Source of the DNA: Candidatus Omnitrophota bacterium
Lineage (GTDB): Bacteria > Omnitrophota > Gorgyraeia > Gygaellales > Profunditerraquicolaceae
Reading direction: 5' to 3'
Length of the DNA stretch: 64,000 bases
Assembly (NCBI GenBank): GCA_035402765.1
Contig: DAONDX010000002.1
Location: 1,173-65,172 of the forward strand
Part shown: positions 1 through 64,000 of the stretch, piece by piece
Position numbering within the stretch: position 1 is the first letter of the stretch
Layout: each line of letters opens with the position of its first letter
Notes under the pieces: model-generated
What the model saw: only the letters and a program-made list of their open reading frames with translations
Database searches by the model: none
Told to the model about the DNA's origin: nothing
Position numbers and translations under genes: made by a program

Positions 1-772
<772 letters not shown>

Positions 773-873
773 TTATACACACAAAAATCTTCAAGTCAAG
801 GAAGAAAAGAATTGACTAAAGTTTCCGGATATGTTATTTTCTATATATTCGTACCGCAAAAAAATGGAGCAAA

Positions 874-2523
874 ATGAATTGGAAAAAGGTTAAATTCTAC
901 GTAAAACTACACTGGTTAAAAACCCTGCTCATTATCTTCCTGGGAGGCTTAACTATTTCGTTAGTCTTCCTGGTTATTATCGGCATACGCGCCTGGAACG
1001 AATCTGAATCCTATCTCAGGCAATCACAGCTAGCCATGATCCCCCTGCAGTTATATCTGCAAATTATCATGGCTTTTATCTTCGGTTTTGTATACACCTA
1101 TTTAATGTACTGGCTTTATTTTAAACGCGGAGCCTCATCATTCACCCAAACCAACAAAAAAGCTGTTTCCGGAGGAGATGTTGGAATTAACTGGGCGGAT
1201 GTTATTGGAATGGACGAAGCCAAACAGGAAGCCCTGGAAATCGTCAGTTTAATTACCGACCGCGCCAGCCTCCAGCGGATCGGAGGTAAAATCCTCAAAG
1301 GAATACTAATGCTCGGTCCTCCGGGTTGCGGAAAAACTTATCTGGCTAAAGCGATCGCCACAGAAGCCAAGCTGCCTTTTATCTCGATGTCCGGTTCGGA
1401 ATTTGTGGAAATGTTTGTCGGAGTAGGCGCCGGGCGGGTACGTTCGCTTTTTAAAAGAGCCCAACAGCTAGCGGAACTAGAAGGCGGCTGCATTATTTTT
1501 ATTGATGAAATTGACGCCGTTGGCGCGCAGCGTTCCATGAGCCGCGGGTTCGGCGGAAGTACCGAGCACAACACTACTTTAAACCAATTATTAGTAGAAA
1601 TGGACGGCCTGAAAGATAAGGATTACAATATTGTTTTAATCGGGGCCACGAACGCACCCGAAACTTACCTTGATCCGGCGTTGCTGCGTCCGGGAAGATT
1701 TGACCGAAAAGTGATCGTTGACAAGCCTAATCTGGAAGACCGCCAAAAGCTTTTTGCGTATTATCTCCAAAAAGTCAAATATGATCCGGCGGACGTAAAA
1801 ATTGACCGGCTGGCCCGGATTACTGTCGGACAAAGCCCGGCCGATATTGCTAATATCGTACGCGAAGCCGCGCTGATTACCGTACGCAATCAAAATTCAT
1901 CGATCTCTATGAAAGAAATTGATGAAGCGCGGGAAAGAATCGCCCTGGGGATAAAACGCCGAGTTAGATTAAGCGATAAGGAAAAAAGACAAACCGCTTA
2001 TCATGAAAGCGGCCATGCCATTATCACTTACCTGCTTGCTCCTTCCAAAGACGTCTTTAAGATCACCATTACCCCGCGCGGACCCACGGGTGGGGCAACC
2101 TGGATCCCGGAAAGGGAGGATACTTTTATCGAAGATTCAAACAATCTGCTCAGTAAAATCAAGATCAGCCTTGGTTCATATGCGGCTGAGAAGATTAAAT
2201 TCAACGCCACCACCAGCGGAGTCTACGGAGATTTCTCCAGCGCCATGCACCATGCCCATAATATGGTTTGGGTTTGCGGTATGGGTAAAAGCGGATTTCT
2301 AGGTAACTGGGAAATTGTTGATAAAATCTCCGAGGATGTCAAAGCTAAGCTTGACGCGGATGTCCAGGAAATATTAAGCCGCTGCCTTATTGAAGTAACT
2401 GAATTGCTTAAAAAAGAAGAACCCCTTATGGATCGGCTGGCCCAAGAGCTGGTAGCCAAAGATGAACTTAATTATGATGAAATCGAAGCTATCTTCAAAG
2501 AGTTTGGTAAAAGTCGCCCTTAA
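874..2523 (+). CDS. ftsH: ATP-dependent zinc metalloprotease FtsH-like, with a short N-terminus lacking the large periplasmic domain.
   Basis: Walker A GPPGCGKT; AAA+ second region; HEXXH zinc motif HESGHAI; two N-terminal TM helices. Confidence 0.85.
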   Translation: MNWKKVKFYVKLHWLKTLLIIFLGGLTISLVFLVIIGIRAWNESESYLRQSQLAMIPLQLYLQIIMAFIFGFVYTYLMYWLYFKRGASSFTQTNKKAVSGGDVGINWADVIGMDEAKQEALEIVSLITDRASLQRIGGKILKGILMLGPPGCGKTYLAKAIATEAKLPFISMSGSEFVEMFVGVGAGRVRSLFKRAQQLAELEGGCIIFIDEIDAVGAQRSMSRGFGGSTEHNTTLNQLLVEMDGLKDKDYNIVLIGATNAPETYLDPALLRPGRFDRKVIVDKPNLEDRQKLFAYYLQKVKYDPADVKIDRLARITVGQSPADIANIVREAALITVRNQNSSISMKEIDEARERIALGIKRRVRLSDKEKRQTAYHESGHAIITYLLAPSKDVFKITITPRGPTGGATWIPEREDTFIEDSNNLLSKIKISLGSYAAEKIKFNATTSGVYGDFSSAMHHAHNMVWVCGMGKSGFLGNWEIVDKISEDVKAKLDADVQEILSRCLIEVTELLKKEEPLMDRLAQELVAKDELNYDEIEAIFKEFGKSRP

Positions 2524-3361
2524 GATCATACCTTTAATTCTATTCTTATCCGCCTGTAACTCTTCAGTTAGCCCCTCATTTTTAAAAGAAAATATAACTC
2601 AGGCCGTTACCGATATCTGCAAAAAAGAATATCAGATCGATACCGTAACTACCCTCACCGGCCATACCCTCTGGGTATATATGCCGCTTGAGAATATTAT
2701 TACTAAACCCGAAAAACCCGAAAAATATCTGGAAAGATTTTTATTGGAAGACCAAAAGAATTATTTGGATGAAAAAGTTCTAAAAGTTAATTATTCGGTC
2801 CGGCCGGTGGAGGAAAAAGAAAAGTCTCAGGAAATGGCCCTGAACAAATCTGTAAATGAGAAAATTTTCAGCATACTACAAGTTATCCGCCGCGTGCTTT
2901 TTAGCATGGACCATACCCAAAAGGATATCCCCAAATTTTTCTGTATTGTTACTGCCGATATCCGCAACGGCTTTGAACTAAAACAAATTTTTTATTTACC
3001 CGACCTGAAAAAACTCTCCTATAATTTTATTTCTCAAACCGAATACCAGCACCGGATCCTCCAGGATACCGCAATTTCCGCTGGCATTATCGGAGACCGG
3101 GCAGGGAGCCATTTAAATTACCGGGATATTACTTTAGAGGAGTTTCTCTCAGACCAAATTCAAACGCGGATTAAGCTTAAATTTCAAAAACCTGAGGTAG
3201 AAGCAAATGTGGATATTGATAAAGAAGTTCTAAAAATAGTCACCTATACCTTGTCGGCTTATCAATTCAAAGATTTTTCTCTCCTGGAATTAACTAACCT
3301 GGCCAACGGTAAAAAAATAATTCTTAACCAAACTGCCATCCTGGCTAACTCTAAAGAGTAG
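2462..3361 (+). CDS. Hypothetical lipoprotein (lipobox LFLSAC). The start is uncertain because the ORF overlaps the ftsH 3' end.
   Basis: Signal peptide plus Cys lipobox; no recognisable domain. Confidence 0.45.
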   Translation: MNLIMMKSKLSSKSLVKVALKIIPLILFLSACNSSVSPSFLKENITQAVTDICKKEYQIDTVTTLTGHTLWVYMPLENIITKPEKPEKYLERFLLEDQKNYLDEKVLKVNYSVRPVEEKEKSQEMALNKSVNEKIFSILQVIRRVLFSMDHTQKDIPKFFCIVTADIRNGFELKQIFYLPDLKKLSYNFISQTEYQHRILQDTAISAGIIGDRAGSHLNYRDITLEEFLSDQIQTRIKLKFQKPEVEANVDIDKEVLKIVTYTLSAYQFKDFSLLELTNLANGKKIILNQTAILANSKE

Positions 3362-3411
3362 AAATTTAGCCGCATTCCCATTATTCTGGATAAAACTTAA
3401 GAAAATTTATT

Positions 3412-3996
3412 TTACCGGCAGGAGTTTATTTTGCCGCTGGCGAATAATGCAATCGCCTGAGGATAAAGCTTATGCTCGAGGGCGTGAATTCTTTTTTCTA
3501 GAGAAGCCAATGTCTCCTTGCGGTTAATTTTAATCGCCTGCTGCAGGATGACCGGGCCGTGATCAATTTCCTGATCAATAAAATGCACCGTAACCCCCGT
3601 AGAGTCAACGCCTGAGGCAAAAGCATCTTTTATCGCGTGGGCGCCTTTAAATGCCGGAAGCAATGCCGGATGAATATTAATGATCCGATTGCGATAAAGC
3701 TTAACAAAATCCGGACTAAGTATGCGCATAAAACCGGCTAGAACGATCAGATCGATCTTATAGTCTTTTAATCGCTGGATGATCGCGGTTTCAAAATCCA
3801 GACGGCTGGGAAAATCTTCGCGCCTGACTAAAACGACCCGCACTCCGGCAATTTGAGCGCGCTTAATTACAGGGGCAAGCGGCTGATCACAAACTAAAAC
3901 TTGCAGCTTAGCCTTGATTTTATTCTGTTTTATGGCTTTGACAATCGCCGAGAAATTACTCCCCCGGCCGGAAGCAAAAACAGCTAAATTCATCAT
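3412..3996 (-). CDS. purN: Phosphoribosylglycinamide formyltransferase
   Basis: MMNLAVFASGRGSNF...; formyl-transferase motifs; 194 aa. Confidence 0.85.
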   Translation of the reverse strand: MMNLAVFASGRGSNFSAIVKAIKQNKIKAKLQVLVCDQPLAPVIKRAQIAGVRVVLVRREDFPSRLDFETAIIQRLKDYKIDLIVLAGFMRILSPDFVKLYRNRIINIHPALLPAFKGAHAIKDAFASGVDSTGVTVHFIDQEIDHGPVILQQAIKINRKETLASLEKRIHALEHKLYPQAIALFASGKINSCR

Positions 3997-4087
3997 GCCC
4001 CTTCCTGCCTGCCGGCAAAGCTGGCTCTCTGATTCAGCGCGTTAAACCGGAAATCTTTAAAATTTAGAAATTCAGAAGACGCATAAT
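3997..4087 (-). repeat. Intercistronic element copy, rnfB stop to purN start. 5' GCGTCTTCT is complementary to 3' AGGAAGGGGC, which is followed by ATGATG.
   Basis: Same stop-to-start architecture as the other copies; diverged sequence. Confidence 0.4.
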
Positions 4088-4876
4088 TCATTCTCTTACC
4101 ATTATCGTTTTAGCCGGGCAGACCTTTACGCATTCCTGGCAGGAAGTACATTTATGATAATCAATTACCGCCAAATTATCTACTACATGTATCGCATCAA
4201 ACTTGCAGGCCTTCTCACACAATTTACAGGCGATACAACCTACCGGACAAATACTTTTGACATCTTTACCCGGATCAGTCGAACTACAGGCCACATAAAC
4301 AGAATTAGTTATTGAAACCAGTGAAAATATTTTTTTCGGGCAGGACAAAACACATTTGTTGCAAGAACGGCACTTAATTTTATCTACTACAGGTAAGTTC
4401 TGTTCGGACATGCTAATCGCCCCGAACGGGCAGGCCTTAACACAAGTGCCAAACCCCAGGCAGGAAAAAACACAGGTTTTTTGCCCCCCTAAAACCAAAT
4501 TCGCAGTAATACAATCATGAACTCCGTCATATAAATATTTATCCTTGACCCTCGAGCCTCCGTTGCAATGCACAGTAGCAATCTTTTTATTTTGTTTGAC
4601 CAGCGCCAAACCTAAAATCTCAGCAATCTTTTCTCTGGATTCATCGCTGCATACCCGGCAATTATCTACCTGTCCTTGACCGTTAACCAAGCTTTCGGCA
4701 AAACCGAAACAACCCGGATTTCCGCAAGCCCCGCAATTTGACCCGGGCAAAAGATGCTGCACCTGGTCTAATTTCAGATTAATCGTAACGGCCAGTTTTT
4801 TTGAAGCAATCGCCAAACCGATGCCGAAGACTAAGCCTAAAATTCCTAAGATCAAAATCGCAATCAAGATTTCCAT
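4088..4876 (-). CDS. rnfB: Rnf electron-transport complex subunit B (polyferredoxin)
   Basis: N-terminal TM helix plus multiple CxxCxxCxxxCP 4Fe-4S motifs; last gene of the rnf cluster. Confidence 0.85.
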   Translation of the reverse strand: MEILIAILILGILGLVFGIGLAIASKKLAVTINLKLDQVQHLLPGSNCGACGNPGCFGFAESLVNGQGQVDNCRVCSDESREKIAEILGLALVKQNKKIATVHCNGGSRVKDKYLYDGVHDCITANLVLGGQKTCVFSCLGFGTCVKACPFGAISMSEQNLPVVDKIKCRSCNKCVLSCPKKIFSLVSITNSVYVACSSTDPGKDVKSICPVGCIACKLCEKACKFDAIHVVDNLAVIDYHKCTSCQECVKVCPAKTIMVRE

Positions 4877-4880
4877 ATGA

Positions 4881-5489
4881 TCAGAATTTAAACCCGCTAA
4901 AACCCATAAAACTTAAACTTAAGATTGAAGCAATGATAAATGCCAGAGGGAAATCGCGAACCGACTTAGGAACATTACAAAGCTCGATCCTCTCCCTGAT
5001 GCCGGACATTAACAGCATCGCCAAAGTATACCCTAATCCTACGCATACGCCCTGAAAAACAGAATAATAAAAACTTCCCGCCACGGCCTTACCATTTACA
5101 AAAAACATATCAATATTCAACACCGCTACGCCTAATACCGCGCAGTTTACGGTAATTAAAGGCAGGTAAATCCCGAAAGCACGGTACAGCTGAGGGCTTA
5201 ACTTTCTAATCACCATTTCTACGAGCTGAACAAAAGTAGCAATAACCAGAATAAAAGAAATCGTCCGCAAATAAGCCAGATTAAAAGGTAAAAGTAGAAA
5301 ACGATAAACAAACCAGGTGATGATCGATGACATGACGATCACGAACATTACCGCCGAACTCATCGCCAGGGCGGGTTTAGTTTCTTTAGAAATAGCAATA
5401 AATGAGCAGAGTCCTAAAAAACGCGAAAGGATAACGTTATAAACAAATACCGCGGAGATAAATATCGTTAAGAATTCCTGGACGTTCAC
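4881..5489 (-). CDS. rnfA: Rnf complex subunit A; GTG start
   Basis: LGLCSF motif; NqrE/RnfA-like 6-TM protein; start codon is cac on plus at 5487-5489, i.e. GTG. Confidence 0.85.
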   Translation of the reverse strand: MNVQEFLTIFISAVFVYNVILSRFLGLCSFIAISKETKPALAMSSAVMFVIVMSSIITWFVYRFLLLPFNLAYLRTISFILVIATFVQLVEMVIRKLSPQLYRAFGIYLPLITVNCAVLGVAVLNIDMFFVNGKAVAGSFYYSVFQGVCVGLGYTLAMLLMSGIRERIELCNVPKSVRDFPLAFIIASILSLSFMGFSGFKF

Positions 5490-5562
5490 CGCGCACCTTC
5501 TTTCTTACTTAATTTATCCAACCATCTGGTTTTAATATTTAAATATATAGAAGGTGCGCGAT
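5490..5562 (-). repeat. Intercistronic element copy 1 (73 nt), rnfE stop to rnfA GTG
   Basis: Minus strand: TGA atcGCGCACCTTCT-47nt-AAGAAAGAAGGTGCGCGgtg. An 11-bp inverted repeat pairs the anti-SD-like segment with the SD. Confidence 0.7.
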
Positions 5563-6156
5563 TCATGCTTTTTTATCCTTAAGTAAATTAAACAAGCCCA
5601 GTAAAAGACCGATCACTAAAAGCGCGCCCGAAGGCATGCCAAAAACAAAAATCGGTTCAAATCCTTTGATCAAAGTTACCCCAAGAATTTGACCGGAACC
5701 CAAAAACTCCCTGACCGCGGAAATAAGGATCAGCGCTAAGGTAAATCCTACACCCATGCCTAAACCATCAAAGAATGAACGCCCTAAATTATTCTTACAG
5801 GCAAATGCTTCCGCGCGGCCTAAAACAATGCAGTTAACTACGATCAGCGGGACATAAATACCTAAAGAACGATTTAACGCCGGGCTATAGGCTTTCATGC
5901 ATAACTCAATGATCGTGACAAAAGTAGCGATAATGACAATATAACATGGGATACGGATCTTGTCCGGGATAAGGTTCCGGACTAACGAAATAATTAGACT
6001 GGAGCCCAACAGCACAAAAGTAGCCGCAATGCCCATACCAATAGCATTAGCTACCGAAACGGAAACTGCCAGCGTAGGGCATAATCCTAAAACCAGAACA
6101 AAAGTAGGATTTTCCCTAATTAGACCTTTGGTAAATTCTTTAACCGAGTTTTTCAT
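5563..6156 (-). CDS. rnfE: Rnf complex subunit E
   Basis: LGLCPTLAV motif; NqrD/RnfE family. Confidence 0.85.
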   Translation of the reverse strand: MKNSVKEFTKGLIRENPTFVLVLGLCPTLAVSVSVANAIGMGIAATFVLLGSSLIISLVRNLIPDKIRIPCYIVIIATFVTIIELCMKAYSPALNRSLGIYVPLIVVNCIVLGRAEAFACKNNLGRSFFDGLGMGVGFTLALILISAVREFLGSGQILGVTLIKGFEPIFVFGMPSGALLVIGLLLGLFNLLKDKKA

Positions 6157-7094
6157 TTTACGCCATAGATCCTGTTTTTAGTAAAACGGTCGATCAGCGG
6201 GGTAGCGGCATTCATCATTAAAATAGCGTAAGAAACACCTTCGGGATACCCTCCCCAAATCCGGATCACCGCAGTAAGTAAACCGCAACCGATACCAAAA
6301 ATCAACTGGCCGCGAGCCGTTAAGGGAGTAGCCACATAATCCGTAGCCATAAAAAATGCCCCCAGGATCAGCCCGCCGCTTAAGATCTGGAATAGCCAAT
6401 CTCCGCCGAAAAACTTCTCCGCCCCGAAAATATAAGTAAAAACAGCTGTAGTAAAAATATAAGTTGCCGGAATATGCCAGGAAATATAACCTTTAATTAA
6501 AAGTATGGCCGCGCCGATCAATAAAGCCAAAATACAAACTTCACCAATACAGCCACCGTGCTTACCTAAAAACAGATCCCAATATGAAATGTGGTCTAGA
6601 ACCCTGCCTTCCTTAAGCATGGCCAGAGGAGTAGCGCTGGTTACAGCATCATAGCTAAACGGACCGGTAAAAGTAGTCATATATTTCGGCCAGGAAGCCA
6701 TCAGAAAAACTCTGCCTACCAACGCCGGATTAAAAATATTCTGGCCTAAGCCGCCAAAAATCTGTTTACCGATCGCGATAGAAAATATCGCTCCCACAAC
6801 CGGCAGCCATAGTGGAACTGTAGAAGGAAGATTAAAAGCTAACAAGATACCGGTAATTACCGCCGAGCCATCCAGAATAGTGATCTTTTTCTTAGTGAAT
6901 ATCCCAAAACAAAGTTCCGTTAACAGAGCCGCGCAGGTGGCAGCCAGGGTAACCCATAAAGCATCCAAACCGAATATAATTATCCCCGCGATTAAAGCGG
7001 GAATGAGGCTGATCACCACTGTCCACATAATCCGGGAAACGGACGCGGGTTTATGAATATGCGGTGAACCTGAAACAATAAGATTATTCATCAT
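6153..7094 (-). CDS. rnfD: Rnf complex subunit D (NqrB-like, FMN-binding membrane subunit)
   Basis: SGSPHIHKPASVSRIM, QIFGGLGQNIFNPAL, SGGLILGAFFMATD and a C-terminal GGYPEGVSYAIL...PLIDRFT match E. coli RsxD. Confidence 0.85.
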   Translation of the reverse strand: MMNNLIVSGSPHIHKPASVSRIMWTVVISLIPALIAGIIIFGLDALWVTLAATCAALLTELCFGIFTKKKITILDGSAVITGILLAFNLPSTVPLWLPVVGAIFSIAIGKQIFGGLGQNIFNPALVGRVFLMASWPKYMTTFTGPFSYDAVTSATPLAMLKEGRVLDHISYWDLFLGKHGGCIGEVCILALLIGAAILLIKGYISWHIPATYIFTTAVFTYIFGAEKFFGGDWLFQILSGGLILGAFFMATDYVATPLTARGQLIFGIGCGLLTAVIRIWGGYPEGVSYAILMMNAATPLIDRFTKNRIYGVK

Positions 7095-7614
7095 TTTTTA
7101 TTAACTCTTTTATCTCTTTTGCCTTCTGCATCACTGAATCCATGACCGCGCGGCTGGAAATGGTTGCCCCGGTGATCGCTTGAACCCCGGATAAAGTTAA
7201 ACTATCCTGTTGGCAAAACTGCTCCGTAAATTTTTTCTCGGTTACCCGCATGCCTAATCCCGGAGTCTCATTCACCGATATAATTTTTATCGCGCTAATT
7301 TTTTCATCCAGGAATATCCCGGCCAGGGTTTCAATTACGCTGGAATACCCCTTACCGCTGGCGCGGAAAACAAAACCAATCAGCTTATCCTGCCCATCAA
7401 TTGCTTTATAATATAACGTTTCATTATTAGCATCCGGTTTAACTGCGATAAATTTAGCCGCTTGCGGCATAACTTCTTTAAGTGCCGACTGCTCTTCGGA
7501 TTGAGCAGCGGCAATAATTCTAGGCCCGGTAAGCTTATTCACTGTCGCCAGAAGCCCGGCGGCAATCACACAAATCATTGCCAGAATTAAACCGTATCTG
7601 ACCATTTCTTTCAC
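7084..7614 (-). CDS. rnfG: Rnf complex subunit G (NqrC-like, covalent FMN); GTG start
   Basis: KGYSSVIETLAG, ETPGLG and the flavinylation motif ITGATISSRAV match RsxG. Confidence 0.85.
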   Translation of the reverse strand: MKEMVRYGLILAMICVIAAGLLATVNKLTGPRIIAAAQSEEQSALKEVMPQAAKFIAVKPDANNETLYYKAIDGQDKLIGFVFRASGKGYSSVIETLAGIFLDEKISAIKIISVNETPGLGMRVTEKKFTEQFCQQDSLTLSGVQAITGATISSRAVMDSVMQKAKEIKELIKNDE

Positions 7615-7687
7615 CGCGCACCTTCTTTCTGATTTAAATTACCAAACCCCGCAGACTTAATCGCCGAATATCCAGAAGACGCCTGGT
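7615..7687 (-). repeat. Intercistronic element copy 2 (73 nt), rnfC stop to rnfG GTG
   Basis: Minus strand: TGA accagGCGTCTTCTgg...AATCAGAAAGAAGGTGCGCGgtg. Confidence 0.65.
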
Positions 7688-8956
7688 TCATCTGGTTACC
7701 TCCAGCTTTGCCCTTTTAATCGTCTGTAATAATCTGCGGTTAGAAGGACAAACATAGTTGCATATGCCGCACTCGATACAATCGCTGGCACCATATTCTT
7801 TAGTTAATTTCCAAAGGGATCTTTCCGAAGCTAAATTAATTTGACAGGGCATTAACCCCACCGGACAGCCGCGCACACAGGCAGCGCAACGGATACAAGG
7901 ATCCTCATTTTGCATTTTAGCTTCATTTTTATTCATCAGCAATAAACCGCTGCTGGATTTTATAATCGGTACTTCCTGCGTATACTGGGCAATGCCCATC
8001 ATCGGTCCGCCGATAATGATCTTGGCCGGAGGTTCTTTAAGCGGCCCGCAAAACTCGATCAAATCCTTAATCGGTGTGCCTAGGCGTACAAGTAAATTTT
8101 TAGGAGAATTCAGGCAGCTGCCGGTAACAGTGACTATCCGTTCAATTAAAGGTTTGCCTTTATAAACCGCTTCATAAATCGCATAAACCGTCGCGACATT
8201 TTGCACCAGAACTCCAAGGTCAAAAGGCAGCTTACCGCGGGGAACCTCCCGGCCGAGTATATTTTTAATTAATTGTTTTTCTCCGCCTTGAGGATATTCT
8301 GCAGGAAGAACTTTAACTTTGATACCCGGAATTTCAGAAAAAACTTGAATGGCTTCAGGTTTATTCTCTTCTATTCCCATATAGATATCTTTTATGCCCA
8401 AACATCTGGCAATTAAGAATATACCTGCGGATATCTGGCTGGTCTTTTCAACCATCAAACGCGCATCGGCTGTTAAATAAGGTTCACACTCTGCGCCATT
8501 GATAATCAAAACATCCAGCGGCCGGGGCGGATTAAGTTTAATGTGCGTGGGAAAACTTGCCCCGCCCATGCCGACTATCCCGGCATCTAAAACAATCTTT
8601 TGCAGCTCTGGAAGCGTGAGCTTATCTATTTGCCGCTGATCTTTCAGGAGGTATTCTGACGGATTATCCTGCCCGTCGGCTTCAATCACCACAGCTTTGG
8701 CTCTCCCCAAAACCGGATGCGGCCAATCCTGGATTGCCACAACCTTACCCGATATTGAAGCATGAACCGGCGCGTAGAGGCGGGCGGAAATGCTGGCGAT
8801 CATTTGTCCGGAACTGACCGTATCCCCAACCTTTACTTGCGGGTTGCATAACTTACCTAAATGCTGGATTAAAGGAATATAAACTTTTACCGGCAGCGGA
8901 AAATTCTGCGTCAGCTTATTTTCCGAATAATGTTTATTCTCCGCTAATCTAACCAT
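7688..8956 (-). CDS. rnfC: Rnf complex subunit C (NADH-binding, 2x4Fe-4S)
   Basis: RnfC-N / SLBB domain; C-terminal CxxCxxCxxxCP x2. Confidence 0.85.
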   Translation of the reverse strand: MVRLAENKHYSENKLTQNFPLPVKVYIPLIQHLGKLCNPQVKVGDTVSSGQMIASISARLYAPVHASISGKVVAIQDWPHPVLGRAKAVVIEADGQDNPSEYLLKDQRQIDKLTLPELQKIVLDAGIVGMGGASFPTHIKLNPPRPLDVLIINGAECEPYLTADARLMVEKTSQISAGIFLIARCLGIKDIYMGIEENKPEAIQVFSEIPGIKVKVLPAEYPQGGEKQLIKNILGREVPRGKLPFDLGVLVQNVATVYAIYEAVYKGKPLIERIVTVTGSCLNSPKNLLVRLGTPIKDLIEFCGPLKEPPAKIIIGGPMMGIAQYTQEVPIIKSSSGLLLMNKNEAKMQNEDPCIRCAACVRGCPVGLMPCQINLASERSLWKLTKEYGASDCIECGICNYVCPSNRRLLQTIKRAKLEVTR

Positions 8957-10203
8957 GCTACCTTTCGGTTAAAGATCAAACTAGTTAAACCCAAGATGCT
9001 CAACAGGCATCCGACACAAACCAAGATTGACACATGTGAAAATTTCTCCGCCAGCAAACTGCTGATGAACATAAACAAAAGAAAACCCAGATGCATCACT
9101 ATTTCTAAGGAACTGAAAATCTTGCCCATCATTTCATTATCACTGACCTTATGGATAATCGTATTGGAAGCAATCATAATCGGAGCAATAATCAAGCCCA
9201 GGCATAAAGCTAAAAATGCCGCGATAATGAAATTAGGAAAATAGAATATCCCTAAAGCAAAAATGACCAGCATAATCCCGCTGGCAATTAAACAGGCAAA
9301 GATGATCTTGTAGTGCGAAATACGCTGGCCGAATTTGCCATAAATTAAAGAACCCAGGAATAAACCGATTCCTAAAAACATAACCAAAAGCCCCAGGTCC
9401 TTAGTTGCCGAATGCAGCGTTTTTTGCACAAAAACGATCACCACGACATAAACCGCCCCCAGCGCCGACCAAAGCGCAAAAATTATCCCGGCGGTAAAAC
9501 GAATATCTTTTTTCCGGATAAAATACAAAATCCCCTCTTTAATCTCCTGGACTACGGATTTTCTAATTACCTCCACAATCTCTTTACTGACTTCTTTAAA
9601 CTTAAAATTCATCGCAGCCACAAAACGCTTGGAAATCAAAAAAATAAATGTCCCGGAAATTAAAAAACTCAATGAATCCAGATAAAAACCGCTTTTGGCT
9701 CCCAGCTTCTCCACCAGTACTCCGCTGATCCCAAAACCTAGAACTGCCGCGATCATTCCGGAAGTATTAATAAGTGAATTGGCAATCAGCAAGTCTTTTT
9801 TATCTACCAGATCCGGAATAATCGATAGTTTAGCCGGGACGAAAAATCTGCCTATAGAAAAAGAAATAAAGATAATCAAATAAATCGGGGCCAAATTTTT
9901 AGTATAGAATAAAAATAGCGGGATGGAAAAAGACAATAAGCTGCGCAGAAAATCGCAGGCATACATCGTACGCCGCCTGTCCCAGCGGTCAACATATACC
10001 CCGGCAACCGGGCCGATCAGAAACACGGGGATAATCGTAAAGGAAAGAATCTTGGCAATTTGTAAAGTTGAACCCGGAGCACGCAGGTAAACAAAACCGA
10101 TCAGGGCCATCTGGCCTAGCCGATCACCCAACTGAGAAACAATCTGACCGCCCCACAGTAAAAAGAAGTTACGGTTTTTTAAAACTTCACGGAATTTGGC
10201 CAT
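8944..10203 (-). CDS. MFS transporter
   Basis: 12 predicted TM helices; MFS-like motifs; overlaps the rnfC start by 13 nt. Confidence 0.65.
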   Translation of the reverse strand: MAKFREVLKNRNFFLLWGGQIVSQLGDRLGQMALIGFVYLRAPGSTLQIAKILSFTIIPVFLIGPVAGVYVDRWDRRRTMYACDFLRSLLSFSIPLFLFYTKNLAPIYLIIFISFSIGRFFVPAKLSIIPDLVDKKDLLIANSLINTSGMIAAVLGFGISGVLVEKLGAKSGFYLDSLSFLISGTFIFLISKRFVAAMNFKFKEVSKEIVEVIRKSVVQEIKEGILYFIRKKDIRFTAGIIFALWSALGAVYVVVIVFVQKTLHSATKDLGLLVMFLGIGLFLGSLIYGKFGQRISHYKIIFACLIASGIMLVIFALGIFYFPNFIIAAFLALCLGLIIAPIMIASNTIIHKVSDNEMMGKIFSSLEIVMHLGFLLFMFISSLLAEKFSHVSILVCVGCLLSILGLTSLIFNRKVAWLD

Positions 10204-10273
10204 CAGTTTGGGTTAAAATACACCAACCGCTTGTTCCAGGAAACCCGGAATAGCTGCTATTAGAAAAAATTAA

Positions 10274-10345
10274 GCCGATGAGTGGAATCGAACCACCGAC
10301 CTTGACTTTACGAAAGTCCTGCTCTACCAACTGAGCTACATCGGC
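10274..10345 (-). tRNA. tRNA-Thr (anticodon CGU); no encoded CCA
   Basis: RC reads GCCGATG-TA-GCTC-AGTTGGTA-GAGC-A-GGACT-TTCGTAA-AGTCA-AGGTC-GGTGG-TTCGATT-CCACT-CATCGGC. Cloverleaf with a 7-nt anticodon loop TTCGTAA. Confidence 0.8.
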
Positions 10346-10387
10346 AATAATATTTTATAGCGAATCCGCCAACGCTTTAGTGGCGGA

Positions 10388-10403
10388 GAGCTACATCGGC
10401 AAT
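10388..10403 (-). repeat. 16-nt direct copy of the tRNA-Thr 5' end (gagctacatcggcaat), 42 nt upstream of the tRNA
   Basis: Exact repeat of plus 10333-10348. Confidence 0.6.
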
Positions 10404-10590
10404 TTTTCAAGTATTATACCAATTCCTGAACAATAGTCAATTACTCGCTCGCCTAAATCTTAAGCTCTCCTGCTCAATAATCAAAGACAGGCTAGCGGCT
10501 TATCAAGCATAAAAAATTACCTGGCCTAAAATCTAAGAAGATAATCTTTCCAAAACTCTGCGTTATCCGGCTTTTCCGCATTAAAAAAGA

Positions 10591-10618
10591 TTGACAAATC
10601 GATAATTCATGGTAAATT
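10591..10618 (+). promoter_or_regulatory. Sigma70-like promoter TTGACA-16-TAAATT driving the leader transcript upstream of cspA
   Basis: Consensus -35 with a good -10. Confidence 0.45.
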
Positions 10619-10678
10619 ATTGTAAATAAGCTTGAATTTAGAGGAGAAACAAAGAAATTGATTAGTAACACGCACAAA

Positions 10679-10724
10679 CCGCAAAGCAGCAACAAATAAT
10701 AACTATGCTTTGCGGATTTTTTTT
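10679..10724 (+). terminator. Intrinsic terminator: 10-bp stem CCGCAAAGCA/TGCTTTGCGG, 17-nt loop, then T8
   Basis: About 100 nt downstream of the promoter and ~100 nt upstream of the cspA ATG. Confidence 0.6.
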
Positions 10725-10824
10725 CCCCTAGCCTTATGCGGCTGACGGGGAATTTAGTAATAGATAGTCAAAAGCTTATGGCTTATCAAATCATAAGCTC
10801 AATTTCAAGAAAAGGAGAATCAAG

Positions 10825-11025
10825 ATGGCAAAGGGTAAAGTAAAATGGTTTAGTAATCAAAAGGGTTATGGATTTGTTACTTCTGAAGACGGCAAAGATG
10901 TTTTTATTCACTTCAGCGCTATCACTGGAGAAGGATATAAATCTTTAGCGGAAGGTGATGAGGTTGAATTTGAGGTTACCCAAGGACCCAAAGGTGACCA
11001 GGCAACTAACGTAAAAAAGATATAA
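10825..11025 (+). CDS. cspA: Cold-shock protein, CspA family
   Basis: [33 protein letters not shown]; RNP1/RNP2 motifs. Confidence 0.9.
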
Positions 11026-11046
11026 CTTTTACGTATTAACAAACCG

Positions 11047-11080
11047 GAAAAGACCAGTTCGCAACAGAACTGGTCTTTTC
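11047..11080. terminator. Bidirectional terminator hairpin, 14-bp perfect stem GAAAAGACCAGTTC/GAACTGGTCTTTTC, shared by the convergent cspA and 11079 genes
   Basis: Perfect inverted repeat flanked by T/A runs; overlaps the stop codon of the minus gene. Confidence 0.6.
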
Positions 11081-12554
11081 ATTTATCGAATACTTCTTTT
11101 AGAATTACATTTGCGATATTGGTAGCCAGAAGCCGGTTGCCTTTATCTGTACAATGCCCAAAATCCCCGGCAAACATATCCCTAAAATACTCCTTATAAC
11201 TGGATTGCCGGAGGGCTTCTTTAAATATTTTCTCATTATCGACAAAGATCACCCCGGTATCATTCTTGAATATTCTTTTTAACGGTTCTACATCGCGCAT
11301 CGGATACTGCATACAGACTAATTTTACCCCGCGGCGATCGAGGATTTCTTTAAGCTTGCGGTAGTTGTTAACGGTAGTAGGATTATAGAACCACAGTTTT
11401 AACTGATTGGCTTTTTTGGCATATTCTTCGGCTAAAACCGGTTTTCCTATTTGTTCAGCCAACACTGTAATCGCCTGGCAAGACCTGCTGGAATCAAAAT
11501 TTCTAGCGCCAGAATTTATGATCTGCCTGATGACCTCTTCGGCTTCCGGGAATTTACTGCAGCTTACATAAAGCCATCCTAATGCAATGTATGACTTGCT
11601 ATCCTGAGGATTTTCCGCTATAGATTTCTTAAAGGCCTCTTCGGCTTCCGGGAATTTACCTTGAGCTGCATAAACCCGCCCTAAGGTATCATAAACATAT
11701 GAACTATAGCTAGGATTAAACTCTAAGGCTTTCTTATATAAAACTTCGGCTTTTAGAAATTTGTTTCGGATTCGGTAGATATCCCCTAACCCCCAATAAG
11801 CCTTGCCGTTTTTAGGATTTAATGCTATGGCTTTATTGAGTAAATCTTCCGCCTGGGAATATTCACCCTCTCTGCGTAAAAACCGGCTTAAATCAATATA
11901 ATTTTGATCATTTTTAGGATTTAATGCCATAGTTTTTTTAAAAAGCTCCGGGCTTAAAACAGGCTCCATACCGCCTTCAGTCTTAATTTGGGAAAGCCCC
12001 TCCAAAAAACAGCTATCTTCCTGAGGCTGATAAAAACCTGCTTCTTTAGCCTTGGCCAAGATATGTAAACCAATAAACCGGATTAATTTATAAGTTTTTA
12101 AGGACCTGATCAAAAGCAGCCCCTTAGAAGTAGTGGCTGCTTCAAAAGGGATATGCTCTCCCCGGTCATTAACCCCCATCATCGCCACGACCATGTCCGG
12201 CTGGACCAAAACCAGATTAGATTCAAGTTGGCTTATTATAGTGGGAGTAACCATGCCTCCTCTGCCTTTATCAATGACGCTAAATTTTATTCCGATATTG
12301 CGTTGATTTAAGATTGCTTCAAGAAACCGGGGATATTCTCCCTGGGTAGTAGATTCTCCTAAGCAAAGGATCCGGTAGGCGTCTTTTTGTTTTAAAGATT
12401 GAGAATTTCTGAATTCCTGCGCCGATAATAAAATAAACCCGCCCAAGCGCAGGCCGATCTCTAAAAGTACAAAAAATAGAAATAACCCGAATAATACCAG
12501 GCCGATTTTTTGCTTAAAAAGTAACTTTGGCTGCGAAGGCTTGTTTTGCTGCAT
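11079..12554 (-). CDS. Membrane-anchored SGNH/GDSL-like hydrolase with a TPR-repeat insertion, paralog 1
   Basis: N-terminal TM helix; block I CLGESTT, block III GVND; central TPR repeats; C-terminal block V DFGHCTDKG. Confidence 0.55.
   Translation of the reverse strand: MQQNKPSQPKLLFKQKIGLVLFGLFLFFVLLEIGLRLGGFILLSAQEFRNSQSLKQKDAYRILCLGESTTQGEYPRFLEAILNQRNIGIKFSVIDKGRGGMVTPTIISQLESNLVLVQPDMVVAMMGVNDRGEHIPFEAATTSKGLLLIRSLKTYKLIRFIGLHILAKAKEAGFYQPQEDSCFLEGLSQIKTEGGMEPVLSPELFKKTMALNPKNDQNYIDLSRFLRREGEYSQAEDLLNKAIALNPKNGKAYWGLGDIYRIRNKFLKAEVLYKKALEFNPSYSSYVYDTLGRVYAAQGKFPEAEEAFKKSIAENPQDSKSYIALGWLYVSCSKFPEAEEVIRQIINSGARNFDSSRSCQAITVLAEQIGKPVLAEEYAKKANQLKLWFYNPTTVNNYRKLKEILDRRGVKLVCMQYPMRDVEPLKRIFKNDTGVIFVDNEKIFKEALRQSSYKEYFRDMFAGDFGHCTDKGNRLLATNIANVILKEVFDK
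11084..11402 (-). repeat. ~315-bp segment near-identical (>=99%) to 12587..12905, encoding the identical C-terminal 108 aa of both paralogs
   Basis: Direct nucleotide comparison; the rest of the two genes is ~75-80% identical. Confidence 0.85.
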
Positions 12555-12577
12555 AAGATTAGCGTAAGTTGATTTTA

Positions 12578-14026
12578 TTATTTATCAAATACTTCTTTTA
12601 GAATTACATTTGCGATATTGGTAGCCAGAAGCCGGTTGCCTTTATCTGTACAATGCCCAAAATCCCCGGCAAACATATCCCTAAAATACTCCTTATAACT
12701 GGATTGCCGGAGGGCTTCTTTAAATATTTTCTCATTATCGACAAAGATCACCCCGGTATCATTCTTGAATATTCTTTTTAACGGTTCTACATCGCGCATC
12801 GGATACTGCATACAGACTAATTTTACCCCGCGGCGATCGAGGATTTCTTTAAGCTTGCGGTAGTTGTTAACGGTAGTAGGATTATAAAACCACAGTTTTA
12901 GCTGACGAACGATGTCTGTATATTCTTGCGCTGATTTATCTTGATTGGTTTTTTCGGACAATGCCAGAATTGCCCTATAAGCATTATCATTTTGGGGATC
13001 TATCTCTACGGCTTTTTTAAATAAAGCTTCGGCTTGCGGGAGTTTGCCTTGGTTTACATAAAGCCATCCCAGTTTAAAATAGACATAGTTGTTCTGCGGA
13101 TTTAATTCCAGGGCTTGCTTAAGCAAAGCTTCGGCTTGCGGGAGTTTGCCTTGATACATATAATTCCATCCTAATTCGCTATAAGCATTATCATTCCTGG
13201 GATTTATTTCTAAGGTTTTCTTGAATAAATCTTCAGCTTGAGGAAATTTATGCTGATCCCGCAAAAGCCGGCCCAGCTCAAAACAGGCATCATCATTGTT
13301 AGGATTCAATTCCATGGCTTTTTTGAATAGATCTTCAGCTTCCGGGAATTTACCCTGATCCCGCAAAAGCCGGCCCAATCTCACATAAGCATTATCCTCT
13401 TGAGGATTAAGTTTTATAATTCTATCCAGCGTCTTTGCGGCTTGTTCAGGGTCTATCTTTGGATCAGGCGGCAAAACATTTCCCTGGGGAATTTTATTTT
13501 TTAATCCGGTGGCCGGTGGATTTTTAAATTTCTGAACAATATGCATATACACAAGCCGCATAAACCTATATGTCCGGCAATGCCGGAATATTCCTGCAGC
13601 CGCTTCAGGAATATCTTGATAATAACTAATTCCCGCATCGTTACCACCAGCCATTATAATTACCATATCCGGCTTATAGCTTTTCAGATTTTGCTCTAAA
13701 TTCAAAAGTATAGCCGTGGTATTGGTCCCGATAACACCTTTATCAATTACGCTGAATTTTATCCCGGTATTGCGCTGGTTTAAGATCTCTTCCAAAGCCC
13801 CGGGGAACTGCCCGGCAGTAGTAGATTCCCCTAAACAAAGGATCCGGTAGCTGTCTTTCTGTTTTATGGACTGCAAATTTCTATGTTCTTGCACGGAGAT
13901 AAAAATAAATCCGCCCAGGCGCAGGCCGATCTCCAGGAGCATAAAACACAAAAATAGCCCGTATAATACCAGGGCTATTTTTTTATTAAAAAGTATTTTT
14001 GGTTTTAACAACCTGTTTTCCCGCAT
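12578..14026 (-). CDS. Membrane-anchored SGNH/GDSL-like hydrolase with a TPR-repeat insertion, paralog 2
   Basis: Same architecture as 11079..12554; the TPR array differs in length and sequence. Confidence 0.55.
   Translation of the reverse strand: MRENRLLKPKILFNKKIALVLYGLFLCFMLLEIGLRLGGFIFISVQEHRNLQSIKQKDSYRILCLGESTTAGQFPGALEEILNQRNTGIKFSVIDKGVIGTNTTAILLNLEQNLKSYKPDMVIIMAGGNDAGISYYQDIPEAAAGIFRHCRTYRFMRLVYMHIVQKFKNPPATGLKNKIPQGNVLPPDPKIDPEQAAKTLDRIIKLNPQEDNAYVRLGRLLRDQGKFPEAEDLFKKAMELNPNNDDACFELGRLLRDQHKFPQAEDLFKKTLEINPRNDNAYSELGWNYMYQGKLPQAEALLKQALELNPQNNYVYFKLGWLYVNQGKLPQAEALFKKAVEIDPQNDNAYRAILALSEKTNQDKSAQEYTDIVRQLKLWFYNPTTVNNYRKLKEILDRRGVKLVCMQYPMRDVEPLKRIFKNDTGVIFVDNEKIFKEALRQSSYKEYFRDMFAGDFGHCTDKGNRLLATNIANVILKEVFDK
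12587..12905 (-). repeat. Partner of the 11084..11402 identical segment
   Basis: See above. Confidence 0.85.
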
Positions 14027-14066
14027 AGCATAAAAGGGGAGTCATAATCACTCCCCTTAAATTAAA

Positions 14067-14138
14067 TGCCGAGAGAGGGAATCGGACCCCCCACGCCGGC
14101 CTTTTCAGGGCCGCGCTCTACCACTGAGCTATCTCGGC
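14067..14138 (-). tRNA. tRNA-Phe (anticodon GAA); no encoded CCA
   Basis: RC reads GCCGAGA-TA-GCTC-AGTGGTA-GAGC-G-CGGCC-CTGAAAA-GGCCG-...-TCTCGGC-A. Confidence 0.8.
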
Positions 14139-14321
14139 TAGAAATCCTCGAATCTTTTGATATATTGTACACAAATTCCTTAAAAAGAAAAGAGAAAAAA
14201 CAGATTAATAGTTGTTTTTATCGGTTTATTTATTTTTAAAAACCTTGGTAAAACAAAAAATCATCAGAAAAATGATCGCTTCCCAGGAAATAATCAGGAA
14301 TATCCATCCTCCCAGCTTCAA

Positions 14322-15887
14322 TTAGCCGCTCCTTTCGCTAGATTCCCTGCGCCGCCAGGCGATTTTAACTAGAATCGCTAAAATTACAAATATCAGGAAT
14401 AAACCCAGCCGGGTAGCCAAAATAAACGGTTTATCACAGGCGGCAATATTCTTCATCATGATTTTAGGAAGCCACTCCTGCGCAAACCACATACTTAATA
14501 TAACAAATAAAAATAAGGGAGTGATATATTTAATAATAAATTTATAGGACTTGGGGATAGACATACCGGCGCCCTTATGCATCTCCTCCCAGGCCTGATC
14601 CATGCCAAAAACCCAAACAAAGAGCACTGTCTCGATAGTCGCAAACACTACCAGAAAGAATGTCCCGCCCCAGAAATCCAGCTCATCAACTACCCCGCGA
14701 CCCAGAAAAAATACCGCCGGCTGGCATAAAATAAAAGAAACTATGCCGAAAATTGAAGCCGCGCGCTTCCTGTTAAGATTAAACTCATCCTCAAGAAAAG
14801 TCACTGCCGGCTGAGCTAAAGAAACTGAAGAAGTTATCCCGGCTAGAAATAAAAGAAAAAACCAGAAAAAACCGAAGACTTGAGGCCAGGGTAATTTATT
14901 TAAAATCAGCGGCATGGTTACAAAACCTAAATTAAATACTCCCGATTGGGCAATGGATTTTATATCTACCGGGCCGAAAAATACAAAGGCGGCCGGAATA
15001 ATTATACTGCCTCCTAAAATAACCTCAGCAAACTCATTGGTAGCCGAAGCCGTCAAACCGGAAAGCACGACATCGTCGTTTCTTTTCAAATAACTGGCGT
15101 AAGTAAGAATTACGCCGATCCCTACGCTTAAGGTAAAAAATATCTGCCCGGCTGCCTCCAGCCAAACTCGAGCCGACTTAAGCGCGGAAAAATCCGGGTT
15201 CCATAAGAAACCGAGCCCGGCCAAGATGTTCCAATCCGGCTTGCTTGGATCCGGAACCCCCAGTGTTAGGACTCTAGCCATTAATATTAAACCAAAAATA
15301 AACAATAGCGGCATTGCCCAATTACAAAGTTTTTCAATCCCGCCTTTGATGCCGTAATAAATCACCCAAATATTCAACAAGAAAACGACCAAAAAGAACG
15401 CATAAGCAGTCGATATCCCGCTAAAATATTGGTTCTTCTCCAACCCTTGGAATCCAATTAGAAAACTACGTAAAGAATTCTGGTCTAGGAGGCTGGTATA
15501 TTGGCCGGTTAAAGCAAAAAAACTATAAGCTAAAGTCCACGATTCAACAAAAATATAATAGATAAAAATAACCAGCGGGCCAAATATCCCGATCACGCCG
15601 AAATATTTAATAAAGCGGTTTTTCTTCCAGAGGCTATGAAATATTCCGGGAGCAGTGCCGTGTTCAAAACCCCCTCCGTAACGGCCGAGAGTCCACTCAA
15701 TCCACATCAGAGGTATCCCTAGAAGCAAAAGAGAGATAAAATAGGGGATCATAAACGCTCCCCCGCCGTTGGCTGCGGCTTTAGCCGGAAAACGCAAGAA
15801 ATTTCCCAGGCCGATGGCAGAACCTGCCACCGCCATAATAATTCCTAAGCGCGACCCCCAGCTGTCTCTTTTTCTTTTCTGCTCCAT
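14322..15887 (-). CDS. Sodium-dependent transporter, NSS/SNF family
   Basis: GNFLRFPAKAAANGGGAFMIPYFISLLLLGIPLMWIEWTLGRYGG, characteristic of NSS transporters. Confidence 0.8.
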   Translation of the reverse strand: MEQKRKRDSWGSRLGIIMAVAGSAIGLGNFLRFPAKAAANGGGAFMIPYFISLLLLGIPLMWIEWTLGRYGGGFEHGTAPGIFHSLWKKNRFIKYFGVIGIFGPLVIFIYYIFVESWTLAYSFFALTGQYTSLLDQNSLRSFLIGFQGLEKNQYFSGISTAYAFFLVVFLLNIWVIYYGIKGGIEKLCNWAMPLLFIFGLILMARVLTLGVPDPSKPDWNILAGLGFLWNPDFSALKSARVWLEAAGQIFFTLSVGIGVILTYASYLKRNDDVVLSGLTASATNEFAEVILGGSIIIPAAFVFFGPVDIKSIAQSGVFNLGFVTMPLILNKLPWPQVFGFFWFFLLFLAGITSSVSLAQPAVTFLEDEFNLNRKRAASIFGIVSFILCQPAVFFLGRGVVDELDFWGGTFFLVVFATIETVLFVWVFGMDQAWEEMHKGAGMSIPKSYKFIIKYITPLFLFVILSMWFAQEWLPKIMMKNIAACDKPFILATRLGLFLIFVILAILVKIAWRRRESSERSG

Positions 15888-15894
15888 TATTTTA

Positions 15895-16128
15895 CTACAT
15901 GGCTTTAAGGGCTTCCTGAATCAACGGTAAGATGCCTTCAGCTTCTTCCTTAAGCAGACGGCCGAGCTTTGCGAAAGCATACTCGCCATTCCTGTCTTTC
16001 ACTTCTCTGACGATTTGAATCTTTTTAACACCCTGGTTATAGGAATAAACACTAACCACGATCTTACCGGAATCATTCTCCCAAAAACGCGTAAATACCT
16101 GTGTGTCTAAACTGCTGTCGTACGGCAT
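15895..16128 (-). CDS. Small (77 aa) protein, possibly a PC4/YdbC-like ssDNA-binding fold. The true start is probably the internal ATG at ~16126-16128 rather than 16293.
   Basis: A strong SD, GAGGAGGT, lies 5 nt upstream of that ATG. The upstream in-frame codons cover a conserved non-coding motif. The segment IVVSVYSYNQGVKKIQIVREV...GEYAFAKLGRL resembles the PC4 C-terminal domain, which is weak evidence. Confidence 0.4.
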   Translation of the reverse strand: MPYDSSLDTQVFTRFWENDSGKIVVSVYSYNQGVKKIQIVREVKDRNGEYAFAKLGRLLKEEAEGILPLIQEALKAM

Positions 16129-16143
16129 TGTGACCTCCTCGTG

Positions 16144-16197
16144 CATGAACACGACACCGGCGCAATTCAAATAAGCGCCGGGTGTAGTATTCCTTAG
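16144..16197 (-). ncRNA. Conserved ~55-nt leader motif, copy 1 (minus-strand sense AGGAATACtaCACCCGGCgCTTATttGAAttGCGCCGGTGTCGTGTTCaTgC). Predicted hairpin immediately 5' of the SD of the PC4-like gene.
   Basis: About 85% identical to 34208..34257. The conservation is out of frame relative to the overlapping annotated ORFs. Confidence 0.5.
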
Positions 16198-16246
16198 TTT
16201 ACAAACATAACATTCGCGTAATATCAAATAATGCGGGTATTTTCCT

Positions 16247-16555
16247 TTAAAACTTTTTCCCGTGCCGGTAAGGCCGGGTTTTATTATACTCAATTTTCTT
16301 GAGCAGCGCTTTTTGCAAATCTATCTTACGCGAACCGCAATAATCAAATATTCGGATGCAGCAATCAGCCAGCTCCTCGGCTAACGCATCGTTCCCGGCG
16401 TGATTGCGCAATGCTTCCAAGGCTTCAGAGAGCTCTGAATGCATTAAAGCAATCAATTCTCCGTCGTTACGAAGATCCTCCCACCACCCTTTGCTCTGCG
16501 CAACCTGATGACATTCTTTAATCAGATCCTTAACTGCCGGATTCTTCTTTAACAT
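16247..16555 (-). CDS. MazG-like nucleoside triphosphate pyrophosphohydrolase domain protein (~102 aa; start probably the internal Met)
   Basis: ELIALMHSELSEALEALRNH...EELADCCIRIF, EExxE/D motifs of the all-alpha MazG/HisE fold. Confidence 0.5.
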   Translation of the reverse strand: MLKKNPAVKDLIKECHQVAQSKGWWEDLRNDGELIALMHSELSEALEALRNHAGNDALAEELADCCIRIFDYCGSRKIDLQKALLKKIEYNKTRPYRHGKKF

Positions 16556-16994
16556 TAGTTTTCCTCTCAATTTTTGGATTAAGCACTTCATCAATTCCAG
16601 CAAATATCCGTTTGGCGATCTCCTCTTTAGCGTAAATACTCGGACTGGATATTTCAATCAGCGTGCTTCCCGCCGCCTCCTCGGTAAAGAATATTCCTAC
16701 CGGAGTAGTATCAGCCGGCGTAAAATAAATAGCAATTAATTTTTCTTTAGGGTCAAGCGCGTAAATAAATGACTCTTTACCGCTTTGATTCAAAATCTCT
16801 TTAACTTTCAAATAGCAGCGGTCATAATCTAAGGCAAAAGATTTCTTCAGGGCAGTTTTACGATTTTCTTCTAAGACTTGCGTAGACACCCCGATAAAAC
16901 CCTTTCCTGCTTCTTTAACTGCGGCGCAACCTGACAATAAAACAATTAAAACATAATAAATCACCGTTAAAGCAAAAAATCCCTTTCTTTTCAT
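16530..16994 (-). CDS. Hypothetical lipoprotein (signal MKRKGFFALTVIYYVLIVLLSGC)
   Basis: Lipobox; no domain recognised. Confidence 0.45.
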   Translation of the reverse strand: MKRKGFFALTVIYYVLIVLLSGCAAVKEAGKGFIGVSTQVLEENRKTALKKSFALDYDRCYLKVKEILNQSGKESFIYALDPKEKLIAIYFTPADTTPVGIFFTEEAAGSTLIEISSPSIYAKEEIAKRIFAGIDEVLNPKIERKTNVKEESGS

Positions 16995-17083
16995 ATTCCT
17001 CCTCTTTTTCTTTGGGCCTCTTAAGTAATCAAATAACGCCGGCTTAAAAAATCCTCCGGGGTAAAACATTATTTAAGTTTTTA

Positions 17084-19099
17084 TTATTCATTAACTAACT
17101 GCTTAATCTTGCCTAAATGTTTACGCGCTTCAATCTCTCCGCGCCTGGCAAATTCATCAGCCCGATGCAGCTCTAACCAGAATAGTCCGGTAGTATCCGG
17201 ATGCAAAACAATATCCGCTAATTCCCCTTCTCTTCTGGCCACTTCAGATTGCAAAACTTCCACGCTGCTAAAAATAATATCTACTATATTTAAATTAAAG
17301 ATGCGCTTAAGGCGGTTTAGAAAACCCAAAGGCTGGTTTTTTTGCGGGGAGCCTTGCGTTAACCCCGCGCCGACAGGATTTTTAAGCTTTTTTAACTGGT
17401 TTAAAACATCCTCCCGGGACGGGGTAACGTTAACCGCGATAATCTTTTTTACCCCCATTTGCATTAAAGGTTCAGTTGGCAAGGGATAGGTTACCCCGCC
17501 GTCAAAAAGCACCTCTTCCTTAAATTTAAACGGAGCAAATACCCCCGGCATCGAACAGCTGGCCATTATAGCATCTACCAGTAAACCTTTGTCTAAAATT
17601 TTAGGTTCTTTCTTATGTACATCACTGGCGATTATTCTTAAAGGAAGCTTTACATCATAAAAAGTCTTATCACCGAAATGCTTCTTCAAAAATCGATACA
17701 ATTTATTCCCTTTGATAAAACCTAACCGCGGAAAAGTTACATCGATTAAACCCCAAATATGCTTAGGTTCCCTGAATTCCCGGGTAATTTCTAAAATTTC
17801 ACTGCTGCTTTTACCAATCGCCCAAAGGCTGGCAATCAGCGAACCGATACTGGAACCCACAATAATATCAATAGGGATATCTTCTTCCTCGATAACTTTT
17901 AATACTCCGACATGGCAGAAACCGTACGCAACCCCTACTCCAAGTACTAAACCGACCAGGCAATCCCCTAACTGGCGGGCGATCCGTCTGATAGCCTTGG
18001 AATATTCACAATCCGGCGCATCAATAATCAAACGCAGCGGAGCATTAAATTCAATTTTAGGAATCGTAGCAAAAATCTCCTGGCCCAAAATCTCCAGCTG
18101 GTCGTTATGGTCGATCTTGGATAGTTTATATTCATTAATAATGGTTTTAATCTTAGCCGGATCAAAATTATAATCGGTTTTTAAACGGTTGATCAGATTA
18201 TTCGTGCGTTTTAAATCGCAGGGATCCGGGCTGCTCAAGATATGGATCAGATCGCTTTGGTTAAGCATACTGATAATCGAACGGTCCATCGCCGCCGGTA
18301 AATCTAAAATAATATAGTGATAATCATTAACCAGAATACTTAAAATTTCGACTAACCTTTTAAGACAGGCATCGTTATCTTCTTCATAATAAAAACAAAA
18401 TAGTTCAATGCCAAAATTACTTTTTATAATAAAATCTTTAGGTAAAACATGGATATCCGCTCCCTGCGTTAAATCAAATATCGGCGGATCTTTAATCCCT
18501 AATTTATGCGGCAAGGTATGCGTCTTATCTTTAGGCAGAATATCCAAGACAATAACTGATTTATGTGTTTCGCAGTTAAGGCTGAGGGCAAGATTCAAAG
18601 CATAAACGGTCTTTCCTGCCTGAGCATAAGAGCTGAATACGGAAATAACCGTGCTCTCAAAGATTTTTTTCTGGTGCATGTCTTTACGCTTAAGCCGGCG
18701 GCTTAAGGTGCGGCTTAGATCAATGGCTAAATGCGGGATAGATTGTAATATCGGATCAAAATCGTCTTTCTGAATCACCAGAACAGCGCAATCGTTGATT
18801 GCTTCACTGGTCACCGAATGTGTTTCATTGGTCAACAAAGAAATAATACCGAAATATTTGCCGCGATGTAAATATTCCAGGATCAGCCGGTTGCCCGATT
18901 TATCTTTAGTATAGATTTGCACCCGTCCGGAGAGAATACAATAAAACGCGCTGGGAGAGCTGCCTTCCTCATAAATAATCTGGCCTTTACGATACTCAAT
19001 GATCTGGCTTTTAGCATCAATGAGCGCCAGCTCTTTTTTGCTTAAGCCCGCAAAGAAGGTCAGCCCTTTTATAATAAATTCTTTATCTTTAGGATTCAT
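17084..19099 (-). CDS. Tri-domain protein: N-terminal cNMP-binding (CAP-effector) domain, central ParA/MinD-like domain with a degenerate P-loop, C-terminal patatin-like phospholipase
   Basis: cNMP domain with FGIISLL...ETHSVTSEAIND; the PBC Arg is replaced by His. Middle segment VISVFSSYAQAGKTVYALNLA. Patatin GVGVAYGFCHVGVL oxyanion region, GSSIGS (GxSxG) and a DGG Asp. Confidence 0.65.
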   Translation of the reverse strand: MNPKDKEFIIKGLTFFAGLSKKELALIDAKSQIIEYRKGQIIYEEGSSPSAFYCILSGRVQIYTKDKSGNRLILEYLHRGKYFGIISLLTNETHSVTSEAINDCAVLVIQKDDFDPILQSIPHLAIDLSRTLSRRLKRKDMHQKKIFESTVISVFSSYAQAGKTVYALNLALSLNCETHKSVIVLDILPKDKTHTLPHKLGIKDPPIFDLTQGADIHVLPKDFIIKSNFGIELFCFYYEEDNDACLKRLVEILSILVNDYHYIILDLPAAMDRSIISMLNQSDLIHILSSPDPCDLKRTNNLINRLKTDYNFDPAKIKTIINEYKLSKIDHNDQLEILGQEIFATIPKIEFNAPLRLIIDAPDCEYSKAIRRIARQLGDCLVGLVLGVGVAYGFCHVGVLKVIEEEDIPIDIIVGSSIGSLIASLWAIGKSSSEILEITREFREPKHIWGLIDVTFPRLGFIKGNKLYRFLKKHFGDKTFYDVKLPLRIIASDVHKKEPKILDKGLLVDAIMASCSMPGVFAPFKFKEEVLFDGGVTYPLPTEPLMQMGVKKIIAVNVTPSREDVLNQLKKLKNPVGAGLTQGSPQKNQPLGFLNRLKRIFNLNIVDIIFSSVEVLQSEVARREGELADIVLHPDTTGLFWLELHRADEFARRGEIEARKHLGKIKQLVNE

Positions 19100-20386
19100 T
19101 TAAATCTCATTACTTTTAAAAACCATCGCCAATTTCTGCGCGCTGGGTCTGATCGTACGTTTATAATTCTGATAATCCACATGCACCAGGCCAAAGCGCG
19201 GAGTGAATCCTTTATCCCATTCAAAGTTATCAAGCAGGGACCAATAAATATACCCGATAACCCTCACCCCCTGGTTGATCGCCCGGTGCACAGCCGCCAG
19301 GTGCTGACGGATATAATCCCATCTTAAACCGTCATCCTCAGTACAAATGCCATTTTCAGTAATTAAAATAGGCAGGTTATACCGCTTAAGCCCGATCAGC
19401 AGCTTATACAACCCTTCCGGATAGATATCCCAGCCTAATGAATTTTTACTTAAAGGATGGTGATTATGCTGGCAGGTTTGTGCCGCTAAATTATTAATGC
19501 TCCAATTTTGCACATCCACCAGGTTACGGCTGTAATAATTTACTCCGATATAATCCAAGGTTTTTTTACGGGCAATCTTATCGATAAAATAAAAATTATA
19601 AAATTTATTCCGCAAAAAAACAGCAAATTTATTTTTTAAGGTAGGCTGGCAGATCTCAAATGCCTGTAAATTGGCCGCGATACTCACCATCGGTTCGGCG
19701 AGACCTTTTTTTCGGTAAATCTTATGGATAACCCGGTAAGCCTGAATATGCGCTTGGGCTAAATTCAGGGTTACTTTAACCGTCTTGAATAATGAACGCT
19801 CTTGCGGTGGCCAATTACCCAGAAAAAAAGAATGCGAAGAATAAACCAACGGCTCATTAATCGTAACCCAGAATTTTACCTGACCGGCAAATTCCGTAAC
19901 TATTTTATCCACAAAACGTAAGAAATATTTTTGAGTTTTAAGTTTGGCCCAGCCGCCTTTTTGGCTAAACCAGACAGGATTGGTAAAATGGTGCAGGGTA
20001 ACCACCGGCTCAATTCCCCGGTTCTTTAAATCGGCGATAATTTTACGGTAGTGCTCGATCTCTAAAGCCTGGAACTTCCCCTCCTCAGGCTCAACCCGGC
20101 TCCATTCTATGGAAAAACGATGGCAGTTATGGTTAAGCTGCTGGGCAATTGCGAAATCTTCTGCGTAAAGATCATAATGCTTGCAACTTGCGCAGGAAGG
20201 TTCTTTAATCAGATGCGCTGCTTCAGCTTGCCACCAGTCATTATAAATGTTCTGGCCCTCAACCTGATGTGCGGCGGTTGCCGCGCCCCAAAGAAAGTCT
20301 TGCGGAAATTTTTCCATATCGGGTAATATTATAGCACCCAGAAAAAGAAAATCCCAACATAAAATGCTGGGATCTTCTTTAATCAA
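19100..20386 (-). CDS. Glycoside hydrolase family 1 beta-glucosidase
   Basis: TLHHFTNP... acid/base NEP region and nucleophile motif ITENG. Confidence 0.8.
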   Translation of the reverse strand: MIKEDPSILCWDFLFLGAIILPDMEKFPQDFLWGAATAAHQVEGQNIYNDWWQAEAAHLIKEPSCASCKHYDLYAEDFAIAQQLNHNCHRFSIEWSRVEPEEGKFQALEIEHYRKIIADLKNRGIEPVVTLHHFTNPVWFSQKGGWAKLKTQKYFLRFVDKIVTEFAGQVKFWVTINEPLVYSSHSFFLGNWPPQERSLFKTVKVTLNLAQAHIQAYRVIHKIYRKKGLAEPMVSIAANLQAFEICQPTLKNKFAVFLRNKFYNFYFIDKIARKKTLDYIGVNYYSRNLVDVQNWSINNLAAQTCQHNHHPLSKNSLGWDIYPEGLYKLLIGLKRYNLPILITENGICTEDDGLRWDYIRQHLAAVHRAINQGVRVIGYIYWSLLDNFEWDKGFTPRFGLVHVDYQNYKRTIRPSAQKLAMVFKSNEI

Positions 20387-20413
20387 CCTGCTTTAAAAAT
20401 TAAAACTTTCTGA

Positions 20414-20860
20414 CTATCGTTTAGTCGGCTCAACTGATGCGATGGAATACCTGCTCATCACTTCCCAGGTTTTCGGACCAACTTTACCATCAACTTTTAA
20501 ATTATTTGCCTTCTGAAAATCTTCGATTGCCTTTTTGCTCTTCGGGCCGATCTTCCCGTCAATATTACCCGCATAGAAACCGGCGTTCTTTAAAGCCGTC
20601 TGAATCTCAATACCTGTAGGCTTATAAGGGCCTTGGGGCGGCAAAGGTAATACTTCCTTAGCCGGAGCAATTGCGCTACCGGTAGTTAAAATTTTAGTTT
20701 CCGGAGCCTTTAAATCCGGGGCAGCTTGAATAGGCCCACCCACCGCGCTTAAAGATTCCATGGTAATCGGCTGTAACTCCTCCATTTCCTGCTTTTTACT
20801 GCAACCCGACAATGCCACCAAAGTCAAAAATACTATTCCTAAACTTAATAACCTCTTCAT
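20414..20860 (-). CDS. Lipoprotein with a C-terminal peptidoglycan-binding (PG_binding_1-like) domain; start probably MKRLLSLGIVFLTLVALSGC
   Basis: Lipobox; ALKNAGFYAGNIDGKIGPKSKKAIEDFQKANNLKVDGKVGPKTWEVM. Confidence 0.55.
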   Translation of the reverse strand: MKRLLSLGIVFLTLVALSGCSKKQEMEELQPITMESLSAVGGPIQAAPDLKAPETKILTTGSAIAPAKEVLPLPPQGPYKPTGIEIQTALKNAGFYAGNIDGKIGPKSKKAIEDFQKANNLKVDGKVGPKTWEVMSRYSIASVEPTKR

Positions 20861-20940
20861 GCCCATCTCCTCTCTATATAATTTATTAAACCGATTATTA
20901 TGACGTTTAATTATTTTTAATTGCCGGTATCTGTTCACCT

Positions 20941-20961
20941 CCCTGCCTGCCGGCCGGCAGG
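20941..20961. repeat. GC-rich perfect palindrome CCTGCCTGCCGGCCGGCAGGC between two minus-strand genes
   Basis: Seen directly. The T-run orientation does not match the minus-strand genes, so the function is unclear. Confidence 0.3.
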
Positions 20962-21111
20962 CTTATTATTAATAATTTTAGCAAAATACCAAAATAAAGC
21001 AAATAAAATCTGAACACCTGAAGTTTTTCTCTAGAGTGAGATCCCGCGCAGCCTATGACCAGGCAGGATTAATCATACATCATTTTAAAACCAGCGGCCA
21101 AAAATTATTCC

Positions 21112-22305
21112 TCATAACTTTTTTAATCCCGGGAACAAAAAATTGATCAAGCTAAATAATGCCAGGCAGATTAAACCGCAGACAAAAAGAGCCGCCGACA
21201 CCCCCCAGGATTGTGCCAGCGCTCCGGAAATCAAATTACCAAATGGCACAAACCCGGCAAAAGTAATCATGAATAAACCCATTACCCTGCCGCGAAATTC
21301 ATCCGGAACATTAATTTGCAGCAGTGTATTCACCAAAGCTACCGGTACAACGCTAGCGCTACCGACAAGAATCAAGGTGACAATCGACAAGAAATAGCTT
21401 TTAGACAGTGAAAATGCGATCAGGGATATCGAGAATAAAAATACCGACCAAACTAAAAACCTGCCCTTAAATTTAAAATTACCTAATTTCGCCAGACCTA
21501 AAGCCCCGGCCAGCGCCCCGATTCCGGTGCTGGACATCAACACTCCCAGACCCCCTACCCCCGCGCCCAAAACCTGGCTGACAAAAACCGGCATCAATAT
21601 AATATAAGAAATACCGAAAAGGCTCATGGCGGCCACGACACTCATTAAAGCTAAAATAATAGGTTTACGGCTGACAAAAGCCAACCCCGCGGAAATATCC
21701 TGAAGAGCAGAATTATTATTACGCGCCGGGCCGGGGGCGAGTTTAATATAAAAAAGCGCGATAATTACCGCCAAAAAACTAACTCCATTTAAATAAAAAC
21801 ACCCGCTCATCCCGGTAATTGAGATCAGTACTCCGGCGATCGCCGGGCCGATGATCCGCGAAGAATTAAAAGCTACTGAATTTAAGGCGATGGCATTGAA
21901 TAAATATTCTTTGCCGACCAATTCCACCACGATCGATTGCCTGGCCGGAGAATCAAAAGCCATGATTACCCCGTTAAACAAAGCAATAAACATGATCTGC
22001 ATCGGCGTAATAAATTTAAACTGCGTAAGTACCGCTAATAAAAAAGCCGCCAGCATAAAAGCAATCTGAGTAAAGATAAGTATGTTTCTTTTATTCATTC
22101 TATCCGCCAGAACCCCTCCGAATAAAGAAAATATAAATATCGGAAGCGAACCTAAAAATCCCACCACCCCCAGAAGAAAAGCGGAGTTGGTCAGCTGGAA
22201 TACCAGCCAGCTCTGCGCCACAGTTTGTATCCAAGTGCCGATCAAAGACACAAACATGCCGAACCAATATATACGGAAATATTTAACTTTTAACGAAGAA
22301 AACAT
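21112..22305 (-). CDS. MFS transporter
   Basis: 12 TM helices; MFS-like. Confidence 0.65.
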   Translation of the reverse strand: MFSSLKVKYFRIYWFGMFVSLIGTWIQTVAQSWLVFQLTNSAFLLGVVGFLGSLPIFIFSLFGGVLADRMNKRNILIFTQIAFMLAAFLLAVLTQFKFITPMQIMFIALFNGVIMAFDSPARQSIVVELVGKEYLFNAIALNSVAFNSSRIIGPAIAGVLISITGMSGCFYLNGVSFLAVIIALFYIKLAPGPARNNNSALQDISAGLAFVSRKPIILALMSVVAAMSLFGISYIILMPVFVSQVLGAGVGGLGVLMSSTGIGALAGALGLAKLGNFKFKGRFLVWSVFLFSISLIAFSLSKSYFLSIVTLILVGSASVVPVALVNTLLQINVPDEFRGRVMGLFMITFAGFVPFGNLISGALAQSWGVSAALFVCGLICLALFSLINFLFPGLKKL

Positions 22306-22317
22306 AGTTAAAACTTT

Positions 22318-22770
22318 TTAGGCAGGAGTATTCAGCCTCTCTCTTACTAAATCGCTGACCAATTTTCCGTCAGCTTGACCGGCGATCTTTATCGTCAGCT
22401 CTTTCATCAAACGCCCCATATCTTTCATTCCGCTAGCGCCGGTTGCCGCGACCGCTTCTTCGATCAAAATTTTAATCTGCTCCGCCGATAATTCCGCCGG
22501 CAGATAACTTTTCAGGATCTCCAATTCTTTCTTCTCTTTTTCTGCCGCCTCCAGCCTGCCGCCGCTGGTAAACTGCTCAATAGAATCCTGCCGCTGTTTG
22601 ACTTGCTTTTTAATGACCGCGATAACTTCCGGATCATCTAACTTATCTTTTTTCTTAGCGGTAGCCTGATTAAGCATATCCGCGCGTAAAAAACTCAAAA
22701 CGGAAACTTTTAAAGCATCATGCGCTTTCATTGCCTCTTTATAATCATTAAAAATTTTTTCTACCAGCAT
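22318..22770 (-). CDS. GatB/YqeY domain protein
   Basis: YqeY-like helical domain, ~150 aa. Confidence 0.65.
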   Translation of the reverse strand: MLVEKIFNDYKEAMKAHDALKVSVLSFLRADMLNQATAKKKDKLDDPEVIAVIKKQVKQRQDSIEQFTSGGRLEAAEKEKKELEILKSYLPAELSAEQIKILIEEAVAATGASGMKDMGRLMKELTIKIAGQADGKLVSDLVRERLNTPA

Positions 22771-22796
22771 GCTCTTTCTCCTTCCTGTTTAGAAAA

Positions 22797-23699
22797 TCAA
22801 AACGAAAAACAGTTCTTGAATTTAGTTAAACGCTGCTCTAAATCGCTCCGGGTAAGTTTGCTTGTTCTGTGCAGGCCGAAGTCTTCCACATTAAAAGAAG
22901 CCGCCACTGTTCCATAAGCTAAAGCTTTCTTGATCGTCAAAGGATTGACTTTACGGGCATAAGCCAGATAACCCATAAACCCGCCGGCAAAAGTATCTCC
23001 GGCTCCGGTTGGGTCAATTACCTTTTCTACCGGATAAGCCGGAAGTGAAAAAATAAATTTTTTATTATAAAATAAAACTCCGTGCTCCCCCTTTTTTATC
23101 AAAACCATCCCGGGGCCTAAAGCACACAGGGATTTGGCGGCTTTAATCAAATTGCTTTCTCCGCTTAAAGCGCGCGCCTCCTGATCGTTAGCTACATAAA
23201 TATCTACATATTTAAGCAGCTTGATCAACTCTTTACGTTTAGTATTAATCCAGTAATTCATGCTATCTAAACCCACTAACTTTGGAGCATGCATCTTGGC
23301 TAAAAGATGCCTTTGAATGTCCGGATCGACATTCGCTAAAAATATGTTTTCAATTTTACGCTGCTCTTCGGAGACCTGGGGCTTAAACACGGACAATACT
23401 CCCAGTTGAGTGTTTAAAGTCAGCGCGGAATTCAAATCCCCTTCATACCGGCCTTCCCATCTGAAAGTTTTACCGCCTTTATCTACGATCAAAGAACTAA
23501 GATTCAGCCCTTTGGCCTTTAAAAATGTAATATGCTTTTTTGGAAAATCCGCCCCTACGATAGCAATTAAATTCACTCCGGTAAAAAGCCGGGCGGCCAT
23601 TGAAAAATGCGCCGCAGATCCTCCCAGCAACTCCTGGCGCCGTCCAAAAGGAGTTCTAACACTATCTAAAGCAACGGTACCTAGAACGATAAGGCTCAT
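22797..23699 (-). CDS. PfkB-family carbohydrate kinase (ribokinase-like)
   Basis: DPTGAGDTFAGGF signature. Confidence 0.75.
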   Translation of the reverse strand: MSLIVLGTVALDSVRTPFGRRQELLGGSAAHFSMAARLFTGVNLIAIVGADFPKKHITFLKAKGLNLSSLIVDKGGKTFRWEGRYEGDLNSALTLNTQLGVLSVFKPQVSEEQRKIENIFLANVDPDIQRHLLAKMHAPKLVGLDSMNYWINTKRKELIKLLKYVDIYVANDQEARALSGESNLIKAAKSLCALGPGMVLIKKGEHGVLFYNKKFIFSLPAYPVEKVIDPTGAGDTFAGGFMGYLAYARKVNPLTIKKALAYGTVAASFNVEDFGLHRTSKLTRSDLEQRLTKFKNCFSF

Positions 23700-23708
23700 A
23701 TTCCTCCT

Positions 23709-24479
23709 TTATTTAATAACAAACCAAAATGCCAAAGCGATAATTATCCGGTAAACTCCGAAAGAAATAAAACTGTGGCGTTTGATAAAAACCAGCAAAA
23801 ACTTAATCGCCAGGATCGCCACTAAAAACGAAATAATAAAACCAACTCCCAAGGCAACAAATTGTCCACCCTTAAAATCTTGTGCGCTTTTAAAAAGATC
23901 CCAGGCGCAAGCCGCAAGCATAGTCGGGACCGCCAGAAGAAATGAGAATTCTACAATCGTTTTTCGCTTTAACCCGACCACCAGCCCTCCGATAATCGTA
24001 GCCGCGGACCGGGAGACTCCCGGAATCACCGCTAGCCCCTGGAATAAACCGATCGCCAACGCTTGTTGATAAGAAATAGCCGAAGTCTCTTCCACCGCTT
24101 CTTGTTTCTGGCGGTAGCAGAGTTCGAATATGATCAAAAATAAACCGCCGATAAACAGTGACCAAAGCACAACCTGGTTATTACCTAAAAGATATCTTTT
24201 GATTGTTTTATACAAGAGAAATCCAATCACCGCCGCGGGCATAAAAGCCACCAATAGCCTTTTCCACATTTTACTGCCACTGGCCAATTTATCCCAGTAA
24301 ACCACTACCACCGAAAGTATCGCTCCCAATTGAATAGCAATTTCAAAACTTTTGATAAATTCCGACTGGTTGATTTGGAGAAGTTTGGCCGTTAACATCA
24401 AATGACCGGTTGAGGAAATCGGTAAAAACTCCGTAATCCCCTCAACTATACCAAAGATCAAAACCTGGAACATATTCAT
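23709..24479 (-). CDS. uppP: Undecaprenyl-diphosphatase
   Basis: GITEFLPISSTGHLML. Confidence 0.85.
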   Translation of the reverse strand: MNMFQVLIFGIVEGITEFLPISSTGHLMLTAKLLQINQSEFIKSFEIAIQLGAILSVVVVYWDKLASGSKMWKRLLVAFMPAAVIGFLLYKTIKRYLLGNNQVVLWSLFIGGLFLIIFELCYRQKQEAVEETSAISYQQALAIGLFQGLAVIPGVSRSAATIIGGLVVGLKRKTIVEFSFLLAVPTMLAACAWDLFKSAQDFKGGQFVALGVGFIISFLVAILAIKFLLVFIKRHSFISFGVYRIIIALAFWFVIK

Positions 24480-24488
24480 CGGGCTTCC

Positions 24489-25118
24489 TTAAGATTGATG
24501 GTCATCAAGAAACTTCTGCATATCCGCAGGCAAAGGAGACTGGATTACCATTACCTTTGCGGTTTGCGGATGTTTAAATTCTAAATATTTGGCGTGCAGG
24601 CAAAGACGCTTGGCCCGCAAAGTAAAATCTTTGCGGAAAGCAAATTTATCTTCGCCCACCAAAGGATGCTGGATATGTTTAAAATGGATGCGTATCTGGT
24701 TCGTCCTGCCGGTAACCGGGGAAACTTCGACCACGCTGTAATTGCTTCTTTCCTGAATAACCCGGTATTTAGTCAGGGCGTTTTTTCCTTCAATTGCCCA
24801 GTTAATCACCCCTTGTGGCTGCGGAAATTTTCCATGCACAAAAGCAATATATTGTTTACTCACCAATCTATCCCTAAAAGCGCCGGCCAGCTTTTCCTCA
24901 ATGCTTCTGCTTTTAGCATAAATCAAAAGTCCCGAGGTTTCCCGGTCCAGGCGGTGGCAAGGGTAGAGATGATATTCTAAACCGCGCTCACGGGCATCCT
25001 GATTTAAAATGCTGGTCAGGGTACGCGCCTCATGTTTGGGGGTAGGAACACTTAACAAGCCCGCCGGCTTATCCACGATTAACAGCCAATCATCTTCAAA
25101 AATAATCGGAATATTCAC
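24489..25118 (-). CDS. RluA-family pseudouridine synthase; GTG start
   Basis: HRLDRETSGLLIYAKS catalytic-Asp motif. Confidence 0.8.
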   Translation of the reverse strand: MNIPIIFEDDWLLIVDKPAGLLSVPTPKHEARTLTSILNQDARERGLEYHLYPCHRLDRETSGLLIYAKSRSIEEKLAGAFRDRLVSKQYIAFVHGKFPQPQGVINWAIEGKNALTKYRVIQERSNYSVVEVSPVTGRTNQIRIHFKHIQHPLVGEDKFAFRKDFTLRAKRLCLHAKYLEFKHPQTAKVMVIQSPLPADMQKFLDDHQS

Positions 25119-25193
25119 CCCGTACCTTCTTTCTTAATTCGATCTATAAACCGTATGACTTTAATATTTTGTATTTAGAAGGTGCGGAGTTCA
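25119..25193 (-). repeat. Intercistronic element copy 3 (75 nt), nadA stop to rluA-like GTG
   Basis: Minus strand: TGA actCCGCACCTTCT...GGTTTATAGATCGAATTAAGAAAGAAGGTACGGGgtg. Confidence 0.7.
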
Positions 25194-26120
25194 TCACACA
25201 ATCTTGAGCATGCGGTCAATCGCCAGGCGCGCTTTTTTCCTAATTTCATCAGAAACCCTGACTTCTTCCTTAAGTTCTTCTAAGGCCCAAAGTACTTTTT
25301 CCTGCGTCGTACGTTTCATATTCGGGCACACCGCACGTTCGCTGGCTAAATAAAATTCCTTACTCGGGTTATCCTGTTTAAGCCGATAGATCAACCCGGA
25401 CTCCGTACCGACAATAAATTCTTTGGTTGGATCTTCTTTAACAATTTTGCCCATCTGGCTGGTAGAAAGCACCAGATCAGCTTGCGCCACAACCGCAGCC
25501 AGGCATTCCGGATGCACCATAACCTTGGCTTGAGGATGGAATTTTTTCTCCCGCTTTAAATCTTCAGGCAATATTTTAACATGAGTAGGACAAAACCCAT
25601 GCCAAGTGATTAGTTTTCTACCGGTCTTTTTGGAAACATAATCCGCCAGGTATTTATCCGGGACAAAAATTATTTCTTTCTCATTTTTTAGCGCGTTAAT
25701 GATCGCCACCGCATTAGTAGAAGTACAGCAATAATCAAGTTCAGCTTTAACTGCCGCCGAAGTATTTACATAACCCACCGCCACAGCACCGGGATGTTCT
25801 TGTTTAAGCTTCTTTAAATCATCAGCGCTCAGCATATTCGCCATCGGGCAACCCGCGGAAGCATCCGGCATAAGCACTAATTTATCCGGAGAAAGGATGG
25901 AAGCGGTCTCCGCCATAAAATAGACTCCGCAAAAAACAATTACTTTGGCGTCAGTCTTAGCGGCAATCCGGGAAAGCTCCAAAGAATCTCCGCGAAAATC
26001 CGCGATGTCCTGCACCTCCGGCAATTGATAGTTATGCGCCAGAATAATGGCATTATGTTTCTTTTTTAGTTCTTTAATTCCAGAAACTATTTTCTTATCT
26101 TCCTTGATCATTTTAATCAA
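25194..26120 (-). CDS. nadA: Quinolinate synthase
   Basis: NadA family; three-domain repeat; conserved Cys. Confidence 0.85.
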   Translation of the reverse strand: MIKMIKEDKKIVSGIKELKKKHNAIILAHNYQLPEVQDIADFRGDSLELSRIAAKTDAKVIVFCGVYFMAETASILSPDKLVLMPDASAGCPMANMLSADDLKKLKQEHPGAVAVGYVNTSAAVKAELDYCCTSTNAVAIINALKNEKEIIFVPDKYLADYVSKKTGRKLITWHGFCPTHVKILPEDLKREKKFHPQAKVMVHPECLAAVVAQADLVLSTSQMGKIVKEDPTKEFIVGTESGLIYRLKQDNPSKEFYLASERAVCPNMKRTTQEKVLWALEELKEEVRVSDEIRKKARLAIDRMLKIV

Positions 26121-27189
26121 TAACCTTTTGGATTATTCCTCCGCCTAGACATAAATCTTGATTGTAGAAAACTGCAGATTGACCGGGAGTTATAGCAAAC
26201 TGCGGCTGTTTAAAAACAACCCGCATCTTACTTTTGCCGGGATAAACTGTTGCGCGGGCCTCTTGATGATTATAACGTATCCGAACCTTAATCTCAATCT
26301 TCTTTTTAGGGATTTCCCCCAAAAAATGAACCGCGTTCATAATAAATTCGCTTTTATAAGCCTCCGGGCGGGCGCCCAGGATAACTTGATTATTTTTGGC
26401 ATTGATCCGCGTTACATAAACAGGATATCCGGCGGCTACTCCAATTCCATGCCGCTGGCCGATAGTATAAAACGCTATCCCCTGATGCTGCCCTAAGACA
26501 TTCCCATTTTTATCAACAAACTTTCCCGGCTGAACAGGATATTGTTTTCCGGTTTTAATAAAATCGCCATACTTACCGTCAGGCAGGAAACAAATTTCCT
26601 GGCTATCTTGTTTTTCGGCCAGCTTAAGAGCGAAATTTCTGGCTAACTGCCTGACTTCCGGTTTAGTAAAATTGCCCAGCGGGAAAATTACACGTTTAAG
26701 TTGCGCCTGGTTTAGGCGATAAAGAAAATACGACTGGTCTTTTTTTAGATCCTTGGCCTTCTTGAGCAAATACCCTTGGGGGGACTTTACAATTCTGGCA
26801 TAATGGCCGGTAGCCAATAAAGGTATGCCTAAATTAACCACTTTTTTAAGTAAGCTTCCGAATTTTATAAATTGATTGCACCGCACACAAGGATTGGGCG
26901 TGTGGCCAGTTGAATACTCCTGGTAGAAATTCTGGATGACCTGGCTGGAGAATTCTTTATGAAGATTTAAAATATAATGCCGGATACCTAATTTTTGGCA
27001 GACATACCGGGCATCCTCGATCCCGGTTAAACCGCAGCAGGCAGGCTTGCGGCCGTTCTTCTCCGCCAGGTTAAAACACATCGTTAAGCCGATTACCTCA
27101 TAACCCTGCTCTTTTAACAAGGCCGCGGCTACTGAAGAATCAACCCCCCCGCTCATGGCTACGGCTACGCGCTTTTTATTTTTTTTCAT
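26113..27189 (-). CDS. mnmA: tRNA-specific 2-thiouridylase
   Basis: PP-loop AMSGGVDSSVAA; NPCVRCN catalytic Cys pair. Confidence 0.85.
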   Translation of the reverse strand: MKKNKKRVAVAMSGGVDSSVAAALLKEQGYEVIGLTMCFNLAEKNGRKPACCGLTGIEDARYVCQKLGIRHYILNLHKEFSSQVIQNFYQEYSTGHTPNPCVRCNQFIKFGSLLKKVVNLGIPLLATGHYARIVKSPQGYLLKKAKDLKKDQSYFLYRLNQAQLKRVIFPLGNFTKPEVRQLARNFALKLAEKQDSQEICFLPDGKYGDFIKTGKQYPVQPGKFVDKNGNVLGQHQGIAFYTIGQRHGIGVAAGYPVYVTRINAKNNQVILGARPEAYKSEFIMNAVHFLGEIPKKKIEIKVRIRYNHQEARATVYPGKSKMRVVFKQPQFAITPGQSAVFYNQDLCLGGGIIQKVID

Positions 27190-27212
27190 TTCCGGTAATT
27201 TTTAGTTCCAAA

Positions 27213-27249
27213 CAGAAAAGGCCCAGCTTATTCGGCCGGGCCTTTTCTG
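27213..27249. terminator. 12-bp perfect-stem hairpin CAGAAAAGGCCC/GGGCCTTTTCTG downstream of csp, likely a bidirectional terminator
   Basis: Seen directly; T-rich flanks on both sides. Confidence 0.55.
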
Positions 27250-27264
27250 TTTGTTCCTGTTAGG

Positions 27265-27465
27265 TTATAACTTCACTACTTTAGTAGCTTGTTCACCTTT
27301 GGGACCTTTTTCAATCTCAAACTCAACCTCTTGGCCCTCCTCGAGAGTTTTATAGCCATCACCCTGAATTGCAGTATGATGCACAAACACATCAGCACCG
27401 TTCTCAGGAGTAATAAAACCATAACCCTTTTGATTGGAAAACCACTTTACTTTACCCTTTGCCAT
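27265..27465 (-). CDS. Cold-shock protein, CspA family (paralog 2)
   Basis: [33 protein letters not shown]. Confidence 0.9.
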
Positions 27466-27518
27466 TTTCTTTACTTCCTCCTTTCCACTTAATTATAACA
27501 AACTTAAGGGAATAATTA

Positions 27519-27560
27519 ACAAAAAAACCGTAAGGCGTTTTATTCTTTCTCCTTACGGTT
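27519..27560 (-). terminator. Intrinsic terminator in the csp2 upstream region: 10-bp stem AACCGTAAGG/CCTTACGGTT, 15-nt loop, U7
   Basis: Minus-strand reading; about 70 nt downstream of promoter 27594..27622. Confidence 0.6.
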
Positions 27561-27593
27561 CAAGACTTCTACTCCCCTGCTTGCTACAAAAGA

Positions 27594-27622
27594 AATTATA
27601 TAATAATCTGACAGCTTGTCAA
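27594..27622 (-). promoter_or_regulatory. Sigma70-like promoter TTGACA-17-ATAATT, driving the short terminated transcript
   Basis: Consensus -35. A second candidate promoter with an extended -10 (TGTTATAAT) lies between the terminator and the csp2 SD. Confidence 0.45.
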
Positions 27623-27631
27623 TAAATATTA

Positions 27632-27922
27632 TTACCTTAAGACATCCACCTCTTTAAGGTTGTAATAGCCTAAAACCCCGACTTTCGCCTGGGATTTGGC
27701 GACTAGCCAATCATGATACTTATGCATAAAGCGATCGTGGTTGGCTTTTTTAACCCATTGATATACTGAAGCATACTGGTTTTTAAACCCATACCGCTTC
27801 ATCGTGCGATAAGCCAAAAAACCCGGGGCAGCTTTAGTATGCCGCGCCCACATTAAGCTGTCTTTACGGTATTTAACCACCTCTTTGGGTTTAACTTCAA
27901 ATAAAACTACATGAATAAACAT
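27632..27922 (-). CDS. Hypothetical 96-aa protein, possibly ABM/Dabb-like
   Basis: HVVLFEVKP... beta-alpha-beta start typical of the ABM fold; weak. Confidence 0.35.
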   Translation of the reverse strand: MFIHVVLFEVKPKEVVKYRKDSLMWARHTKAAPGFLAYRTMKRYGFKNQYASVYQWVKKANHDRFMHKYHDWLVAKSQAKVGVLGYYNLKEVDVLR

Positions 27923-27992
27923 ATCCCTCCTTTTGCAGTTTGATAAGTTTGTATATTATATAATATCAACCAGTTAAAATCAATCCCGGCAG

Positions 27993-29777
27993 TTACCACT
28001 CCAGCCTAAAACCTGCCTGAATATACCTGCCTGGCTGGGGTATGCCGGGGATATCCTGGTATTCTACATTAAGAATATTGGTAGCGCTTAAAAGAAGCTT
28101 GGAGTTTTGGCTTAAATTATAGCTTAACCCGGCATTCAAGAGCAGCCAGCCGCGGCGGCCAGGCCGCTGTTTATAATTAAACCCGATCTCCTGCCGGCCA
28201 AAAGGCAGGTTTAGGCTAAAAACAGTGTTTGCTAAATGCCGCGCATAATTCGGACCGTATTTATAAAGATACCCCTGATTATTTATTACTTTATCCGTAT
28301 AGGCATAATTAGCATCTAAACTGAATACCTGATTAAATTTTTTATGCAAAGAATACTCCAGGCCAAAAACATCATCGGAGGTAATATTACGGGCCTGCCA
28401 TTTTGAGGAAGCAGACGACCTGACCCAATCAATCATCTGTTCTTCCTGGCGCAAGAATAAAACCAGCCCTTGCGAAAATTTTTCCTGGTTTAGCTCAAAA
28501 CCTGCCTGATAGTTCCAGACCTTCTCAACCGTTAAATCAGGATTACCCAGCGTAGTCGGATCATTATAGTAAAGCTCGGTAAATGACGGGATGCGCATGC
28601 TCCTGGAAATGCCGACATTAAAAGCCGCCTGAGCATTAAGTTTTAATTTTAAGCTGAAGGAGCCGGTGCAAATCCGGTCAAATTCGGAAAGATCATCCAG
28701 GCGTAAAGAAAAACCTAAATCCCACCATTTCCCCAGGGCCAATCCATCATCCAAAAACAGACTTTGGCGTTGACGATCATGATTACCCAGATTAGTCGAA
28801 GTAATTTTCTCCTGTGCCCACTCGATACCCAACCCCGTCTTGCCTAAAAAACCGGTTTCCTTTTGCAAGTAAATACTGGGGACAAACATATCTGTGCAAT
28901 GATTATTATAATCAGCAATTCTCTGATCAAGAGCGAATTTATCAAAATGCCGCCGCCAAAGAAAGTTCGGTTTTATTAATAAATATTCCTTATTTAAGCT
29001 GGCGGAGCTATTCAATAAATAGGTGCTGGTCCATTCCCGGGAAGGATAGCCCAGTCCGGGAGTATAAAAATCGTAAGCCCCATATTCTTTTTGCTGGTAA
29101 CCGAAATTATTCTCCCAATTACCCAGCGGCAGCTGCAAATCCGCCGCTAAACTGGCGGTAAATTTTTTATAATCCGTATCCGGGCGAAAGCCCTTAGACT
29201 GCGCATCCTCAACCGAAACTCTAAAACCTAAATCTTTAAATTTATCGCTGACGCTAAATAATCCATAACCGTTGCGCTGGGAGCCTGCGGCAGACTCCCA
29301 GACTATTTTTTGCCCGGCAGGATCTCTCAGTATAAAATTTACCGCCCCGCCCACCGCATCCGAGCCGAACAAAGATGAGCTTGCCCCGGGAATTACTTCA
29401 ATTTTTTTAACATCTTCCTTAGTAAAGGGTATTTCCGTATTATAATGTCCGGTCTGCGGATCGTTGATACGTTGGCCGTTCAGCAAAATTAGTACCTGCG
29501 AGAAAGCGGCTCCCCGCAGCGAAAAATCCGTTTGAATACCGCCGGATAAAGCCCGGCTCTGCAGATCGATCGGCAGGTTGGTTAAATTTTCCAGGCTGGA
29601 TTGATAATTAAAAGCGTTCGTTCGGAGGGAATCTGTGGAATAGCTATTTAAAAGGAATTGTTCCTGCTTAGTGATGACCAGAGGTTCTAATTCCTGGGAG
29701 TCGGCTTCCCAGGCAAGCGCTAGCGCGGGTAAAAAAAAGAAAAGCAGGAAAAAACGCTTTATAATTATTCCGGACAT
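27993..29777 (-). CDS. TonB-dependent outer-membrane receptor-like beta-barrel
   Basis: Signal peptide, plug-like N-terminus, repeated beta-strand pattern, aromatic C-terminus (FRLEW). Confidence 0.6.
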   Translation of the reverse strand: MSGIIIKRFFLLFFFLPALALAWEADSQELEPLVITKQEQFLLNSYSTDSLRTNAFNYQSSLENLTNLPIDLQSRALSGGIQTDFSLRGAAFSQVLILLNGQRINDPQTGHYNTEIPFTKEDVKKIEVIPGASSSLFGSDAVGGAVNFILRDPAGQKIVWESAAGSQRNGYGLFSVSDKFKDLGFRVSVEDAQSKGFRPDTDYKKFTASLAADLQLPLGNWENNFGYQQKEYGAYDFYTPGLGYPSREWTSTYLLNSSASLNKEYLLIKPNFLWRRHFDKFALDQRIADYNNHCTDMFVPSIYLQKETGFLGKTGLGIEWAQEKITSTNLGNHDRQRQSLFLDDGLALGKWWDLGFSLRLDDLSEFDRICTGSFSLKLKLNAQAAFNVGISRSMRIPSFTELYYNDPTTLGNPDLTVEKVWNYQAGFELNQEKFSQGLVLFLRQEEQMIDWVRSSASSKWQARNITSDDVFGLEYSLHKKFNQVFSLDANYAYTDKVINNQGYLYKYGPNYARHLANTVFSLNLPFGRQEIGFNYKQRPGRRGWLLLNAGLSYNLSQNSKLLLSATNILNVEYQDIPGIPQPGRYIQAGFRLEW

Positions 29778-29783
29778 AAGACA

Positions 29784-29811
29784 ATTATAAAGCGGGGAAA
29801 TTAACTGTCAA
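29784..29811 (-). promoter_or_regulatory. Near-consensus promoter TTGACA-16-TATAAT ending 6 nt before the ATG of the receptor gene (predicts a leaderless mRNA)
   Basis: Seen directly; no SD between the -10 and the ATG. Confidence 0.4.
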
Positions 29812-29835
29812 CTAATAATATAACAATGGTTTACA

Positions 29836-30792
29836 TTACCGGCAGGTCGTCACATCACCGCTGGAAATTCTTTGCATCAAACCGGAATCTTTACGGATCA
29901 GTAAAGCACCATCCTGATCGATATCAACAGCCTGGCCTTCGATATGTTTATTCTGATAACAAACCTTAACCCGCGTGCCTAAGGTTTGCGTAAAATTACG
30001 CCACTTATTAATAATTTCCTGGCTCCCCTTATTCTCCAGGATGAAATAATTACTTTCTATCTTGCGTAAAAGCTCCTGCAATATCGTTACCCGGTTAAGA
30101 TCCTGGTCTTGGGATTCTTTCAATGAAGTCGCCTGCGGGATTAATGATTTTTTATCATTGTTAACATTTAAACCAATTCCGATTACCACAAAATTAACTT
30201 TATCCACTTCGGCATTCATTTCCGTTAAGATTCCGGCAATCTTCTTACCCCGCATCAATACATCATTAGGCCACTTGATTTGCGCATCCTCTCCGGTGGT
30301 TTCTTTTACCGCTTCACAAATACTCACCGCGCTCATTAAGGTTAAGATCGGGCAAGCATTGGGAAGAATCCGGGGCCTTAAAATCAACGACAGGTAAATT
30401 CCTTTATATTTAGGCGAAAACCATTCCCGGCCTAATCTGCCGCGGCCTTTAATTTGTGATTCCGCCAATACCAGTGTCCCATTGACGGCCCCCGCCATGC
30501 CTAGCTGCATAGCCTGATCCATGGTAGAAGCTAAATAATCAAAATAATGGATCTTGCGGCCGATAAATTTTGCATTCAGGTTGCGGGAGACTTCAAAAAC
30601 AAAAAGCCGGTCCGGACAAGCTTCAAGGCGATAACCTAAATGCGGGACCGCTACGATTTCATAACCGGAATCCTTTAACTCCTGGATGTGCTTCCATAGA
30701 CCCTGGCGGGTGATCCCGAGATGCTTACTAATCTGATCTCCGGAAAGATAATCATGTTTTTTACTTAAATATTCCAGTATTTTTTCTTTCAC
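29836..30792 (-). CDS. birA: Bifunctional biotin-protein ligase / biotin-operon repressor; GTG start
   Basis: N-terminal HTH ISKHLGITRQGLWKHIQEL; BPL catalytic domain with GRGRLGREW. Confidence 0.8.
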   Translation of the reverse strand: MKEKILEYLSKKHDYLSGDQISKHLGITRQGLWKHIQELKDSGYEIVAVPHLGYRLEACPDRLFVFEVSRNLNAKFIGRKIHYFDYLASTMDQAMQLGMAGAVNGTLVLAESQIKGRGRLGREWFSPKYKGIYLSLILRPRILPNACPILTLMSAVSICEAVKETTGEDAQIKWPNDVLMRGKKIAGILTEMNAEVDKVNFVVIGIGLNVNNDKKSLIPQATSLKESQDQDLNRVTILQELLRKIESNYFILENKGSQEIINKWRNFTQTLGTRVKVCYQNKHIEGQAVDIDQDGALLIRKDSGLMQRISSGDVTTCR

Positions 30793-30880
30793 CCCGCACC
30801 TTCTTTTATTGAATACATTAAAACCATTGATTTAAAAGTGAACGATTAAGAAGGTGCGGGGTTCATCCCACACCTTCTGC
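30793..30880 (-). repeat. Intercistronic element copy 4 (88 nt) with a double hairpin
   Basis: Minus strand: TAA gcAGAAGGTGTGGGatgaaCCCCGCACCTTCT-...-AAAAGAAGGTGCGGGGtg. The anti-SD segment can pair with either flanking SD-like segment. Confidence 0.7.
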
Positions 30881-31927
30881 TTAAGCTGACCTCTTCTTAA
30901 GATACTCTTCAAATTTACCCCAGAAGGGGTCAATCCTGGGATGTTTAAGTTTATAATTTCTATTCCCGTCTAAAACCCGCATACCTTTGGAGTAATCTGT
31001 TACCTGACCGACAACACTAGCCGCAATACCCGCATCTTCCAGGCCGGCGACAATGGCTTTGGCTTTTTTCTTATCGGCAGTAGCCAAAAGGGTGCCTTCA
31101 CTAATTGATTTATAGGGATCGATATCAAAACACTCACAGGTCAGCTTGACGGCTTCCTGCAGAACTATTTTCTGTAAGTCAATGCACATGCCTACCCGGC
31201 TGTGCTGGGCGATTTCAAAAAGCCCGCCCCAGACTCCGCATTCAGTAGCATCATGCATCGCGGTCACTCCGCCGATTCTGGAAGCGATCTGCGCATCCCG
31301 GACGGTAGACATTTGGTAAAAAACATTTTGAGCCCGCTTAACAAAAGATTTTCCGTAGCGGGCTTCTAAAAATTCCGGAAAATAAGCGCTCATTAAACCC
31401 GTTGTTTCGATCGCCGGCCCCTTGGAAATGATAATCGCATCCCCTATCCTGGCCTGAGGATTGACCAAGTCTTTCTTCCGGCCTAAACCCAGCATTGTTG
31501 CTCCGCCGACCATCGGATAATTACATCCGGCATAACGGGCAGTATGTCCGGTAACCACGCTGATCTTTAACTTCCGGCATTCCCGGTGCACCGCATCCCA
31601 AGCCCCGGCCAATTCTTTTTCAGTCATTTCCGGAGGAAGATTCAAATCTACCGCTAAATATTTCGGGGCGATGCCGCTGACTGCTACATCACTGGCCAGG
31701 ATATGTACCGCAAACCAAGCCGCCTTTTCTAATCCTAATTCCCGGGCAAAGTAAAAAGGATCGGTCGAGAGCACCATTACTTTACGGCCTAAATCCACTA
31801 CCCCGAAATCTACCCCATTTTGCGGGCCCACGATAACCGACCGGTCAGGTGAACCTAATTTACGATAAATGTGCTGATTAAAAAAATTCGGATGGACTTT
31901 GCCTAATTTAGGCAGATTATTTTTCAT
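30881..31927 (-). CDS. PurM/AIR-synthase-related superfamily protein (HypE/ThiL-like); precise family unresolved
   Basis: N-terminal GxDxGV-type motif (NGVDFGVVDLG) and the PurM-like C-domain pattern. Confidence 0.45.
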   Translation of the reverse strand: MKNNLPKLGKVHPNFFNQHIYRKLGSPDRSVIVGPQNGVDFGVVDLGRKVMVLSTDPFYFARELGLEKAAWFAVHILASDVAVSGIAPKYLAVDLNLPPEMTEKELAGAWDAVHRECRKLKISVVTGHTARYAGCNYPMVGGATMLGLGRKKDLVNPQARIGDAIIISKGPAIETTGLMSAYFPEFLEARYGKSFVKRAQNVFYQMSTVRDAQIASRIGGVTAMHDATECGVWGGLFEIAQHSRVGMCIDLQKIVLQEAVKLTCECFDIDPYKSISEGTLLATADKKKAKAIVAGLEDAGIAASVVGQVTDYSKGMRVLDGNRNYKLKHPRIDPFWGKFEEYLKKRSA

Positions 31928-33077
31928 AAAGAGGTGACATCGCGCGTAATTTTTTTACCACCGGGGGCAATTTTTCCAGAAGATAATCTATGTCGGTTTC
32001 CTTAGTCCAACGCCCTAAAGTAATTCTCAATGACCCATGCGCTGTGGCATGATCTAAACCGATCGCCAATAAAACATGCGAAGGTTCAAGAGAGCTGGAG
32101 GTACAGGCTGAACCGGTAGAACAGGCGATCCCCAGCATATCCAGGCTTAAAAGCATTGACTCCCCTTCGATGTATCTAATGGAAAAATTCACGTTATTGG
32201 GTAATCTCTGAGTCGGATGTCCGTTAAGCCGGACTTCCGGGATCCTGGCGGGGATCTCCTTGATTAACCTGTCCCGCAGCGCGCTCTGAAACTTAATTTC
32301 ATCCTGCATCTTACTCCGGCAAAGTTCGACCGCTTTAGCTAATCCCACAATGCCGGTAGTATTATGCGTAGAAGCCCGCCTTCCCTTTTCCTGATCTCCG
32401 CCGCGCATAAACGTTTCAAGCCGCGTTCCTTTTCTGACATACAAAGCTCCCACCCCTTTGGGAGCGTAAAATTTATGGCCCGAAAGCGATAAAAGATCGA
32501 CGTTCAGCTCATCAACATTGATCGGAATATGCCCCATAGTCTGCACGGCATCCGTATGGAATAAAATTCCTTTATCACCGGCCAGCCGGCCTAATTGCGC
32601 GATCGGCTGCAGTGTTCCGATCTCATTATTCGCCTGCATAATGCTGATTAAAATAGTTTTATCAGTAATTGCTTTCTTTAAATCATCCGGAGAAACTAAC
32701 CCGTCTTTGTCTACGCCCAGATAAGTAATTTTAAAACCTTTCTTTTCCAAAAATTCCGCCGGCTGGCTGATGGCATGATGTTCAATAGCCGAAGTTATAA
32801 TGTGATTCCCCTTCTTCTCTAAAGCATAAGCGGCGCCTAAAAGAGCGTAATTATCGGATTCTGTGCCGCCGGAGGTAAAAACAATCTCTTCAGGTTTTGC
32901 CCCGATAAAATCCGCCAATGTTTGACGGCTATCCTCTAAAGCTCCTTTGGCCTCCTGGCCATAGGCGTGCAAACTTGAAGCGTTGCCAAATTTCTCAAAG
33001 AAATACGGCTCCATAGCCCTGATCACTTCCGGGTCAGTAGGAGTAGTTGCCGCATAATCTAAATACACTTTTTTCAC
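31917..33077 (-). CDS. iscS: Cysteine desulfurase (NifS/IscS class V aminotransferase); GTG start
   Basis: SGHKFYAPKGVGALYV PLP-Lys region; C-terminal Cys loop SACTS. Confidence 0.85.
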   Translation of the reverse strand: MKKVYLDYAATTPTDPEVIRAMEPYFFEKFGNASSLHAYGQEAKGALEDSRQTLADFIGAKPEEIVFTSGGTESDNYALLGAAYALEKKGNHIITSAIEHHAISQPAEFLEKKGFKITYLGVDKDGLVSPDDLKKAITDKTILISIMQANNEIGTLQPIAQLGRLAGDKGILFHTDAVQTMGHIPINVDELNVDLLSLSGHKFYAPKGVGALYVRKGTRLETFMRGGDQEKGRRASTHNTTGIVGLAKAVELCRSKMQDEIKFQSALRDRLIKEIPARIPEVRLNGHPTQRLPNNVNFSIRYIEGESMLLSLDMLGIACSTGSACTSSSLEPSHVLLAIGLDHATAHGSLRITLGRWTKETDIDYLLEKLPPVVKKLRAMSPLYEK

Positions 33078-33151
33078 GCCACACCTTCTTTCTTAATTCA
33101 ATCTATAAACCTACGGCTTCCAATCTTAATCTTTGTAAGATACCTGGGCGG
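33078..33151 (-). repeat. Intercistronic element copy 5 (74 nt)
   Basis: Minus strand: TGA ...GGTTTATAGATTGAATTAAGAAAGAAGGTGTGGCgtg. The 3' ~36 nt is almost identical to copy 3. Confidence 0.65.
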
Positions 33152-33958
33152 TCATCTTCCGATCACTTCATTTAAACTGCCTGTCCGATAACCTTCCAAA
33201 TCTACCGTGATATAGTTATAACCTATTTTTTTAAATCGCTCAACGATCAGGCGCCGTTTACGCAGTAAACGCCAAAGATCGCTCTGGTTTACTTCAATAC
33301 GGCAAAGATTATTATGATGCCGCAAGCGCACCTGCTCAAAACCCAGGCGGTTTAAATATGTTTCAGCCTGGTCAACGCGCTTAAGCAGACTGGCTGTAAT
33401 TTTAACTCCGTAAGGTATCCGCGAAGCCAAACAAGCCAGGCTGGGTTTATTCCAGCTGGAAAGGCCCAGCTTCCTGCTTATTCTGCGAATATCATTTTTA
33501 TCAAAACCTGCCTGGATCAAAGGCGATTTTATTTTAAGTTCACGTTTAGCCATATTTCCCGGCCGGTAGTCCTGCTGGTCTGAAAGGCTGCCAGCCTCCA
33601 AAACAAAATTTAATTTATTTTGTTTAGCCAGGGCGGTTAACTTTAGAAAAAGTTCTTGTTTACAAAAATAACAACGCCTAACAGGATTGGCCGTAAATTT
33701 GCGGTTATTCAGTTCTCCGGTTCTAATAACCTTAAGCCTCACCCCAATTTGCCTAGCCAAAACTTTTGCTTTAGCTAACTCATCTTTAGGATAAGTGGCT
33801 GAAACAGCGGTTACCGCTAAAACCTTATCCTTCGGCAACACCAACGCACAAATCTTAAGCAGAAACGCGCTATCCTGTCCGCCGGAAAATGCTACGAGAA
33901 CTGATTGATACGAGGAAATTATATGCTTAAGGCGACTGAGCTTATTCCGAAAAACCAT
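33152..33958 (-). CDS. PP-loop ATP pyrophosphatase of the LarE / TIGR00268 type (sulfur-transferase-like)
   Basis: VAFSGGQDSAFLL PP-loop; ~268 aa, typical for the family. Confidence 0.6.
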   Translation of the reverse strand: MVFRNKLSRLKHIISSYQSVLVAFSGGQDSAFLLKICALVLPKDKVLAVTAVSATYPKDELAKAKVLARQIGVRLKVIRTGELNNRKFTANPVRRCYFCKQELFLKLTALAKQNKLNFVLEAGSLSDQQDYRPGNMAKRELKIKSPLIQAGFDKNDIRRISRKLGLSSWNKPSLACLASRIPYGVKITASLLKRVDQAETYLNRLGFEQVRLRHHNNLCRIEVNQSDLWRLLRKRRLIVERFKKIGYNYITVDLEGYRTGSLNEVIGR

Positions 33959-33970
33959 AGCAAACTATTT

Positions 33971-34192
33971 TTACAGAGCAACAACTTCTTTGATCCCCGG
34001 AACTTCCTGTCTTAAAATTTTCTCAATTCCGTTCTTTAAAGTCATTGAGCTCATCGGACAGCATCCGCAGCTTCCTTTGAGTTTTAATTTGACGATCCCG
34101 TCAGATGTCACATCCACCAATTCCACATTCCCGCCATCAGCCATTAACATCGGCCTGACTTTATCTAATGCCTTTTCGATTTTCTCTCTCAT
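33971..34192 (-). CDS. nfu: NifU-like Fe-S cluster scaffold (Nfu-type, 73 aa); start at the internal Met (MREKIEKAL...)
   Basis: GSCGCCPMS motif. SD AAGGAG lies 7 nt upstream of this ATG. The 5' extension of the listed ORF covers the conserved non-coding motif. Confidence 0.65.
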
Positions 34193-34207
34193 TTTTATTC
34201 TCCTTGC

Positions 34208-34257
34208 GTACGAACACGACACCGGCGCGCTTCCCATAAGGGCCGGGTGTATTCCTG
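34208..34257 (-). ncRNA. Conserved ~55-nt leader motif, copy 2 (minus sense AGGAATACACCCGGCcCTTATggGAAgcGCGCCGGTGTCGTGTTCgTaC), immediately 5' of the nfu SD
   Basis: About 85% identical to 16144..16197. Confidence 0.5.
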
Positions 34258-34351
34258 TTCTAATTAGACGACCGCGGCGTAATTCTGCAAACGCCAGATG
34301 CCAAGTTACTGATATTCTATTTAATTGTACCACCCTAAAAAAAGCCTGCAA

Positions 34352-35263
34352 CTAAAAGTTATTTTCCGATAAATAGTGAAAAACTCCTAAAGCAGCTTTC
34401 GCCCCTTCCCCGGCAGCAATAATAATCTGTTTTTCCGGGACATCCGTTACGTCTCCGGCGGCAAAAATGCCCGGGATATTTGTTTGGTTGCGTAAATTAA
34501 TAACAATTTCGTTTTTTGAGTTTTTTTCTACACCCCTGACAAATGCAGAATTGGGGATCAAACCGATCTCCACAAATACCCCCTGCACCGCCAGCTCATT
34601 CTCTTTAAGGTTATTTTTTATTTTTATGCCTTGCACAAACCGATTGCCCAATACCGCGGTAACCGAAGTATTATTTAAGACCGTAACATTAGCCGCACCT
34701 TCTACCTTTCGCAGCATGACTGCATCACCGGATAGGTGCGAAGCGTTGTTTACCAAATAAATGTGCTTGGCGATTCTAATCAGCTGTAAAACCGCATCCA
34801 GCGCAGAATTTCCTCCGCCGATTACCGCAATTTCCCGGCCGGCAAACAAGGGGCCATCACAAGTAGCGCAATAGGTCAGTCCGCGATTCTTAAATTCCTT
34901 TTCCCCGGGGACATATAGTTCTTTCGACTTTTTTCCAGAAGCAATGATCAGGCTTCTAGCCTGATAATCTGCTTTATTGGTTTTTAAGCGGATAACCGAA
35001 CCGGTTTTCTCTAAACCCAAAACCTCTTCATTTTCTCTAATCGCAGCGCCGTATTTAAGCACATGCTCCTGAAATTTCTGCGCCAGTTCCGGGCCGGTAA
35101 TAAATTGATAACCGGTATAATTTTCAATCTCTCCGCTCCAGGCGGCCTGGCCTCCGATATCCAGGCTGACCATCAAAAAATCTAATCTTTTTCTGGCCGC
35201 ATAGACCCCGGCGGTAATCCCTGCCGGGCCGGCGCCGACAATAATTAAATCGTAAATTTTCAT
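34352..35263 (-). CDS. trxB: Thioredoxin-disulfide reductase
   Basis: GAGPAG FAD motif; redox-active CATCDG. Confidence 0.85.
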   Translation of the reverse strand: MKIYDLIIVGAGPAGITAGVYAARKRLDFLMVSLDIGGQAAWSGEIENYTGYQFITGPELAQKFQEHVLKYGAAIRENEEVLGLEKTGSVIRLKTNKADYQARSLIIASGKKSKELYVPGEKEFKNRGLTYCATCDGPLFAGREIAVIGGGNSALDAVLQLIRIAKHIYLVNNASHLSGDAVMLRKVEGAANVTVLNNTSVTAVLGNRFVQGIKIKNNLKENELAVQGVFVEIGLIPNSAFVRGVEKNSKNEIVINLRNQTNIPGIFAAGDVTDVPEKQIIIAAGEGAKAALGVFHYLSENNF

Positions 35264-35290
35264 TTCTAGATTAATCTTTTAGGAATATTT

Positions 35291-35527
35291 TTATAGCCCT
35301 AAAGCTAATTTAATTCTTTCTTTATCAAAACCTACAATAATTTCTCCATCGATATCCAATACCGGGACCCCCATCTGGCCGGTTTTAGCCATCATCTCAT
35401 CTGCAGCCAGCTGATCGCCGGAAACATCCAGATTTTCAAACTCAATGTTATTTTCTTTTAAAAATTGCTTGACTCTTATGCACCAGGGGCAAGTCGAAGT
35501 GCTGTAAACTTTTACGCTTTTAACCAT
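35291..35527 (-). CDS. Glutaredoxin/NrdH-like small thiol-disulfide oxidoreductase
   Basis: CPWC active site; 78 aa. Confidence 0.7.
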   Translation of the reverse strand: MVKSVKVYSTSTCPWCIRVKQFLKENNIEFENLDVSGDQLAADEMMAKTGQMGVPVLDIDGEIIVGFDKERIKLALGL

Positions 35528-35529
35528 GG

Positions 35530-36018
35530 TTAACCTCCTTGTCTGCCATCAGGTAAACCTTTTAAATGCTGGGGGGCAAGATCAACTATTTCCTCGACCT
35601 CTAAAACGATCAAATGTTTAGGATGCGGCAGGCTGGCCTCCGGATGATGCTGCTGACCTTGGCCTTGAACTAAATTTTTTAATAACCTTTTGGTCAGGCG
35701 CGAAGTAATATTATCCTCCCAGACCTTAATCATTTCCTGGGAAATAGCCTCATCCTGGACTTTCCGGGCTAAACCCTTAAGGCAGTAACCGCTGAACTTG
35801 TGTTCATCTACAAAACTAATACTTATCCTCCGGTTATGATCTATATTTCCGCTGGTTACTCCATGATAAACATCAACCAGATAAATCTCTCCGGCCGGAT
35901 CAATTTTGACAACCGCCTTGCATGAGTTATGCGGAAACCCGTTTTTGTCGATTGAAGATACCATCACAAAACCCTGGGTACGTAAAAAATCGACGACTGC
36001 CGCCGGTACCGGTTTCAT
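35530..36018 (-). CDS. Pyridoxamine 5'-phosphate oxidase-like FMN-binding split-barrel protein
   Basis: Size and hydrophobic pattern of the PNPOx-like fold; weak. Confidence 0.45.
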   Translation of the reverse strand: MKPVPAAVVDFLRTQGFVMVSSIDKNGFPHNSCKAVVKIDPAGEIYLVDVYHGVTSGNIDHNRRISISFVDEHKFSGYCLKGLARKVQDEAISQEMIKVWEDNITSRLTKRLLKNLVQGQGQQHHPEASLPHPKHLIVLEVEEIVDLAPQHLKGLPDGRQGG

Positions 36019-37202
36019 TTTAAGCCTTCCGCAAATTTACTGCCGAATTCAAAACAACCGGCCAGCTCCTCGGGATTAGGGACATATTTGCACGACAATT
36101 CTAAATTACTCTGATCGATTCCGCTGCTTTTAAGCATCTCCTGCATTTCCTTAGTCGCCCCTCCGGCCCATCCATATGATCCGAAAAAACCCACTTTTCT
36201 GCCTTTCGGCTTTAAACCTTTGACAATTTCCAAGAATGCGGCGATATTAGGCAGCATATCATTGTCATGAGTAGATGAGCCGAAAATAAATCCTTTAGCT
36301 GACAGCATCTGGGCAATCACTTCCGTGCGGTCACTTTGAGCTACATCATAAAGTTTGACTTCCATGCCCTTAGCAGCTAACCCCTCAACGATCTTCCTGG
36401 CCATCTTTTCCGTTGATCCCCACATCGTTTCATAGATGACCACGACTTTATCCTTAGTTTCTCCTTTAGCCCAAGCAGCATAGGCATTAATTATTTTACC
36501 CGGATCTTTACGCCAGATAATTCCATGGCTGGGAGCGATCATTTTGATCGGGATATTCAGTTTCTGAATATCCTGGATCTTTCTCAGGATCACCGCCCCC
36601 AGCGGCCAAAGAATATTCGCATAATACTTTTCCGCTTCATCCATTAAAGTACACTGATCGACCTGATCATCAAATTGGCTGCTGGAAGCAAAATGCTGGC
36701 CGAATGCGTCATTCGGCAAAAGCAGTTCATCTTGCGGGCAATAAGTAAACATGCTATCCGGCCAATGGATCATCGGGGCTTCAATGAAGCTAAGCGTCCG
36801 CCTGCCCAGCTTCAATTGATCATTAGTTTTAACGATCTGGAAATCCCAATTTTTGTAATAATGTTTATACAGGCCTTCCTGGCATTTAGCGGTGCCAAAA
36901 ATCTTGGCCTTGGGACAAAGCGCCATAACCGCCGGCAGCGCTCCGGAGTGATCTGACTCTACGTGATTGGCGATCACATAATCAATCTTTTCCGGGGGAA
37001 TAACCGCTTTAATATTATCAATCAATTCCTGGGCAAATGGACCGTAAACAGTATCAATCAGCGTAATTTTCTCATCAATAATCAGATAAGCGTTATAGCT
37101 GGATCCTCTTTGTGTAGTATAAGTATGGCCGTGGAAATTGCGCACATTCCAATCCACCACGCCTACGGAATATATATCCGGTAATATTTTTATGGCTGCC
37201 AT
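36015..37202 (-). CDS. Flavodiiron protein (metallo-beta-lactamase-like di-iron domain plus flavodoxin domain; O2/NO reductase)
   Basis: HxExDH di-iron motif (HVESDHSG); C-terminal flavodoxin-like segment. Confidence 0.8.
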   Translation of the reverse strand: MAAIKILPDIYSVGVVDWNVRNFHGHTYTTQRGSSYNAYLIIDEKITLIDTVYGPFAQELIDNIKAVIPPEKIDYVIANHVESDHSGALPAVMALCPKAKIFGTAKCQEGLYKHYYKNWDFQIVKTNDQLKLGRRTLSFIEAPMIHWPDSMFTYCPQDELLLPNDAFGQHFASSSQFDDQVDQCTLMDEAEKYYANILWPLGAVILRKIQDIQKLNIPIKMIAPSHGIIWRKDPGKIINAYAAWAKGETKDKVVVIYETMWGSTEKMARKIVEGLAAKGMEVKLYDVAQSDRTEVIAQMLSAKGFIFGSSTHDNDMLPNIAAFLEIVKGLKPKGRKVGFFGSYGWAGGATKEMQEMLKSSGIDQSNLELSCKYVPNPEELAGCFEFGSKFAEGLK

Positions 37203-37249
37203 AAATTCCTCCTGCGTTAACCTTCCTCTTCTATAGTCTCCGGCGTTTT

Positions 37250-37954
37250 TTAATAACCTTGAAAATTCTCCGTGATGATCATCTCGGGTGGAACGCTGAG
37301 CTCTTCGGCTAATAGCTTACGCATCGACTCCACCATTGGCGGAGGGCCACAAAGATAAAATTTCCTTTTTTCATAATCCGGGATTTCGCATTTAATCAAC
37401 CCGGCATTAATCCGGCCAACCGCGCACCTGAACCCGGGTTCGCTCTCGGTTAACACATGCGCTATCTTTAATCCGGGATAGCTTTTCATCATCGCATCGA
37501 AATCTTCCTTAAAAACTATGTCTTTTACCGAACGGTTGGCATAAATTAGGATTATATCACTGCCCAATTTTTTATCGACTGCGTATTTACAGATACTCCG
37601 GATCGGGGTGATACCGATACCGCCGGAGAGAAAAGCAATTTTAGGAAAAGATTCATCTAAAACAAACTTTCCAAATGGATACTGGATCAGGACCTCATCA
37701 TTGGTTCTTAAAGTATCCAGAGTTTTTGAAAAATCGCTTCCGGTTAATTTTTTAGTAAACTCCAAATAACCTTTTTCAGTCGGAGAGCTGGAAATAGAAA
37801 GATATCTTTTTAACGCAGGATTATCCTGAAGTTTGACCGATAGGAATTGTCCGGCTTGATAGTCCAAAACTCCAGGCGCCTCCAGGCGGAAACTTTTTAC
37901 ATTGTAGTTGCGCTGGATGATTTCCTTGATTTTAACCTTAATCTCTATCGTCAT
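37250..37954 (-). CDS. FNR-like FAD/NAD(P)-binding oxidoreductase (PyrK-like electron-transfer subunit, no Fe-S domain)
   Basis: RxYS FAD motif (KRYLSISS); GGIGITP NAD motif. Confidence 0.6.
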   Translation of the reverse strand: MTIEIKVKIKEIIQRNYNVKSFRLEAPGVLDYQAGQFLSVKLQDNPALKRYLSISSSPTEKGYLEFTKKLTGSDFSKTLDTLRTNDEVLIQYPFGKFVLDESFPKIAFLSGGIGITPIRSICKYAVDKKLGSDIILIYANRSVKDIVFKEDFDAMMKSYPGLKIAHVLTESEPGFRCAVGRINAGLIKCEIPDYEKRKFYLCGPPPMVESMRKLLAEELSVPPEMIITENFQGY

Positions 37955-37956
37955 TA

Positions 37957-38514
37957 TTATTTACCGCAGGCACAGGCACCCCAAGGTTTTTTATTTTCCT
38001 GCGCCGCATTCAGAACCTGCTCCAAATTATCAAAAACTTCTTTAAAATCAACGGAATGAGTTACCTCGGTTGCCAGTTGGATATATCTGATCCGGTCATT
38101 CTGATCAATAATCAGACTGCCCCGGGCTAAAAGATTCAGATCTTTGATCAGGAAACCGTAATGCAAACCGAAGGAAGATAACCGGTAGTCTGAAAGCACT
38201 ACCTCATTTTTTATTTCGTTAACCGAACAAAACCGGGCTTGGGCAAAAGGCAGGTCTTTACTGATCCCGATAATGACCACCTCCGGGCTAAGCCCGGCGG
38301 CCCGGTGATTAAATTCTTTAACCTGCAAATCACAAACCGGAGTATCTAACGAAGGGAAAAAATTAATCACTTTGATTTTACCGCTGAAATCCGATAACTT
38401 TACAATTTTTAAATCTTGGGTAACCAGTTTAAAATCAGGCGCCCGGCGGCCAACCTTAGCTGGCTTACCGGTTAAAGACAAAGGCGCTCCCTTAAAAGTA
38501 ACCATTCTGGCCAT
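37957..38514 (-). CDS. tpx: Thiol peroxidase
   Basis: PSLDTPVCDLQ peroxidatic Cys motif. Confidence 0.8.
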   Translation of the reverse strand: MARMVTFKGAPLSLTGKPAKVGRRAPDFKLVTQDLKIVKLSDFSGKIKVINFFPSLDTPVCDLQVKEFNHRAAGLSPEVVIIGISKDLPFAQARFCSVNEIKNEVVLSDYRLSSFGLHYGFLIKDLNLLARGSLIIDQNDRIRYIQLATEVTHSVDFKEVFDNLEQVLNAAQENKKPWGACACGK

Positions 38515-38526
38515 AATTTTACCTCC

Positions 38527-38688
38527 TTAGGCTACTTTCTCGAACTGATCTTTAGGCACTCCGCATTCAGGACAAACCCAGGTATCAGGCAGATCCGCAA
38601 AGCTGGTCCCGGGAGCAATCCCGTTATCCGGATCGCCGGCTTTAGGGTCATAAATATATCCGCAAACTAAACATCTATATTTTTCCAT
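38527..38688 (-). CDS. rd: Rubredoxin (53 aa); absent from the ORF track because it is below the 60-aa cutoff
   Basis: Minus-strand translation [53 protein letters not shown]. Two CxxCG motifs and conserved aromatic residues. Confidence 0.85.
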
Positions 38689-38727
38689 TTCTTATCCCTT
38701 CCTGCCCGCTGGGCATACTTACATAAC

Positions 38728-39129
38728 TTATTTCCCTTTATAAACAACCCCTTTATTACTGCCCTGACATTTAGAACAGCTGGAACAACCCGCTGGTTTT
38801 TGGTTTCTATCCGGCGAAGTTCTTTCGGGAACTGCCATACTAGACGGATTAGAAATTGGCATCATTTGCGACATGCGGTCCATTGGCATCCTATTTTGCG
38901 TCATATTGTGCATCATATATTTAGCTGAATCATCCTGGGATGCTTTGTAAACGGCACCTGAAAAAACCACTATCGTTGCCAGCCAAAGAAGGCTGGTTAC
39001 CACACAGCCAAAAATCCTCAGCCCCTTTTCTTCGATCTTACGCAAAGCAAAAAGTACAAAAAAACTAGCGGTCAATAAAACGGAAATCGGTACAATCGCC
39101 ATTAAATGCGAAAATCTTGACATACACAT
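38728..39129 (-). CDS. Small membrane protein with a Met-rich stretch and a C-terminal Cys cluster; putative metal (Cu?) binding
   Basis: Two TM helices, then MMHNMTQNRMPMDRMSQMMP, then CSSCSKCQG. Confidence 0.4.
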   Translation of the reverse strand: MCMSRFSHLMAIVPISVLLTASFFVLFALRKIEEKGLRIFGCVVTSLLWLATIVVFSGAVYKASQDDSAKYMMHNMTQNRMPMDRMSQMMPISNPSSMAVPERTSPDRNQKPAGCSSCSKCQGSNKGVVYKGK

Positions 39130-39169
39130 AGCACCCTCCTTTAATTAACTGCGCTCACTATTTTTCTAA

Positions 39170-39565
39170 TCATTCAACTTTGATTTCTTTTTCGCTTCTC
39201 CAAAGACCGTGAATATTGCAATACGCTACCGCCATGATTAGGCCGCTTTTTTCGGTCTTAAAAACTGCCGACACCTTAGGTTCAGTAAAAATCGTGCTGG
39301 TATTTGGCCCCTGTACAGACTCTCCATGCGTGTTAAATTCAAAACATGCCAGCTGACAAGGAAACTTTTCACCGGCGGCCAGGAAATACACTTCGATAAA
39401 CTTGATATGGTGCTCAGTAGTATTAGGATGCGCAATCTGCTTGCCTACGCTAACCTCAATTTCAAGAAACTGACCCTTGCTGATCTTATCCGGCCCCTCG
39501 ATAACCGGCACGTGTTTTTCCGTTTTCCAATCTGCGCTCTGCATCAAATCTCTTAAATCTGCCAT
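39170..39565 (-). CDS. sor: Superoxide reductase (neelaredoxin-type, 1Fe-SOR)
   Basis: KHVPVI, HPNTTEHHI and CNIHGLW ligands of SOR centre II. Confidence 0.8.
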   Translation of the reverse strand: MADLRDLMQSADWKTEKHVPVIEGPDKISKGQFLEIEVSVGKQIAHPNTTEHHIKFIEVYFLAAGEKFPCQLACFEFNTHGESVQGPNTSTIFTEPKVSAVFKTEKSGLIMAVAYCNIHGLWRSEKEIKVE

Positions 39566-39577
39566 AATTCCTCCCCC

Positions 39578-40867
39578 TTATCTTTTTAATATTTTCTTTA
39601 AATCATCATCCGGCGTGCTGATCAACTGCAGATTAAATTTTTCCTGCAGGAGGCTAAATACGTTTTTGCTGATAAAAGCCGGTGGCGTCGGGCCGATGTA
39701 AATTCCTTTGACATCAAGATACAACAAAGACAGCAAAATGGCAACTGCTTTTTGCTCAAACCAGGAGAGTACTAAAGTCAGCGGTAAATCATTAATTCCG
39801 CAGCCGAAGGCTTTGGCTAAAGCCACTGCTATCTGCACCGCAGAATAAGCATTATTACATTGCCCCAGGTCAATTAATCTGGGAATTCCCTGGATATCGC
39901 CGAAATCCAGCTTATTGAAACGGTATTTTCCGCAAGCTAAAGTCAGAATAACACAATCCGAAGGCACTTTTTCGGCAAATTCCGTATAATAATTACGGCC
40001 GGCCTTGGCGCCATCACAGCCTCCGATCAAAAAGAAATGCTTGATCTTGCCGGATTTAACAGCGCTGACGATCTTGTCTGCTAACCCCAAAACCGCCGTA
40101 TGGTGAAACCCTGTCCAGATCTTTTGTCCGAAAGCTTCCGGTAAAGGCGGCAAGGCCTTAGCTTTTTCGATCAAAACCTTAAATTCACGGCTTTTTAGGT
40201 GTGTTGCTCCGGGAACTCCGGTAATCCCGATAGTAAAAAGCCTGTCCAGATAGGTAGCTTCCGGAGGAATTAATACACAGTTAGTCGTAGCCAGTAATGC
40301 GCCGCTAAAAACATTAAACTCCTTTTTCTGCTCCTGCCAGGCGCCTCCATAATTACCTACTAAATGCTTAAACTTCTTTAACTCCGGATAACCATGCGCC
40401 GGGAGCATCTCGCTGTGCGTATAGATGTTTACTCCCGTCCCTTCAGTCTGCTTGAGCAATTCATAAAGATCCAATAAATCATGACCGGTAATTAAAATCC
40501 CCGGTCCGGCTTTGGTGCCGGTTTCAACCTGTGTGGGTAGCGGGTTGCCGAATCTCTGCGTATGCGCTTTATCCAAAACCTCCATCATTCTATAATTCAT
40601 CGCTCCGCACTTTAGAACCAATTCTAAATATTGATTTAAATCAAAACTGACATTAGTGACGGTTTTAAAAAGCGCCTCGTGCATAAAAGCATCCACCAGC
40701 TCATCATGCGCGCCCAATTCCCGGGCGTGATAGGCATATGCGGCAATACCTTTTAAACCATATAAAAGCGTATCCTGCAGGCTCTGGATATCTTCATTTT
40801 TACCGCACACCCCGGATTTTGTGCAACCTGTGCCATTTACTGTTTGCTCGCATTGATAACAGAACAT
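39578..40867 (-). CDS. hcp: Hybrid-cluster protein (short class, 429 aa)
   Basis: N-terminal MFCYQCEQTVNGTGCTKSGVCGK cubane-cluster Cys motif. Confidence 0.8.
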   Translation of the reverse strand: MFCYQCEQTVNGTGCTKSGVCGKNEDIQSLQDTLLYGLKGIAAYAYHARELGAHDELVDAFMHEALFKTVTNVSFDLNQYLELVLKCGAMNYRMMEVLDKAHTQRFGNPLPTQVETGTKAGPGILITGHDLLDLYELLKQTEGTGVNIYTHSEMLPAHGYPELKKFKHLVGNYGGAWQEQKKEFNVFSGALLATTNCVLIPPEATYLDRLFTIGITGVPGATHLKSREFKVLIEKAKALPPLPEAFGQKIWTGFHHTAVLGLADKIVSAVKSGKIKHFFLIGGCDGAKAGRNYYTEFAEKVPSDCVILTLACGKYRFNKLDFGDIQGIPRLIDLGQCNNAYSAVQIAVALAKAFGCGINDLPLTLVLSWFEQKAVAILLSLLYLDVKGIYIGPTPPAFISKNVFSLLQEKFNLQLISTPDDDLKKILKR

Positions 40868-41100
40868 TACCGACCTCCTTTTAGCTGTTTATATTTTTCT
40901 TCTCCCAGGCATGCTCCAGCTGCCTTACACCAATCCAGACAAGAAGGCAGTTTACTCCTAGCTATTGAATGTTTACACCCCGGGCAGGTCACCTTAATCT
41001 CATCGGTAAAAATCTCAGCCAAAGATCCGCAATCGGGGCAAATAATATTTTCCGCCTTAACCTTACGGCTATCCTGACCGGGGCAGCGGTTAAACATCAA
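40867..41100 (-). CDS. Small zinc-ribbon protein (CxxC...CxxC) directly upstream of hcp
   Basis: CPDCGSLAEIFTDEIKVTCPGC. Confidence 0.35.
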   Translation of the reverse strand: MMFNRCPGQDSRKVKAENIICPDCGSLAEIFTDEIKVTCPGCKHSIARSKLPSCLDWCKAAGACLGEEKYKQLKGGR

Positions 41101-41139
41101 AATTATCCTTTCCCATGATCATTTTTGCCAAACATCAAT

Positions 41140-41538
41140 CTAGCCCCTGACTAAAGAGGCGATGTTAATCTTTCCCAACTGCGCCAGCGCATTATTTTCA
41201 ATAACCTGGATTTTCTTTCTTAAAACACACTTACCCCGGTTAGGACAAATATCTTTCTTTAAAAAACAGCCGTTCAATACTATTTTCCCCTGGAAGATAC
41301 GCATGATCTGAATAACAAAAATATTTTTGGCAAGAATCCTTAATTTAAACCCTCCGAACTGACCTTTATATGATTCCAGAATATTCTCCCTGCTTAAGCG
41401 TTGTAAAATTTTACGTAAAAAAGGCCGGGGAACACCCAAAACTTTGACTAGTTCAGTTACCGTTACAACTTTTTTTTGCTTGGCAATATAACAAATCGCC
41501 CGTAGGCCGTAATCCGTGTTGCGAGTAATAAGTTTCAT
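41140..41538 (-). CDS. Rrf2-family transcriptional regulator (IscR/NsrR-like), first gene of the hcp-sor-rd-tpx cluster
   Basis: N-terminal wHTH TDYGLRAICYIAK...VTVTELVKVLGVPRPFLRKILQRL. Confidence 0.8.
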   Translation of the reverse strand: MKLITRNTDYGLRAICYIAKQKKVVTVTELVKVLGVPRPFLRKILQRLSRENILESYKGQFGGFKLRILAKNIFVIQIMRIFQGKIVLNGCFLKKDICPNRGKCVLRKKIQVIENNALAQLGKINIASLVRG

Positions 41539-41689
41539 GATTGCATTCTCCTAAAGTATGAAGCCGTAAAAGTGGGCAGTTTAACGTCGTACCCGGGACA
41601 ACCTACCGCAGCCCTCTTTACAGTGGGCTACCGGCCGCAGCATATATCTAACACTGACTGACATATCGATCACCCCCTTAGTTAAACTA

Positions 41690-41717
41690 ATGATACCATA
41701 TTAGTATCTTTTGTCAA
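41690..41717 (-). promoter_or_regulatory. Candidate promoter TTGACA-16-TATCAT for the Rrf2 operon, overlapped by the palindrome GATACTAATATGGTATC (41692..41708, candidate operator). A ~150-nt GC-rich leader follows.
   Basis: Seen directly on the minus strand; the operator role is inferred. Confidence 0.35.
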
Positions 41718-41729
41718 GAAAAATTTTTA

Positions 41730-42767
41730 TTATTTAATAAATAAATTAAAAATATAACCCAATAATAAAACCTGCGGCACTGCCACCAGCGGCATCCAAA
41801 GGGCAACTTTCCGGCCGACATTGCTCCAGAGCAGGCCGATTTCCGTATAATCCGTAACTACCCCGGCCATTAAAAACACGAAGCTGTTGCCTAATGCGCC
41901 GGTCTGCCGGTAAATCTCAAAAGCCAGAGGGCTGGAGCCTTCGGAACAAACCTCAATAACCGTAGCCAACGCCAAAGTTACCATTAATCCCAATAAAGAC
42001 GGGCTCATAAATTTATGGAAGAAATGCACCGGGATAAATGCGCCGGCTAAACTAGCTAATAACATTCCTAAAAGTATCCACCAAAGCACCATCTCAGAGA
42101 GCATAATTAGACCATTCGTCACTCCCCGGGCATCCTGCTTTAATGATTGGAAGTTAAATTTATAATTTTTAACCCGCAGGGACAAATCATCTTTAATCGA
42201 ATACCCCAATGGAACACTAACGGTATTCTTGTTAGTCTCGATTAATCCCTTCTTTTCTAAAAACATGAAGATCAAACCGGTATTGATTGCAATAATGATC
42301 GCCGCCAGGATGATCAATACCCCTTTTAACCCAAAGAGGCTGATTAGCATTATGGTTACCGCTGTATTTGCCCAGGGGCTGGCCAGCAAAAAACTTACTA
42401 CCGCCGGGTTGCTTGCCCCCTTTTTATGCAGCTGGATAGATAAAGCCAAAATTCCATGGCTGCAGGCACTCATTAAAAATCCCAAAAATACCGCATTAAA
42501 AATAGTTAACGGAGATTTTTTGGATAAAACCTTCGAGATATACTCCCGGGGGACATAATAATCAATCACTCCCCCTAAAAATAAACCTAAAGCTACTGCC
42601 CACCAGATTGATTTAAGATATTGAAAGAAGATCCTACGGAAAGGCACCCAGAGCGGAAAAAGGTATGAGAATAACAGCAGGAGAAAAATAGCAACGGTAA
42701 CTAAGAATAGCCTATTCTTCAATAATCCTTTATTTTTATTTTGACAGCAAACCGGCGTTTCAGGCAA
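41730..42767 (-). CDS. Predicted permease (YraQ/ArsP-like, DUF318-type)
   Basis: 8-10 TM helices with internal repeat symmetry. Confidence 0.5.
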   Translation of the reverse strand: MPETPVCCQNKNKGLLKNRLFLVTVAIFLLLLFSYLFPLWVPFRRIFFQYLKSIWWAVALGLFLGGVIDYYVPREYISKVLSKKSPLTIFNAVFLGFLMSACSHGILALSIQLHKKGASNPAVVSFLLASPWANTAVTIMLISLFGLKGVLIILAAIIIAINTGLIFMFLEKKGLIETNKNTVSVPLGYSIKDDLSLRVKNYKFNFQSLKQDARGVTNGLIMLSEMVLWWILLGMLLASLAGAFIPVHFFHKFMSPSLLGLMVTLALATVIEVCSEGSSPLAFEIYRQTGALGNSFVFLMAGVVTDYTEIGLLWSNVGRKVALWMPLVAVPQVLLLGYIFNLFIK

Positions 42768-42824
42768 GTTTACCTCCGGATAAAGAAAGCAGTCAATTTT
42801 CCTAATAAGCTGACGCTTTTCTAC

Positions 42825-43208
42825 TTAACTTAAACTGACAAAAACTATCCCCGCCACAATTAGCCCCGTACCCCACCAGCGGTTGGACCCCATCTTTTCT
42901 TTTAGCACAAATCTGGAGGCCAAAGCAATAAAAATATAATGCATACTATCGGCGGAAAAAGCGAAATTAAGGTCCACTTTAGAAAGGACGACCAGCCAAA
43001 TACATAAGGAGACCAAACTAAAAACCAGCCCCAGCCAAAGCCGGGGTTTGGCAATTAATTTAATCATAAATTTAAATATTTTTTTAAAGTTAAGCTTAGG
43101 AGTAAATTCTAATGCATCAATGGTAGATTTTAAGAATAACTGGCTTATCGTGTCGCACAAACTGGTTAAAGCGATCAGAAAAAGAACCAGCAGCAAAGCT
43201 TCTTTCAT
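42825..43208 (-). CDS. EamA/SMR-like 4-TM small membrane protein (half-transporter), paired with 43205..43621
   Basis: ~127 aa, 4 TM; 4-nt overlap with the upstream partner, as in ArnE/ArnF-type pairs. Confidence 0.5.
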   Translation of the reverse strand: MKEALLLVLFLIALTSLCDTISQLFLKSTIDALEFTPKLNFKKIFKFMIKLIAKPRLWLGLVFSLVSLCIWLVVLSKVDLNFAFSADSMHYIFIALASRFVLKEKMGSNRWWGTGLIVAGIVFVSLS

Positions 43209-43621
43209 TTGATCTGCCCTGCCTTTTCTTTACTGCTTAAAGAAACCAGGATTACTCCCACCAGGACAAAAAATACTCCCAGCCCCCGCAAAGCGCTGAT
43301 CCGTTCATGTAAAAAAACTACCGAAACAACCGGAACCAAAATATAGCTGAAGCTGGCGATCGGCACTGCGACGCTTAAATCTATCTTGGAAAGCACCAGC
43401 GACCAAAGAACAAATACGGTAACTACCATTAATAACCCGGCCCATAAAAACGGCGAGAGAAAAACTGCCTTCAGCAAAACTGCGGCGCTGGCCAAATCCG
43501 TAACTTGCCCGCAGCTTGCCTGTAAGGTGCTTTTTTTGAAGAAAAAGTGCACTGCCGTCTCAAATATATCACTGGCAATCAGTAAAAGCAATATTTTAAA
43601 AGTAACTTTTTTCTTAAACAT
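43205..43621 (-). CDS. EamA/SMR-like 4-TM small membrane protein (partner)
   Basis: ~138 aa, 4 TM. Confidence 0.5.
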   Translation of the reverse strand: MFKKKVTFKILLLLIASDIFETAVHFFFKKSTLQASCGQVTDLASAAVLLKAVFLSPFLWAGLLMVVTVFVLWSLVLSKIDLSVAVPIASFSYILVPVVSVVFLHERISALRGLGVFFVLVGVILVSLSSKEKAGQIK

Positions 43622-43900
43622 TCAGTTTGACTTCCGGGGCTAAAGAGAGTTCACTTGAATTTTTGCTTATTTTAGCATAAAATAATCTTATCAATAATAT
43701 ATTCTGCCAATAACCTTCTGGCGACCGTGTTAGTTTATTTTAACACAGAAATAGAATTTAACTTCAATACTTTTCCGGGCAATTCTTCCAACCGCAAGTT
43801 GGCCGATCAGCAGCAGAAGTTTGATTTAGAATTATTTAAATCCTGCCCCAGAAAAAATCAGAAAATATTATTAAACAGTAAAGCAACCTAAAAAATATTT

Positions 43901-44764
43901 ATGATAATTTTTTCCACCAAAGAAGACAAACGTTTAATTACAGAAATACCCGATACCAGCTCTTTTTTACCGGGTGATAGAAATCTTTGCCTGCTTATTC
44001 ACGGATTGACCGGTACCGCTAAAGAGATGGGTTCTATTGCCCAGAGTTTAAACAAAAGGGGATTTTCAGTAGCCTGTCCATTAATGGCTAATCATGATAA
44101 ATCTATTTCCTGCCTTAAACGAACAACCTGGGAAGAGCTTTATGACTCGGTACGCTGTGAATTTACCAAATACGCTAAAGATTATGAAAATATCTTTGTG
44201 GCGGGCTTATCTTTCGGCGCTCTCATCGCCATATTACTGGCGCACGAATTCCCCAAACAAATAAAAGCCTTGAATTGCTTTTCCCCCACCCTCTTCTTTG
44301 ACGGCTGGGCTAACCCGAAGCTGAGATTCCTTCTGCCCCTGGTTTATAAAACCCCCCTGCAGTATTATTTTTATCTTAAAGAAGGCTACCCTTACGGAAT
44401 TAAAAACCAGAGGTTGCGCTCCAGGATCGAAAGTTTCTATACAAAATCCGATTTATTTGATTACGGCAAAGTACATCTCTACGGTTATCCGGTTATCCCG
44501 GTATCCAGCATGCATCAAAATCATTTATTAGCAAAACAGGTAATCAAGATACTGCCTCAGGTCACCACCCCGATCCAGCTGCTTGCGGCTAAGGATGATG
44601 ATGTTACCAGCCCCCGGAACTCTAATTACATCTATAAACATATCGGCTCAAAAGATAAAAAAGTTTTATTTTTTGAAAACTCCTACCACATTATCATCGC
44701 GGATCAGGAAAGAGATCTGGTCGCATCCAAAACGGTAGCTTTTTTTGAGAAATACAAAGTTTAA
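43901..44764 (+). CDS. Alpha/beta-hydrolase (esterase/lipase-like)
   Basis: HGLTG oxyanion region; GLSFGA (GxSxG) nucleophile elbow. Confidence 0.65.
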   Translation: MIIFSTKEDKRLITEIPDTSSFLPGDRNLCLLIHGLTGTAKEMGSIAQSLNKRGFSVACPLMANHDKSISCLKRTTWEELYDSVRCEFTKYAKDYENIFVAGLSFGALIAILLAHEFPKQIKALNCFSPTLFFDGWANPKLRFLLPLVYKTPLQYYFYLKEGYPYGIKNQRLRSRIESFYTKSDLFDYGKVHLYGYPVIPVSSMHQNHLLAKQVIKILPQVTTPIQLLAAKDDDVTSPRNSNYIYKHIGSKDKKVLFFENSYHIIIADQERDLVASKTVAFFEKYKV

Positions 44765-44786
44765 CTAAGCCTTCGGCATAAAAAAA

Positions 44787-44832
44787 CCCTATTTTCAGAC
44801 AGACACCTGTCTAAATAATAGGGCTTTTTATT
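44787..44832. terminator. Bidirectional intrinsic terminator between convergent genes (CCCTATT...AATAGGG with inner AGACAG/CTGTCT; A-run 5', T-run 3')
   Basis: Seen directly. Confidence 0.7.
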
Positions 44833-44845
44833 ATATTCAGAAATT

Positions 44846-46261
44846 TCAGGACTTCTTGAGCGCTCGATTTAACGCTTCTTCAAAAAGCGCCACGCCTAAA
44901 TCAATTTCTTCCTCCGTGATATAAAATGAAGGAGCGATCGTAAAAACGTTTTTATAATAGCCTCCGATATCCAGGATCAATCCCCGCTTTTTACCGGCAA
45001 CATTTAAAGATCCGCTTAATCCTAAATTAGCAATCTTATCCGTAAGCTCTTTATTCGGAGTATAACCGTCTTTCTCGCACATCTCTATTCGCAAAGCCAA
45101 ACCCAAACCGTCGACATCTCCGATCTGCGGATATTTCTTTTGCAGTTTTTTAAGCTGAGCGATAAAATACTGCCCTTTTTTAGGGATGGAAGTTGAGAAA
45201 TCCGATTCTTCAATTAACTTCATCACCTCCAGCCCTGCGGCGGTACCCAACGGATTACTGGAGAAAGTAGCATGGGTGGAACCCGGAGGAAAAACATCCG
45301 GTGAGATCAATTTCTCTTTAGCCCAAACTCCGCTGATCGGATTTAAGCCGTTAGTTAAGGCCTTACCGAAAACCAGAATATCCGGAGTAATATTAAAATG
45401 CTCGATCGCCCAAAATTTGCCTGTACGGAAGAACCCCATTTGGATCTCATCATCAATAAACAGGATCCCGTAACGGTCCAGGATATCTTTCAATTTGGAA
45501 TAATATTCCTGGGGCGGAACGATATAGCCGCCGGTACCTTGAATTGCCTCGGCGTAAAAAGCTGCGAATTCACATTTGTTATTCTTTTTATTAACTACTG
45601 AATAATATTCCGTTTCAAAAAGCCGCTCAAATTGTTTCAAACAATACAAATCACAAAAATCTCTTTTTTTATCATACGGGCATCTAAAACAATACGGATA
45701 GGGGACAAACATCGCCCGGTCCCCGAAATGGCCGAAACGTTCCCGGTACCTGAAACTTGAAGTGATCGCCGAGGCCCCTAATGTCCTGCCGTGATATCCC
45801 CCCATAAAAGCAAAAACCAGGCTCCGGCCGGAAAAATTACGCACTAATTTCAGCGAATCCTCCAAAGCGCTTGAGCCGCCTACGTTAAAATGAATCCGCC
45901 CCTTTTCTTCAAAAGTACGCTCATTTTTCTGGGCTAATTTAGCCGCCAGCAGGATTTTCTCTTCATGCAGATATTGACAGGCCAATTGCGGCAGGACATC
46001 GATCTGATTTTTTAGAGCAGTGTTCAGGCGCAGATTCCGGTAACCGAAATTAACTGCCGAATACCACATTTGTAAATCCAGGTACTCGGTACCCTGACGG
46101 TCATAAAGATAGCTGCCTTCGGCGCTCTTAAATACATTCAATTTCTCGGCATAATGCACCGTATCTCCCCAGGAGCAATATTTTGCCTCTAAATTCAACA
46201 GCTCATCAAGGGTGGAACTTTTTTTGTTTTTAGGTTGCTTGATCAATTGTTTTGGGCTCAC
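44846..46261 (-). CDS. Class-III PLP-dependent aminotransferase
   Basis: FIDDEIQMGFFRTGKFWA with the PLP-Lys region. Confidence 0.75.
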   Translation of the reverse strand: MSPKQLIKQPKNKKSSTLDELLNLEAKYCSWGDTVHYAEKLNVFKSAEGSYLYDRQGTEYLDLQMWYSAVNFGYRNLRLNTALKNQIDVLPQLACQYLHEEKILLAAKLAQKNERTFEEKGRIHFNVGGSSALEDSLKLVRNFSGRSLVFAFMGGYHGRTLGASAITSSFRYRERFGHFGDRAMFVPYPYCFRCPYDKKRDFCDLYCLKQFERLFETEYYSVVNKKNNKCEFAAFYAEAIQGTGGYIVPPQEYYSKLKDILDRYGILFIDDEIQMGFFRTGKFWAIEHFNITPDILVFGKALTNGLNPISGVWAKEKLISPDVFPPGSTHATFSSNPLGTAAGLEVMKLIEESDFSTSIPKKGQYFIAQLKKLQKKYPQIGDVDGLGLALRIEMCEKDGYTPNKELTDKIANLGLSGSLNVAGKKRGLILDIGGYYKNVFTIAPSFYITEEEIDLGVALFEEALNRALKKS

Positions 46262-46932
46262 GTTAGTTTCCTTTTTAAATAGATGAATACGTCTTTTAAA
46301 TTATGAAAAGCCATATAATCCAGCTTACTGTCTTTAAGATGGTTGAGCAGATGGTCTTTAGCAAAAACCACCTGGGCATGTTTAGCCGGGCAGATATCTG
46401 ATTCTCCGTCGCCAACATAAATCACGATGGCGTCTTTGGGAGTTTTGGCTAAAAGATTTTTGGTTTTACAATGCGCGCAAATCTGGCAATCTTTAGCTTT
46501 ATAGGGATAATCCGTAGTTATCTTTCCCTTCGAAAAATTTAATTTATTAGCGTAAACCTTAAGTTTATTAATTCCGTTGATCTTTAAAACCCGGTTAAGG
46601 ATATAATCATAATTATCGCTTAAAACCAGGGTTTTAACTTTTTTAGCTAACAAAAATTTATAGATGGGCTTAAAATACGGATCCAGCTTGATCTTAGGCA
46701 GATAAGCATCCAGGGATTTTTTATTTAAATCCATTCCCCGCAGCTGGCCTTCCAGGCAAGTTTTGGAACCGATCCGGCCGGACTTCCATCTTTTTTCCAA
46801 CTCTACCCAGCGGTCATCTTTGGAAAAAAGCAAGAGCATGTTATCAAAAACATCGCAGGTGGCAATCGTATTATCAAAATCAAAAAATACAATGCATTTT
46901 TTAGGGTTGAATTGGTTACTTTCTGGGGTCAT
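46258..46932 (-). CDS. HAD-superfamily hydrolase (phosphatase-like)
   Basis: FFDFDNTIA DxDxT motif; 4-nt overlap with the aminotransferase. Confidence 0.6.
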   Translation of the reverse strand: MTPESNQFNPKKCIVFFDFDNTIATCDVFDNMLLLFSKDDRWVELEKRWKSGRIGSKTCLEGQLRGMDLNKKSLDAYLPKIKLDPYFKPIYKFLLAKKVKTLVLSDNYDYILNRVLKINGINKLKVYANKLNFSKGKITTDYPYKAKDCQICAHCKTKNLLAKTPKDAIVIYVGDGESDICPAKHAQVVFAKDHLLNHLKDSKLDYMAFHNLKDVFIYLKRKLT

Positions 46933-46974
46933 ATAAAAAAGCTGAAAAAATATACCCCTATTGATTTATAGGGG
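46933..46974 (-). terminator. Terminator-like hairpin (CCCCTAT.../...ATAGGGG, then a T-run) abutting the HAD start codon; a candidate promoter TTGACA-17-TAAAAT lies just upstream (~46990-47030)
   Basis: Seen directly. Leaves no room for an SD upstream of the HAD ATG. Confidence 0.4.
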
Positions 46975-47103
46975 TAAAATGTTGGCTAAATCAACTGTTA
47001 AGTTATTTTAGCCCTAACTCCTGAAGCTGTCAATACCAATTTTAAAGCTTAAATTACATAAATCGCCCATAAAACACCCTGCCGAAGAGAATTCTTAAGC
47101 AGT

Positions 47104-48108
47104 TTAACAAAAAACTCCGGGTAAGACTGCCTGGCAAAATCCGCACCGGTTTTGCTCAAGATGCCTCTCTGTTATCTTAAATCCTTCCCGTTTAATCAAA
47201 AGCTTGTGGCACTTTGCGCAGAGAGTATCCTGGCCCCAGGCATCAAAATTTCCGGCGTACACATAATGCAGCCCCTGGTTTTTACCTGAATCGTAAGCCA
47301 ATTTAAGCGTACGTTCGGGAGTATGGCAATAATTTTTAAATTTATAATCCGGGTGAAAACATGAGATATGCCAGGGAATGTCTTTGTTTACCCCGGCAAT
47401 AAATTTGGCGATGGCCGTCAGTTCCTCCGAGGTATCATTTTCGCCCGGAATAATCAAAGTAGTAATTTCGACCCACACCCCGGCGGCTTTTAATGATTGT
47501 ATGGAATCCAGAACCGGGCTGAGCTTGGCCGAACATATCTTTTGATAAGAAGCTTCCTTAAAGAATTTTAGATCAATATTAGCCGCATCCAAATACGGAG
47601 TAAGCAAAGTAACCGCAGCCGGGCTCATATAACCGTTAGTCACAAAAATATTGCGCAAACCTGCCGCTTTAGCTAATCGGGCTGTCTCTAAAGCAAACTC
47701 AAAATAAACCGTTGGCTCAGTGTAAGTATAGGCTATGCTGCGGCAATCCGACTGCTGCCCCAGCCTGACCACCTGGTCTGGGCTGAAATCTTCACCCGGA
47801 TTCTGATCAAGACAGCTAAGCTGTGAAATTTCCCAATTTTGGCAGAAACCGCAACGGAAATTACACCCGGCGGCGGCAATAGAAAAAGCGCCCGTTCCGG
47901 GAAGAAAATGATACAGCGGCTTTTTTTCAACCGGATCAATATTGGCAGCTACTAAGCGGGCATAATTACAGGTATAAAGGATGCCGGAGATATTCTTTCT
48001 TACCTGGCAAAAACCGAATTTCCCGTCCGGGATTATACAGTTATGCGCACAAAGCCGGCAATGCACCGCTAAATTTTCCAGACCCTCATAAAGCAAAGCT
48101 TCTTTCAT
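47104..48108 (-). CDS. AmmeMemoRadiSam-system-type radical SAM enzyme (PFL-activase-like)
   Basis: CxLCxHxCxI N-terminal Cys cluster plus CNFRCGFCQNW radical-SAM motif. Confidence 0.7.
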   Translation of the reverse strand: MKEALLYEGLENLAVHCRLCAHNCIIPDGKFGFCQVRKNISGILYTCNYARLVAANIDPVEKKPLYHFLPGTGAFSIAAAGCNFRCGFCQNWEISQLSCLDQNPGEDFSPDQVVRLGQQSDCRSIAYTYTEPTVYFEFALETARLAKAAGLRNIFVTNGYMSPAAVTLLTPYLDAANIDLKFFKEASYQKICSAKLSPVLDSIQSLKAAGVWVEITTLIIPGENDTSEELTAIAKFIAGVNKDIPWHISCFHPDYKFKNYCHTPERTLKLAYDSGKNQGLHYVYAGNFDAWGQDTLCAKCHKLLIKREGFKITERHLEQNRCGFCQAVLPGVFC

Positions 48109-49085
48109 ATAAATAAGTGCTTAAATCTTTCTTTCGGCAGATGCGCAACCGGATGCGCGCAATTCCGGATTTGCGGGACCTGCCGGTAAAGCACCTCTAT
48201 TTTCTCTAACCCTCTGACATCGGTATAAGCCGAAGTTATCTGAGAAGCAAGAGCGATTAATTCGGGATTAATCACCCCTCTGGCCAGACAAGTCGGGCCG
48301 GCCAGATCCTGAGGGGGGCTAAACAAATAGTCCCCCGGACAAGCTAAGCCGGCCAGCTGATTATTTTCACCTTCATTCCTGCCAACCACCAACCTGGTAG
48401 CGCTTCCTAATCGAAAATGCCGGCCGATTTTTAGAAGTTCAAGATTTTCCAGGCTTAATTCTTGATGTTCCAGGAGTTCAACCAACCTTTTGGAAAAACC
48501 CGGATCAGTCAACAGGCATCCTCCGGCAGGAGTAGCGTAATTATTTAATCCCAGATCATGCGCCAGTTGCATTTGAGGAGTACGCAGGCGGCCGTTAAAA
48601 TTCAGCAACTTTTCCCGCTTAACCCAGCCTTCTTTTTCCGCCAGACTCGGGGGAAAGAACTGGGCGGAGAGCGGCCGCAATAATAAATCCTCCAGCCCGC
48701 TTCTATATTTTATTAGCTTTAAAGCCTGTTTGGTTTGAGACATCGGGCGCTGCCCCAACACTTCGCCGGTAATAATAAACTGGGCGCCCAATTCGGGCAT
48801 TAATTCCCTGGCTTTACTGAACATCAGGATCTTGCAATCAATACAAGGATTCATGTTAGAACCAAAGCCGTAATGCGGCGCCTGGATCAGCTTAAGAAAC
48901 TCTTGCCCCAAATCCACTTCGATTATTTTTATACCGATATCCGGGAAACTTTTTTTGATATTTATTTTACAGAAAGGAATTTTGAAATGTAACCCGACAA
49001 CTTCACATCCCTGGTCGCAAATAAGCTTGGCGGCCAAAAGACTATCTAAGCCACCGGAAATTAAAGCTATCGCCTTAACGCTCAT
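48105..49085 (-). CDS. PP-loop ATPase, MnmA/ThiI-like putative tRNA sulfurtransferase
   Basis: SGGLDSLLAA PP-loop; NPCIDC Cys pair as in MnmA. Confidence 0.5.
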   Translation of the reverse strand: MSVKAIALISGGLDSLLAAKLICDQGCEVVGLHFKIPFCKINIKKSFPDIGIKIIEVDLGQEFLKLIQAPHYGFGSNMNPCIDCKILMFSKARELMPELGAQFIITGEVLGQRPMSQTKQALKLIKYRSGLEDLLLRPLSAQFFPPSLAEKEGWVKREKLLNFNGRLRTPQMQLAHDLGLNNYATPAGGCLLTDPGFSKRLVELLEHQELSLENLELLKIGRHFRLGSATRLVVGRNEGENNQLAGLACPGDYLFSPPQDLAGPTCLARGVINPELIALASQITSAYTDVRGLEKIEVLYRQVPQIRNCAHPVAHLPKERFKHLFI

Positions 49086-49094
49086 AAAATTTTA

Positions 49095-49838
49095 CTAACT
49101 TGGCAAGAATTTATTGGCTAGTGCCATAAATACTATTCCCAGCAAAAATGCGGAAAAAGCGGCCATTGATCGTTTGAGATCGTTTTCTTTATGCAGCTCC
49201 GGGATTAGATCGCTGGTGGCAATATAAATAAACCCGCCGGCGGTAAGAGGCAGAATAATACCGGAAAAACCCTGGATATAATCGTTAATAAAATAACCCG
49301 CCAAAGCTCCGATCATCGCCATCAGAGCAGAAGCAAAATTAAAGAAAAGCGCTTTTTTCTTGGTAAAACCGCCATAGACTAAAATGGCAAAATCACTTAA
49401 TTCCTGAGGTATCTCATGCAGAATGATTGCCAAAGTGGTTACCAGACCCAGTTGGATGGAAACGACGAAACTAGCCGCGATAACCATTCCATCGACAAAA
49501 TTATGAAAGCCATCGCCGACTAAAGTCAAATAAGTAAAAGCGTGAGTTTTGCAGGCTCCTTCTTCATGGCAATGGCGCCAGTGCAAAAACCTCTCCATAA
49601 TGAAGAAAATTATAATGCCCAAAATCAGAAAAGAAAAAACTGTGCTGCTTTTAGTATTTTCCAGGCATTCCGGAAGGATGTGTAAAAAAGCGCTGCCGAT
49701 CAGGGCCCCGGCGGAAAAACCCACCAGGCAAAAAAGGATCTTGTGCAATAAATCATCCTTGATCGCCAGGGTAAAGATACCCACCAAAGAAATAAGACTG
49801 ACTAAAAACGTGCTTGAGAGAATCCAGAATAAAACCAT
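49095..49838 (-). CDS. zupT: ZIP-family metal transporter
   Basis: HEIPQELSDFAIL, the conserved ZIP motif in TM4/5. Confidence 0.75.
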   Translation of the reverse strand: MVLFWILSSTFLVSLISLVGIFTLAIKDDLLHKILFCLVGFSAGALIGSAFLHILPECLENTKSSTVFSFLILGIIIFFIMERFLHWRHCHEEGACKTHAFTYLTLVGDGFHNFVDGMVIAASFVVSIQLGLVTTLAIILHEIPQELSDFAILVYGGFTKKKALFFNFASALMAMIGALAGYFINDYIQGFSGIILPLTAGGFIYIATSDLIPELHKENDLKRSMAAFSAFLLGIVFMALANKFLPS

Positions 49839-49931
49839 TTGTAGGAATTTAACCTAAATTAGGTTTTCTACCCTTATTCGCTTTCTTGGAACGCCAATTA
49901 AGCTTTCCCCTGCGTTTTCTTTTTCCCATGT

Positions 49932-50576
49932 TTACTCCTTATAGTAGTTTTGTGGCACATTTTGTACGATAAAACGTCCAGACTCAACGATACAATCATG
50001 GATAACCTTGTTCATCGGAGTCCCGGTGTAATCACTCAAACCGTTCCGGAAAACTTTGTCCTGAGGAAACTTTATTTTTTTACCGGGATTCCCCACGACC
50101 TGGCTTTGAATATCCCGGCTGCTGATGACCTCTAAAGAAACCCGGTCAACAATGCGCAAATTTAATTGCATATTGGCTTTGTTTAAAACTTCACCCAATA
50201 AACCGCCCATAAAGCTGCTGGCGCTGCTGCCTCCGCCGGCTAAACCGGCCTTGCCCCCGGAATTTTCTGGGACAAATTCAACAATCCCGACGCTAATAAT
50301 CAGATCCGCATCTTGCGGGGCGACGATGGCAAAACGCTTGGTGCTGTTTAAAATATTAACCAGATATTCCTTCAAGGCTTGACTGATCTGAACATCTACC
50401 CCGGAAGTTTTTAATTCAAAATCATTAACGGCAATCTTGGCCTGCGGCCCCTGATAAGGGTTCACCCATTCTCCGGTAGGGGTCTTATCCAACACCGAGT
50501 GCGATTTCATCGAAAAACACCCGCTTAAGGATATCAAAATTAAAGCGTAACTCAAAAATTTAAAACTTTTTTTCAT
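49932..50576 (-). CDS. Lipoprotein, CsgG/LpoB-like (weak)
   Basis: Lipobox LSGC; KIAVNDFELKTSG resembles the CsgG-family N-terminal motif. Confidence 0.35.
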   Translation of the reverse strand: MKKSFKFLSYALILISLSGCFSMKSHSVLDKTPTGEWVNPYQGPQAKIAVNDFELKTSGVDVQISQALKEYLVNILNSTKRFAIVAPQDADLIISVGIVEFVPENSGGKAGLAGGGSSASSFMGGLLGEVLNKANMQLNLRIVDRVSLEVISSRDIQSQVVGNPGKKIKFPQDKVFRNGLSDYTGTPMNKVIHDCIVESGRFIVQNVPQNYYKE

Positions 50577-50631
50577 ATTAGGCTTTTAATATATTACCGA
50601 TTAGCCGGACTGTCAAGGATAATCCCCCCCG

Positions 50632-51282
50632 CTAAAGCAGATCCGCCAGACGGTTGATTGCGGGAAAGATTTTAAAAGGTTGTTCTTTTTCAATTTCCGC
50701 CCTGCTGCTTGAGCCGCTGGTTACGATTAACGTGTTAATTTTTGCGCGCCGGCCGGCTTGCGCGTCAATCGCCATATCCCCGACATATAAAGCTTGAGAT
50801 TTTTTAACCGCAAACCGCTTAACGATTTTATTCAACATCTCCGGATGAGGTTTGCCGTGCCCGGACTGATCCGCGCAAAGCACATAGTCAAAAAAAATGC
50901 CGATCTTCAAATGCCGTAATAAAATACGCGAAAATTTACTCGGCCGGTTGCTGGCTACTGCTAATTTGTAGCCTTTTTTCTTCAAGCCTGCCAAAAGGGC
51001 CCTGGCACCGGGATATAAATATGTATATTTGATTAAACTATGCCGGTGATGGGCGCGATATAAATTTAACGCCTGTTTTAAGCCTTGCGCAGGCACATAC
51101 GGCTTAAGTAAATTTATGTCTCCCCATCCGACCAAGCTGCGGACAACTTTGGCACTTTGCGGTTTTAGCCCTAACCGGCACATCACATAATTAAAACTTT
51201 CACTGATCGCCCCATAAGCATCCACCAGGGTCCCGTCCAAATCAAAAATAATTAACTTTATATTTTCCATAATAGAAGCCAA
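50632..51282 (-). CDS. HAD-superfamily hydrolase (phosphoglycolate-phosphatase-like)
   Basis: IIFDLDGTLVD; C-terminal GDxxxD. Confidence 0.7.
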   Translation of the reverse strand: MASIMENIKLIIFDLDGTLVDAYGAISESFNYVMCRLGLKPQSAKVVRSLVGWGDINLLKPYVPAQGLKQALNLYRAHHRHSLIKYTYLYPGARALLAGLKKKGYKLAVASNRPSKFSRILLRHLKIGIFFDYVLCADQSGHGKPHPEMLNKIVKRFAVKKSQALYVGDMAIDAQAGRRAKINTLIVTSGSSSRAEIEKEQPFKIFPAINRLADLL

Positions 51283-51414
51283 ACGGCAATGCCGCTTGAT
51301 GTAATAAAACCTATTTACAAAACTTAGGCAGGGTTTTTTAAGCCCTGCCTTTAAATACTTTGCTTTAAATTAAAAGTCTTATATTTTTAACCGGCAAAAT
51401 ACCCCGCAAACCAA

Positions 51415-52062
51415 TTATTGGACTTGTCCCTGGGTAACCGGCGCGGATTCCTGCGCTACCGCGGCAGATTCCGGAGGTGTTGCCGGTACTGCGGTTGCCG
51501 CGGATGAATCAGCCGGAGTCTCCAATTTAACTGCCGGCTGCTCTAAACTGGGAATGGCTGTCTCTACGGCAGATTGTCCGGCATTAACCGGAGGCTGGGC
51601 TGTTTCTAACGCCGCAGCAGGCGGCAGTTTATTCTCGGCCGTATTTTCAGAGGCTACAGCTATGACATCCGGCTTTTCATAACTAATATTTTTAGCGATA
51701 TTTTTATTATCCACTCCCGTCACATAATCAATACTTAAAGTATCTTTTAATTTCAACTCGCTAAAATCCTTGATATTCTCAAAAGTCGTCTTTTCATCAA
51801 CGGCAAGGTCCATCTCTTTTTCCTGGTCAGTTTCATAATCCAGGTATTTCAAAGTTAGGATCTTAGCCTGGCTATCTAAATTAGTTACCTCTCCCCAAGC
51901 CCACTGCATGTCAGTTTCTTTCGGACTCAAAGTCTCCGGGCCGGAAATAATCGTTCCGGAATCAGCCGGCGCTACCGCTGTTTCTTCCGCAAAACCAAAC
52001 TGCGCAGCCGCCATCATTACCGCAACCAAACCGGATAAAATAACCTCTTTTTTCAAATTCAT
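51415..52062 (-). CDS. Secreted acidic low-complexity protein
   Basis: Signal peptide; Pro/Ala/Glu-rich C-terminus; a TTGACA-17-TAATTT promoter lies upstream at ~52175-52205. Confidence 0.4.
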   Translation of the reverse strand: MNLKKEVILSGLVAVMMAAAQFGFAEETAVAPADSGTIISGPETLSPKETDMQWAWGEVTNLDSQAKILTLKYLDYETDQEKEMDLAVDEKTTFENIKDFSELKLKDTLSIDYVTGVDNKNIAKNISYEKPDVIAVASENTAENKLPPAAALETAQPPVNAGQSAVETAIPSLEQPAVKLETPADSSAATAVPATPPESAAVAQESAPVTQGQVQ

Positions 52063-52257
52063 CTTACGCCTCCTTAAATAAGCCCTTCGCTAAAAAACGC
52101 CAAGAACGAATTTATCCTAAATTTGCAGAAGAAAATCTTAAAAACTGACCCGCTCAAACAGGAAAATGCCCTGATTAAGCATCAAATTATCATAAGATTT
52201 TCTGCTTGTCAAGTTATCTATAAAGCAGCAAAATGATTTGTCCGGAGGCTCTTTGGA

Positions 52258-52827
52258 TTAATAAAGAGCTTCTTTAATCCGCCCGCGCAGCTGATTATAA
52301 ACTACCGCCGCCAGGGCAACTTTTAAGATATCGCCCGCTACAAAGGGTAAAAATCCCAATAACCAGGCTTGACTTAACGAAATAGACATACTAACCTTTA
52401 ACCAAAACATGCCGGTGAACAAAATAATAAAATCCGCAACTAGCAACTTAATGAAAACAACAGGCCCGCTTTGTTTTTCTTCCGTCAAAAGGCTGCCTGC
52501 CAAGAAAGAAGCCAGGATAAAACCCGCAATATAACCGCCGGTAGGGCCCAATAAATAAAGACCTCCGCTGCCCAGACCGGTGAATACCTGTTGGCCGGTA
52601 AAACCTAAAAACATATAAGCAGCCTGAGTAACTGTTCCCAGCTTCTTGCCTAATAACGCGCCGGAAAGCAAAACAAAAAAAGTCTGTAAAGTAAGCGGTA
52701 CGGGAGTGAAAGGCAGGGGAATACGTACAAAAGCCGATAAAGCCGTTAGAATAATAAAAACCCCCACGGAAAACAGGCGGCAGAACCTTTTATCGCTGAT
52801 TAACTCTCTTTTAATGATCAATTCCAT
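52258..52827 (-). CDS. bioY: BioY-family biotin transporter (ECF S-component)
   Basis: VPLTLQTFFVLLSGALLG signature. Confidence 0.8.
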   Translation of the reverse strand: MELIIKRELISDKRFCRLFSVGVFIILTALSAFVRIPLPFTPVPLTLQTFFVLLSGALLGKKLGTVTQAAYMFLGFTGQQVFTGLGSGGLYLLGPTGGYIAGFILASFLAGSLLTEEKQSGPVVFIKLLVADFIILFTGMFWLKVSMSISLSQAWLLGFLPFVAGDILKVALAAVVYNQLRGRIKEALY

Positions 52828-52988
52828 TTGCGTCTCCTAAGATTATGGTTAGATTAATAAATCCAATATATTATATATGAAAACTAAATAATAGCAAAAG
52901 AAATAGGGAGCCTGAAAAATGAAGCTGGCGCTATCGGTTTTCAAATTTTTTAAACCGAAGGCGCCAGCTTTATTTTTTTAGCTTTTCC

Positions 52989-53213
52989 TTATTCTTTAGC
53001 GATAGCTAAAGTAATCACTCCCACTAAAATCAGGAACAATCCGATGCCACCCTTGATAATTACCATCAATTCACTCCAAAATTTCAAAATTGCCCAGGCG
53101 CCTAGAGCTAAGAATAACAAACCCAGAACAACTTTGAAAAATGTAGCTAAGGCCTTCTTGGGATCGCAACACTTCTTTTCAGTATCACAACATTTTTTCT
53201 CTTCTGCTGCCAT
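52989..53213 (-). CDS. Small (74 aa) membrane protein with an N-terminal EKKCCD-x-EKKCCD tandem motif
   Basis: MAAEEKKCCDTEKKCCDPKK followed by two TM helices. Confidence 0.35.
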   Translation of the reverse strand: MAAEEKKCCDTEKKCCDPKKALATFFKVVLGLLFLALGAWAILKFWSELMVIIKGGIGLFLILVGVITLAIAKE

Positions 53214-53244
53214 CAAACACCTCCTTTTTATAATATAATTATTA

Positions 53245-54162
53245 TCACTTACCGGCCGGCCGGGATTTCCATCTGCGGTGGATCCAACCCCACTCTGCAG
53301 GATATTTGCGAATATAGGCTTCAATAATATTAGTGAGCCTTTGGATATTTACTGAAATTGTATCCCGGGAATCCTGACCGGCAATTAATTCCAATTCCGG
53401 CTCAAAGATTATCCTATGCCGATCATCAGGCTGCCTGAGAATAAAACAAGGCACCAACGCAGCTTTGGTCCTTTGCGCTAGAATTACCGGCCCGGTGGCG
53501 GTAGCGGCTTTTTCGCCGAAAAAATCTACGAATATTCCCCCCGTACCGAAATTCTGATCAATCGGTATAAAGAGCAACTCATTATTGCGCAGAGCATTAA
53601 TCGATTCATTGACGCATTCTTTACGCGGCAGGCTGTAAATCGTCCTTACTCCGAATTTTTCTCTTTTTTTAAAAAAAATCTTCTCCATCCTGGCATCATG
53701 CATCGGTTTCATGATCCCCCCCGCCTTATAGCCCTCAACCGCTAATCTGCCCAAAAGCAGCGGGAAATTACCAAAATGCGCGCTCACCAGAATAACCCCC
53801 CGGCCGGCCGCTAAGGCCTTGTCCAGGTTCTCTTGCCCCTGGATCTCAACCCGGCTTTTTAAAGCCTGGGGTTTATCGAAAAAAAACATCAACTCTACTG
53901 CGCCTTTAGCCATATAAATAAAACAGTCTCTGGCTATGCTTTCGATTTCCGAGGCCGTTTTCTCTTTGCCGAAAGCGATCCCTAAACTATTCAGGGCGAT
54001 ATTTCTATGTTTTTTAGCAAAAATATACGCCAAATTGGCCATATTTTTGGCAAAAGCATAGAGACAGTTCGCCGGAATCACCTGAACTATCAAAGAACAT
54101 ATACTTATCCCTAGCCAAGCCCCAAAGCGACTAAAAGTTTTACGAATTTTTTTAAGTTCCAT
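53245..54162 (-). CDS. LpxL/HtrB-family lipid A (Kdo2-lipid IVA) acyltransferase
   Basis: N-terminal TM; AHFGNF (HX4D-like) acyltransferase motif; ~305 aa. Confidence 0.6.
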   Translation of the reverse strand: MELKKIRKTFSRFGAWLGISICSLIVQVIPANCLYAFAKNMANLAYIFAKKHRNIALNSLGIAFGKEKTASEIESIARDCFIYMAKGAVELMFFFDKPQALKSRVEIQGQENLDKALAAGRGVILVSAHFGNFPLLLGRLAVEGYKAGGIMKPMHDARMEKIFFKKREKFGVRTIYSLPRKECVNESINALRNNELLFIPIDQNFGTGGIFVDFFGEKAATATGPVILAQRTKAALVPCFILRQPDDRHRIIFEPELELIAGQDSRDTISVNIQRLTNIIEAYIRKYPAEWGWIHRRWKSRPAGK

Positions 54163-54181
54163 TTTAATTTAAGTTAGCCAA

Positions 54182-54209
54182 ATTATAACAAACTGCTTTT
54201 AAATTGCAA
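54182..54209 (-). promoter_or_regulatory. Strong promoter TTGCAA-16-TATAAT for the LpxL-like gene; a 9-bp inverted repeat GCTAGATCA...TGATCTAGC lies upstream at 54237..54281
   Basis: Seen directly. Confidence 0.45.
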
Positions 54210-54299
54210 GAAAAAACAATCTTAATCTGCGCTCAAGCTAGATCAAACCACTTAAAATCATCTTCCGGGGGATGATCTAGCGGGCGCAAAGATAATATT

Positions 54300-54785
54300 T
54301 TAAAGCTTATAGCCGATTTTGCGTAAAAGGTTCTTGCGCCAAGTGATATCGGAAGCCTCTTCCACGCCCGAAGGGACTGCCCCATCAATCACTCCTAATA
54401 TCCCGCGGCCGGCCGGGCTCTGAGCCACGATTACTTCTGTAGGATTGGCGGTAGCACAATATATATTGCACACCTCGGGAATATTCTTAATCGCGTTAAG
54501 CACATTAACCGGGTAGGCTTCTTTGAGAAAAATAATGAAGCTGTGTCCGCAGGCAAGCTCCAGCATATTCTTACCGGCTAGATCCACCAGGGCCGGATCA
54601 TTACCTTCACGCCTTATTTTACATGCCCCCGATGCTTCAGCAAAAGCTAAACCGAATTTTATCCCGGGGACGCTATTCATTAAAGTTTCATAAAGATCCT
54701 CGACAGTTTTAATAAAATGGCTTTGCCCTAAAATAAAATTCAAATCCAAAGGCTTATCGATCTTTACGCTTTTTAACTCCAGCAT
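54300..54785 (-). CDS. Adenosine-specific-kinase-like (PF04008/DUF355-like) small protein
   Basis: 161 aa. Family assignment from overall sequence resemblance only; moderate confidence. Confidence 0.4.
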   Translation of the reverse strand: MLELKSVKIDKPLDLNFILGQSHFIKTVEDLYETLMNSVPGIKFGLAFAEASGACKIRREGNDPALVDLAGKNMLELACGHSFIIFLKEAYPVNVLNAIKNIPEVCNIYCATANPTEVIVAQSPAGRGILGVIDGAVPSGVEEASDITWRKNLLRKIGYKL

Positions 54786-54800
54786 ATCCGCCCCTTTCTT

Positions 54801-56207
54801 TTACTTAATTTTTACTTTACGGAAGACTGCCACATCAATGGGCAAATTGCCATGATAGGCTTTAAGTGAAGTCAGCACATAATCCGGCTGCCCCAATAGC
54901 TTAATCGGAATTCTTATAATTAATGTGTTCTTACCGAAATCCACCCGGGTCTTAGGATTAATTACCCGTTTTTTAGAAGTAAATACTTTGTAACTTTTCC
55001 CCATGGTAATAATTCGTAACTTGGGCATTTGGGCAAAGGGGGTATTCTGGCTGTAGCCAAAAACATAAAATACTACCCCAAACCTGCTGCTTAATTTTTT
55101 AGGCTTATCTACGCGCATCACAAAATAACCGTCTTCTACGGCATAACTTACATTTCCTTTTTCCTCCAGCTGCTCAACCTGCTTTACATCTACCGGGAAG
55201 GTTTCTTCCCGATACATCTGCGAAGCATCCGAAAATAAAAGATCATTGTTTTTTGCTACCATCTGAGGTTTTAGCTCAAGCTCCGGATAATCGCTGAAGA
55301 GCTCATTTTTTCTGGCAAAAGAAAACAGATAAAAAGCGCTGGATTGAGTCTGGCTTTTATAAAAAAGGATCGCACGGTATTTTTTATCCAACTCCTCCGC
55401 CGACAAATCCAAAGATAGCCAGGCCAGTTGAGAATTCGTAAATTTATCCGGAGGATGCAGCCCCAGCTCAGGATGATAATGCCGCGGTTTCGGCCAGCCT
55501 ACACAATGCACAAGATAAGGATAAACTTGCGGTTTTTTTACCAGGCGGCTTTCCAAATCGCTCAAAGCCACCTGCAAGAATAAATAAAGCGCCTTGTGAT
55601 CAACATTAACATCGGCCGGATGCGAAACAAATATTTTATCGGGTTGATAATCCAGGATCTGCCTGGAAAGATCGGCCAAAATATTTTCTCCGATATATTC
55701 GGCCCCGTAAGAAGGATTATTTTCGTAGGGGACGCTGGAGATCCGGGTTAATCGATCGCGGAAAGGTTTATGCGTCTGCCAATATTTACCAAAGATCTCA
55801 AAAGTCCCGTAGTCCGGATAACCCAAAAACACTAAATCTTTCTCCGCTAACCCTAAAAACTTCATGGCCTTAATTGACTCTTTTTGGCGCACTTTACCTA
55901 AATGGATAAATTCACCCCGGCGCAGAGTAATTCTTTTTTCATAAACGATAAAGGCCAGCTCATTATGATCGCCGTTAGTTAAATAAACGATGCGTACCTG
56001 AGCGCCGGCGGCAAGCGCCTTTTGAATAACTCCGGCGCAGGCAATTGACTCATCATCCGGATGCGGGGCAAGGATTAAAACGCGTTCATCTTTCTTAAAT
56101 GGCTCTAATTTATATTGCAAGCGGCCGGCCAAATCCGGCTTGGCCAGACTAACGCAGCCGGAAAGCAGCAAAACCAATCCCCCGATCAATATTCCATTCT
56201 TAAACAT
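54801..56207 (-). CDS. PIG-L/LmbE-family N-deacetylase domain protein with a large C-terminal domain of unknown function
   Basis: LILAPHPDDESIACAG, the metal-binding HPDDE motif. Confidence 0.6.
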   Translation of the reverse strand: MFKNGILIGGLVLLLSGCVSLAKPDLAGRLQYKLEPFKKDERVLILAPHPDDESIACAGVIQKALAAGAQVRIVYLTNGDHNELAFIVYEKRITLRRGEFIHLGKVRQKESIKAMKFLGLAEKDLVFLGYPDYGTFEIFGKYWQTHKPFRDRLTRISSVPYENNPSYGAEYIGENILADLSRQILDYQPDKIFVSHPADVNVDHKALYLFLQVALSDLESRLVKKPQVYPYLVHCVGWPKPRHYHPELGLHPPDKFTNSQLAWLSLDLSAEELDKKYRAILFYKSQTQSSAFYLFSFARKNELFSDYPELELKPQMVAKNNDLLFSDASQMYREETFPVDVKQVEQLEEKGNVSYAVEDGYFVMRVDKPKKLSSRFGVVFYVFGYSQNTPFAQMPKLRIITMGKSYKVFTSKKRVINPKTRVDFGKNTLIIRIPIKLLGQPDYVLTSLKAYHGNLPIDVAVFRKVKIK

Positions 56208-56250
56208 GTTTACATTTTAGCATTTAACCATTCTTTAATCGAGTAAATAA

Positions 56251-56279
56251 TTTACAAAACCCGATAATTATTATACAAT
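56251..56279 (+). promoter_or_regulatory. Promoter TTTACA-17-TACAAT ending 6 nt before the CDF ATG (predicts a leaderless mRNA)
   Basis: No SD between the -10 and the ATG. Confidence 0.4.
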
Positions 56280-56285
56280 GCTCTC

Positions 56286-57164
56286 ATGACCACCGAAATT
56301 GCCAAGCATTATCAAAAAATCAGGAAAATCCTGCTGGTTGTGCTCATCTTAAACTGGGCAGTAGCTTTAGCCAAGATTCTTTACGGGTTAAGCAGCCGCT
56401 GTTTTAGCATGACCGCAGATGGCCTGCATTCTTTAAGCGACGGCACCTCTAACTTTATCGGCATCATTGGCATTCATTTTGCCTGTCAACCGGTAGATAA
56501 AGACCACCCCTACGGGCATAAAAAATATGAGACCTTATTTTCATTAGGGATAGCGGCGATGTTATTTCTGGTCTCTTTCAATCTTTTAAAAGCCGGCTGG
56601 CAGCGCCTGCACCAGCCGGTAGTGTTCCAAACCGACCTGGGCAGCTTTATCGTAATGCTGATTACTTTAGCGGTAAATTTCTATGTCATGCGCTATGAAT
56701 ACAACAAAGGTAAAGCCTTGACCAGCGATATTCTAATTTCGGATTCCCTGCATACCCGGGCCGATATCTTCACTTCATTTTCAGTTATTATTTCTTTAAT
56801 TGTAACTAAATTGGGATTTCCTTTAATCGACCCGATTGTGACTATTCTGATCGCCTTATTTATCGGATATGCCGCTTTTGAGATCGCCAAACAAAGCTCG
56901 GATGTCCTCTGCGATACAGCTGTATTTCTGGATGATCAAAAAGTTAAAGATGTGGTATTAAATATAAAAGGGGTACGCGCCTGCCACAAAATCCGCAGCC
57001 GCGGTAGGATTGATGATATCTACATAGATCTGCACGTCCAAGTCAACAAGAGCATGCATATGGAAGACGCCCACCAAATAAGTTATCAAATTGAAGAAGC
57101 GATTAAATCCGCTATCCCCGGAATAACCGATGTCATCGTGCACATGGAGCCCCAAGAACGCTAA
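56286..57164 (+). CDS. Cation diffusion facilitator (CzcD/ZitB-like) metal efflux transporter
   Basis: 6 TM; HSLSDG; C-terminal cytoplasmic domain. Confidence 0.8.
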   Translation: MTTEIAKHYQKIRKILLVVLILNWAVALAKILYGLSSRCFSMTADGLHSLSDGTSNFIGIIGIHFACQPVDKDHPYGHKKYETLFSLGIAAMLFLVSFNLLKAGWQRLHQPVVFQTDLGSFIVMLITLAVNFYVMRYEYNKGKALTSDILISDSLHTRADIFTSFSVIISLIVTKLGFPLIDPIVTILIALFIGYAAFEIAKQSSDVLCDTAVFLDDQKVKDVVLNIKGVRACHKIRSRGRIDDIYIDLHVQVNKSMHMEDAHQISYQIEEAIKSAIPGITDVIVHMEPQER

Positions 57165-57649
57165 AGATATTCAAGCGGATCAAGCGGAATGCCGTTTTTC
57201 CTTACCTCAAAATGCAAATGCGGAAGCATCTCTGCCGACCGGGCATTACCGGTTTTACCTACATTGCCAATCACCTGCCCCTGACGCACAAAATCATGGC
57301 ACCGCACCAAAATACTGGAAAGATGCCCGTAGATCGTAATAAGATTATCCCGGTGCCTGACAATTACATATTTACCCATGCCTCTATTCTGAGTTGCGCT
57401 GATGACTTCGCCGCTTTTAGCGGTATAAACCGGAGTGCCGACTTCCGCCAAAAGATCCAAGCCCTTATGGATCCTTTTACCGCTGCGGCTGGCGGCAAAT
57501 AAACCATTGCCCCGCTGATCATGGCGGATAATGATATCGTTTTTATATTTGATCGGACAAACAAAATACTGCTTATCGATCCAGGCCAGACCCAAAAACA
57601 CCGAAACGCAGATTACAATTAAAACAATAGAGAGGATTTTTTTAATCAT
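57161..57649 (-). CDS. M23-family peptidase (LytM-like)
   Basis: HKGLDLLAEVGTPVYTAKSGEV ... HLHFEV. Confidence 0.75.
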   Translation of the reverse strand: MIKKILSIVLIVICVSVFLGLAWIDKQYFVCPIKYKNDIIIRHDQRGNGLFAASRSGKRIHKGLDLLAEVGTPVYTAKSGEVISATQNRGMGKYVIVRHRDNLITIYGHLSSILVRCHDFVRQGQVIGNVGKTGNARSAEMLPHLHFEVRKNGIPLDPLEYL

Positions 57650-59127
57650 TTTTTCTTCTTTAATATAATTATTATAGCACAGGCGTCAAGTAGCCAACAA
57701 AAAACAATGAAAAAATCCCCATAACGGTTATAAAACGTACGTTTTGTTTTTGCTAAACCGATGCTCCGCGTAAGGTAGCCTTGAACAAAGATCTCTTTGC
57801 CTTGAGCATCCCGGACTACCCCTAAAATCCTGCCGGAGGGGTCAATAAACCCTGAAATTCCGGTATTAGCTGCCCGGGCTAAATATACGCGGTTTTCTAC
57901 CGACCGGAAAACCGAAGCGGCAAAATGCTGATAGGGAGCGCTGCCCTCTTTATACCAAGCATCATTAGTAATATTAACCAGGAATTTAGCCCCGCGCCTG
58001 ACAAATTCTCTGGAAAGCTCCGGAAAAAGATCTTCAAAACAAATCAGCACGCCGAAATCAGCAGGCTGCTTAAATATTGTATACTCTCTACCCGGCTGGA
58101 TATCGCCGATGGGAACAATTGTCTCTAAAAAAGGAAAGATATTCTTAAGCGGGATATATTCCCCAAAGGGAACCAAATGCAGTTTACTATAGAAAGCTGC
58201 CGGAGAACCCCGCTGATCAATCAATAAAGCGCTGTTAAAATAATCTTGATTGAAGCAAGCCACCGCTCCGATCAATAAATTAGTATGGAGCCGGCCGGCC
58301 AGTGAAAAAACCTGCATAAATTCTAAATCATCCCTGCCCCAAAGTCCGGGTACAGATGACTCCGGCCAAATGATCAATTCCGGTTCCTGTTTGGAAGCCT
58401 CCACCGTTAAATCCCGGTAGCGGTTTTGAATAAAAGTAACGGCGCGCTTGTCCCATTTTAAATCCTGATGGATATTGCCTTGAATTACCGAAATTTTGAA
58501 TTGTTTATGCTCGCTTGAGCCGTCCGGTTTACAATTTAGCCGCGTCCAACCGTAACCCAAAGATAAAAACAACGCCAGAGCGGCAATGCATAAAACTTTA
58601 ACCCGGCCGGCTTTGCGCAGAAATAAATAAAGCGCAACATTGATCAAAACCACCAGAAAACAAACGCCCCAGACCCCTGTAATATCGGCAATCTGGATAA
58701 CCGGTAAATTTTTATATTGAGAAAACCCGATTAAAACCCAGGGGAAACCGGTAAACAAGTGACTGCGTAAATATTCCAATAAAACCCAGCCGGACGCCAG
58801 AAAGAATAAACCCAGGCAAACCGGAAGAAAACGCAAGAAGTAAAATAGGCACCCGAAGAGCCCAAAATAAATAGCCAGATAAAAAATTAAAATTATCTGG
58901 CCAAGCAAAGTAACGTGGATCAGCCAATAAACGGTTAGGCTCCAAAAAACTATTCCGCAGAATAAAGCGATCAAAAATGCCCGGCGCAAAGATTGATTCT
59001 CCAGGGCAATGAACAGGGGGATAAAACTACACCAGGCTAATAACCAAAAATTAAAATTTGAAAAAGAAAAGGCTAATAATACCGCAGTTAAAATCGCTAA
59101 ACCCGCCGGGCTCATTCTCCGCAACAC
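57646..59127 (-). CDS. lnt: Apolipoprotein N-acyltransferase
   Basis: N-terminal poly-TM domain plus CN-hydrolase domain (ICFEDLFPE). Confidence 0.8.
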
Positions 59128-62039
59128 TTTTTATATTTTTTGCCTGAACCGCAAGGACAAGGGTCATTACGGCCGACTTTAGGCTGGTGGTGCACTTCTT
59201 GAGTTGATTTGGAAACTTGCGGCTGAAGGCCCTCACCCGACGGCAGGGAGTTTTGCTGCCCGCCGGCGGCGGAAAAATTAGCTGACTCCGGATGATTCAG
59301 CTCTTTAGGCACGGCGCTAAAAACCCCGCGGAATCTCTCCGGCTTAACTGCCTCTAATTTATAAATCGTTTGCACGGCATCTTCTTCGATCGCGCTGATC
59401 ATCTGGCTAAACATCCCAAAAGCTTCGCGCTTATACTCAATCAAAGGATCCCTTTGCCCGTAAGCGCGCAGGCCGATACCTTCACGCAGGCTATCCATCG
59501 CATAAAGATGATCCTTCCATTTGCTGTCAATAATCTGCAGAAAAACCATCCGCTCCAGGTTGCGCAATAACTCCTGGCCGATTAATTTTTCCTTATTTTC
59601 ATAAGCCGATAACAACTCCTGCGTTAATTTTTCTTTTATCTCTCCGGGGCCGGATTGATTAAATATTTGCGCATCCAATTGTAAACCAAAATTTAAACCG
59701 ATAAAACTAACCAAACCTGCGCTGTCTAAATCGGCAGTATCGGACTGTTTATAAATTTTTAAGTAGTCTTCCACCAGTTTAGAAATAATTTCGATAATAT
59801 TTTCACGCAGGGAGAATCCTTCTAAAATCTGCCGGCGTTGACCGTAGATAATTTCTCTTTGTTTATTCATTACATTATCGTACTCTAAGAGCTGTTTCCG
59901 GATTTCAAAGTTATGCTGCTCAACCCGGCGTTGAGCGATCTCAATTGAACCGCTCACCCAGGGATGCTCAATCACCTGGCCGTTTTCTAACCCTAATTTT
60001 TCCATTAATCCGGCAATCCGGTCAGAACCGAAAAGGCGCATTAAATCATCGTTCAACGACACATAAAAACGTGAACTCCCGGGATCACCCTGACGGCCGC
60101 AGCGGCCGCGGAGCTGATTATCAATACGCCTGGCTTCATGGCGCTCGGTACCTAAAACATGCAGGCCCCCTAATTCCACTACCCGCTTATGTTCCAAAAC
60201 GGCAGCGGATTTATAATGATCAAGAATTTTTTTATACTCGGCAAGATATTCCGGATCTTCCGGTTTTAATTTCTGCTTAGCCACATTTTTAGCGATAAAC
60301 TCGGGATTTCCTCCCAAGAGTATATCCGTACCGCGGCCGGCCATGTTAGTAGCGATGGTCACGCCTTTATAGCTGCCGGCCTGGGCGATAATCTGGGCTT
60401 CCATTTCATGATACTTGGCATTTAATACCTGATGTTTAATCCCCCGCCTGGTCAGTCTTTCAGAAAGCATCTCAGATTTATCGATCGTAATTGTCCCGAC
60501 CAATACCGGCTTGCCGGAATTGCTTAATTCCACGATTTCTTCAACTACGGCGTCAAATTTTTCCTCTTCCGTTTTATAAATACGATCCGGGTAATTCTTG
60601 CGGATCAAAGGCTGGTTCGTCGGCAAGACTACCACATCCAACTGGTAGATGCTTTTAAATTCATTGGCTTCGGTGAAAGCCGTACCGGTCATCCCGGCTA
60701 GCTTTTCGTACATCCGGAAATAATTCTGAAAGGTAATTGTAGCTAAAGTCTGATTTTCCCGCTCAATTTTCATCCCCTCTTTAGACTCCACCGCCTGGTG
60801 CAGGCCATCCGACCAGCGCCGGCCCGGCATAAGACGGCCCGTAAATTCATCAACGATAATTACCTCGCCGTCTTTAACCACATAATCCACATCCCGCTGG
60901 AAAAATTCTTTCGCCCGTAAAGCCTGGATCGTGTGGTGGCGGTATTCAATTGTCTCAAGCGCATGTAAAGTATCTACGCCCCACAAACTGGAAGCCTTGA
61001 TCTCTCCGGCTTCAGTTAAGGCTACGGTTTGGGCTTTCTCATCCGCCACATAATCAAAACCTTTGCCCAGATCAATCCCTTTATATTTTGCGTCAATCTC
61101 ATCGCGCTCGGTAACTCTGCGCCCGGTTAATTGCTCGACTATTTTTTTAGCGGTATAATATTTTTCCGTCGATTCCTCCGCCGGGCCGGAAATAATCAAA
61201 GGGGTACGCGCTTCATCAATTAAGATGGAATCCACTTCATCCACAATCGCGTAATAAAAAGGCCGCTGCACCAGGTCAGCGGTTGAATATTTCATATTAT
61301 CGCGCAGATAATCAAAACCAAACTCATTATTAGTGCCGTAGGTTATATCGCAGGCATAAGCAATCTTTCTTTCTTCATCCGACATATCATGCTGGATTGT
61401 GCCCACGGATAAACCTAAAAATTCATAGATCGGCCCCATCCAATCCCGGTCGCGGCGGGCCAAATAGTCATTCACCGTAACAATATGCACGCCTTTACCT
61501 AATAAAGCATTTAAATAGGCGGCTAATGTGGCAACCAATGTTTTTCCTTCGCCGGTGGACATTTCCGCAATGCGGCCTTCATGTAAAATAATCCCGCCGA
61601 TAATTTGCACATCAAAATGCCTTAAGCCGATCGTCCGGCGGCTTGCCTCCCGGACTACCGCAAAAGCCTCCGGCAGGATCTCTTCAAAAATCCGGTTACG
61701 GTTAAGTTTTAACTTTTCTTTTATTTTCTCTTTTTCTTCAGGCATCGCCACACTAGCCATCGCCTGCTGCAACTCTTTGGCTTCCGGCTCGAACTTTTCG
61801 GATTTAATTCTTAAATGTTCTCTGAAGGAATCGGTTTTAGCGGACAACTGGCTGTCGGTTAAAGCGCTTACCTGCTTTTCAAAAGAATTAACTAAATCCA
61901 CCAGGCGGGCCACCTCCACCATTTTGCCCATCGAAGGGCTGGGCATATCAGCGTGCAAAGTAAGCTGTAATTTAGGAAATCTCTTGCTGATCGAGGCCTG
62001 TTTATTTTTAAGAATAAATTTTTTAATTAACCCAAGCAT
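59112..62039 (-). CDS. secA: Preprotein translocase ATPase SecA
   Basis: DEAD-like motor motifs; C-terminal zinc finger [15 protein letters not shown]. Confidence 0.9.
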
Positions 62040-62050
62040 AGAACCCTCGT

Positions 62051-63149
62051 TTATTTGTTAGCGCTGAACTTAAGAAAAGCTTCGATAAAATCATCTAAGC
62101 CGCCGTCTAGAACCTTTTGGCTGTCTCCGGTTTCAAAATCCGTGCGGTGATCCTTCACTAAATTATACGGATGCAAAACGTAAGAGCGGATCTGACTGCC
62201 CCACTCAATCTTTTTTTTGTCTGAATCCTGTTTCCTTAATTCTTCGTCTTTTTTAGCCTGCTCTGCCTCATAAATACGCGCCTTAAGGATTTTTAAAGCT
62301 GTTTGTTTGTTTTGAAATTGCGAACGCTCATTCTGGCATTGCGCAATAATCCCGGTGGGAATATGCGTAATCCTTACCGCTGAATCCGTGGTATTCACGC
62401 TTTGGCCGCCGGCGCCTTTAGAACGATAGACATCTATCCGCAGATCGGTTTCCGGAATAACCAAATCTGCGTCTTCTTCTACCTCCGGGATTACATCCAC
62501 CGAGGCAAAAGAAGTATGCCTGCGCTTATTGGCATCAAAGGGAGAGATGCGTACCAAACGGTGTACTCCCCGTTCTGCTTTTAAATATCCGAAAGCATAA
62601 GGCCCGTCGATAACCAAGGTAACGTTTTTGATCCCGGCCTCTTCTCCGGGCAGGATATCGATGGTTTTTACGCTATAGCCGCGGCTTTCGGCAAAACGGC
62701 TGTACATCCTTAAAAGCATGCCGGCCCAATCGCAAGACTCTGTGCCTCCGGCGCCGGAATTTATGCTTAAAATTGCGCTGTTCTTATCCAGCTGGCCGCC
62801 CAAAAGCACCTGGAATTCCAGTTTATCAATTATTCCGGTCAGATCAGCAGCATTACCCGTTAATTCCGCAACCAACTCCCGGTCATCTTCTTTAACCAGA
62901 GGGGCCAGCTCAGCTAACTCCTGATATTTTTTATAAGCCTGTTCCCACGGTTCGACTGTTATTTTCAGGCTCTTTAATTCTTTAACTATTTTCGTTGAAC
63001 GGTCGCCATTATTCCAAAAACCTTCTTCGGACATCTGCTGATTTAAAGCATCAATCTTTTGTTTTTTATTGGCAACGTCAAAGATAACCTCTTAAGTTAT
63101 CCAGCCTAACCCCGATCTCATTTAATTTGCCCTTAATCTCTTCAATCAT
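62051..63149 (-). CDS. prfB: Peptide chain release factor 2, with programmed +1 frameshift at CTT TGA C (TGA at plus ~63078-63080). The listed 327-aa ORF is the post-shift segment.
   Basis: Upstream frame translates [29 protein letters not shown] lies 3 nt before CTT TGA C, the classic site. The downstream frame carries SPF and GGQ motifs. Confidence 0.85.
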
Positions 63150-63247
63150 CATCAGCTCCTTATCCACGAGGACAACACCAACGCGATACCAATGCGCGTT
63201 GGGTGTCGGATTCCTAAAGACAACACTTGATTTTCTATCTAATGACC

Positions 63248-64000
63248 TTACGCCTTCTTGATTCCCCGATAAGCCAGCATAAATTCCTCGCGGCTGTCAG
63301 CAGCTTGCGCGGCATCCTCTAAAGCCACCTTACCATCCTGCACTAACTTTACCAAAGACTGATTAAATGACCGCATCCCAAACACCGCTCCCTCTTCAAT
63401 AAATTGCGGGATTTCCCAAATCTTCCCTTCGCGGATCAGGCGGCTGATCGTAGGAGTCAATAACATTACTTCGTAGGCTGGGATTCTACCTGAACCATTC
63501 TTATTCGGCACCAGGCGCAAAGAAATTACTCCCTTTAATAAAGTGGCCAATTGATTTCTTACCTCTTGATGTTGGTGCGGAGGAAAAAGGTTGATCAACC
63601 TTTCTACTGTCTGAGAAGCATTGATCGTATGCAAAGTGCTTAAAACTAAAACACCGGTTTCGGCGGCGCTCAAAGCGCTTGAAACCGTATCATAATCGCG
63701 GATGTTGCCGATGAACATTACATCGGGGCTTTGCAAAGTAAAAGCCCGCAGCGCTACCGGATAAGAAGACACATCCAGCCCCAATTCCCGCTGGTTGATA
63801 ATTGACTGCTTGTCTTCGAAAGTAAATTCAATCGGCTCCTCAACCGTAAGCACATGCTTTTTGGCATTATTATTTATATATTCTATCATACTGGCAATGG
63901 TCGTGGATTTACCGCTTCCCATACTCCCGGTCAAAAGCACCAGCCCCCGGGTTTCCTGCGAAAGTTTCTTTAATATTTCCGCCGGGAGGTTTAACTCCTC
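63248..64000 (-). CDS. pilT: Type IV pilus retraction ATPase PilT/PilU-like; N-terminus beyond the window end
   Basis: LLTGSMGSGKSTT Walker A; Asp box; His box TLHTINA. Confidence 0.75.
   Translation of the reverse strand, partial: EELNLPAEILKKLSQETRGLVLLTGSMGSGKSTTIASMIEYINNNAKKHVLTVEEPIEFTFEDKQSIINQRELGLDVSSYPVALRAFTLQSPDVMFIGNIRDYDTVSSALSAAETGVLVLSTLHTINASQTVERLINLFPPHQHQEVRNQLATLLKGVISLRLVPNKNGSGRIPAYEVMLLTPTISRLIREGKIWEIPQFIEEGAVFGMRSFNQSLVKLVQDGKVALEDAAQAADSREEFMLAYRGIKKA

Follow-up and report, generated by a model that had tools for sequence, protein, structure and literature searches.

Short inverted-repeat elements in Omnitrophota operons that probably insert at ATGAA start codons and rebuild the start

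Six copies of a short repeat (c1 to c6) fill minus-strand gaps between co-directional ORFs in the 64-kb stretch of DNA analysed here (the window), at the positions given by the original prediction, and their number is far above chance. Each copy is probably a non-autonomous transposable element (MITE) that inserts into ATGAA, rebuilds the downstream gene's start codon, is translationally coupled and persists in the operon; the copies appear to be tolerated parasites, not control switches that have evolved. The proposed dispersed repeat family, of the general ERIC/REP/MITE kind, is supported, as is the proposal that the element itself carries a Shine-Dalgarno (SD) motif as well as a start codon.

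The 3' motif AGAAGGTGCGCGGTG, allowing up to three mismatches, has nine occurrences in the window where 0.89 would be expected, and none of 100 shuffles reached nine. A profile built from c2-c6 independently recovered c1 (E = 8.5e-6), and its search of the 64 kb returned no additional copy. The start codons (GTG at five copies, ATG at purN) and the 73-75-nt length of four copies are as predicted (gaps of 73 nt for c2 and c3, 75 nt for c4 and 74 nt for c6). The predicted common 3' block is present in five of the six copies but is broken in c1 by a nested 21-nt palindrome (CCAGCTTTGCCGGCAGGCAGG), which accounts for both the extra length and the absent motif of that copy; the same palindrome sits at the identical position in L145 and L132. 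The block is not merely generic SD context, as other genes of the window carry canonical GGAGG-type sites.

The element has a modal length of 73 nt and 13-nt terminal inverted repeats (5'-YCCCGCACCTTCT ... AGAAGGTGCGGGR-3'), and lies between the two halves of a direct duplication of 4 nt, mostly TGAA. In 62 of 85 listed copies, YCCCGC...GCGGGR lies between two identical 4-mers (permutation p < 5e-5); nine of these 62 are pairs other than TGAA (TGAG, TGGA, TTGA, TTAA, TTCA), and position -1 of the reconstructed target is A in 54 of the 62. Nearly all surviving insertions have entered an ATGAA start codon at its TGAA, often where ATGA forms a stop/start overlap. The gaps are indeed filled from stop to start, as had been noted, but the real ends of the element are offset from the gap: both the TGA stop upstream and the TG of the new start fall within the duplicated TGAA, and the exact fit follows from insertion into ATGA(A) overlaps with duplication of 4 nt. 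The left TGAA preserves the upstream stop, while the last G or A of the element joins the right-hand TG to give a new start, GTG or ATG, that keeps the original frame. At 6 nt upstream of this new start, the right arm and the A-rich bases before it (AAGAAAGAAGGTG) provide an SD-like sequence. A rebuilt codon (GTG 51, ATG 24, TTG 3) starts an ORF of 60 or more codons after 69 of 84 listed copies. The old ATG now opens a micro-ORF, which is intact in c1-c3 (26-32 codons) and overlaps the new start as GTGA or ATGA (Table 1).

Table 1 Positions of the six copies, their parts and one unoccupied target in the window
Feature	Coordinates	Strand	Remark
Copy c1	3989..4091	-	rnfB/purN junction; independent profile match
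c1 old ATG	4091-4089	-	
c1 left TGAA	4090-4087	-	includes rnfB stop
c1 decayed element	4086-3993	-	94 nt
c1 nested palindrome CCAGCTTTGCCGGCAGGCAGG	4004..4024	-	inside the SD block, with AAAG and AAGG on either side
c1 purN start ATGATG	3996-3991	-	
c1 micro-ORF stop TGA	3995-3993	-	micro-ORF of 32 codons
c1 right TGAA	3992-3989	-	
Copy c2	5485..5566	-	rnfE/rnfA junction
c2 old ATG	5566-5564	-	
c2 left TGAA	5565-5562	-	includes rnfE stop TGA 5565-5563
c2 element	5561-5489	-	73 nt
c2 right TGAA	5488-5485	-	
c2 new rnfA start GTG	5489-5487	-	
c2 micro-ORF MNRAPSIYLNIKTRWLDKLSKKEGAR	5486..5566	-	26 codons, old ATG through element; stop TGA 5488-5486 overlaps new GTG as GTGA
Unoccupied target ATGAA	6152..6156	-	rnfD/rnfE junction; rnfD stop TGA 6155-6153 overlaps rnfE start ATG 6156-6154
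Copy c3	7610..7691	-	rnfC/rnfG junction
c3 old ATG	7691-7689	-	native SD GGAGGT + 6 nt before ATG
c3 left TGAA	7690-7687	-	includes rnfC stop
c3 element	7686-7614	-	73 nt
c3 right TGAA	7613-7610	-	
c3 new rnfG start GTG	7614-7612	-	
c3 micro-ORF MNQASSGYSAIKSAGFGNLNQKEGAR	7611..7691	-	26 codons; GTGA overlap with rnfG start
Copy c4	25114..25194	-	nadA/pseudouridine-synthase junction
c4 old ATG	25194-25192	-	1-nt overlap with nadA stop (TGATG)
c4 left TGAA	25193-25190	-	
c4 element	25189-25118	-	72 nt
c4 right TGAA	25117-25114	-	
c4 new start GTG	25118-25116	-	
Copy c5	30788..30866	-	AIR-synthase-like gene/birA junction
c5 solo 3' arm AGAAGGTGTGGGA	30866..30878	-	directly 5' of c5 old ATG
c5 old ATG	30866-30864	-	
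c5 left TGAA	30865-30862	-	
c5 element	30861-30792	-	70 nt
c5 right TGAA	30791-30788	-	
c5 new birA start GTG	30792-30790	-	
Copy c6	33073..33155	-	PP-loop ATPase-like gene/cysteine desulfurase gene junction
c6 old ATG	33155-33153	-	
c6 left repeat, decayed to TGAC	33154-33151	-	
c6 element	~33151-33077	-	5' arm decayed
c6 right TGAA	33076-33073	-	
c6 new start GTG	33077-33075	-	

When the window is set against orthologous operons, a filled site equals a single ATGAA junction plus the element plus a second TGAA. Such single ATGAA motifs occupy the orthologous junctions at rnfE/rnfA, rnfC/rnfG, rnfB/purN, birA and rluA. The c2 site reads '...aaggataaaagagcATGAACATTCAA' and the c3 site '...gaggtaatcaaATGAAAGAAATG' in orthologues where they are empty, the c5 site reads 'AAAAAGAAATGAAAGAGAAAATAC' in L066, and the L024 orthologue of the c4 junction has its start at ATGAATATCCC, without the element. 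Among relatives, about 60 of 74 rnfE/rnfA junctions, 43 of 46 rnfC/rnfG junctions and most at rnfB/purN are empty. Conversely, the rnfD/rnfE site is empty in the window and filled in the relatives L122 and L152; L122 also carries a copy at rnfB/purN that is better preserved than c1, and the c6 junction of L066 holds an intact copy (1723-1802). The 88-nt gap at c5 consists of the 70-nt element and a 13-nt older 3'-arm remnant, which we interpret as what is left of a previous copy after a second insertion into the ATGAA that it had regenerated. This solo-arm arrangement is repeated in L020, L104, L111, L073, L031 and L011, and L095 contains tandem copies.

Across genome contigs, the two-arm pattern matched at least 116 stretches, and about 95 of the matches listed bear the flanks characteristic of the family. 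At least 37 MAGs contain it (28 labelled Omnitrophota/Omnitrophica, 9 from Planctomycetota classes). Sister families with other arms (YCCCGTTAGAG...CTCTAACGGGR and CCCCGCCYTTCCT...) have the same layout and sites. A search of 1.6 Mb of fetched loci revealed neither an autonomous element nor a transposase bearing these termini, and a Pfam search of the window returned no parent transposase. The unit is also a palindromic, high-copy, short extragenic repeat between co-directional genes, as would be expected of a palindrome of the REP/REPIN type dispersed by a RAYT (HUH tyrosine transposase) or of integron attC recombination sites, but we consider either origin very improbable. The 4-nt duplication co-varies between the two flanks, and REP/REPINs are not known to make target duplications; the GTAG/CGTC tag is absent; and the element ends, read directly, carry no attC R''/R' boxes (RYYYAAC...GTTRRRY). 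Core operon genes on either side keep the same order in empty and filled relatives and are therefore not cassettes, and Pfam identified neither a RAYT nor an integrase in the window.

At the RNA level, intact copies can form the predicted SD-burying hairpin, as a stem of 13-14 bp, whereas c1, c3 and c6 have lost a stable fold. The folds of c2 (-32.2 kcal/mol, z = -7.9), c5 (-29.9 kcal/mol, z = -3.6) and c4 (-18.3 kcal/mol, z = -2.6) lie clearly below those of shuffles; there is no such difference for c1, c3 and c6 (z = -0.2 to -0.6), and pairing in c3, whose 5' arm is GCGTCTTCT, uses two G.U pairs. The consensus has a 14-bp terminal stem. In a larger set chosen by perfect 10-nt arms, which is therefore no gauge of arm conservation, the median MFE was -31.7 kcal/mol against -11.7 kcal/mol for shuffled sequences and the 3' arm was paired in 84 of 85 copies.

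Such a hairpin could be a cis-regulatory RNA selected by the host, a coupler or switch that sequesters the SD and adjusts the ratios of subunits in operons like rnf. The stem would occlude both SD and start in intact copies, and the 5' arm of c5 has two alternative partners, since the solo arm can pair with it in a short hairpin. The 3' halves of c6 and its L066 counterpart are identical over ~29 nt while the flanking genes are ~75% identical. Interior orientation relative to the asymmetric TGAA is the same in at least 55 of 63 copies, a bias that a DDE transposase acting on symmetric terminal inverted repeats would not by itself produce. Finally, 82% of copies lie at start codons against ~30% in a rough estimate assuming random TGAA insertion and purifying selection, an excess that may reflect either targeting or benefit. 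We nevertheless regard host selection as unlikely. A plain ATGA overlap works at most orthologous junctions in the absence of the element, and occupancy varies between close relatives (rnfD/rnfE), which speaks against the earlier suggestion of domesticated intercistronic control elements. The same sites are taken by families with different arms, three of the six folds no longer beat shuffles, and Rfam gave no family match. Covariation of the arms is already given by the terminal inverted repeats. In imperfect copies, G.U-type and A.C-type mismatches between the arms were equal (15 to 15), which gives no indication that the stem is maintained at the RNA level, and substitutions did not differ between arms (18 vs 22). 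The arm mismatch comparison thus gave no sign of selection on the stem.

The micro-ORF might instead mark a family of small protein genes, each unit encoding a functional peptide of ~26 residues (MNPAPSxYxxIKxxxFxxLxxKEGAG) co-translated with its neighbours. In c1-c3 and in 24 of 53 canonical copies it stays open and stops precisely at the following start; 24 of the 36 in-frame copies (67%) have it open, compared with 13% when loops are shuffled, and some residues are repeated among copies. We give this explanation hardly any credence. Variability is level at codon positions 1, 2 and 3 (entropy 1.02, 1.00 and 1.02; p = 0.46), with no sign of selection on the peptide, and roughly one micro-ORF in two is cut short or out of frame: the c4 element is one base short, so its micro-ORF is frameshifted and ends after 16 codons, and that of c5 has only 6 codons. 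Spacings other than 78 nt are divisible by three in 22 of 56 cases (hand tally), about as expected by chance. The reverse complement of the element is equally open (25 of 36), which we attribute to its largely palindromic nature, and the 'conserved residues' at the N- and C-termini are merely the inverted repeats.

For the preferred reading, a mobile element at start codons, the sequences suggest a translational relay. In the transcript, the two arms would pair into a stem of about -30 kcal/mol in which the new SD and start are buried. Ribosomes arriving from the upstream gene, or from the old ATG with its native SD, would melt this stem via the 5' arm. In roughly half of the copies they would translate the micro-ORF of 24-32 codons and re-initiate at the new start through the GTGA/ATGA overlap; in the others they would stop within the loop, leaving the SD free. 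The downstream gene would thereby keep its translational coupling to the old initiation signals, and coupling, as first suggested, is the likeliest route to its expression. Insertion would then be nearly neutral, allowing the element to persist as a tolerated parasite and not as a regulator.

The closest analogue is the mycobacterial MIRU (Supply et al. 1997). According to PMC12548453 and PMC3184786, MIRUs are likewise 40-100 bp long, located between genes of one operon and apparently mobile, with empty and filled sites, tetranucleotide direct repeats (PMC3184786), imperfect inverted repeats and insertion at start codons; the ends of their small ORF overlap the stop and the start on either side (-4 spacing), an arrangement believed to render insertion harmless. 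The present family shares no sequence relationship with them and belongs to Omnitrophota/Planctomycetota instead of Mycobacterium. Its inverted repeats are long, terminal, near-perfect and contain the SD, so that the transcript would bury its own ribosome-binding site; only around half of its copies keep an intact micro-ORF; and it is rarely tandem (L095, the c5 remnant), whereas MIRUs typically form tandem (VNTR) arrays. Bacterial MITEs (Correia/NEMIS, ERIC, RUP, Nezha, Chunjie) resemble it in being shorter than 200 bp, lacking a transposase gene, having terminal inverted repeats, target-site duplications, many copies and empty or filled orthologous sites, and forming stable RNA stem-loops if co-transcribed (PMC3184786, PMC10969869). 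Here, however, the target is the start codon (A|TGAA), which is rebuilt and supplied with an SD, the interior is strongly orientation-biased, and no parent IS was identified in the fetched loci or the window. The text of a 2024 MITE review contains none of the terms 'start codon', 'ribosome binding', 'Shine-Dalgarno' and 'MIRU'. Neisseria REP2 carries promoter and 5'-UTR-like sequence with internal rather than terminal inverted repeats, and its description includes no micro-ORF relay (PMC3184786). RAYT-mobilised REP/REPINs are likewise palindromic extragenic repeats, short and present in high copy, and have a doublet architecture that forms hairpins, but lie mostly downstream of genes (PMC3116915, PMC2817692), whereas the present family lies at gene starts, has a co-varying 4-nt duplication and lacks both the GTAG/CGTC tag and a RAYT nearby. 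In hairpin-gated coupling by 'RNA unfolding' (f1 VII/IX, MS2, rpmI-rplT), a downstream SD and start locked in a stem are opened up by the upstream translating ribosome, and there and in synthetic bicistronic designs a short leader ORF with a -4 overlap passes ribosomes to the next gene (PMC12548453). Those systems are fixed, locus-specific or engineered, whereas the device described here would be portable and borne by transposition, with a predicted function.

The window holds six copies (c1-c6) of a ~73-nt inverted-repeat element and, as the original prediction had it, every copy occupies a minus-strand gap between two co-directional ORFs, followed by GTG start codons at five copies and by ATG at purN. 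In all six, the element ends overlap the neighbouring stop and start codons. The 15-nt 3' motif occurs nine times in the 64-kb window with up to three mismatches (0.89 expected), c1 was recovered independently by an nhmmer profile made from c2-c6 (E = 8.5e-6), and the same profile gave no seventh copy over the whole 64 kb. That the shared block is more than the generic Shine-Dalgarno (SD) context of every gene had also been proposed, and this holds: the remaining genes of the window use GGAGG-type ribosome-binding sites, which rules out generic context as the explanation.

Element copies and other features of the window and of two comparison loci (L137, L001); positions are those of the window unless a locus is named, and genes flanking c1-c6 were assigned by Pfam
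Feature	Position	Strand	Upstream gene	Downstream gene	Remark
c1		minus	rnfB	purN	
c2		minus	rnfE	rnfA	
c3		minus	rnfC	rnfG	
c4		minus	nadA	RluA-type pseudouridine synthase	
c5		minus	AIR-synthase-like gene	birA	
c6		minus	PP-loop ATPase-like gene	class-V aminotransferase (cysteine desulfurase type)	
Empty site	6152-6156		rnfD	rnfE	reads ...GGCGTAAAATGAAAAACTCG
Arm remnant	30866-30878				13 nt, before c5
Short palindrome	4004-4024				CCTGCC(TG)CCGGCAGGCAGG, nested in c1
Short palindrome	20942-20961				CCTGCC(TG)CCGGCAGGCAGG, solo
Peptidoglycan-binding-domain gene	20414-20938				GTG start, solo palindrome directly upstream
52-nt segment, three copies	16135-16186; 34200-34251; 63156-63207				67-83% identity
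ORFs of ~130 aa	15895-16293; 33971-34351				contain two of the 52-nt copies; probably paralogous small genes
TPR/GDSL-lipase-like genes	11079-12554; 12578-14026				adjacent paralogues; 300-nt 5' ends 98% identical; internal 102-nt (34-aa TPR) tandem periodicity
tRNA genes	10273-10345; 14067-14138	minus			
Remnant element	L137 ~5090-5125		rnfE	rnfA	3' arm alone
Split element	L137 6601-6749		rnfB	purN	interrupted by a GC-rich hairpin (GGGGAGGAGTTCTCTTAAAAAAAAGAGAACCGTCCCC)
Seven small called genes	L001 16500-19600				46-149 aa, no Pfam matches; past the window's low-coordinate end, adjoining enolase/DivIC just outside it

Aligned copies share the layout A-TGAA-(YCCCGCACCTTCT - 38-75 nt AT-rich interior - AGAAGGTGCGGGR)-TGAA, in which the unit between the TGAA flanks measures 64-101 nt (mode 73) and carries 13-nt inverted repeats at both ends, giving a terminal stem of 13-14 bp (YCCCGCACCTTCT / AGAAGGTGCGGGR). 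The outermost pair of these arms co-varies (C-G in 12 of 23, T-A in 6 of 23). Among the matches listed, a large copy set selected for perfect 10-nt arms, the flanking 4-mers are identical direct repeats in 62 of 85 copies; where the left flank departs from TGAA, the right one usually matches it (TGAG, TGGA, TTGA, TTAA, TTCA; nine pairs; permutation p < 5e-5). A generic scan of all fetched DNA for TGAA-flanked inverted repeats returned only this family and sister families starting YCCCG or CCCAG. The orientation of the interior relative to TGAA is constant in at least 55 of 63 copies, a single comparison locus (L015) being the only clear reversal. Selection is one possibility for this one-way interior, with the sense orientation joining AAGAAAG to AAGGTG and thereby lengthening the SD; the other is an insertion mechanism that is itself orientation-specific.

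Orthologous junctions occur in both empty and filled form at rnfE/rnfA, rnfC/rnfG, rnfB/purN, rnfD/rnfE, birA and rluA. At rnfE/rnfA, 9 of 74 orthologous junctions are occupied when other families and remnants are counted in, and in ~60 of the 74 the sequence is '...aaggataaaagagcATGAACATTCAA', where the rnfA start overlaps the rnfE stop; the window has exactly this empty site plus the element plus a second TGAA. Occupancy is 3 of 46 at rnfC/rnfG and about 8 of about 66 at rnfB/purN. The birA start is empty in L066 (AAGAAATGAAAGAG...) where the window has c5, and the rluA start in L024 reads ATGAATATCCC where the window has c4. Conversely, rnfD/rnfE is empty in the window and filled in L122 (97% RnfA identity) and L152. 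The flanking genes are conserved operon genes, and their order is the same at empty and filled sites. Taken together, inverted repeats, a duplication that co-varies, multiple copies and empty/filled polymorphism form the standard evidence for a MITE (PMC3184786). The elements are mobile DNA with a 4-nt duplication, sited at start codons, that restores stop, SD and start.

Some sites carry altered or compound insertions. At the rnfE/rnfA junction of L137, the remaining 3' arm extends rnfE in frame (...KGKKEGTG*) up to a stop that overlaps the rnfA GTG, element sequence having become a C-terminal extension of a host protein via internal deletion; at rnfB/purN of the same locus, unrelated small palindromes are nested. 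A second short palindrome, found in the window and also in L132, L145 (two sites), L063, L181 and L196, is often nested in the element at one exact point of the SD block, with AAAG on one side and AAGG on the other (c1, L145, L132). It looks like a further mobile palindrome of small size that has an insertion preference of its own.

The target, as reconstructed, is a start codon plus AA: A|TGAA, with purine-rich sequence before it and with A at -1 in 54 of 62 copies. Insertion here leaves the upstream stop intact through the left TGAA wherever stop and start had overlapped, and the last base of the element (G in 'C-type', A in 'T-type' copies) together with the right TG rebuilds a GTG or ATG start without a change of frame. 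GAAGG is set 6 nt upstream of this rebuilt start by the right arm and the preceding AAGAAAG. Since the canonical 16S rRNA tail reads ...CACCUCCUUUCU, AGAAAGAAGGUG is one base off its perfect complement. Among the matches listed, an ORF of at least 60 codons runs from the rebuilt codon after 69 of 84 copies (GTG 51, ATG 24, TTG 3), and an upstream ORF ends within 14 nt of the arm in 54 of 84, mostly at the TGA of the left repeat. The resulting gene-start association (82%) compares with ~30% in a rough neutral estimate that takes any TGAA outside coding sequence as equally tolerated, so that a target preference or an occasional benefit is possible.

Two sister families have different arms, ATGAAT-CCCGTTAGAG...CTAACGGG...GAGGTCTCTAACGGG-ATGAA and CCCCGCCYTTCCT...AGGAAAGCGGG...GGAAGAGCGGGG-TGAA, and occur at the rnfE/rnfA and rnfB/purN junctions of L175, L176, L178 and L184, and in L130 and L167. 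They share with the window family its YCCCG termini, its duplication, an internal SD and a last base that regenerates the start, and they use identical insertion sites. Because layout and sites are shared despite the different arms, the sequences suggest adaptation to start codons, not a property that arose by chance. As the element rebuilds its own target, repeated insertions are expected, and they are seen: an arm remnant precedes c5, similar left flanks are present at seven other loci, and L095 carries tandem copies.

The original start codon (old ATG) is retained along with its native SD (e.g. GGAGGTAACCAG-ATG before c3), and translation from it would now run on into the element. This micro-ORF spans 26 codons in c2 and c3, with its TGA within GTGA, and 32 codons in c1, ending at ATGA; it halts after 16, 6 and 9 codons in c4, c5 and c6. 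In 53 canonical copies, 36 micro-ORFs are in frame and 24 fully open, the rest being truncated or out of frame; the frame is lost in about one third of copies, and the ORF is truncated in half. A conserved small protein gene might be read into the open share of in-frame copies (67%, vs 13% with shuffled loops). We reject this reading, as neither codon-position-dependent conservation nor a maintained frame is found: entropy does not differ between codon positions 1, 2 and 3 (p = 0.46), leaving variation with no 3-nt periodicity, and non-modal lengths are not enriched in multiples of three in a hand tally of spacings. The element's reverse complement is open to the same degree, which we attribute to its largely palindromic nature; the interior of c2 is paired in its MFE fold. 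If the micro-ORF matters, it would act through being translated and not via its product.

The consensus structure consists of the 14-bp terminal stem alone, with no conserved interior pairing across the aligned copies. Each window copy had been expected to be able to fold into a hairpin; stability beyond shuffled sequence is clear for c2, c5 and c4 and is not found for c1, c3 and c6. Perfect-armed copies have a median MFE of -31.7 kcal/mol and a paired SD arm in 84 of 85, by construction of that set. Compensatory change between the arms had been put forward as a check on RNA function, yet transposon ends are symmetrical anyway, and arm covariation therefore does not discriminate between the two. 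Nor does strand asymmetry, which can tell the two apart, support RNA-level selection on the stem, as G.U-type and A.C-type mismatches stand at 15:15 in 16 imperfect copies. Faster decay of the 5' arm, apparent from c1, c6 and L122 alone, lacks statistical support (5' vs 3' substitutions 18:22 in the imperfect copies). The element matches no Rfam family: a gathering-threshold search of the window returned the two tRNAs only, and an E-value search of 3900-7800 gave chance-level matches (E ~0.7).

Scanning one genome per species with the pattern CGCACCTTCT-N35-65-AGAAGGTGCG gave at least 116 stretches, and about 95 of the matches listed are family members by profile or flanks. Among these listed matches, 28 of the MAGs with members are labelled Candidatus Omnitrophota/Omnitrophica, and 9 others carry the labels Planctomycetia, Phycisphaerae or Sedimentisphaerales, taxonomy being the labels as deposited. 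The window has six copies in 64 kb, and the richest MAG among the matches listed has at least nine strict-arm loci. The window itself is from a metagenome-assembled genome, and two NCBI assemblies as well as additional ENA/Logan contigs encode the same rnfA protein together with the same three elements; L066, an Omnitrophica MAG contig, is syntenic with part of the window at ~75% DNA identity. Across 616 kb of loci chosen solely for a close RnfA relative, the profile found 11 copies, compared with 4 of the 6 window copies re-found in 64 kb, and element density is thus lineage-dependent. The other two-arm matches, in actinobacteria, Promineofilum, Brevibacterium, Nocardia and further taxa, represent unrelated repeats or arose by chance. 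Those in Brevibacterium salitolerans (L023, L036, L046) and Candidatus Promineofilum glycogenicum (L026, L029, L058, L114) are unrelated genome-specific palindromes that share the 10-mer CGCACCTTCT/AGAAGGTGCG (e.g. TTTCGCACCTTCTGACGGTGTGCGCATG...CACACCGTCAGAAGGTGCGAAA) and have neither TGAA flanks nor an AT-rich interior. A viral_contigs scan for phage carriage gave three matches, all unrelated chance hits without family flanks, and the part of the literature covered yielded no paper on such repeats in Omnitrophota.

Within a polycistronic transcript, the stem would be expected to keep 30S subunits from binding the new SD directly. A ribosome covers and unwinds about a dozen nucleotides downstream of its P site. 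One that ends the upstream gene, or starts at the old ATG 2 nt before the stem, would enter the 5' arm and could then read through to the GTGA overlap and re-initiate; alternatively, it might stop inside the loop at a time when the SD is accessible. Either route would fit one of the two accepted models of translational coupling, RNA unfolding and re-initiation (PMC12548453). The downstream gene would in either case still depend on its original initiation signals, and the insertion would be near neutral.

A striking sequence pattern is thereby accounted for without a new regulatory system. By partly duplicating the start, regenerating it and bringing its own ribosome-binding site, a mobile element has a route into essential operons that leaves them unbroken. 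A consequence for the annotation of Omnitrophota MAGs is that many of their GTG starts and 73-nt 'intergenic gaps' are scars of insertion, and the 26-codon ORFs at them should not be called genes. The element offers a natural test bed for the RNA-unfolding and re-initiation models, and its polymorphic sites could serve as strain markers. A wider joint reading, which we put forward tentatively and consider rather doubtful as a whole, would see a superfamily of start-codon-homing mini-transposons throughout Omnitrophota and neighbouring PVC lineages, with variable arms and with YCCCG termini, TGAA duplication, internal SD and start-regenerating base in common. Under this same tentative reading, the superfamily would carry a portable 'bicistronic adaptor' (old start, micro-ORF, -4 overlap with new SD and start), and either an enzyme would recognise translation-start DNA (A|TGAA after a purine-rich stretch) in fixed orientation or some copies would have been co-opted for hairpin-gated coupling within operons such as rnf.

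In structural terms the element is a MITE, with terminal repeats, a duplication, empty and filled sites, small size, many copies and no internal transposase. We found no parent IS or full-length element with the same termini and a transposase in 1.6 Mb of loci or in the window, whether by inspecting the ends of arm pairs 150-4000 nt apart, by all-against-all BLAST of the loci for repeated segments of at least 400 bp, or by Pfam on 40 window ORFs. As candidate leads, the motif GAAGGTGCG is also present in IS5 ends and in 16S helix 45, the IS5 motif facing the opposite way relative to the terminus, and CC ends with duplications of 4-5 bp are attributed to the IS1380 family. We reject a REP/REPIN identity: such sequences are RAYT-mobilised palindromes of 20-40 nt that bear a GTAG or CGTC tag; here the ends read TGAA-YCCCGC and a co-varying duplication is present, which to our knowledge has not been reported for REP/REPINs, and Pfam on the 40 ORFs revealed no RAYT-like protein in the 64-kb window. 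We likewise reject integron attC sites, as the termini do not fit R''/R' boxes (RYYYAAC ... GTTRRRY), and mobile gene cassettes, as the neighbouring operon genes are conserved and keep their order whether a site is filled or empty.

The terms 'start codon', 'ribosome binding', 'Shine-Dalgarno' and 'MIRU' are all absent from a 2024 review of prokaryotic MITEs. By description, the mycobacterial MIRU appears to be the nearest described element; we know of no sequence relationship between the two, and given this and the Omnitrophota- and Planctomycetota-labelled hosts, the likeness is one of analogy and not of family membership. MIRUs are 40-100 bp long, lie inside operons at empty or filled sites, and have tetranucleotide direct repeats and imperfect inverted repeats (PMC3184786). 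The present element similarly sits between operon genes with its ends overlapping the neighbouring stop and start codons. An internal ORF that meets the next gene at -4 would be a further likeness; it is complete in c1-c3 and, of the 53 canonical copies, in 24, and is truncated or out of frame in the others. It differs in host phylum, in its long, near-perfect, terminal arms that include the SD, and in copies that mostly stand alone instead of in tandem. Confirmation would make it the second start-codon-inserting repeat, independent of the mycobacterial MIRUs and from an uncultured phylum, and one whose inverted repeats additionally hold the new ribosome-binding site in a hairpin.

What the first reader, a model, noticed from the sequence alone, without database searches (positions are those of the whole stretch)
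11079..14026. Tandem paralogous genes with near-identical 3' 315 bp but divergent remainder, suggesting concerted evolution or a recombination cassette
Segments 11084-11402 and 12587-12905 are at least 99% identical and encode an identical 108-aa C-terminus. The N-terminal and TPR regions are only ~65-80% identical and differ in TPR count. This pattern fits recent gene conversion of the 3' end, or a design that allows recombinational shuffling of the variable TPR middle between fixed ends. The pair lies with cspA between two tRNA genes, a context typical of accessory islets.
Basis: seen in the sequence. Interest (0 to 1): 0.55.

Follow-up and report, generated by a model that had tools for sequence, protein, structure and literature searches.

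The report
Gene conversion between tandem esterase paralogs
Two neighbouring, anciently diverged genes for membrane-anchored SGNH-esterase/TPR proteins in an uncultured Omnitrophota bacterium have had their last 326 bases made almost identical by recent gene conversion, which is a well-known process and not a special recombination device.

Summary
Window 11081-11406 and 12580-12905 (offset 1499) are 326 nt with 3 mismatches, including 299 nt that match exactly, and they encode an identical 108-aa C-terminus. The rest of the two genes is 35-80% identical, with saturated synonymous divergence. The genes are tandem, probably co-transcribed paralogs of a large Omnitrophota family: an N-terminal membrane anchor and an SGNH hydrolase domain split by a TPR array. 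The shared tract encodes the C-terminal half of the catalytic domain, including the Asp/His motif. Four lines of evidence point to recent gene conversion: a sharp tract boundary, dS 0.05 inside versus ≥0.9 outside, disagreement between the N-part and C-part phylogenies, and a syntenic relative whose single gene is only about 73% identical in this tract. Four independent assemblies show the repeat. More than half of all strain differences fall in gene B's copy, and each alternates with gene A's allele. This suggests repeated short A→B conversion, although assembler cross-talk is not excluded. Six other arrays of the family (71 paralog pairs) show no such homogenisation, and the TPR middles do not vary among strains, so a "shuffling cassette" design is not supported. 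Only the slot next to tRNA-Phe is variable; gene A, csp and both tRNAs are conserved. This is an ordinary mechanism acting in an uncharacterised family.

The parts
11079..12554 (-). Gene A, 491 aa: N-terminal TM anchor, SGNH N-half, TPR array, SGNH C-half. It is the ortholog by position and linker type of the single gene in relative L027.
   Evidence: ORF; Pfam TPR families plus Lipase_GDSL_2 N-half; identical protein in two independent contigs; linker and N-part closest to P0105/P0081/P0049
12578..14026 (-). Gene B, 482 aa (annotated as 477 aa from a downstream start). Same architecture as A but a different N-part/linker subtype.
   Evidence: ORF; P0001 = HPT38724.1; Pfam; N-part 57% identical to A versus 68% to P0110 from another genome
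11081..11406 (-). Copy of the homogenised tract in gene A (codons 384-491). It does not vary among the available assemblies, so A is the probable donor.
12580..12905 (-). Copy of the homogenised tract in gene B (codons 375-482), the probable recipient. It contains the strain-polymorphic sites 12749, 12763, 12877, 12878, 12887 and 12901.
11089..11387 (-). 299-nt core that matches 12588-12886 exactly.
12555..12577 (-). 23-nt spacer between the B stop (TAA TAA) and the A start. It has no terminator, so the pair is probably co-transcribed.
11047..11080 (-). 14-bp-stem hairpin starting in the A stop codon, a terminator-like element shared with the convergent csp. Homology between the two copies ends here.
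   Evidence: mismatch pattern
12432..12509 (-). Gene A membrane anchor (aa 16-41), preceded by Lys/Arg-rich residues. The inferred topology is N-in, with the catalytic part outside the cytoplasm.
   Evidence: sequence; long helix 13-57 in the model of B; the topology is inference
13904..13981 (-). Gene B membrane anchor (aa 16-41).
12345..12359 (-). Gene A SGNH block I (GESTT, putative nucleophile Ser68). Block III GxND lies at 12165-12176.
   Evidence: these columns are invariant in alignment A1
13817..13831 (-). Gene B SGNH block I (GESTT). Block III GxND lies at 13637-13648.
11154..11165 (-). Gene A SGNH block V (D-F-G-H, the Asp/His of the triad), inside the converted tract. The gene B equivalent is at 12653-12664.
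   Evidence: the TPR-deleted profile aligns to SGNH structures across the junction
11406..11969 (-). Gene A TPR array plus capping helix, inserted between SGNH strands 3 and 4 (four clear units and one degenerate).
12906..13453 (-). Gene B TPR array: five 34-aa (102-nt) units, with adjacent units ~73% identical.
14067..14138 (-). tRNA-Phe(GAA) upstream of B. The slot just downstream of it is the variable position when compared with L027.
10825..11025 (+). Cold-shock-domain gene convergent with A, 100% aa conserved in L027. It is core context, not part of the feature.
10273..10345 (-). tRNA-Thr(CGT), conserved in L027. It is core context.

Best explanation
Genes A and B are anciently diverged tandem paralogs of an Omnitrophota-expanded family. 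Each protein has a membrane anchor and an SGNH hydrolase domain whose N-half (Ser, Gly, Asn blocks) and C-half (Asp-x-x-His block) are separated by an inserted TPR array. The last 326 nt of the two genes were homogenised recently by non-reciprocal homologous recombination (gene conversion) between the two direct copies. This happened after the split from the lineage of relative L027 but mostly before the sampled strains diverged.

The tract runs from the TPR/C-domain junction to the stop codon, where homology ends. Gene A is the more likely donor and gene B the recipient. Further short-patch A→B conversions appear to be still occurring among strains. As a result, two enzymes with different nucleophile halves and different TPR arrays share one identical C-terminal half of the catalytic domain.

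Shown: the tract, its boundaries, the homogenised silent sites, the phylogenetic incongruence, its absence from other arrays, and its presence in independent assemblies. Inferred: the RecA-type mechanism, the direction, the ongoing patch conversion, the extracytoplasmic esterase/acyl-transfer function, and co-transcription.
For: - Sharp boundary. 50 of the 90 positions just upstream of the tract differ, and then only 3 of 326 differ.
- Silent sites. dS = 0.047 and dN = 0 in the 108 tract codons, versus dS 0.93 to saturated and dN 0.17-0.52 elsewhere. Fisher P=5e-14 on synonymous codons; permutation maximum run 47 versus 299 observed.
- Phylogenetic incongruence. A's N-part is 72-74% identical to P0105/P0081/P0049 from other genomes but 57% to B. 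B's N-part is 67-68% identical to P0110/P0018. The C-part is 100% identical between A and B, and at most 76% to anything else.
- Syntenic relative L027. Its flanking proteins are 84-100% identical. It has one family gene with an A-type linker, and its C-terminal tract is 70-76% aa and 68-79% nt identical to the A/B tract.
- Not a family property. 71 within-locus paralog pairs in six other arrays have C-terminal 327-nt identity of 0.59-0.85. C-part minus N-part identity is about 0-0.08 there, against +0.35 here.
- Independent assemblies. L019 carries both copies. The L020/L021 and L023 contigs break inside the repeat, as expected for a real repeat.
- Population pattern. 6/11, 2/4 and 6/10 of all mismatches to the window lie in B's 326-nt copy and none in A's (P=5e-7). 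At each site one allele equals A's base, and with A included all four gametes occur.
- Domain assignment. Block I, III and V residues are invariant. The predicted strands are 60-64, 91-95, 121-125 | TPR helices | 402-406, 426-429. A TPR-deleted profile aligns to SGNH structures across the deletion junction (9hi6_A, 7c23, 2hsj) and hits Lipase_GDSL_2 in 18/18 members.
Against: - Direction is weakly determined. The C-part phylogeny does not favour A-type over B-type relatives (mean identity 0.70 vs 0.68), and only three A copies were seen.
- The mosaic B haplotypes come from metagenome assemblies, at least some from short reads. Bubble collapsing or mis-phasing inside a repeat could create or erase the few differences.
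- No relative carrying both A and B orthologs with divergent ends was found, so 'conversion' versus 'duplication remnant plus 5' replacement' is decided by parsimony only.
- A third, unsampled paralog acting as donor to both genes cannot be excluded. Only 64 kb of the genome was available, and the C-term word search did not return full-length proteins.
- About 75% pre-existing identity is low for initiating RecA-dependent exchange.
Confidence: 0.8

Rival explanations
1. Duplication remnant. Gene A, the single ancestral gene as in L027, was recently duplicated in tandem. The 5' ~1.1 kb of the upstream copy was then overwritten by ectopic recombination with a B-type paralog from elsewhere. On this view the identical 3' ends are what is left of the duplication rather than a converted patch.
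For: L027 has one gene in this position. The sequence upstream of that gene (tRNA-Phe 3' end plus hairpin) is homologous to the sequence upstream of B, and its downstream flank (csp) matches that of A. The window therefore differs by exactly one 1499-nt unit.
Against: It needs two events instead of one. No protein more than 63% identical to B was found apart from B's own strain variants. The 23-nt B-A spacer shows no remnant of a duplicated upstream region. B's N-part and linker subtype is old and widespread, which fits an old resident paralog just as well.
Confidence: 0.1
2. Programmed diversification. The identical 3' end, together with the conserved 5' end, serves as a fixed recombination anchor so that TPR middles are shuffled between copies or strains. 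This would be a cassette system analogous to antigenic-variation loci.
For: TPR number varies widely in the family (455-788 aa). The family forms tandem arrays of up to at least 10 genes. Contig L022 carries a single hybrid gene made of a foreign 5' end, B's middle, the tract and A's downstream flank, with both junctions in conserved family segments.
Against: - No silent cassettes and no inverted repeats; no recombinase among the Pfam-annotated genes of the locus.
- The 5' ends are only 70-80% identical.
- The TPR middles are essentially invariant in four strains: 0 differences in B's middle and at most 2 in A's TPR array, plus 1 in its 5' part.
- No other array shows identical ends.
- Direct repeats produce deletion or duplication, not shuffling.
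- L022's 5' segment has atypical GC (0.556) and could not be found anywhere else, so an assembly chimera is at least as likely.
Confidence: 0.04
3. Assembly artefact. The assembler collapsed or copied one 3' end onto the other, so the near-identity does not exist in the cells.
For: All the data are metagenome assemblies. The few differences between copies change from assembly to assembly, which could reflect bubble popping.
Against: Four independent assemblies from different samples give the same structure. Two contigs end inside the repeat, which is the expected behaviour for a genuine repeat longer than k. The copies keep 3-5 consistent differences. Collapse could only exaggerate an identity that was already very high, with at most 7 variable sites in 326 nt.
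Confidence: 0.03
4. Ancient constrained domain. The C-terminal module is identical because purifying selection forbids change.
For: The module is the best conserved part of the family and carries the catalytic Asp/His.
Against: Silent sites are identical as well (dS 0.047 vs ≥0.9). The nearest of 2,509 cluster representatives is 76% identical at the protein level. The syntenic ortholog is about 73% identical. Other paralog pairs are 59-85% identical at the nucleotide level.
Confidence: 0.01

Closest known systems
Gene conversion / concerted evolution of bacterial paralogs (e.g. tuf and rrn copies, and M. tuberculosis antigen and virulence-associated loci). Background from my own knowledge; see titles and abstracts of PMC6053082 and PMC13061034.
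   Same: A non-reciprocal copy of a bounded tract between paralogs. Silent sites are homogenised, paralogs resemble each other more than orthologs do within the tract, and the recipient becomes a polymorphism hotspot.
   Different: Only one sub-domain, the 3' quarter of the gene, is homogenised, and the paralogs are otherwise at saturated divergence. The tract makes a chimeric catalytic domain in B. There is no evidence of long-lasting concerted evolution: other arrays of the family lack it.
SGNH/GDSL hydrolases with a domain inserted in the catalytic fold, such as peptidoglycan O-acetylesterase Ape1 with its inserted CBM. This comparison is recalled from my own knowledge and was not tested here.
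   Same: Blocks I, III and V are present. The fold has five parallel strands interrupted by an inserted non-catalytic module. The protein is probably extracytoplasmic.
   Different: The insert is a 4-12-unit TPR array, not a carbohydrate-binding module. Block I reads GES, not GDS. The protein has an N-terminal membrane anchor. The substrate is unknown. No curated family covers the C-terminal half: Pfam and NCBIfam give only an N-half GDSL hit and generic TPR hits.
Recombination-based variation loci (pilE/pilS, vlsE, tprK; shufflons). Recalled from my own knowledge.
   Same: Conserved ends flank a variable middle, and related copies sit close together.
   Different: The defining features are not met here: no silent cassettes, no dedicated recombinase or inverted sites, and no variation of the middle among strains.
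tRNA-associated genomic islets
   Same: The variable slot lies immediately 3' of tRNA-Phe. In L027 that slot holds a 1558-nt insert bounded by an exact 18-nt repeat of the tRNA 3' end.
   Different: In the window there is no duplicated tRNA end and no compositional deviation, and no integrase is annotated at the locus. Gene A, csp and tRNA-Thr are conserved core genes.

Membership tests
Gene conversion tract between paralogs | A bounded segment of near-identity flanked on the alignable side by much lower identity | tested here: met
   326 nt at 99.1% identity, versus 44% identity in the 90 nt upstream. Homology ends at the stop codon.
Gene conversion tract between paralogs | Synonymous sites homogenised inside the tract only | tested here: met
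   dS 0.047 inside versus 0.93 to saturated outside. Identical degenerate codons: 101/104 inside versus 101/171 outside.
Gene conversion tract between paralogs | Phylogenetic incongruence between the tract and the rest of the gene | tested here: met
   In the N-part, A and B each lie closer to proteins of other genomes than to each other. In the C-part they are identical, and at most 76% identical to all other proteins.
Gene conversion tract between paralogs | Orthologs in a related genome are not homogenised | tested here: inconclusive
   L027 has only the A ortholog, whose tract is ~73% aa identical to A/B. No relative with both genes was found.
Gene conversion tract between paralogs | Identified donor and recipient | tested here: inconclusive
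   A's copy is invariant and B's copy is a mosaic across strains, which favours A→B. The C-part phylogeny is neutral.
SGNH/GDSL hydrolase superfamily | Conserved blocks I (GDS-like Ser), III (GxND) and V (DxxH) | tested here: met
   GESTT, GxND and DFGH are invariant in 30 family members. Block I has Glu in place of Asp.
SGNH/GDSL hydrolase superfamily | Profile match over the whole domain | tested here: met
   Full-length proteins: Lipase_GDSL_2 matches the N-half only (B 39.8 bits, above the 32.9 cut-off; A 31.1, below it). With the TPR region removed, 18/18 members match, and the PDB profile alignments run across the junction into the C-half.
SGNH/GDSL hydrolase superfamily | Five-stranded parallel sheet with an assembled Ser-Asp-His site | tested here: inconclusive
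SGNH/GDSL hydrolase superfamily | Esterase or acyltransferase activity | not testable with these tools
   Requires biochemistry.
Programmed recombination cassette / shufflon-type system | Silent or partial donor cassettes, or invertible segments bounded by inverted repeats | tested here: not met
   There are two complete same-strand ORFs. The only inverted repeats found are short chance-level pairs.
Programmed recombination cassette / shufflon-type system | A dedicated recombinase nearby | tested here: not met
   The Pfam-annotated genes of the source-contig locus, about 10 kb on each side, include no recombinase or integrase family; three small ORFs there have no Pfam hit. The rest of the window was not scanned for recombinases.
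Programmed recombination cassette / shufflon-type system | The variable middle differs among cells or strains | tested here: not met
   B's middle has 0 differences in L019, L020 and L023. Outside the tract gene A has one difference in L019 (12408, 5' part) and two in L023 (11722 and 11727, in the TPR array). Variation sits inside the 3' tract instead.
tRNA-linked genomic islet | Direct repeat of the tRNA 3' end, an integrase, atypical composition, absence from relatives | tested here: not met
   The window has only one copy of the tRNA-Phe 3' end, no integrase annotated at the locus and typical GC. A, csp and both tRNAs are present in L027. Only gene B's slot differs between the two genomes.

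The most novel reading that the evidence does not exclude
The B-A pair may be a live recombination hotspot in a rapidly evolving, massively expanded Omnitrophota family of cell-envelope enzymes. Repeated short-patch conversion, repeat-mediated deletion (the B::A fusion seen in L022) and exchange with distant paralogs (L022's foreign 5' end) would continually generate chimeric catalytic domains and copy-number variants. In that case the family's conserved N- and C-modules would act in practice as portable recombination anchors around variable TPR arrays.
Probability: 0.1. Interest if true: 0.55.

Novelty: new member of a known kind. Interest (0 to 1): 0.3.

Why it matters
The mechanism, gene conversion between tandem paralogs, is textbook, so the finding itself is of modest interest. 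Its value is threefold.

1. It is a clean natural example in an uncultured phylum of sub-domain conversion. Gene B ends up with a chimeric catalytic domain: its own Ser/Gly/Asn half combined with A's Asp/His half.
2. It warns annotators and MAG users that this locus breaks short-read assemblies and concentrates apparent strain SNPs.
3. It draws attention to an uncharacterised and very large family: at least 2,000 clusters at 50% identity, in arrays of up to at least 10 genes. These are membrane-anchored SGNH hydrolases split by a TPR array. At this locus the family gene is only 50-54% identical to its counterpart in L027, while neighbouring genes are 84-100% identical. The family may be relevant to envelope or host/prey interaction biology in Omnitrophota.

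Tried and rejected
- Exact-pattern scans of metagenome contigs, one for L022's unique 5' segment and one for the tract core, both returned nothing. Even the JGI contigs already in hand were not found, so that collection does not cover these samples.
- A protein word search with the 108-aa tract returned only short fragments at most 81% identical and did not even list A or B. It therefore cannot exclude a third full-length donor.
- A protein search with L022's upstream ORF found no candidates.
- The genome-contig scan with B found only distant relatives at most 39% identical. It did not find the source genome or close species.
- Inferring donor direction from the C-part phylogeny was uninformative.
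- Short proteins that hit the C-module were checked as possible TPR-less, unsplit SGNH versions. Six of the eight fetched are 5'-truncated fragments still carrying TPRs. The other two are a GC-rich-looking N-terminus (P0203) and a GNAT fusion (P0240). No unsplit version was found.
- Purifying selection, a tRNA-islet origin of the whole pair, and an invertible or shufflon design were considered and rejected (see rivals and membership tests).
Full report
**1. Observation**

The region holds two same-strand (-) ORFs separated by 23 nt: gene A at 11079-12554 (491 aa) and gene B at 12578-14026 (482 aa). Self-BLAST of the 64-kb window finds one long near-identical repeat, 11081-11406 vs 12580-12905. 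It is 326 nt at 99.08% identity.

At the constant offset of 1499 nt the only mismatches are at 11088, 11388 and 11402, plus 11080 in the stop codon (TGA vs TAA). Positions 11089-11387 match exactly over 299 nt. The last 108 residues are identical.

Outside the tract, aligned identity is 70-80% over the first 300 nt and 35-68% in the linker and TPR part. In permutations of the mismatch columns the longest identical run never exceeded 47, against 299 observed.

The claimed difference in TPR count is not borne out: the TPR regions align in register with five units each, A's fifth being degenerate, and the 9-aa length difference lies in the linker.

**2. What the genes are**

Pfam finds many TPR families plus Lipase_GDSL_2. 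The GDSL match covers only profile positions 1-95 (gene A) and 1-137 (gene B) of 178, in residues 64-164 and 64-206 respectively. NCBIfam gives only sub-threshold TPR matches.

In an alignment of 30 family members the invariant residues include GES(68)TT, G127-x-N129-D130 and D455-F-G-H458. These correspond to SGNH blocks I, III and V. Block V lies in the C-terminal module.

The AlphaFold model of B (pLDDT 74.9) has these elements in order:
- a long N-terminal helix (13-57)
- strands 60-64, 91-95 and 121-125
- a low-confidence linker
- TPR helices 193-376
- strands 402-406 and 426-429

When the TPR region is removed in silico, the family profile aligns to solved SGNH esterases straight across the junction (9hi6_A query 40-154; 7c23 18-114; 2hsj 33-135). 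All 18 constructs then match Lipase_GDSL_2.

The proteins are therefore membrane-anchored SGNH hydrolases whose catalytic domain is split by a TPR insertion. The homogenised tract encodes the C-terminal half of that domain. Extracytoplasmic location and action on envelope glycans or lipids are inference only.

The C-module has 2,509 representatives among 50%-identity clusters at E≤1e-3. It is always C-terminal, and its best identity to the A/B tract is 76%. The full-length search found relatives mostly labelled Omnitrophota, 455-788 aa long.

**3. Source and independent assemblies**

The window is part of contig CAZRBT010000004.1 of an Omnitrophota MAG, GCA_964598445.1. The same locus occurs, 99.8-99.9% identical, in three other assemblies:
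- L019 (JGI 3300010352) carries both genes complete.
- L020/L021 (GCA_035354355.1 / ERZ795026) end inside B's copy of the repeat.
- L023 (JGI 3300025858) ends inside A's copy of the repeat.

The repeat is therefore real, and it behaves as a repeat in assembly.

**4. Why this is gene conversion and not constraint**

- Nei-Gojobori estimates give dS = 0.047 and dN = 0 for the 108 tract codons. Elsewhere dS runs from 0.93 to saturated and dN is 0.17-0.52.
- Identical degenerate codons number 101/104 inside the tract versus 101/171 outside (P=5e-14).
- The upstream boundary is abrupt. 50 of the 90 preceding positions differ.
- The downstream boundary is the stop codon. Beyond it, A has a terminator-like hairpin and B has the spacer.
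- A and B belong to two old sub-types that differ in the linker after block III: 'GEHIPFEAATTSKG…' versus 'ISYYQDIPEAAAGIFRHCRTYRF…'. Each sub-type is shared with proteins from many other metagenomes.
- A's N-part is 72-74% identical to P0105, P0081 and P0049 but 57% to B. B's best N-part matches are 67-68% (P0110, P0018). In the C-part A equals B, and the next best match is 76%.

**5. Syntenic relative**

L027 (GCA_043802105.1) shares the surrounding gene order: GH1, patatin, three small ORFs, SNF, tRNA-Phe on one side and csp, tRNA-Thr, MFS, Rnf on the other. Flanking proteins are 84-100% identical.

L027 has a single family gene, P0081, next to csp. It has an A-type linker, but its C-terminal tract is only 70-76% aa and 68-79% nt identical to the A/B tract.

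Between tRNA-Phe and P0081, L027 carries a 1558-nt insert bounded by an exact 18-nt repeat of the tRNA 3' end. The insert encodes a 390-aa multi-TM ORF with no Pfam match. The hairpin that precedes B in the window precedes P0081 in L027.

Three conclusions follow:
- A, csp and both tRNAs are core genes.
- Only the slot after tRNA-Phe is variable.
- The homogenisation postdates the split of the two lineages.

L027 cannot tell us whether B was gained here or lost there.

**6. Not a family-wide design**

Six other arrays were examined: L002, L003, L006, L014 (at least 10 tandem paralogs), L015 and L017.
- They contain no inter-paralog segment of at least 85% identity.
- Their 71 within-locus pairs have C-terminal 327-nt identities of 0.59-0.85.
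- C-part minus N-part protein identity is about 0-0.08 in every array, against +0.35 for A/B.

**7. Population pattern**

Within the tract, the A copies (window, L019 and the part of L023 available) are identical. The B copies show three haplotypes at six sites, with a seventh site fixed between A and B.

| Copy | Sites 1-6 | Site 7 |
|---|---|---|
| A (all copies) | TC-TA-AG | C |
| B, window | CT-TA-AG | T |
| B, L020 | CT-TA-GA | not covered |
| B, L019 and L023 | TC-GG-GA | T |

These sites account for 6 of 11, 2 of 4 and 6 of 10 of all mismatches between the window and L019, L020 and L023 respectively. None falls in A's copy (P=5e-7).

With A included, all four gametes occur. The pattern therefore needs recombination or conversion, or else recurrent mutation. 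The simplest reading is repeated short A→B conversion of a B tract that still carried a few private variants.

A caveat applies. These are metagenome assemblies, and bubble collapsing within a repeat could produce similar mosaics. However, such noise should affect A as often as B.

**8. L022**

This MEGAHIT contig (ERZ27257449) has one hybrid gene made of four parts:
- 432 nt of unrelated 5' sequence, consisting of the C-terminus of an AMP-ligase-like ORF (GC 0.556, reached by only 0.16% of window 216-mers), a small ORF and a different family N-terminus
- B's middle, 99.3% identical
- the tract, carrying B-type alleles up to the position equivalent to 11250 and the A allele at 11088
- A's downstream flank, 99.7% identical over 3.4 kb

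It is either a genuine repeat-mediated deletion plus rearrangement or an assembly chimera. Searches for its 5' part found nothing, so this remains open.

**9. Verdict**

Its first interpretation, recent gene conversion of the 3' end, is well supported. The 'recombination cassette' alternative fails each defining test:
- There are no silent cassettes and no inverted sites, and no recombinase is annotated within about 10 kb on either side.
- The TPR middles do not vary among strains.
- Other arrays show no recurrence.

The 'islet' idea holds only for the slot occupied by B.

The main residual uncertainties are:
- the direction of conversion
- whether the identical ends are instead a duplication remnant with later 5' replacement (about 10%)
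- how much of the strain mosaic is an assembly effect

The phenomenon is a new instance of a known process in an uncharacterised family. Interest is modest.

Noticed in passing
L027 6386-7961 (relative GCA_043802105.1, contig JAZDLL010000116.1): A 1558-nt insertion sits immediately after tRNA-Phe, bounded by an exact 18-nt direct repeat (TCCCTCTCTCGGCATTTA, the tRNA 3' end). It carries a 390-aa multi-TM ORF with no Pfam hit and no integrase. It looks like a minimal tRNA-targeting insert or the remnant of one.
   Followed up: partly
L022 1-1804 (ENA ERZ27257449 k141_816633): A single hybrid family gene combines a foreign GC-rich 5' segment, gene B's middle, the shared tract and gene A's downstream flank, which amounts to a 1499-nt deletion relative to the window. 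It is either a real recombinant or an assembly chimera. The 5' part was not found in any collection.
   Followed up: partly
window 12749, 12763, 12877, 12878, 12887, 12901: Half or more of all SNPs between the window and three other assemblies of the same population fall in gene B's 326-nt copy of the tract, and none in gene A's copy.
   Followed up: yes
L014 (JGI 3300036886, contig Ga0334826_000133, 110 kb): A tandem array of at least 10 paralogs of the same split-SGNH/TPR family lies within 22 kb and runs off both ends of the locus. L002 has 5, L015 has 4 and L017 has 3. The family is massively expanded in Omnitrophota and relatives.
   Followed up: partly
window 11079-14026 vs L027 8001-9581: The family gene at this conserved locus is only 50-54% identical to its counterpart in L027, while the flanking SNF, MFS, RnfC, patatin and csp proteins are 84-100% identical. 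Either the gene evolves unusually fast or it has been replaced by another paralog.
   Followed up: partly
P0240 (261 aa, from the representative search): The C-terminal SGNH module is fused to a GNAT-acetyltransferase-like N-terminus instead of the usual SGNH N-half and TPR array. This is either another possible mosaic or a chimeric contig.
   Followed up: no
L015 16028-16676; L016 7471-7781: Adjacent 102-nt TPR units within one gene are 85-87% identical, compared with about 73% in gene B. This suggests recent intragenic expansion or homogenisation of TPR units.
   Followed up: no
window 27264-27468 vs 10822-11026: A second cold-shock-domain gene in the window is 75% identical at the nucleotide level to the csp gene next to gene A.
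   Followed up: no
window 14023-14069: A hairpin (AAGGGGAGTGATTATGACTCCCCTT) sits between the tRNA-Phe 3' end and the start codon of gene B. It is conserved upstream of P0081 in L027. It may be a tRNA terminator or processing element that overlaps B's translation start.
   Followed up: no

Follow-up and report, generated by a model that had tools for sequence, protein, structure and literature searches.

A strand-specific two-hairpin element recurs directly before ribosome-binding sites and some tRNA genes in Candidatus Omnitrophota

Why do two unrelated genes of one Omnitrophota genome carry nearly the same stretch of sequence in their leaders, and what might that stretch do? Omnitrophota are uncultured, and to our knowledge the control of gene expression in them is wholly uncharacterised. 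The question arises from an earlier note on a DNA segment of 64,000 nt (the whole stretch that we analysed, hereafter the window), in which two look-alike leader stretches had been described. The resemblance is real: there are two minus-strand copies, each of about 50 nt, that share a core identical at 17 of 17 positions. This core, GAACACGACACCGGCGC, occurs exactly twice in the 64-kb window (plus strand, 16147-16163 and 34212-34228); no third match was found there with up to three mismatches allowed, for a chance expectation of 0.07, and the hairpin pattern CCGGC-N-GCCGGTG is confined to the same two sites. We also confirm that the over-extended open reading frames that run through the copies read the motif in different frames, as ..CAGVVF.. 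in one and ..APVSCS.. in the other; coding is therefore no explanation of the similarity.

Both copies stop just 5' of a strong Shine-Dalgarno (SD) sequence and then an ATG, as had been claimed for the minus-strand sense. The GC hairpin that was said to end 10-15 nt before the SD is present (we name it H), but those 10-15 nt are themselves a second small hairpin, the clamp hairpin h (Table 1). As to the blocks that the two copies share further upstream, AGGAATAC and ATTACGC, the similarity again stands, but they are remnants of preceding, decayed units. The relic ahead of copy 1 begins a few nucleotides past the stop codon of the upstream ORF (16247), and its local alignment to the unit consensus scores 44 (shuffle mean 13.2, maximum 24; 0/500 as high). 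The probable relic ahead of copy 2 is weaker and marginal, at 25 (shuffle mean 15.3; 5/500 as high). With R1, a covariance model made from members of the family, copy 1 reaches 60.8 bits (E 4e-14) and copy 2 47.7 bits (E 1e-10); the model also located a new and more divergent third copy on the minus strand between pilT and prfB (63157-63207; 30.9 bits, E 3.8e-6). Relative to copies 1 and 2, the stem of copy 3 carries a compensatory change, GG/CC to AA/UU. The window as a whole holds three intact copies and two relics, one of them the marginal case. A longer extension of H, GAAUAC/GUGUUC, is preferred over h when the window copies are folded singly by minimum free energy (MFE); we set it aside, given that it is h that is conserved in the family comparison.

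Table 1. Units of the two-hairpin element and their relics in the window (positions in window coordinates; sequences in the minus-strand sense).
Feature	Position	Strand	Sequence or remarks	Evidence
Copy 1, hairpin H	16154-16185	-	ACACC(C)GGCGC - UUAUUUGAAUU - GCGCCGGUGU; bulged C in 5' arm	sequence, covariance model, nhmmer, RNA fold
Copy 1, clamp hairpin h	16140-16153	-	CGUG-UUCAUG-CACG; abuts H, ends directly at SD	sequence, family-wide h rule
Copy 1, SD and start codon	16126-16139	-	SD AGGAGG 16139-16134; ATG 16128-16126 (77-aa gene)	
Decayed unit directly upstream of copy 1	16191-16238	-	ACCC-GC-AUUAUUUGAUAUU-ACGCGAAUGU, then h-like segment and AAGGA	
Copy 2, hairpin H	34219-34250	-	ACACC(C)GGCCC - UUAUGGGAAGC - GCGCCGGUGU	
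Copy 2, clamp hairpin h	34205-34218	-	CGUGUUCGUACGCA; weakened, 3 bp	
Copy 2, SD and start codon	34190-34204	-	SD AGGAG 34204-34200; ATG 34192-34190 (nifU)	
Probable decayed unit upstream of copy 2	34253-34300	-	CAUCUGGCG-UUUGCAGAAUU-ACGCCGCGGU, then h-like segment and AGGA	
Copy 3, hairpin H	63175-63206	-	ACACC(C)AACGC - GCAUUGGUAUC - GCGUUGGUGU	covariance model, sequence, fold
Copy 3, h, SD and start codon	63150-63174	-	h UGUCC-UCGU-GGAUA 63174-63161; SD AGGAG 63160-63156; ATG 63152-63150 (prfB)	

The genes behind the window copies have little in common. Copy 1 precedes a gene for a 77-aa protein and then an SNF-family transporter; the operon behind copy 2 reads nifU, a larE-like PP-loop ATPase gene and nifS. 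The middle gene of the latter (33152-33958, minus strand) encodes a LarE-type ATP-dependent sulfur transferase (TIGR00268, E 1e-92), and the order nifU-larE-nifS recurs in other Omnitrophota loci (L128 and L249-L252), often near an Rrf2 regulator. The prfB gene behind copy 3, for release factor 2 (63152-62051, minus strand), contains the classical programmed +1 frameshift, CUU UGA C, at 63083-63077; the list of open reading frames shows its second frame only (62051-63034). Sigma-70-type promoters are predicted at none of the three window copies. TTGATA and TTGCAG, ahead of copies 1 and 2, might pass for -35 boxes; they are in fact decayed-unit loops, and the promoter scanner finds no promoter there. 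Nor is the element an intrinsic terminator: at the three window copies there is no terminator-like site and no U-tract on the element (minus) strand, and h is followed by AGGAGG or by AAAUUGC. One further partial and weak match to the model, at 52925-52967 on the plus strand (GCUGGCGC...GCGCCAGC and a T-run), is an ordinary terminator between convergent genes.

A search for further copies, which the earlier note had proposed, revealed many, in relatives as well. The way into the family was through two over-extended homologues, P0121 and P0013, whose common N-terminal 'VCPxGQGG' led to loci L128 and L129 with variant and tandem units. From variant copies of the L128/L129 type, together with the earlier copies, we derived a degenerate pattern, and a scan of metagenome contigs with it returned at least 119 loci and at least 121 matches, nearly all of them real. 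A scan of species genomes with the pattern CCGGCN{8,20}GCCGGTGTCGTGTTC gave, among the matches listed, one real unit (L095, before rpsT in another Omnitrophota MAG); the others, about 119 at the least, are chance matches in high-GC genomes, in which the 3' half encodes the peptide AGVVF. Ten downstream proteins were sampled, and in the 6/10 90%-identity clusters that have named members these are all Ca. Omnitrophota; the homologues of the window's own proteins likewise bear the names Omnitrophota or Omnitrophica. Five unseeded loci near nifU homologues (92.7 kb) also contain units, at other genes. The density, in the window and at other loci, is about one site per 20-45 kb. Viral contigs gave 0 matches in a scan for the element. 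Rfam 15 has no match to window copy 1, or to the simple, nested and array copies of related loci, at E<=10 or at gathering threshold, and none at gathering threshold to window copies 2 and 3; a literature search on covarying or intergenic elements of Omnitrophota found nothing relevant. The element family is thus large, belongs to Candidatus Omnitrophota, and is new with respect to Rfam 15 and the literature searched. The N-termini that led us to it are false: M(R)xCPxGQGG, as in P0121 and P0013 and at L244:4909, L220:122 and L230:4439, is h (GCCC-UUGU-GGGC) plus AAGGAGG in translation.

The family-wide counts that follow refer to the loci that were listed. A unit consists of H, then h without any spacer, then 0-1 nt, AGGAGG, and a start codon some 6-8 nt further on. 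H is 30-32 nt long, with about 10 bp, one bulged C and an 11-nt loop close to U(U/A)AUykGAAUU; its general form is (A)CACC(C)GGCGC - loop - GCGCCGGUGU. At H positions that the pattern left free, pairing in the seeded alignment is maintained by different bases: C-G 66, U-A 37 and other 1 at one pair, G-C 88, C-G 8 and U-A 1 at a second, and C-G 76 and U-A 14 at a third. The window copies, L095 and the non-pattern matches make up a set that is for the most part independent of the scan pattern; here both partners vary in 7/10 pairs and pairing holds in 95.7% of cells, a result reached by 0/500 shuffles. The covariation that the earlier note had asked about is therefore present in the stem. Six loop positions (C9, U10, A12, U13, G16 and A17) were fixed by the search pattern, which imposes part of their apparent invariance; support for conservation of the H loop comes solely from the unconstrained AAUUG and the pattern-independent copies.

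The clamp hairpin h is regular too. Starting with the very next base after H, 110/122 distinct units of the listed loci form a perfect stem of 4 bp or more, against 15.9 (maximum 29) in shuffles. These h stems are 4-5 bp long and come in 45 distinct versions around an NNGU loop, 79/110 of the loops ending in GU. What follows h is either (A)AGGAGG or AAAUUGC, the latter being the 3' half of an enclosing unit. The SD is unpaired after h in the family consensus fold; in some units the 5' arm of h can pair alternatively with the SD, so that constitutive exposure of the SD is not certain. Single simple units are only modestly more stable than shuffles (z -0.75 to -2.2).

Units also nest. The inner unit sits within the outer loop, between UAAUCGG and AAUU, and the result is a three-way junction formed from an outer stem (ACACCCCGCGC/GCGCGGGUGU), the inner H and the inner h, followed by a terminal h and the SD. 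In an RNAalifold consensus of nested units, the outer stem, H and terminal h all reappear, with 10/24 pairs compensatory; the outer stems covary across an insert of about 60 nt, and the MFE fold of a single nested sequence gives the same three-way junction (z -2.8). Tandem units carry an SD-like AAGGA along with them, with AAGGAAUAC junctions, and most sites (119/126 at the listed loci) have a single unit. At L186:565-700 and in L228 (about 7500-7640) a unit is embedded in another repeat, gctgtttccttag...accagctttaccc... Two known RNAs that we came across are unrelated to the element: a c-di-AMP (ydaO) riboswitch at L228:7959-8144 and a partial group I intron at L173:2093-2216. The suggestion that the two window stretches are a candidate non-coding, structured leader RNA is borne out by this analysis, as a strand-specific hairpin in 5' leaders with compensatory stem changes.

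The position of the units relative to genes is strongly constrained. At the listed loci, an SD-led ORF follows on the same strand within 260 nt for 94/102 units, and within 62 nt for 79 of these; in the opposite direction, an SD-led ORF lies within 260 nt of just 8/102 and within 62 nt of one. Start codons lie most often 20-29 nt past the end of H, in a sharp peak that moves to 50-59 nt if the unit is nested (listed loci). On the other side, the upstream gene is co-directional at 80/108 sites, and at about 30 sites its stop codon lies no more than 8 nt from H, with stop triplets frequent at -4 and -6 (listed loci for both). Units often fill the entire spacer from upstream stop codon to next SD, and their 5' flank is RAC or a stop codon. 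Many are internal to conserved operons and flush with the upstream stop codon, e.g., before rplP, rpsK, rpsM and atpD. Others lie some 5-20 nt downstream of a predicted promoter, and a good promoter has the end of its -10 box about 10-25 nt ahead of the element.

The downstream genes are diverse. At the listed loci, 86 downstream proteins match 114 Pfam families, none of which occurs more than twice. The downstream genes encode the ribosomal proteins L16, S11 and S13, an HU-like protein, Ndk, DnaK, ClpP/ClpC, AtpD (the ATP synthase beta subunit), PhoU, PurE and NifU; further ribosomal proteins (L6, L9, L20, L31, L7/L12 and S20) were recognised by N-terminal sequence, and pilins and many lipoproteins add to the list. 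In six of the listed loci it is a tRNA gene that follows, starting 38-68 nt past H, with the mature tRNA beginning within a few nt of the last helix: tRNA-Pro in L135, L165 and L199, and tRNA-Gly in L173, L210 and L213, in the last of which units fill inter-tRNA spacers. In L140 two units stand back to back (4216-4266, minus; 4272-4323, plus), their 5' ends adjacent and each pointing outward; this opposite-strand pair argues for a link to transcription rather than to the replication strand. Stand-alone arrays are rare (about 4% of the listed loci). At L205:166-390, three to four simple or nested units lie between two terminator-like hairpins, next to a convergent gene and with no ORF behind them, and may represent a stand-alone non-coding RNA made of units alone. 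Terminators, not genes, follow the units in L200 (214-244), L193, L216 and L234.

The element, then, is strand-specific, structured, modular and reused generically. We tentatively prefer, at a little under an even chance, the explanation that the units are a generic, portable leader and intercistronic cassette that would act at the RNA level. On that reading, the untranslated spacer would be folded into stable helices with the SD alone left single-stranded; this could insulate the ribosome-binding site from upstream sequence, and RNases could be kept off the 5' flank of the downstream RNA as well as off the upstream cistron's 3' flank. Alternatively, the 3' foot of h may be a site of processing that the unit marks. 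A trans-acting factor probably reads the conserved H loop. Transcription, processing, and effects on stability or translation are what we infer for the units from their sequences. Counting against the cassette are the modest stability of single simple units, the few units with terminators behind them, and a patchy presence at orthologous genes, which would suit a spreading selfish repeat as well. There is also a bolder proposal, which we regard as possible but rather unlikely: a clade-wide post-transcriptional 'hairpin tag', in which a dedicated protein would read the H loop and act at the foot of h, freeing or activating the downstream mRNA or tRNA, with arrays of units as decoys. Such a protein would be either a regulator that binds RNA or, after the manner of Cas6/Csy4, an endoribonuclease specific for hairpins.

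Several more specific readings can be weighed against the generic cassette. A regulator dedicated to the two noted loci is rejected, since orthologues of both genes in other Omnitrophota often lack the element: the leaders of the 77-aa gene in L004-L007 and of nifU in L249-L253 are without a unit. The leading idea of the earlier note, a metabolite- or ion-sensing riboswitch for the two operons, is close to refuted. It would suit a conserved, structured 5' leader with covariation, and a nested form that has a three-way junction, but the genes behind all copies, the comparison of which had been suggested, are functionally unrelated (the 114 Pfam families of 86 proteins at the listed loci, and tRNAs too), and the simple form is just two hairpins, which lack a conserved junction. 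Neither a terminator nor an alternative that would sequester the SD is conserved, and Rfam 15 is without a match; an SD that is unpaired in the consensus fold means no conserved expression platform, and it is on this point and on the gene content that the riboswitch fails. We consider it very improbable that the signal resides in DNA, as a dimeric repressor's operator (the 'conserved operator' of the earlier note) or as an unusual promoter with its transcription start just after h. H is indeed an inverted repeat, a functional RNA (SD or mature tRNA) starts right after the element, and a subset of copies has a -35-like TTGAAT in the H loop. Such a reading fails because a single genome already shows covariation of the stems (copy 1 against copy 3), because h is free in sequence with its pairing kept, and because many units are operon-internal, flush with an upstream stop codon; the arms of H are moreover asymmetric, with a bulged C, no -10-like hexamer lies at a fixed place, and a sigma-70-type promoter is predicted at 0/3 window sites. 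Reuse before more than 100 unrelated Pfam families and some tRNAs likewise argues that the element is neither a ligand-specific riboswitch nor a DNA operator. Resemblances to sigma-54 and ECF promoters, IREs, T-loop or tRNA-like structures, integron attC sites and CRISPR repeats are dropped, as spacing or consensus positions do not fit.

More serious, as a rival or a complement to the cassette, is a selfish origin, to which we assign a low probability: the units would be a dispersed DNA repeat of REP/REPIN or MITE type, whose hairpins are needed in single-stranded DNA for a transposase encoded elsewhere, target preference together with tolerance would account for the pre-gene position, and expression would be affected, if at all, only incidentally. 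Precise nesting inside the loop of another unit speaks for it, as do tandem arrays with SD-like AAGGA copied at AAGGAAUAC junctions, decayed relics, identical H+h sequences before unrelated genes, and patchy presence at orthologous loci (the 77-aa gene and nifU). Against it stand an orientation locked to the downstream gene (94 versus 8) and a fixed register to the start codon, the outward opposite-strand pair of L140, which runs contrary to a replication-strand bias, and h stems that differ between sub-families with their pairing kept. No terminal inverted repeats or target-site duplications were seen, and the AGGA on both sides of the window copies is explained by tandem units. Viral contigs are without matches, and a crude regular expression for HUH/Y1-transposase motifs, a weak test, returned 0 in 1864 ORF segments (855 kb). 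Orthologous sites with and without a unit exist, with flanks too diverged for clean empty sites. It is also conceivable, if again unlikely, that the units are binding sites of a global, Csr/Rsm-like RNA-binding regulator that reads a (G/U)GA in the H loop and the nearby SD, with RNAs of tandem units as decoys. The H loop is conserved while the stem covaries; about 60% of 75 distinct H loops contain GGA, and a second GGA lies in the SD AAGGAGG about 30 nt downstream; and the geneless array of L205 between its terminator-like hairpins, together with the terminator-followed units of L200, L193, L216 and L234, could be such decoys. Against this, about 33% of the 75 loops have UGA instead of GGA, stand-alone arrays occur at some 4% of loci, and units before or between tRNAs are not explained by translational control. 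In a tblastn search of 855 kb, a tiny sample, E. coli CsrA and Hfq had no match, and B. subtilis CsrA had a single weak one (E 0.35, in L229). A protein-binding leader, as the earlier note had proposed, is possible.

Each of several known systems resembles the units in part. REP/BIME and REPIN-RAYT sequences of Enterobacteria and Pseudomonas are likewise short, GC-rich, imperfect palindromes with many intergenic copies and clusters; they are transcribed, number tens to hundreds of copies, and form RNA hairpins that affect mRNA stability. However, REPs have no fixed orientation or register to the next SD, are typically 3' of genes, and occur as inverted pairs with a 5' GTAG and a linked RAYT gene. 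Our units are oriented (94 versus 8), end at the SD and have a large conserved loop, with no RAYT seen; their arrays are direct or nested rather than inverted, and their 5' flank is not GTAG. The mycobacterial interspersed repetitive units (MIRU) share the placement, being intercistronic, in one orientation to transcription and flush with stop and start signals, but these tandem repeats, 46-101 bp in length, contain short ORFs for translational coupling and have no conserved covarying hairpin and no nesting. Omnitrophota units are mostly single per site (119/126); their reading frames differ, and it is pairing rather than coding that defines them. BOX, ERIC/IRU and Correia (CREE) elements are also small modular or palindromic repeats near genes (BOX is modular in the manner of H and h), and are co-transcribed, their RNA structures altering the processing or stability of neighbouring mRNAs. 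They differ in being larger (100-160 bp), in having terminal inverted repeats and, for Correia, a TA target duplication, and in occurring in both orientations, not fixed to an SD.

Among regulatory RNAs, Csr/Rsm targets offer a hairpin loop with a GGA-like triplet upstream and a second in the SD of many unrelated mRNAs, and CsrB/RsmZ decoys are RNAs of repeated hairpins; what sets the units apart is the 11-nt loop, UGA in a third of them, a long conserved stem, an obligatory second hairpin and their occurrence before tRNAs. The ompA leader, the RNase III sites of phage T7 and engineered Csy4 or RiboJ insulators share with the units a stable hairpin immediately 5' of the ribosome-binding site, which would define or protect the 5' end and decouple that site from upstream sequence. 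Those cases are individual or engineered, whereas the units are one module before a few per cent of genes in many genomes of one phylum. What is unusual about the units is how strictly they are coupled to the ribosome-binding site and to the 5' ends of tRNAs.

The gene behind copy 1 deserves mention in its own right. Its 77-aa product (15898-16128, minus strand) has no sequence match in Pfam, NCBIfam or the PDB and is conserved in more than 500 Omnitrophota-type sequences. The AlphaFold model, a confident one (pLDDT 90), has four strands plus a helix; its best match is Borrelia Pur-alpha (3nm7; TM 0.75, rmsd 1.6 A), and it also resembles PC4-like ssDNA binders. These fold matches suggest a single-stranded nucleic-acid binder of the PUR/PC4/Whirly type; the former label 'PC4-like' is thus roughly right at the level of fold (PUR/PC4-like), and only there. 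As a speculation, the protein is a candidate partner of the element.

The reuse of one module ahead of tRNAs and of a few per cent of genes, among them many housekeeping genes of the kind that is usually highly expressed, suggests a lineage-specific post-transcriptional layer in these uncultured bacteria. The candidate forms of such a layer are insulation of ribosome-binding sites, punctuation or stabilisation of mRNA, or a large protein-RNA regulon. There are practical consequences for annotation: gene callers extend ORFs into the element and so create spurious 'CPxGQGG' N-termini, and a covariance model of the unit could help to locate genuine start codons, and genes with high expression, in MAGs. 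As a natural part, the module is also a candidate for the insulation of ribosome-binding sites, and in its nested, tandem and three-way-junction forms one can study how a functional RNA module goes together with repeat-like spread. If true, the hairpin-tag system would be a natural, genome-wide counterpart of engineered RNA-processing insulators.
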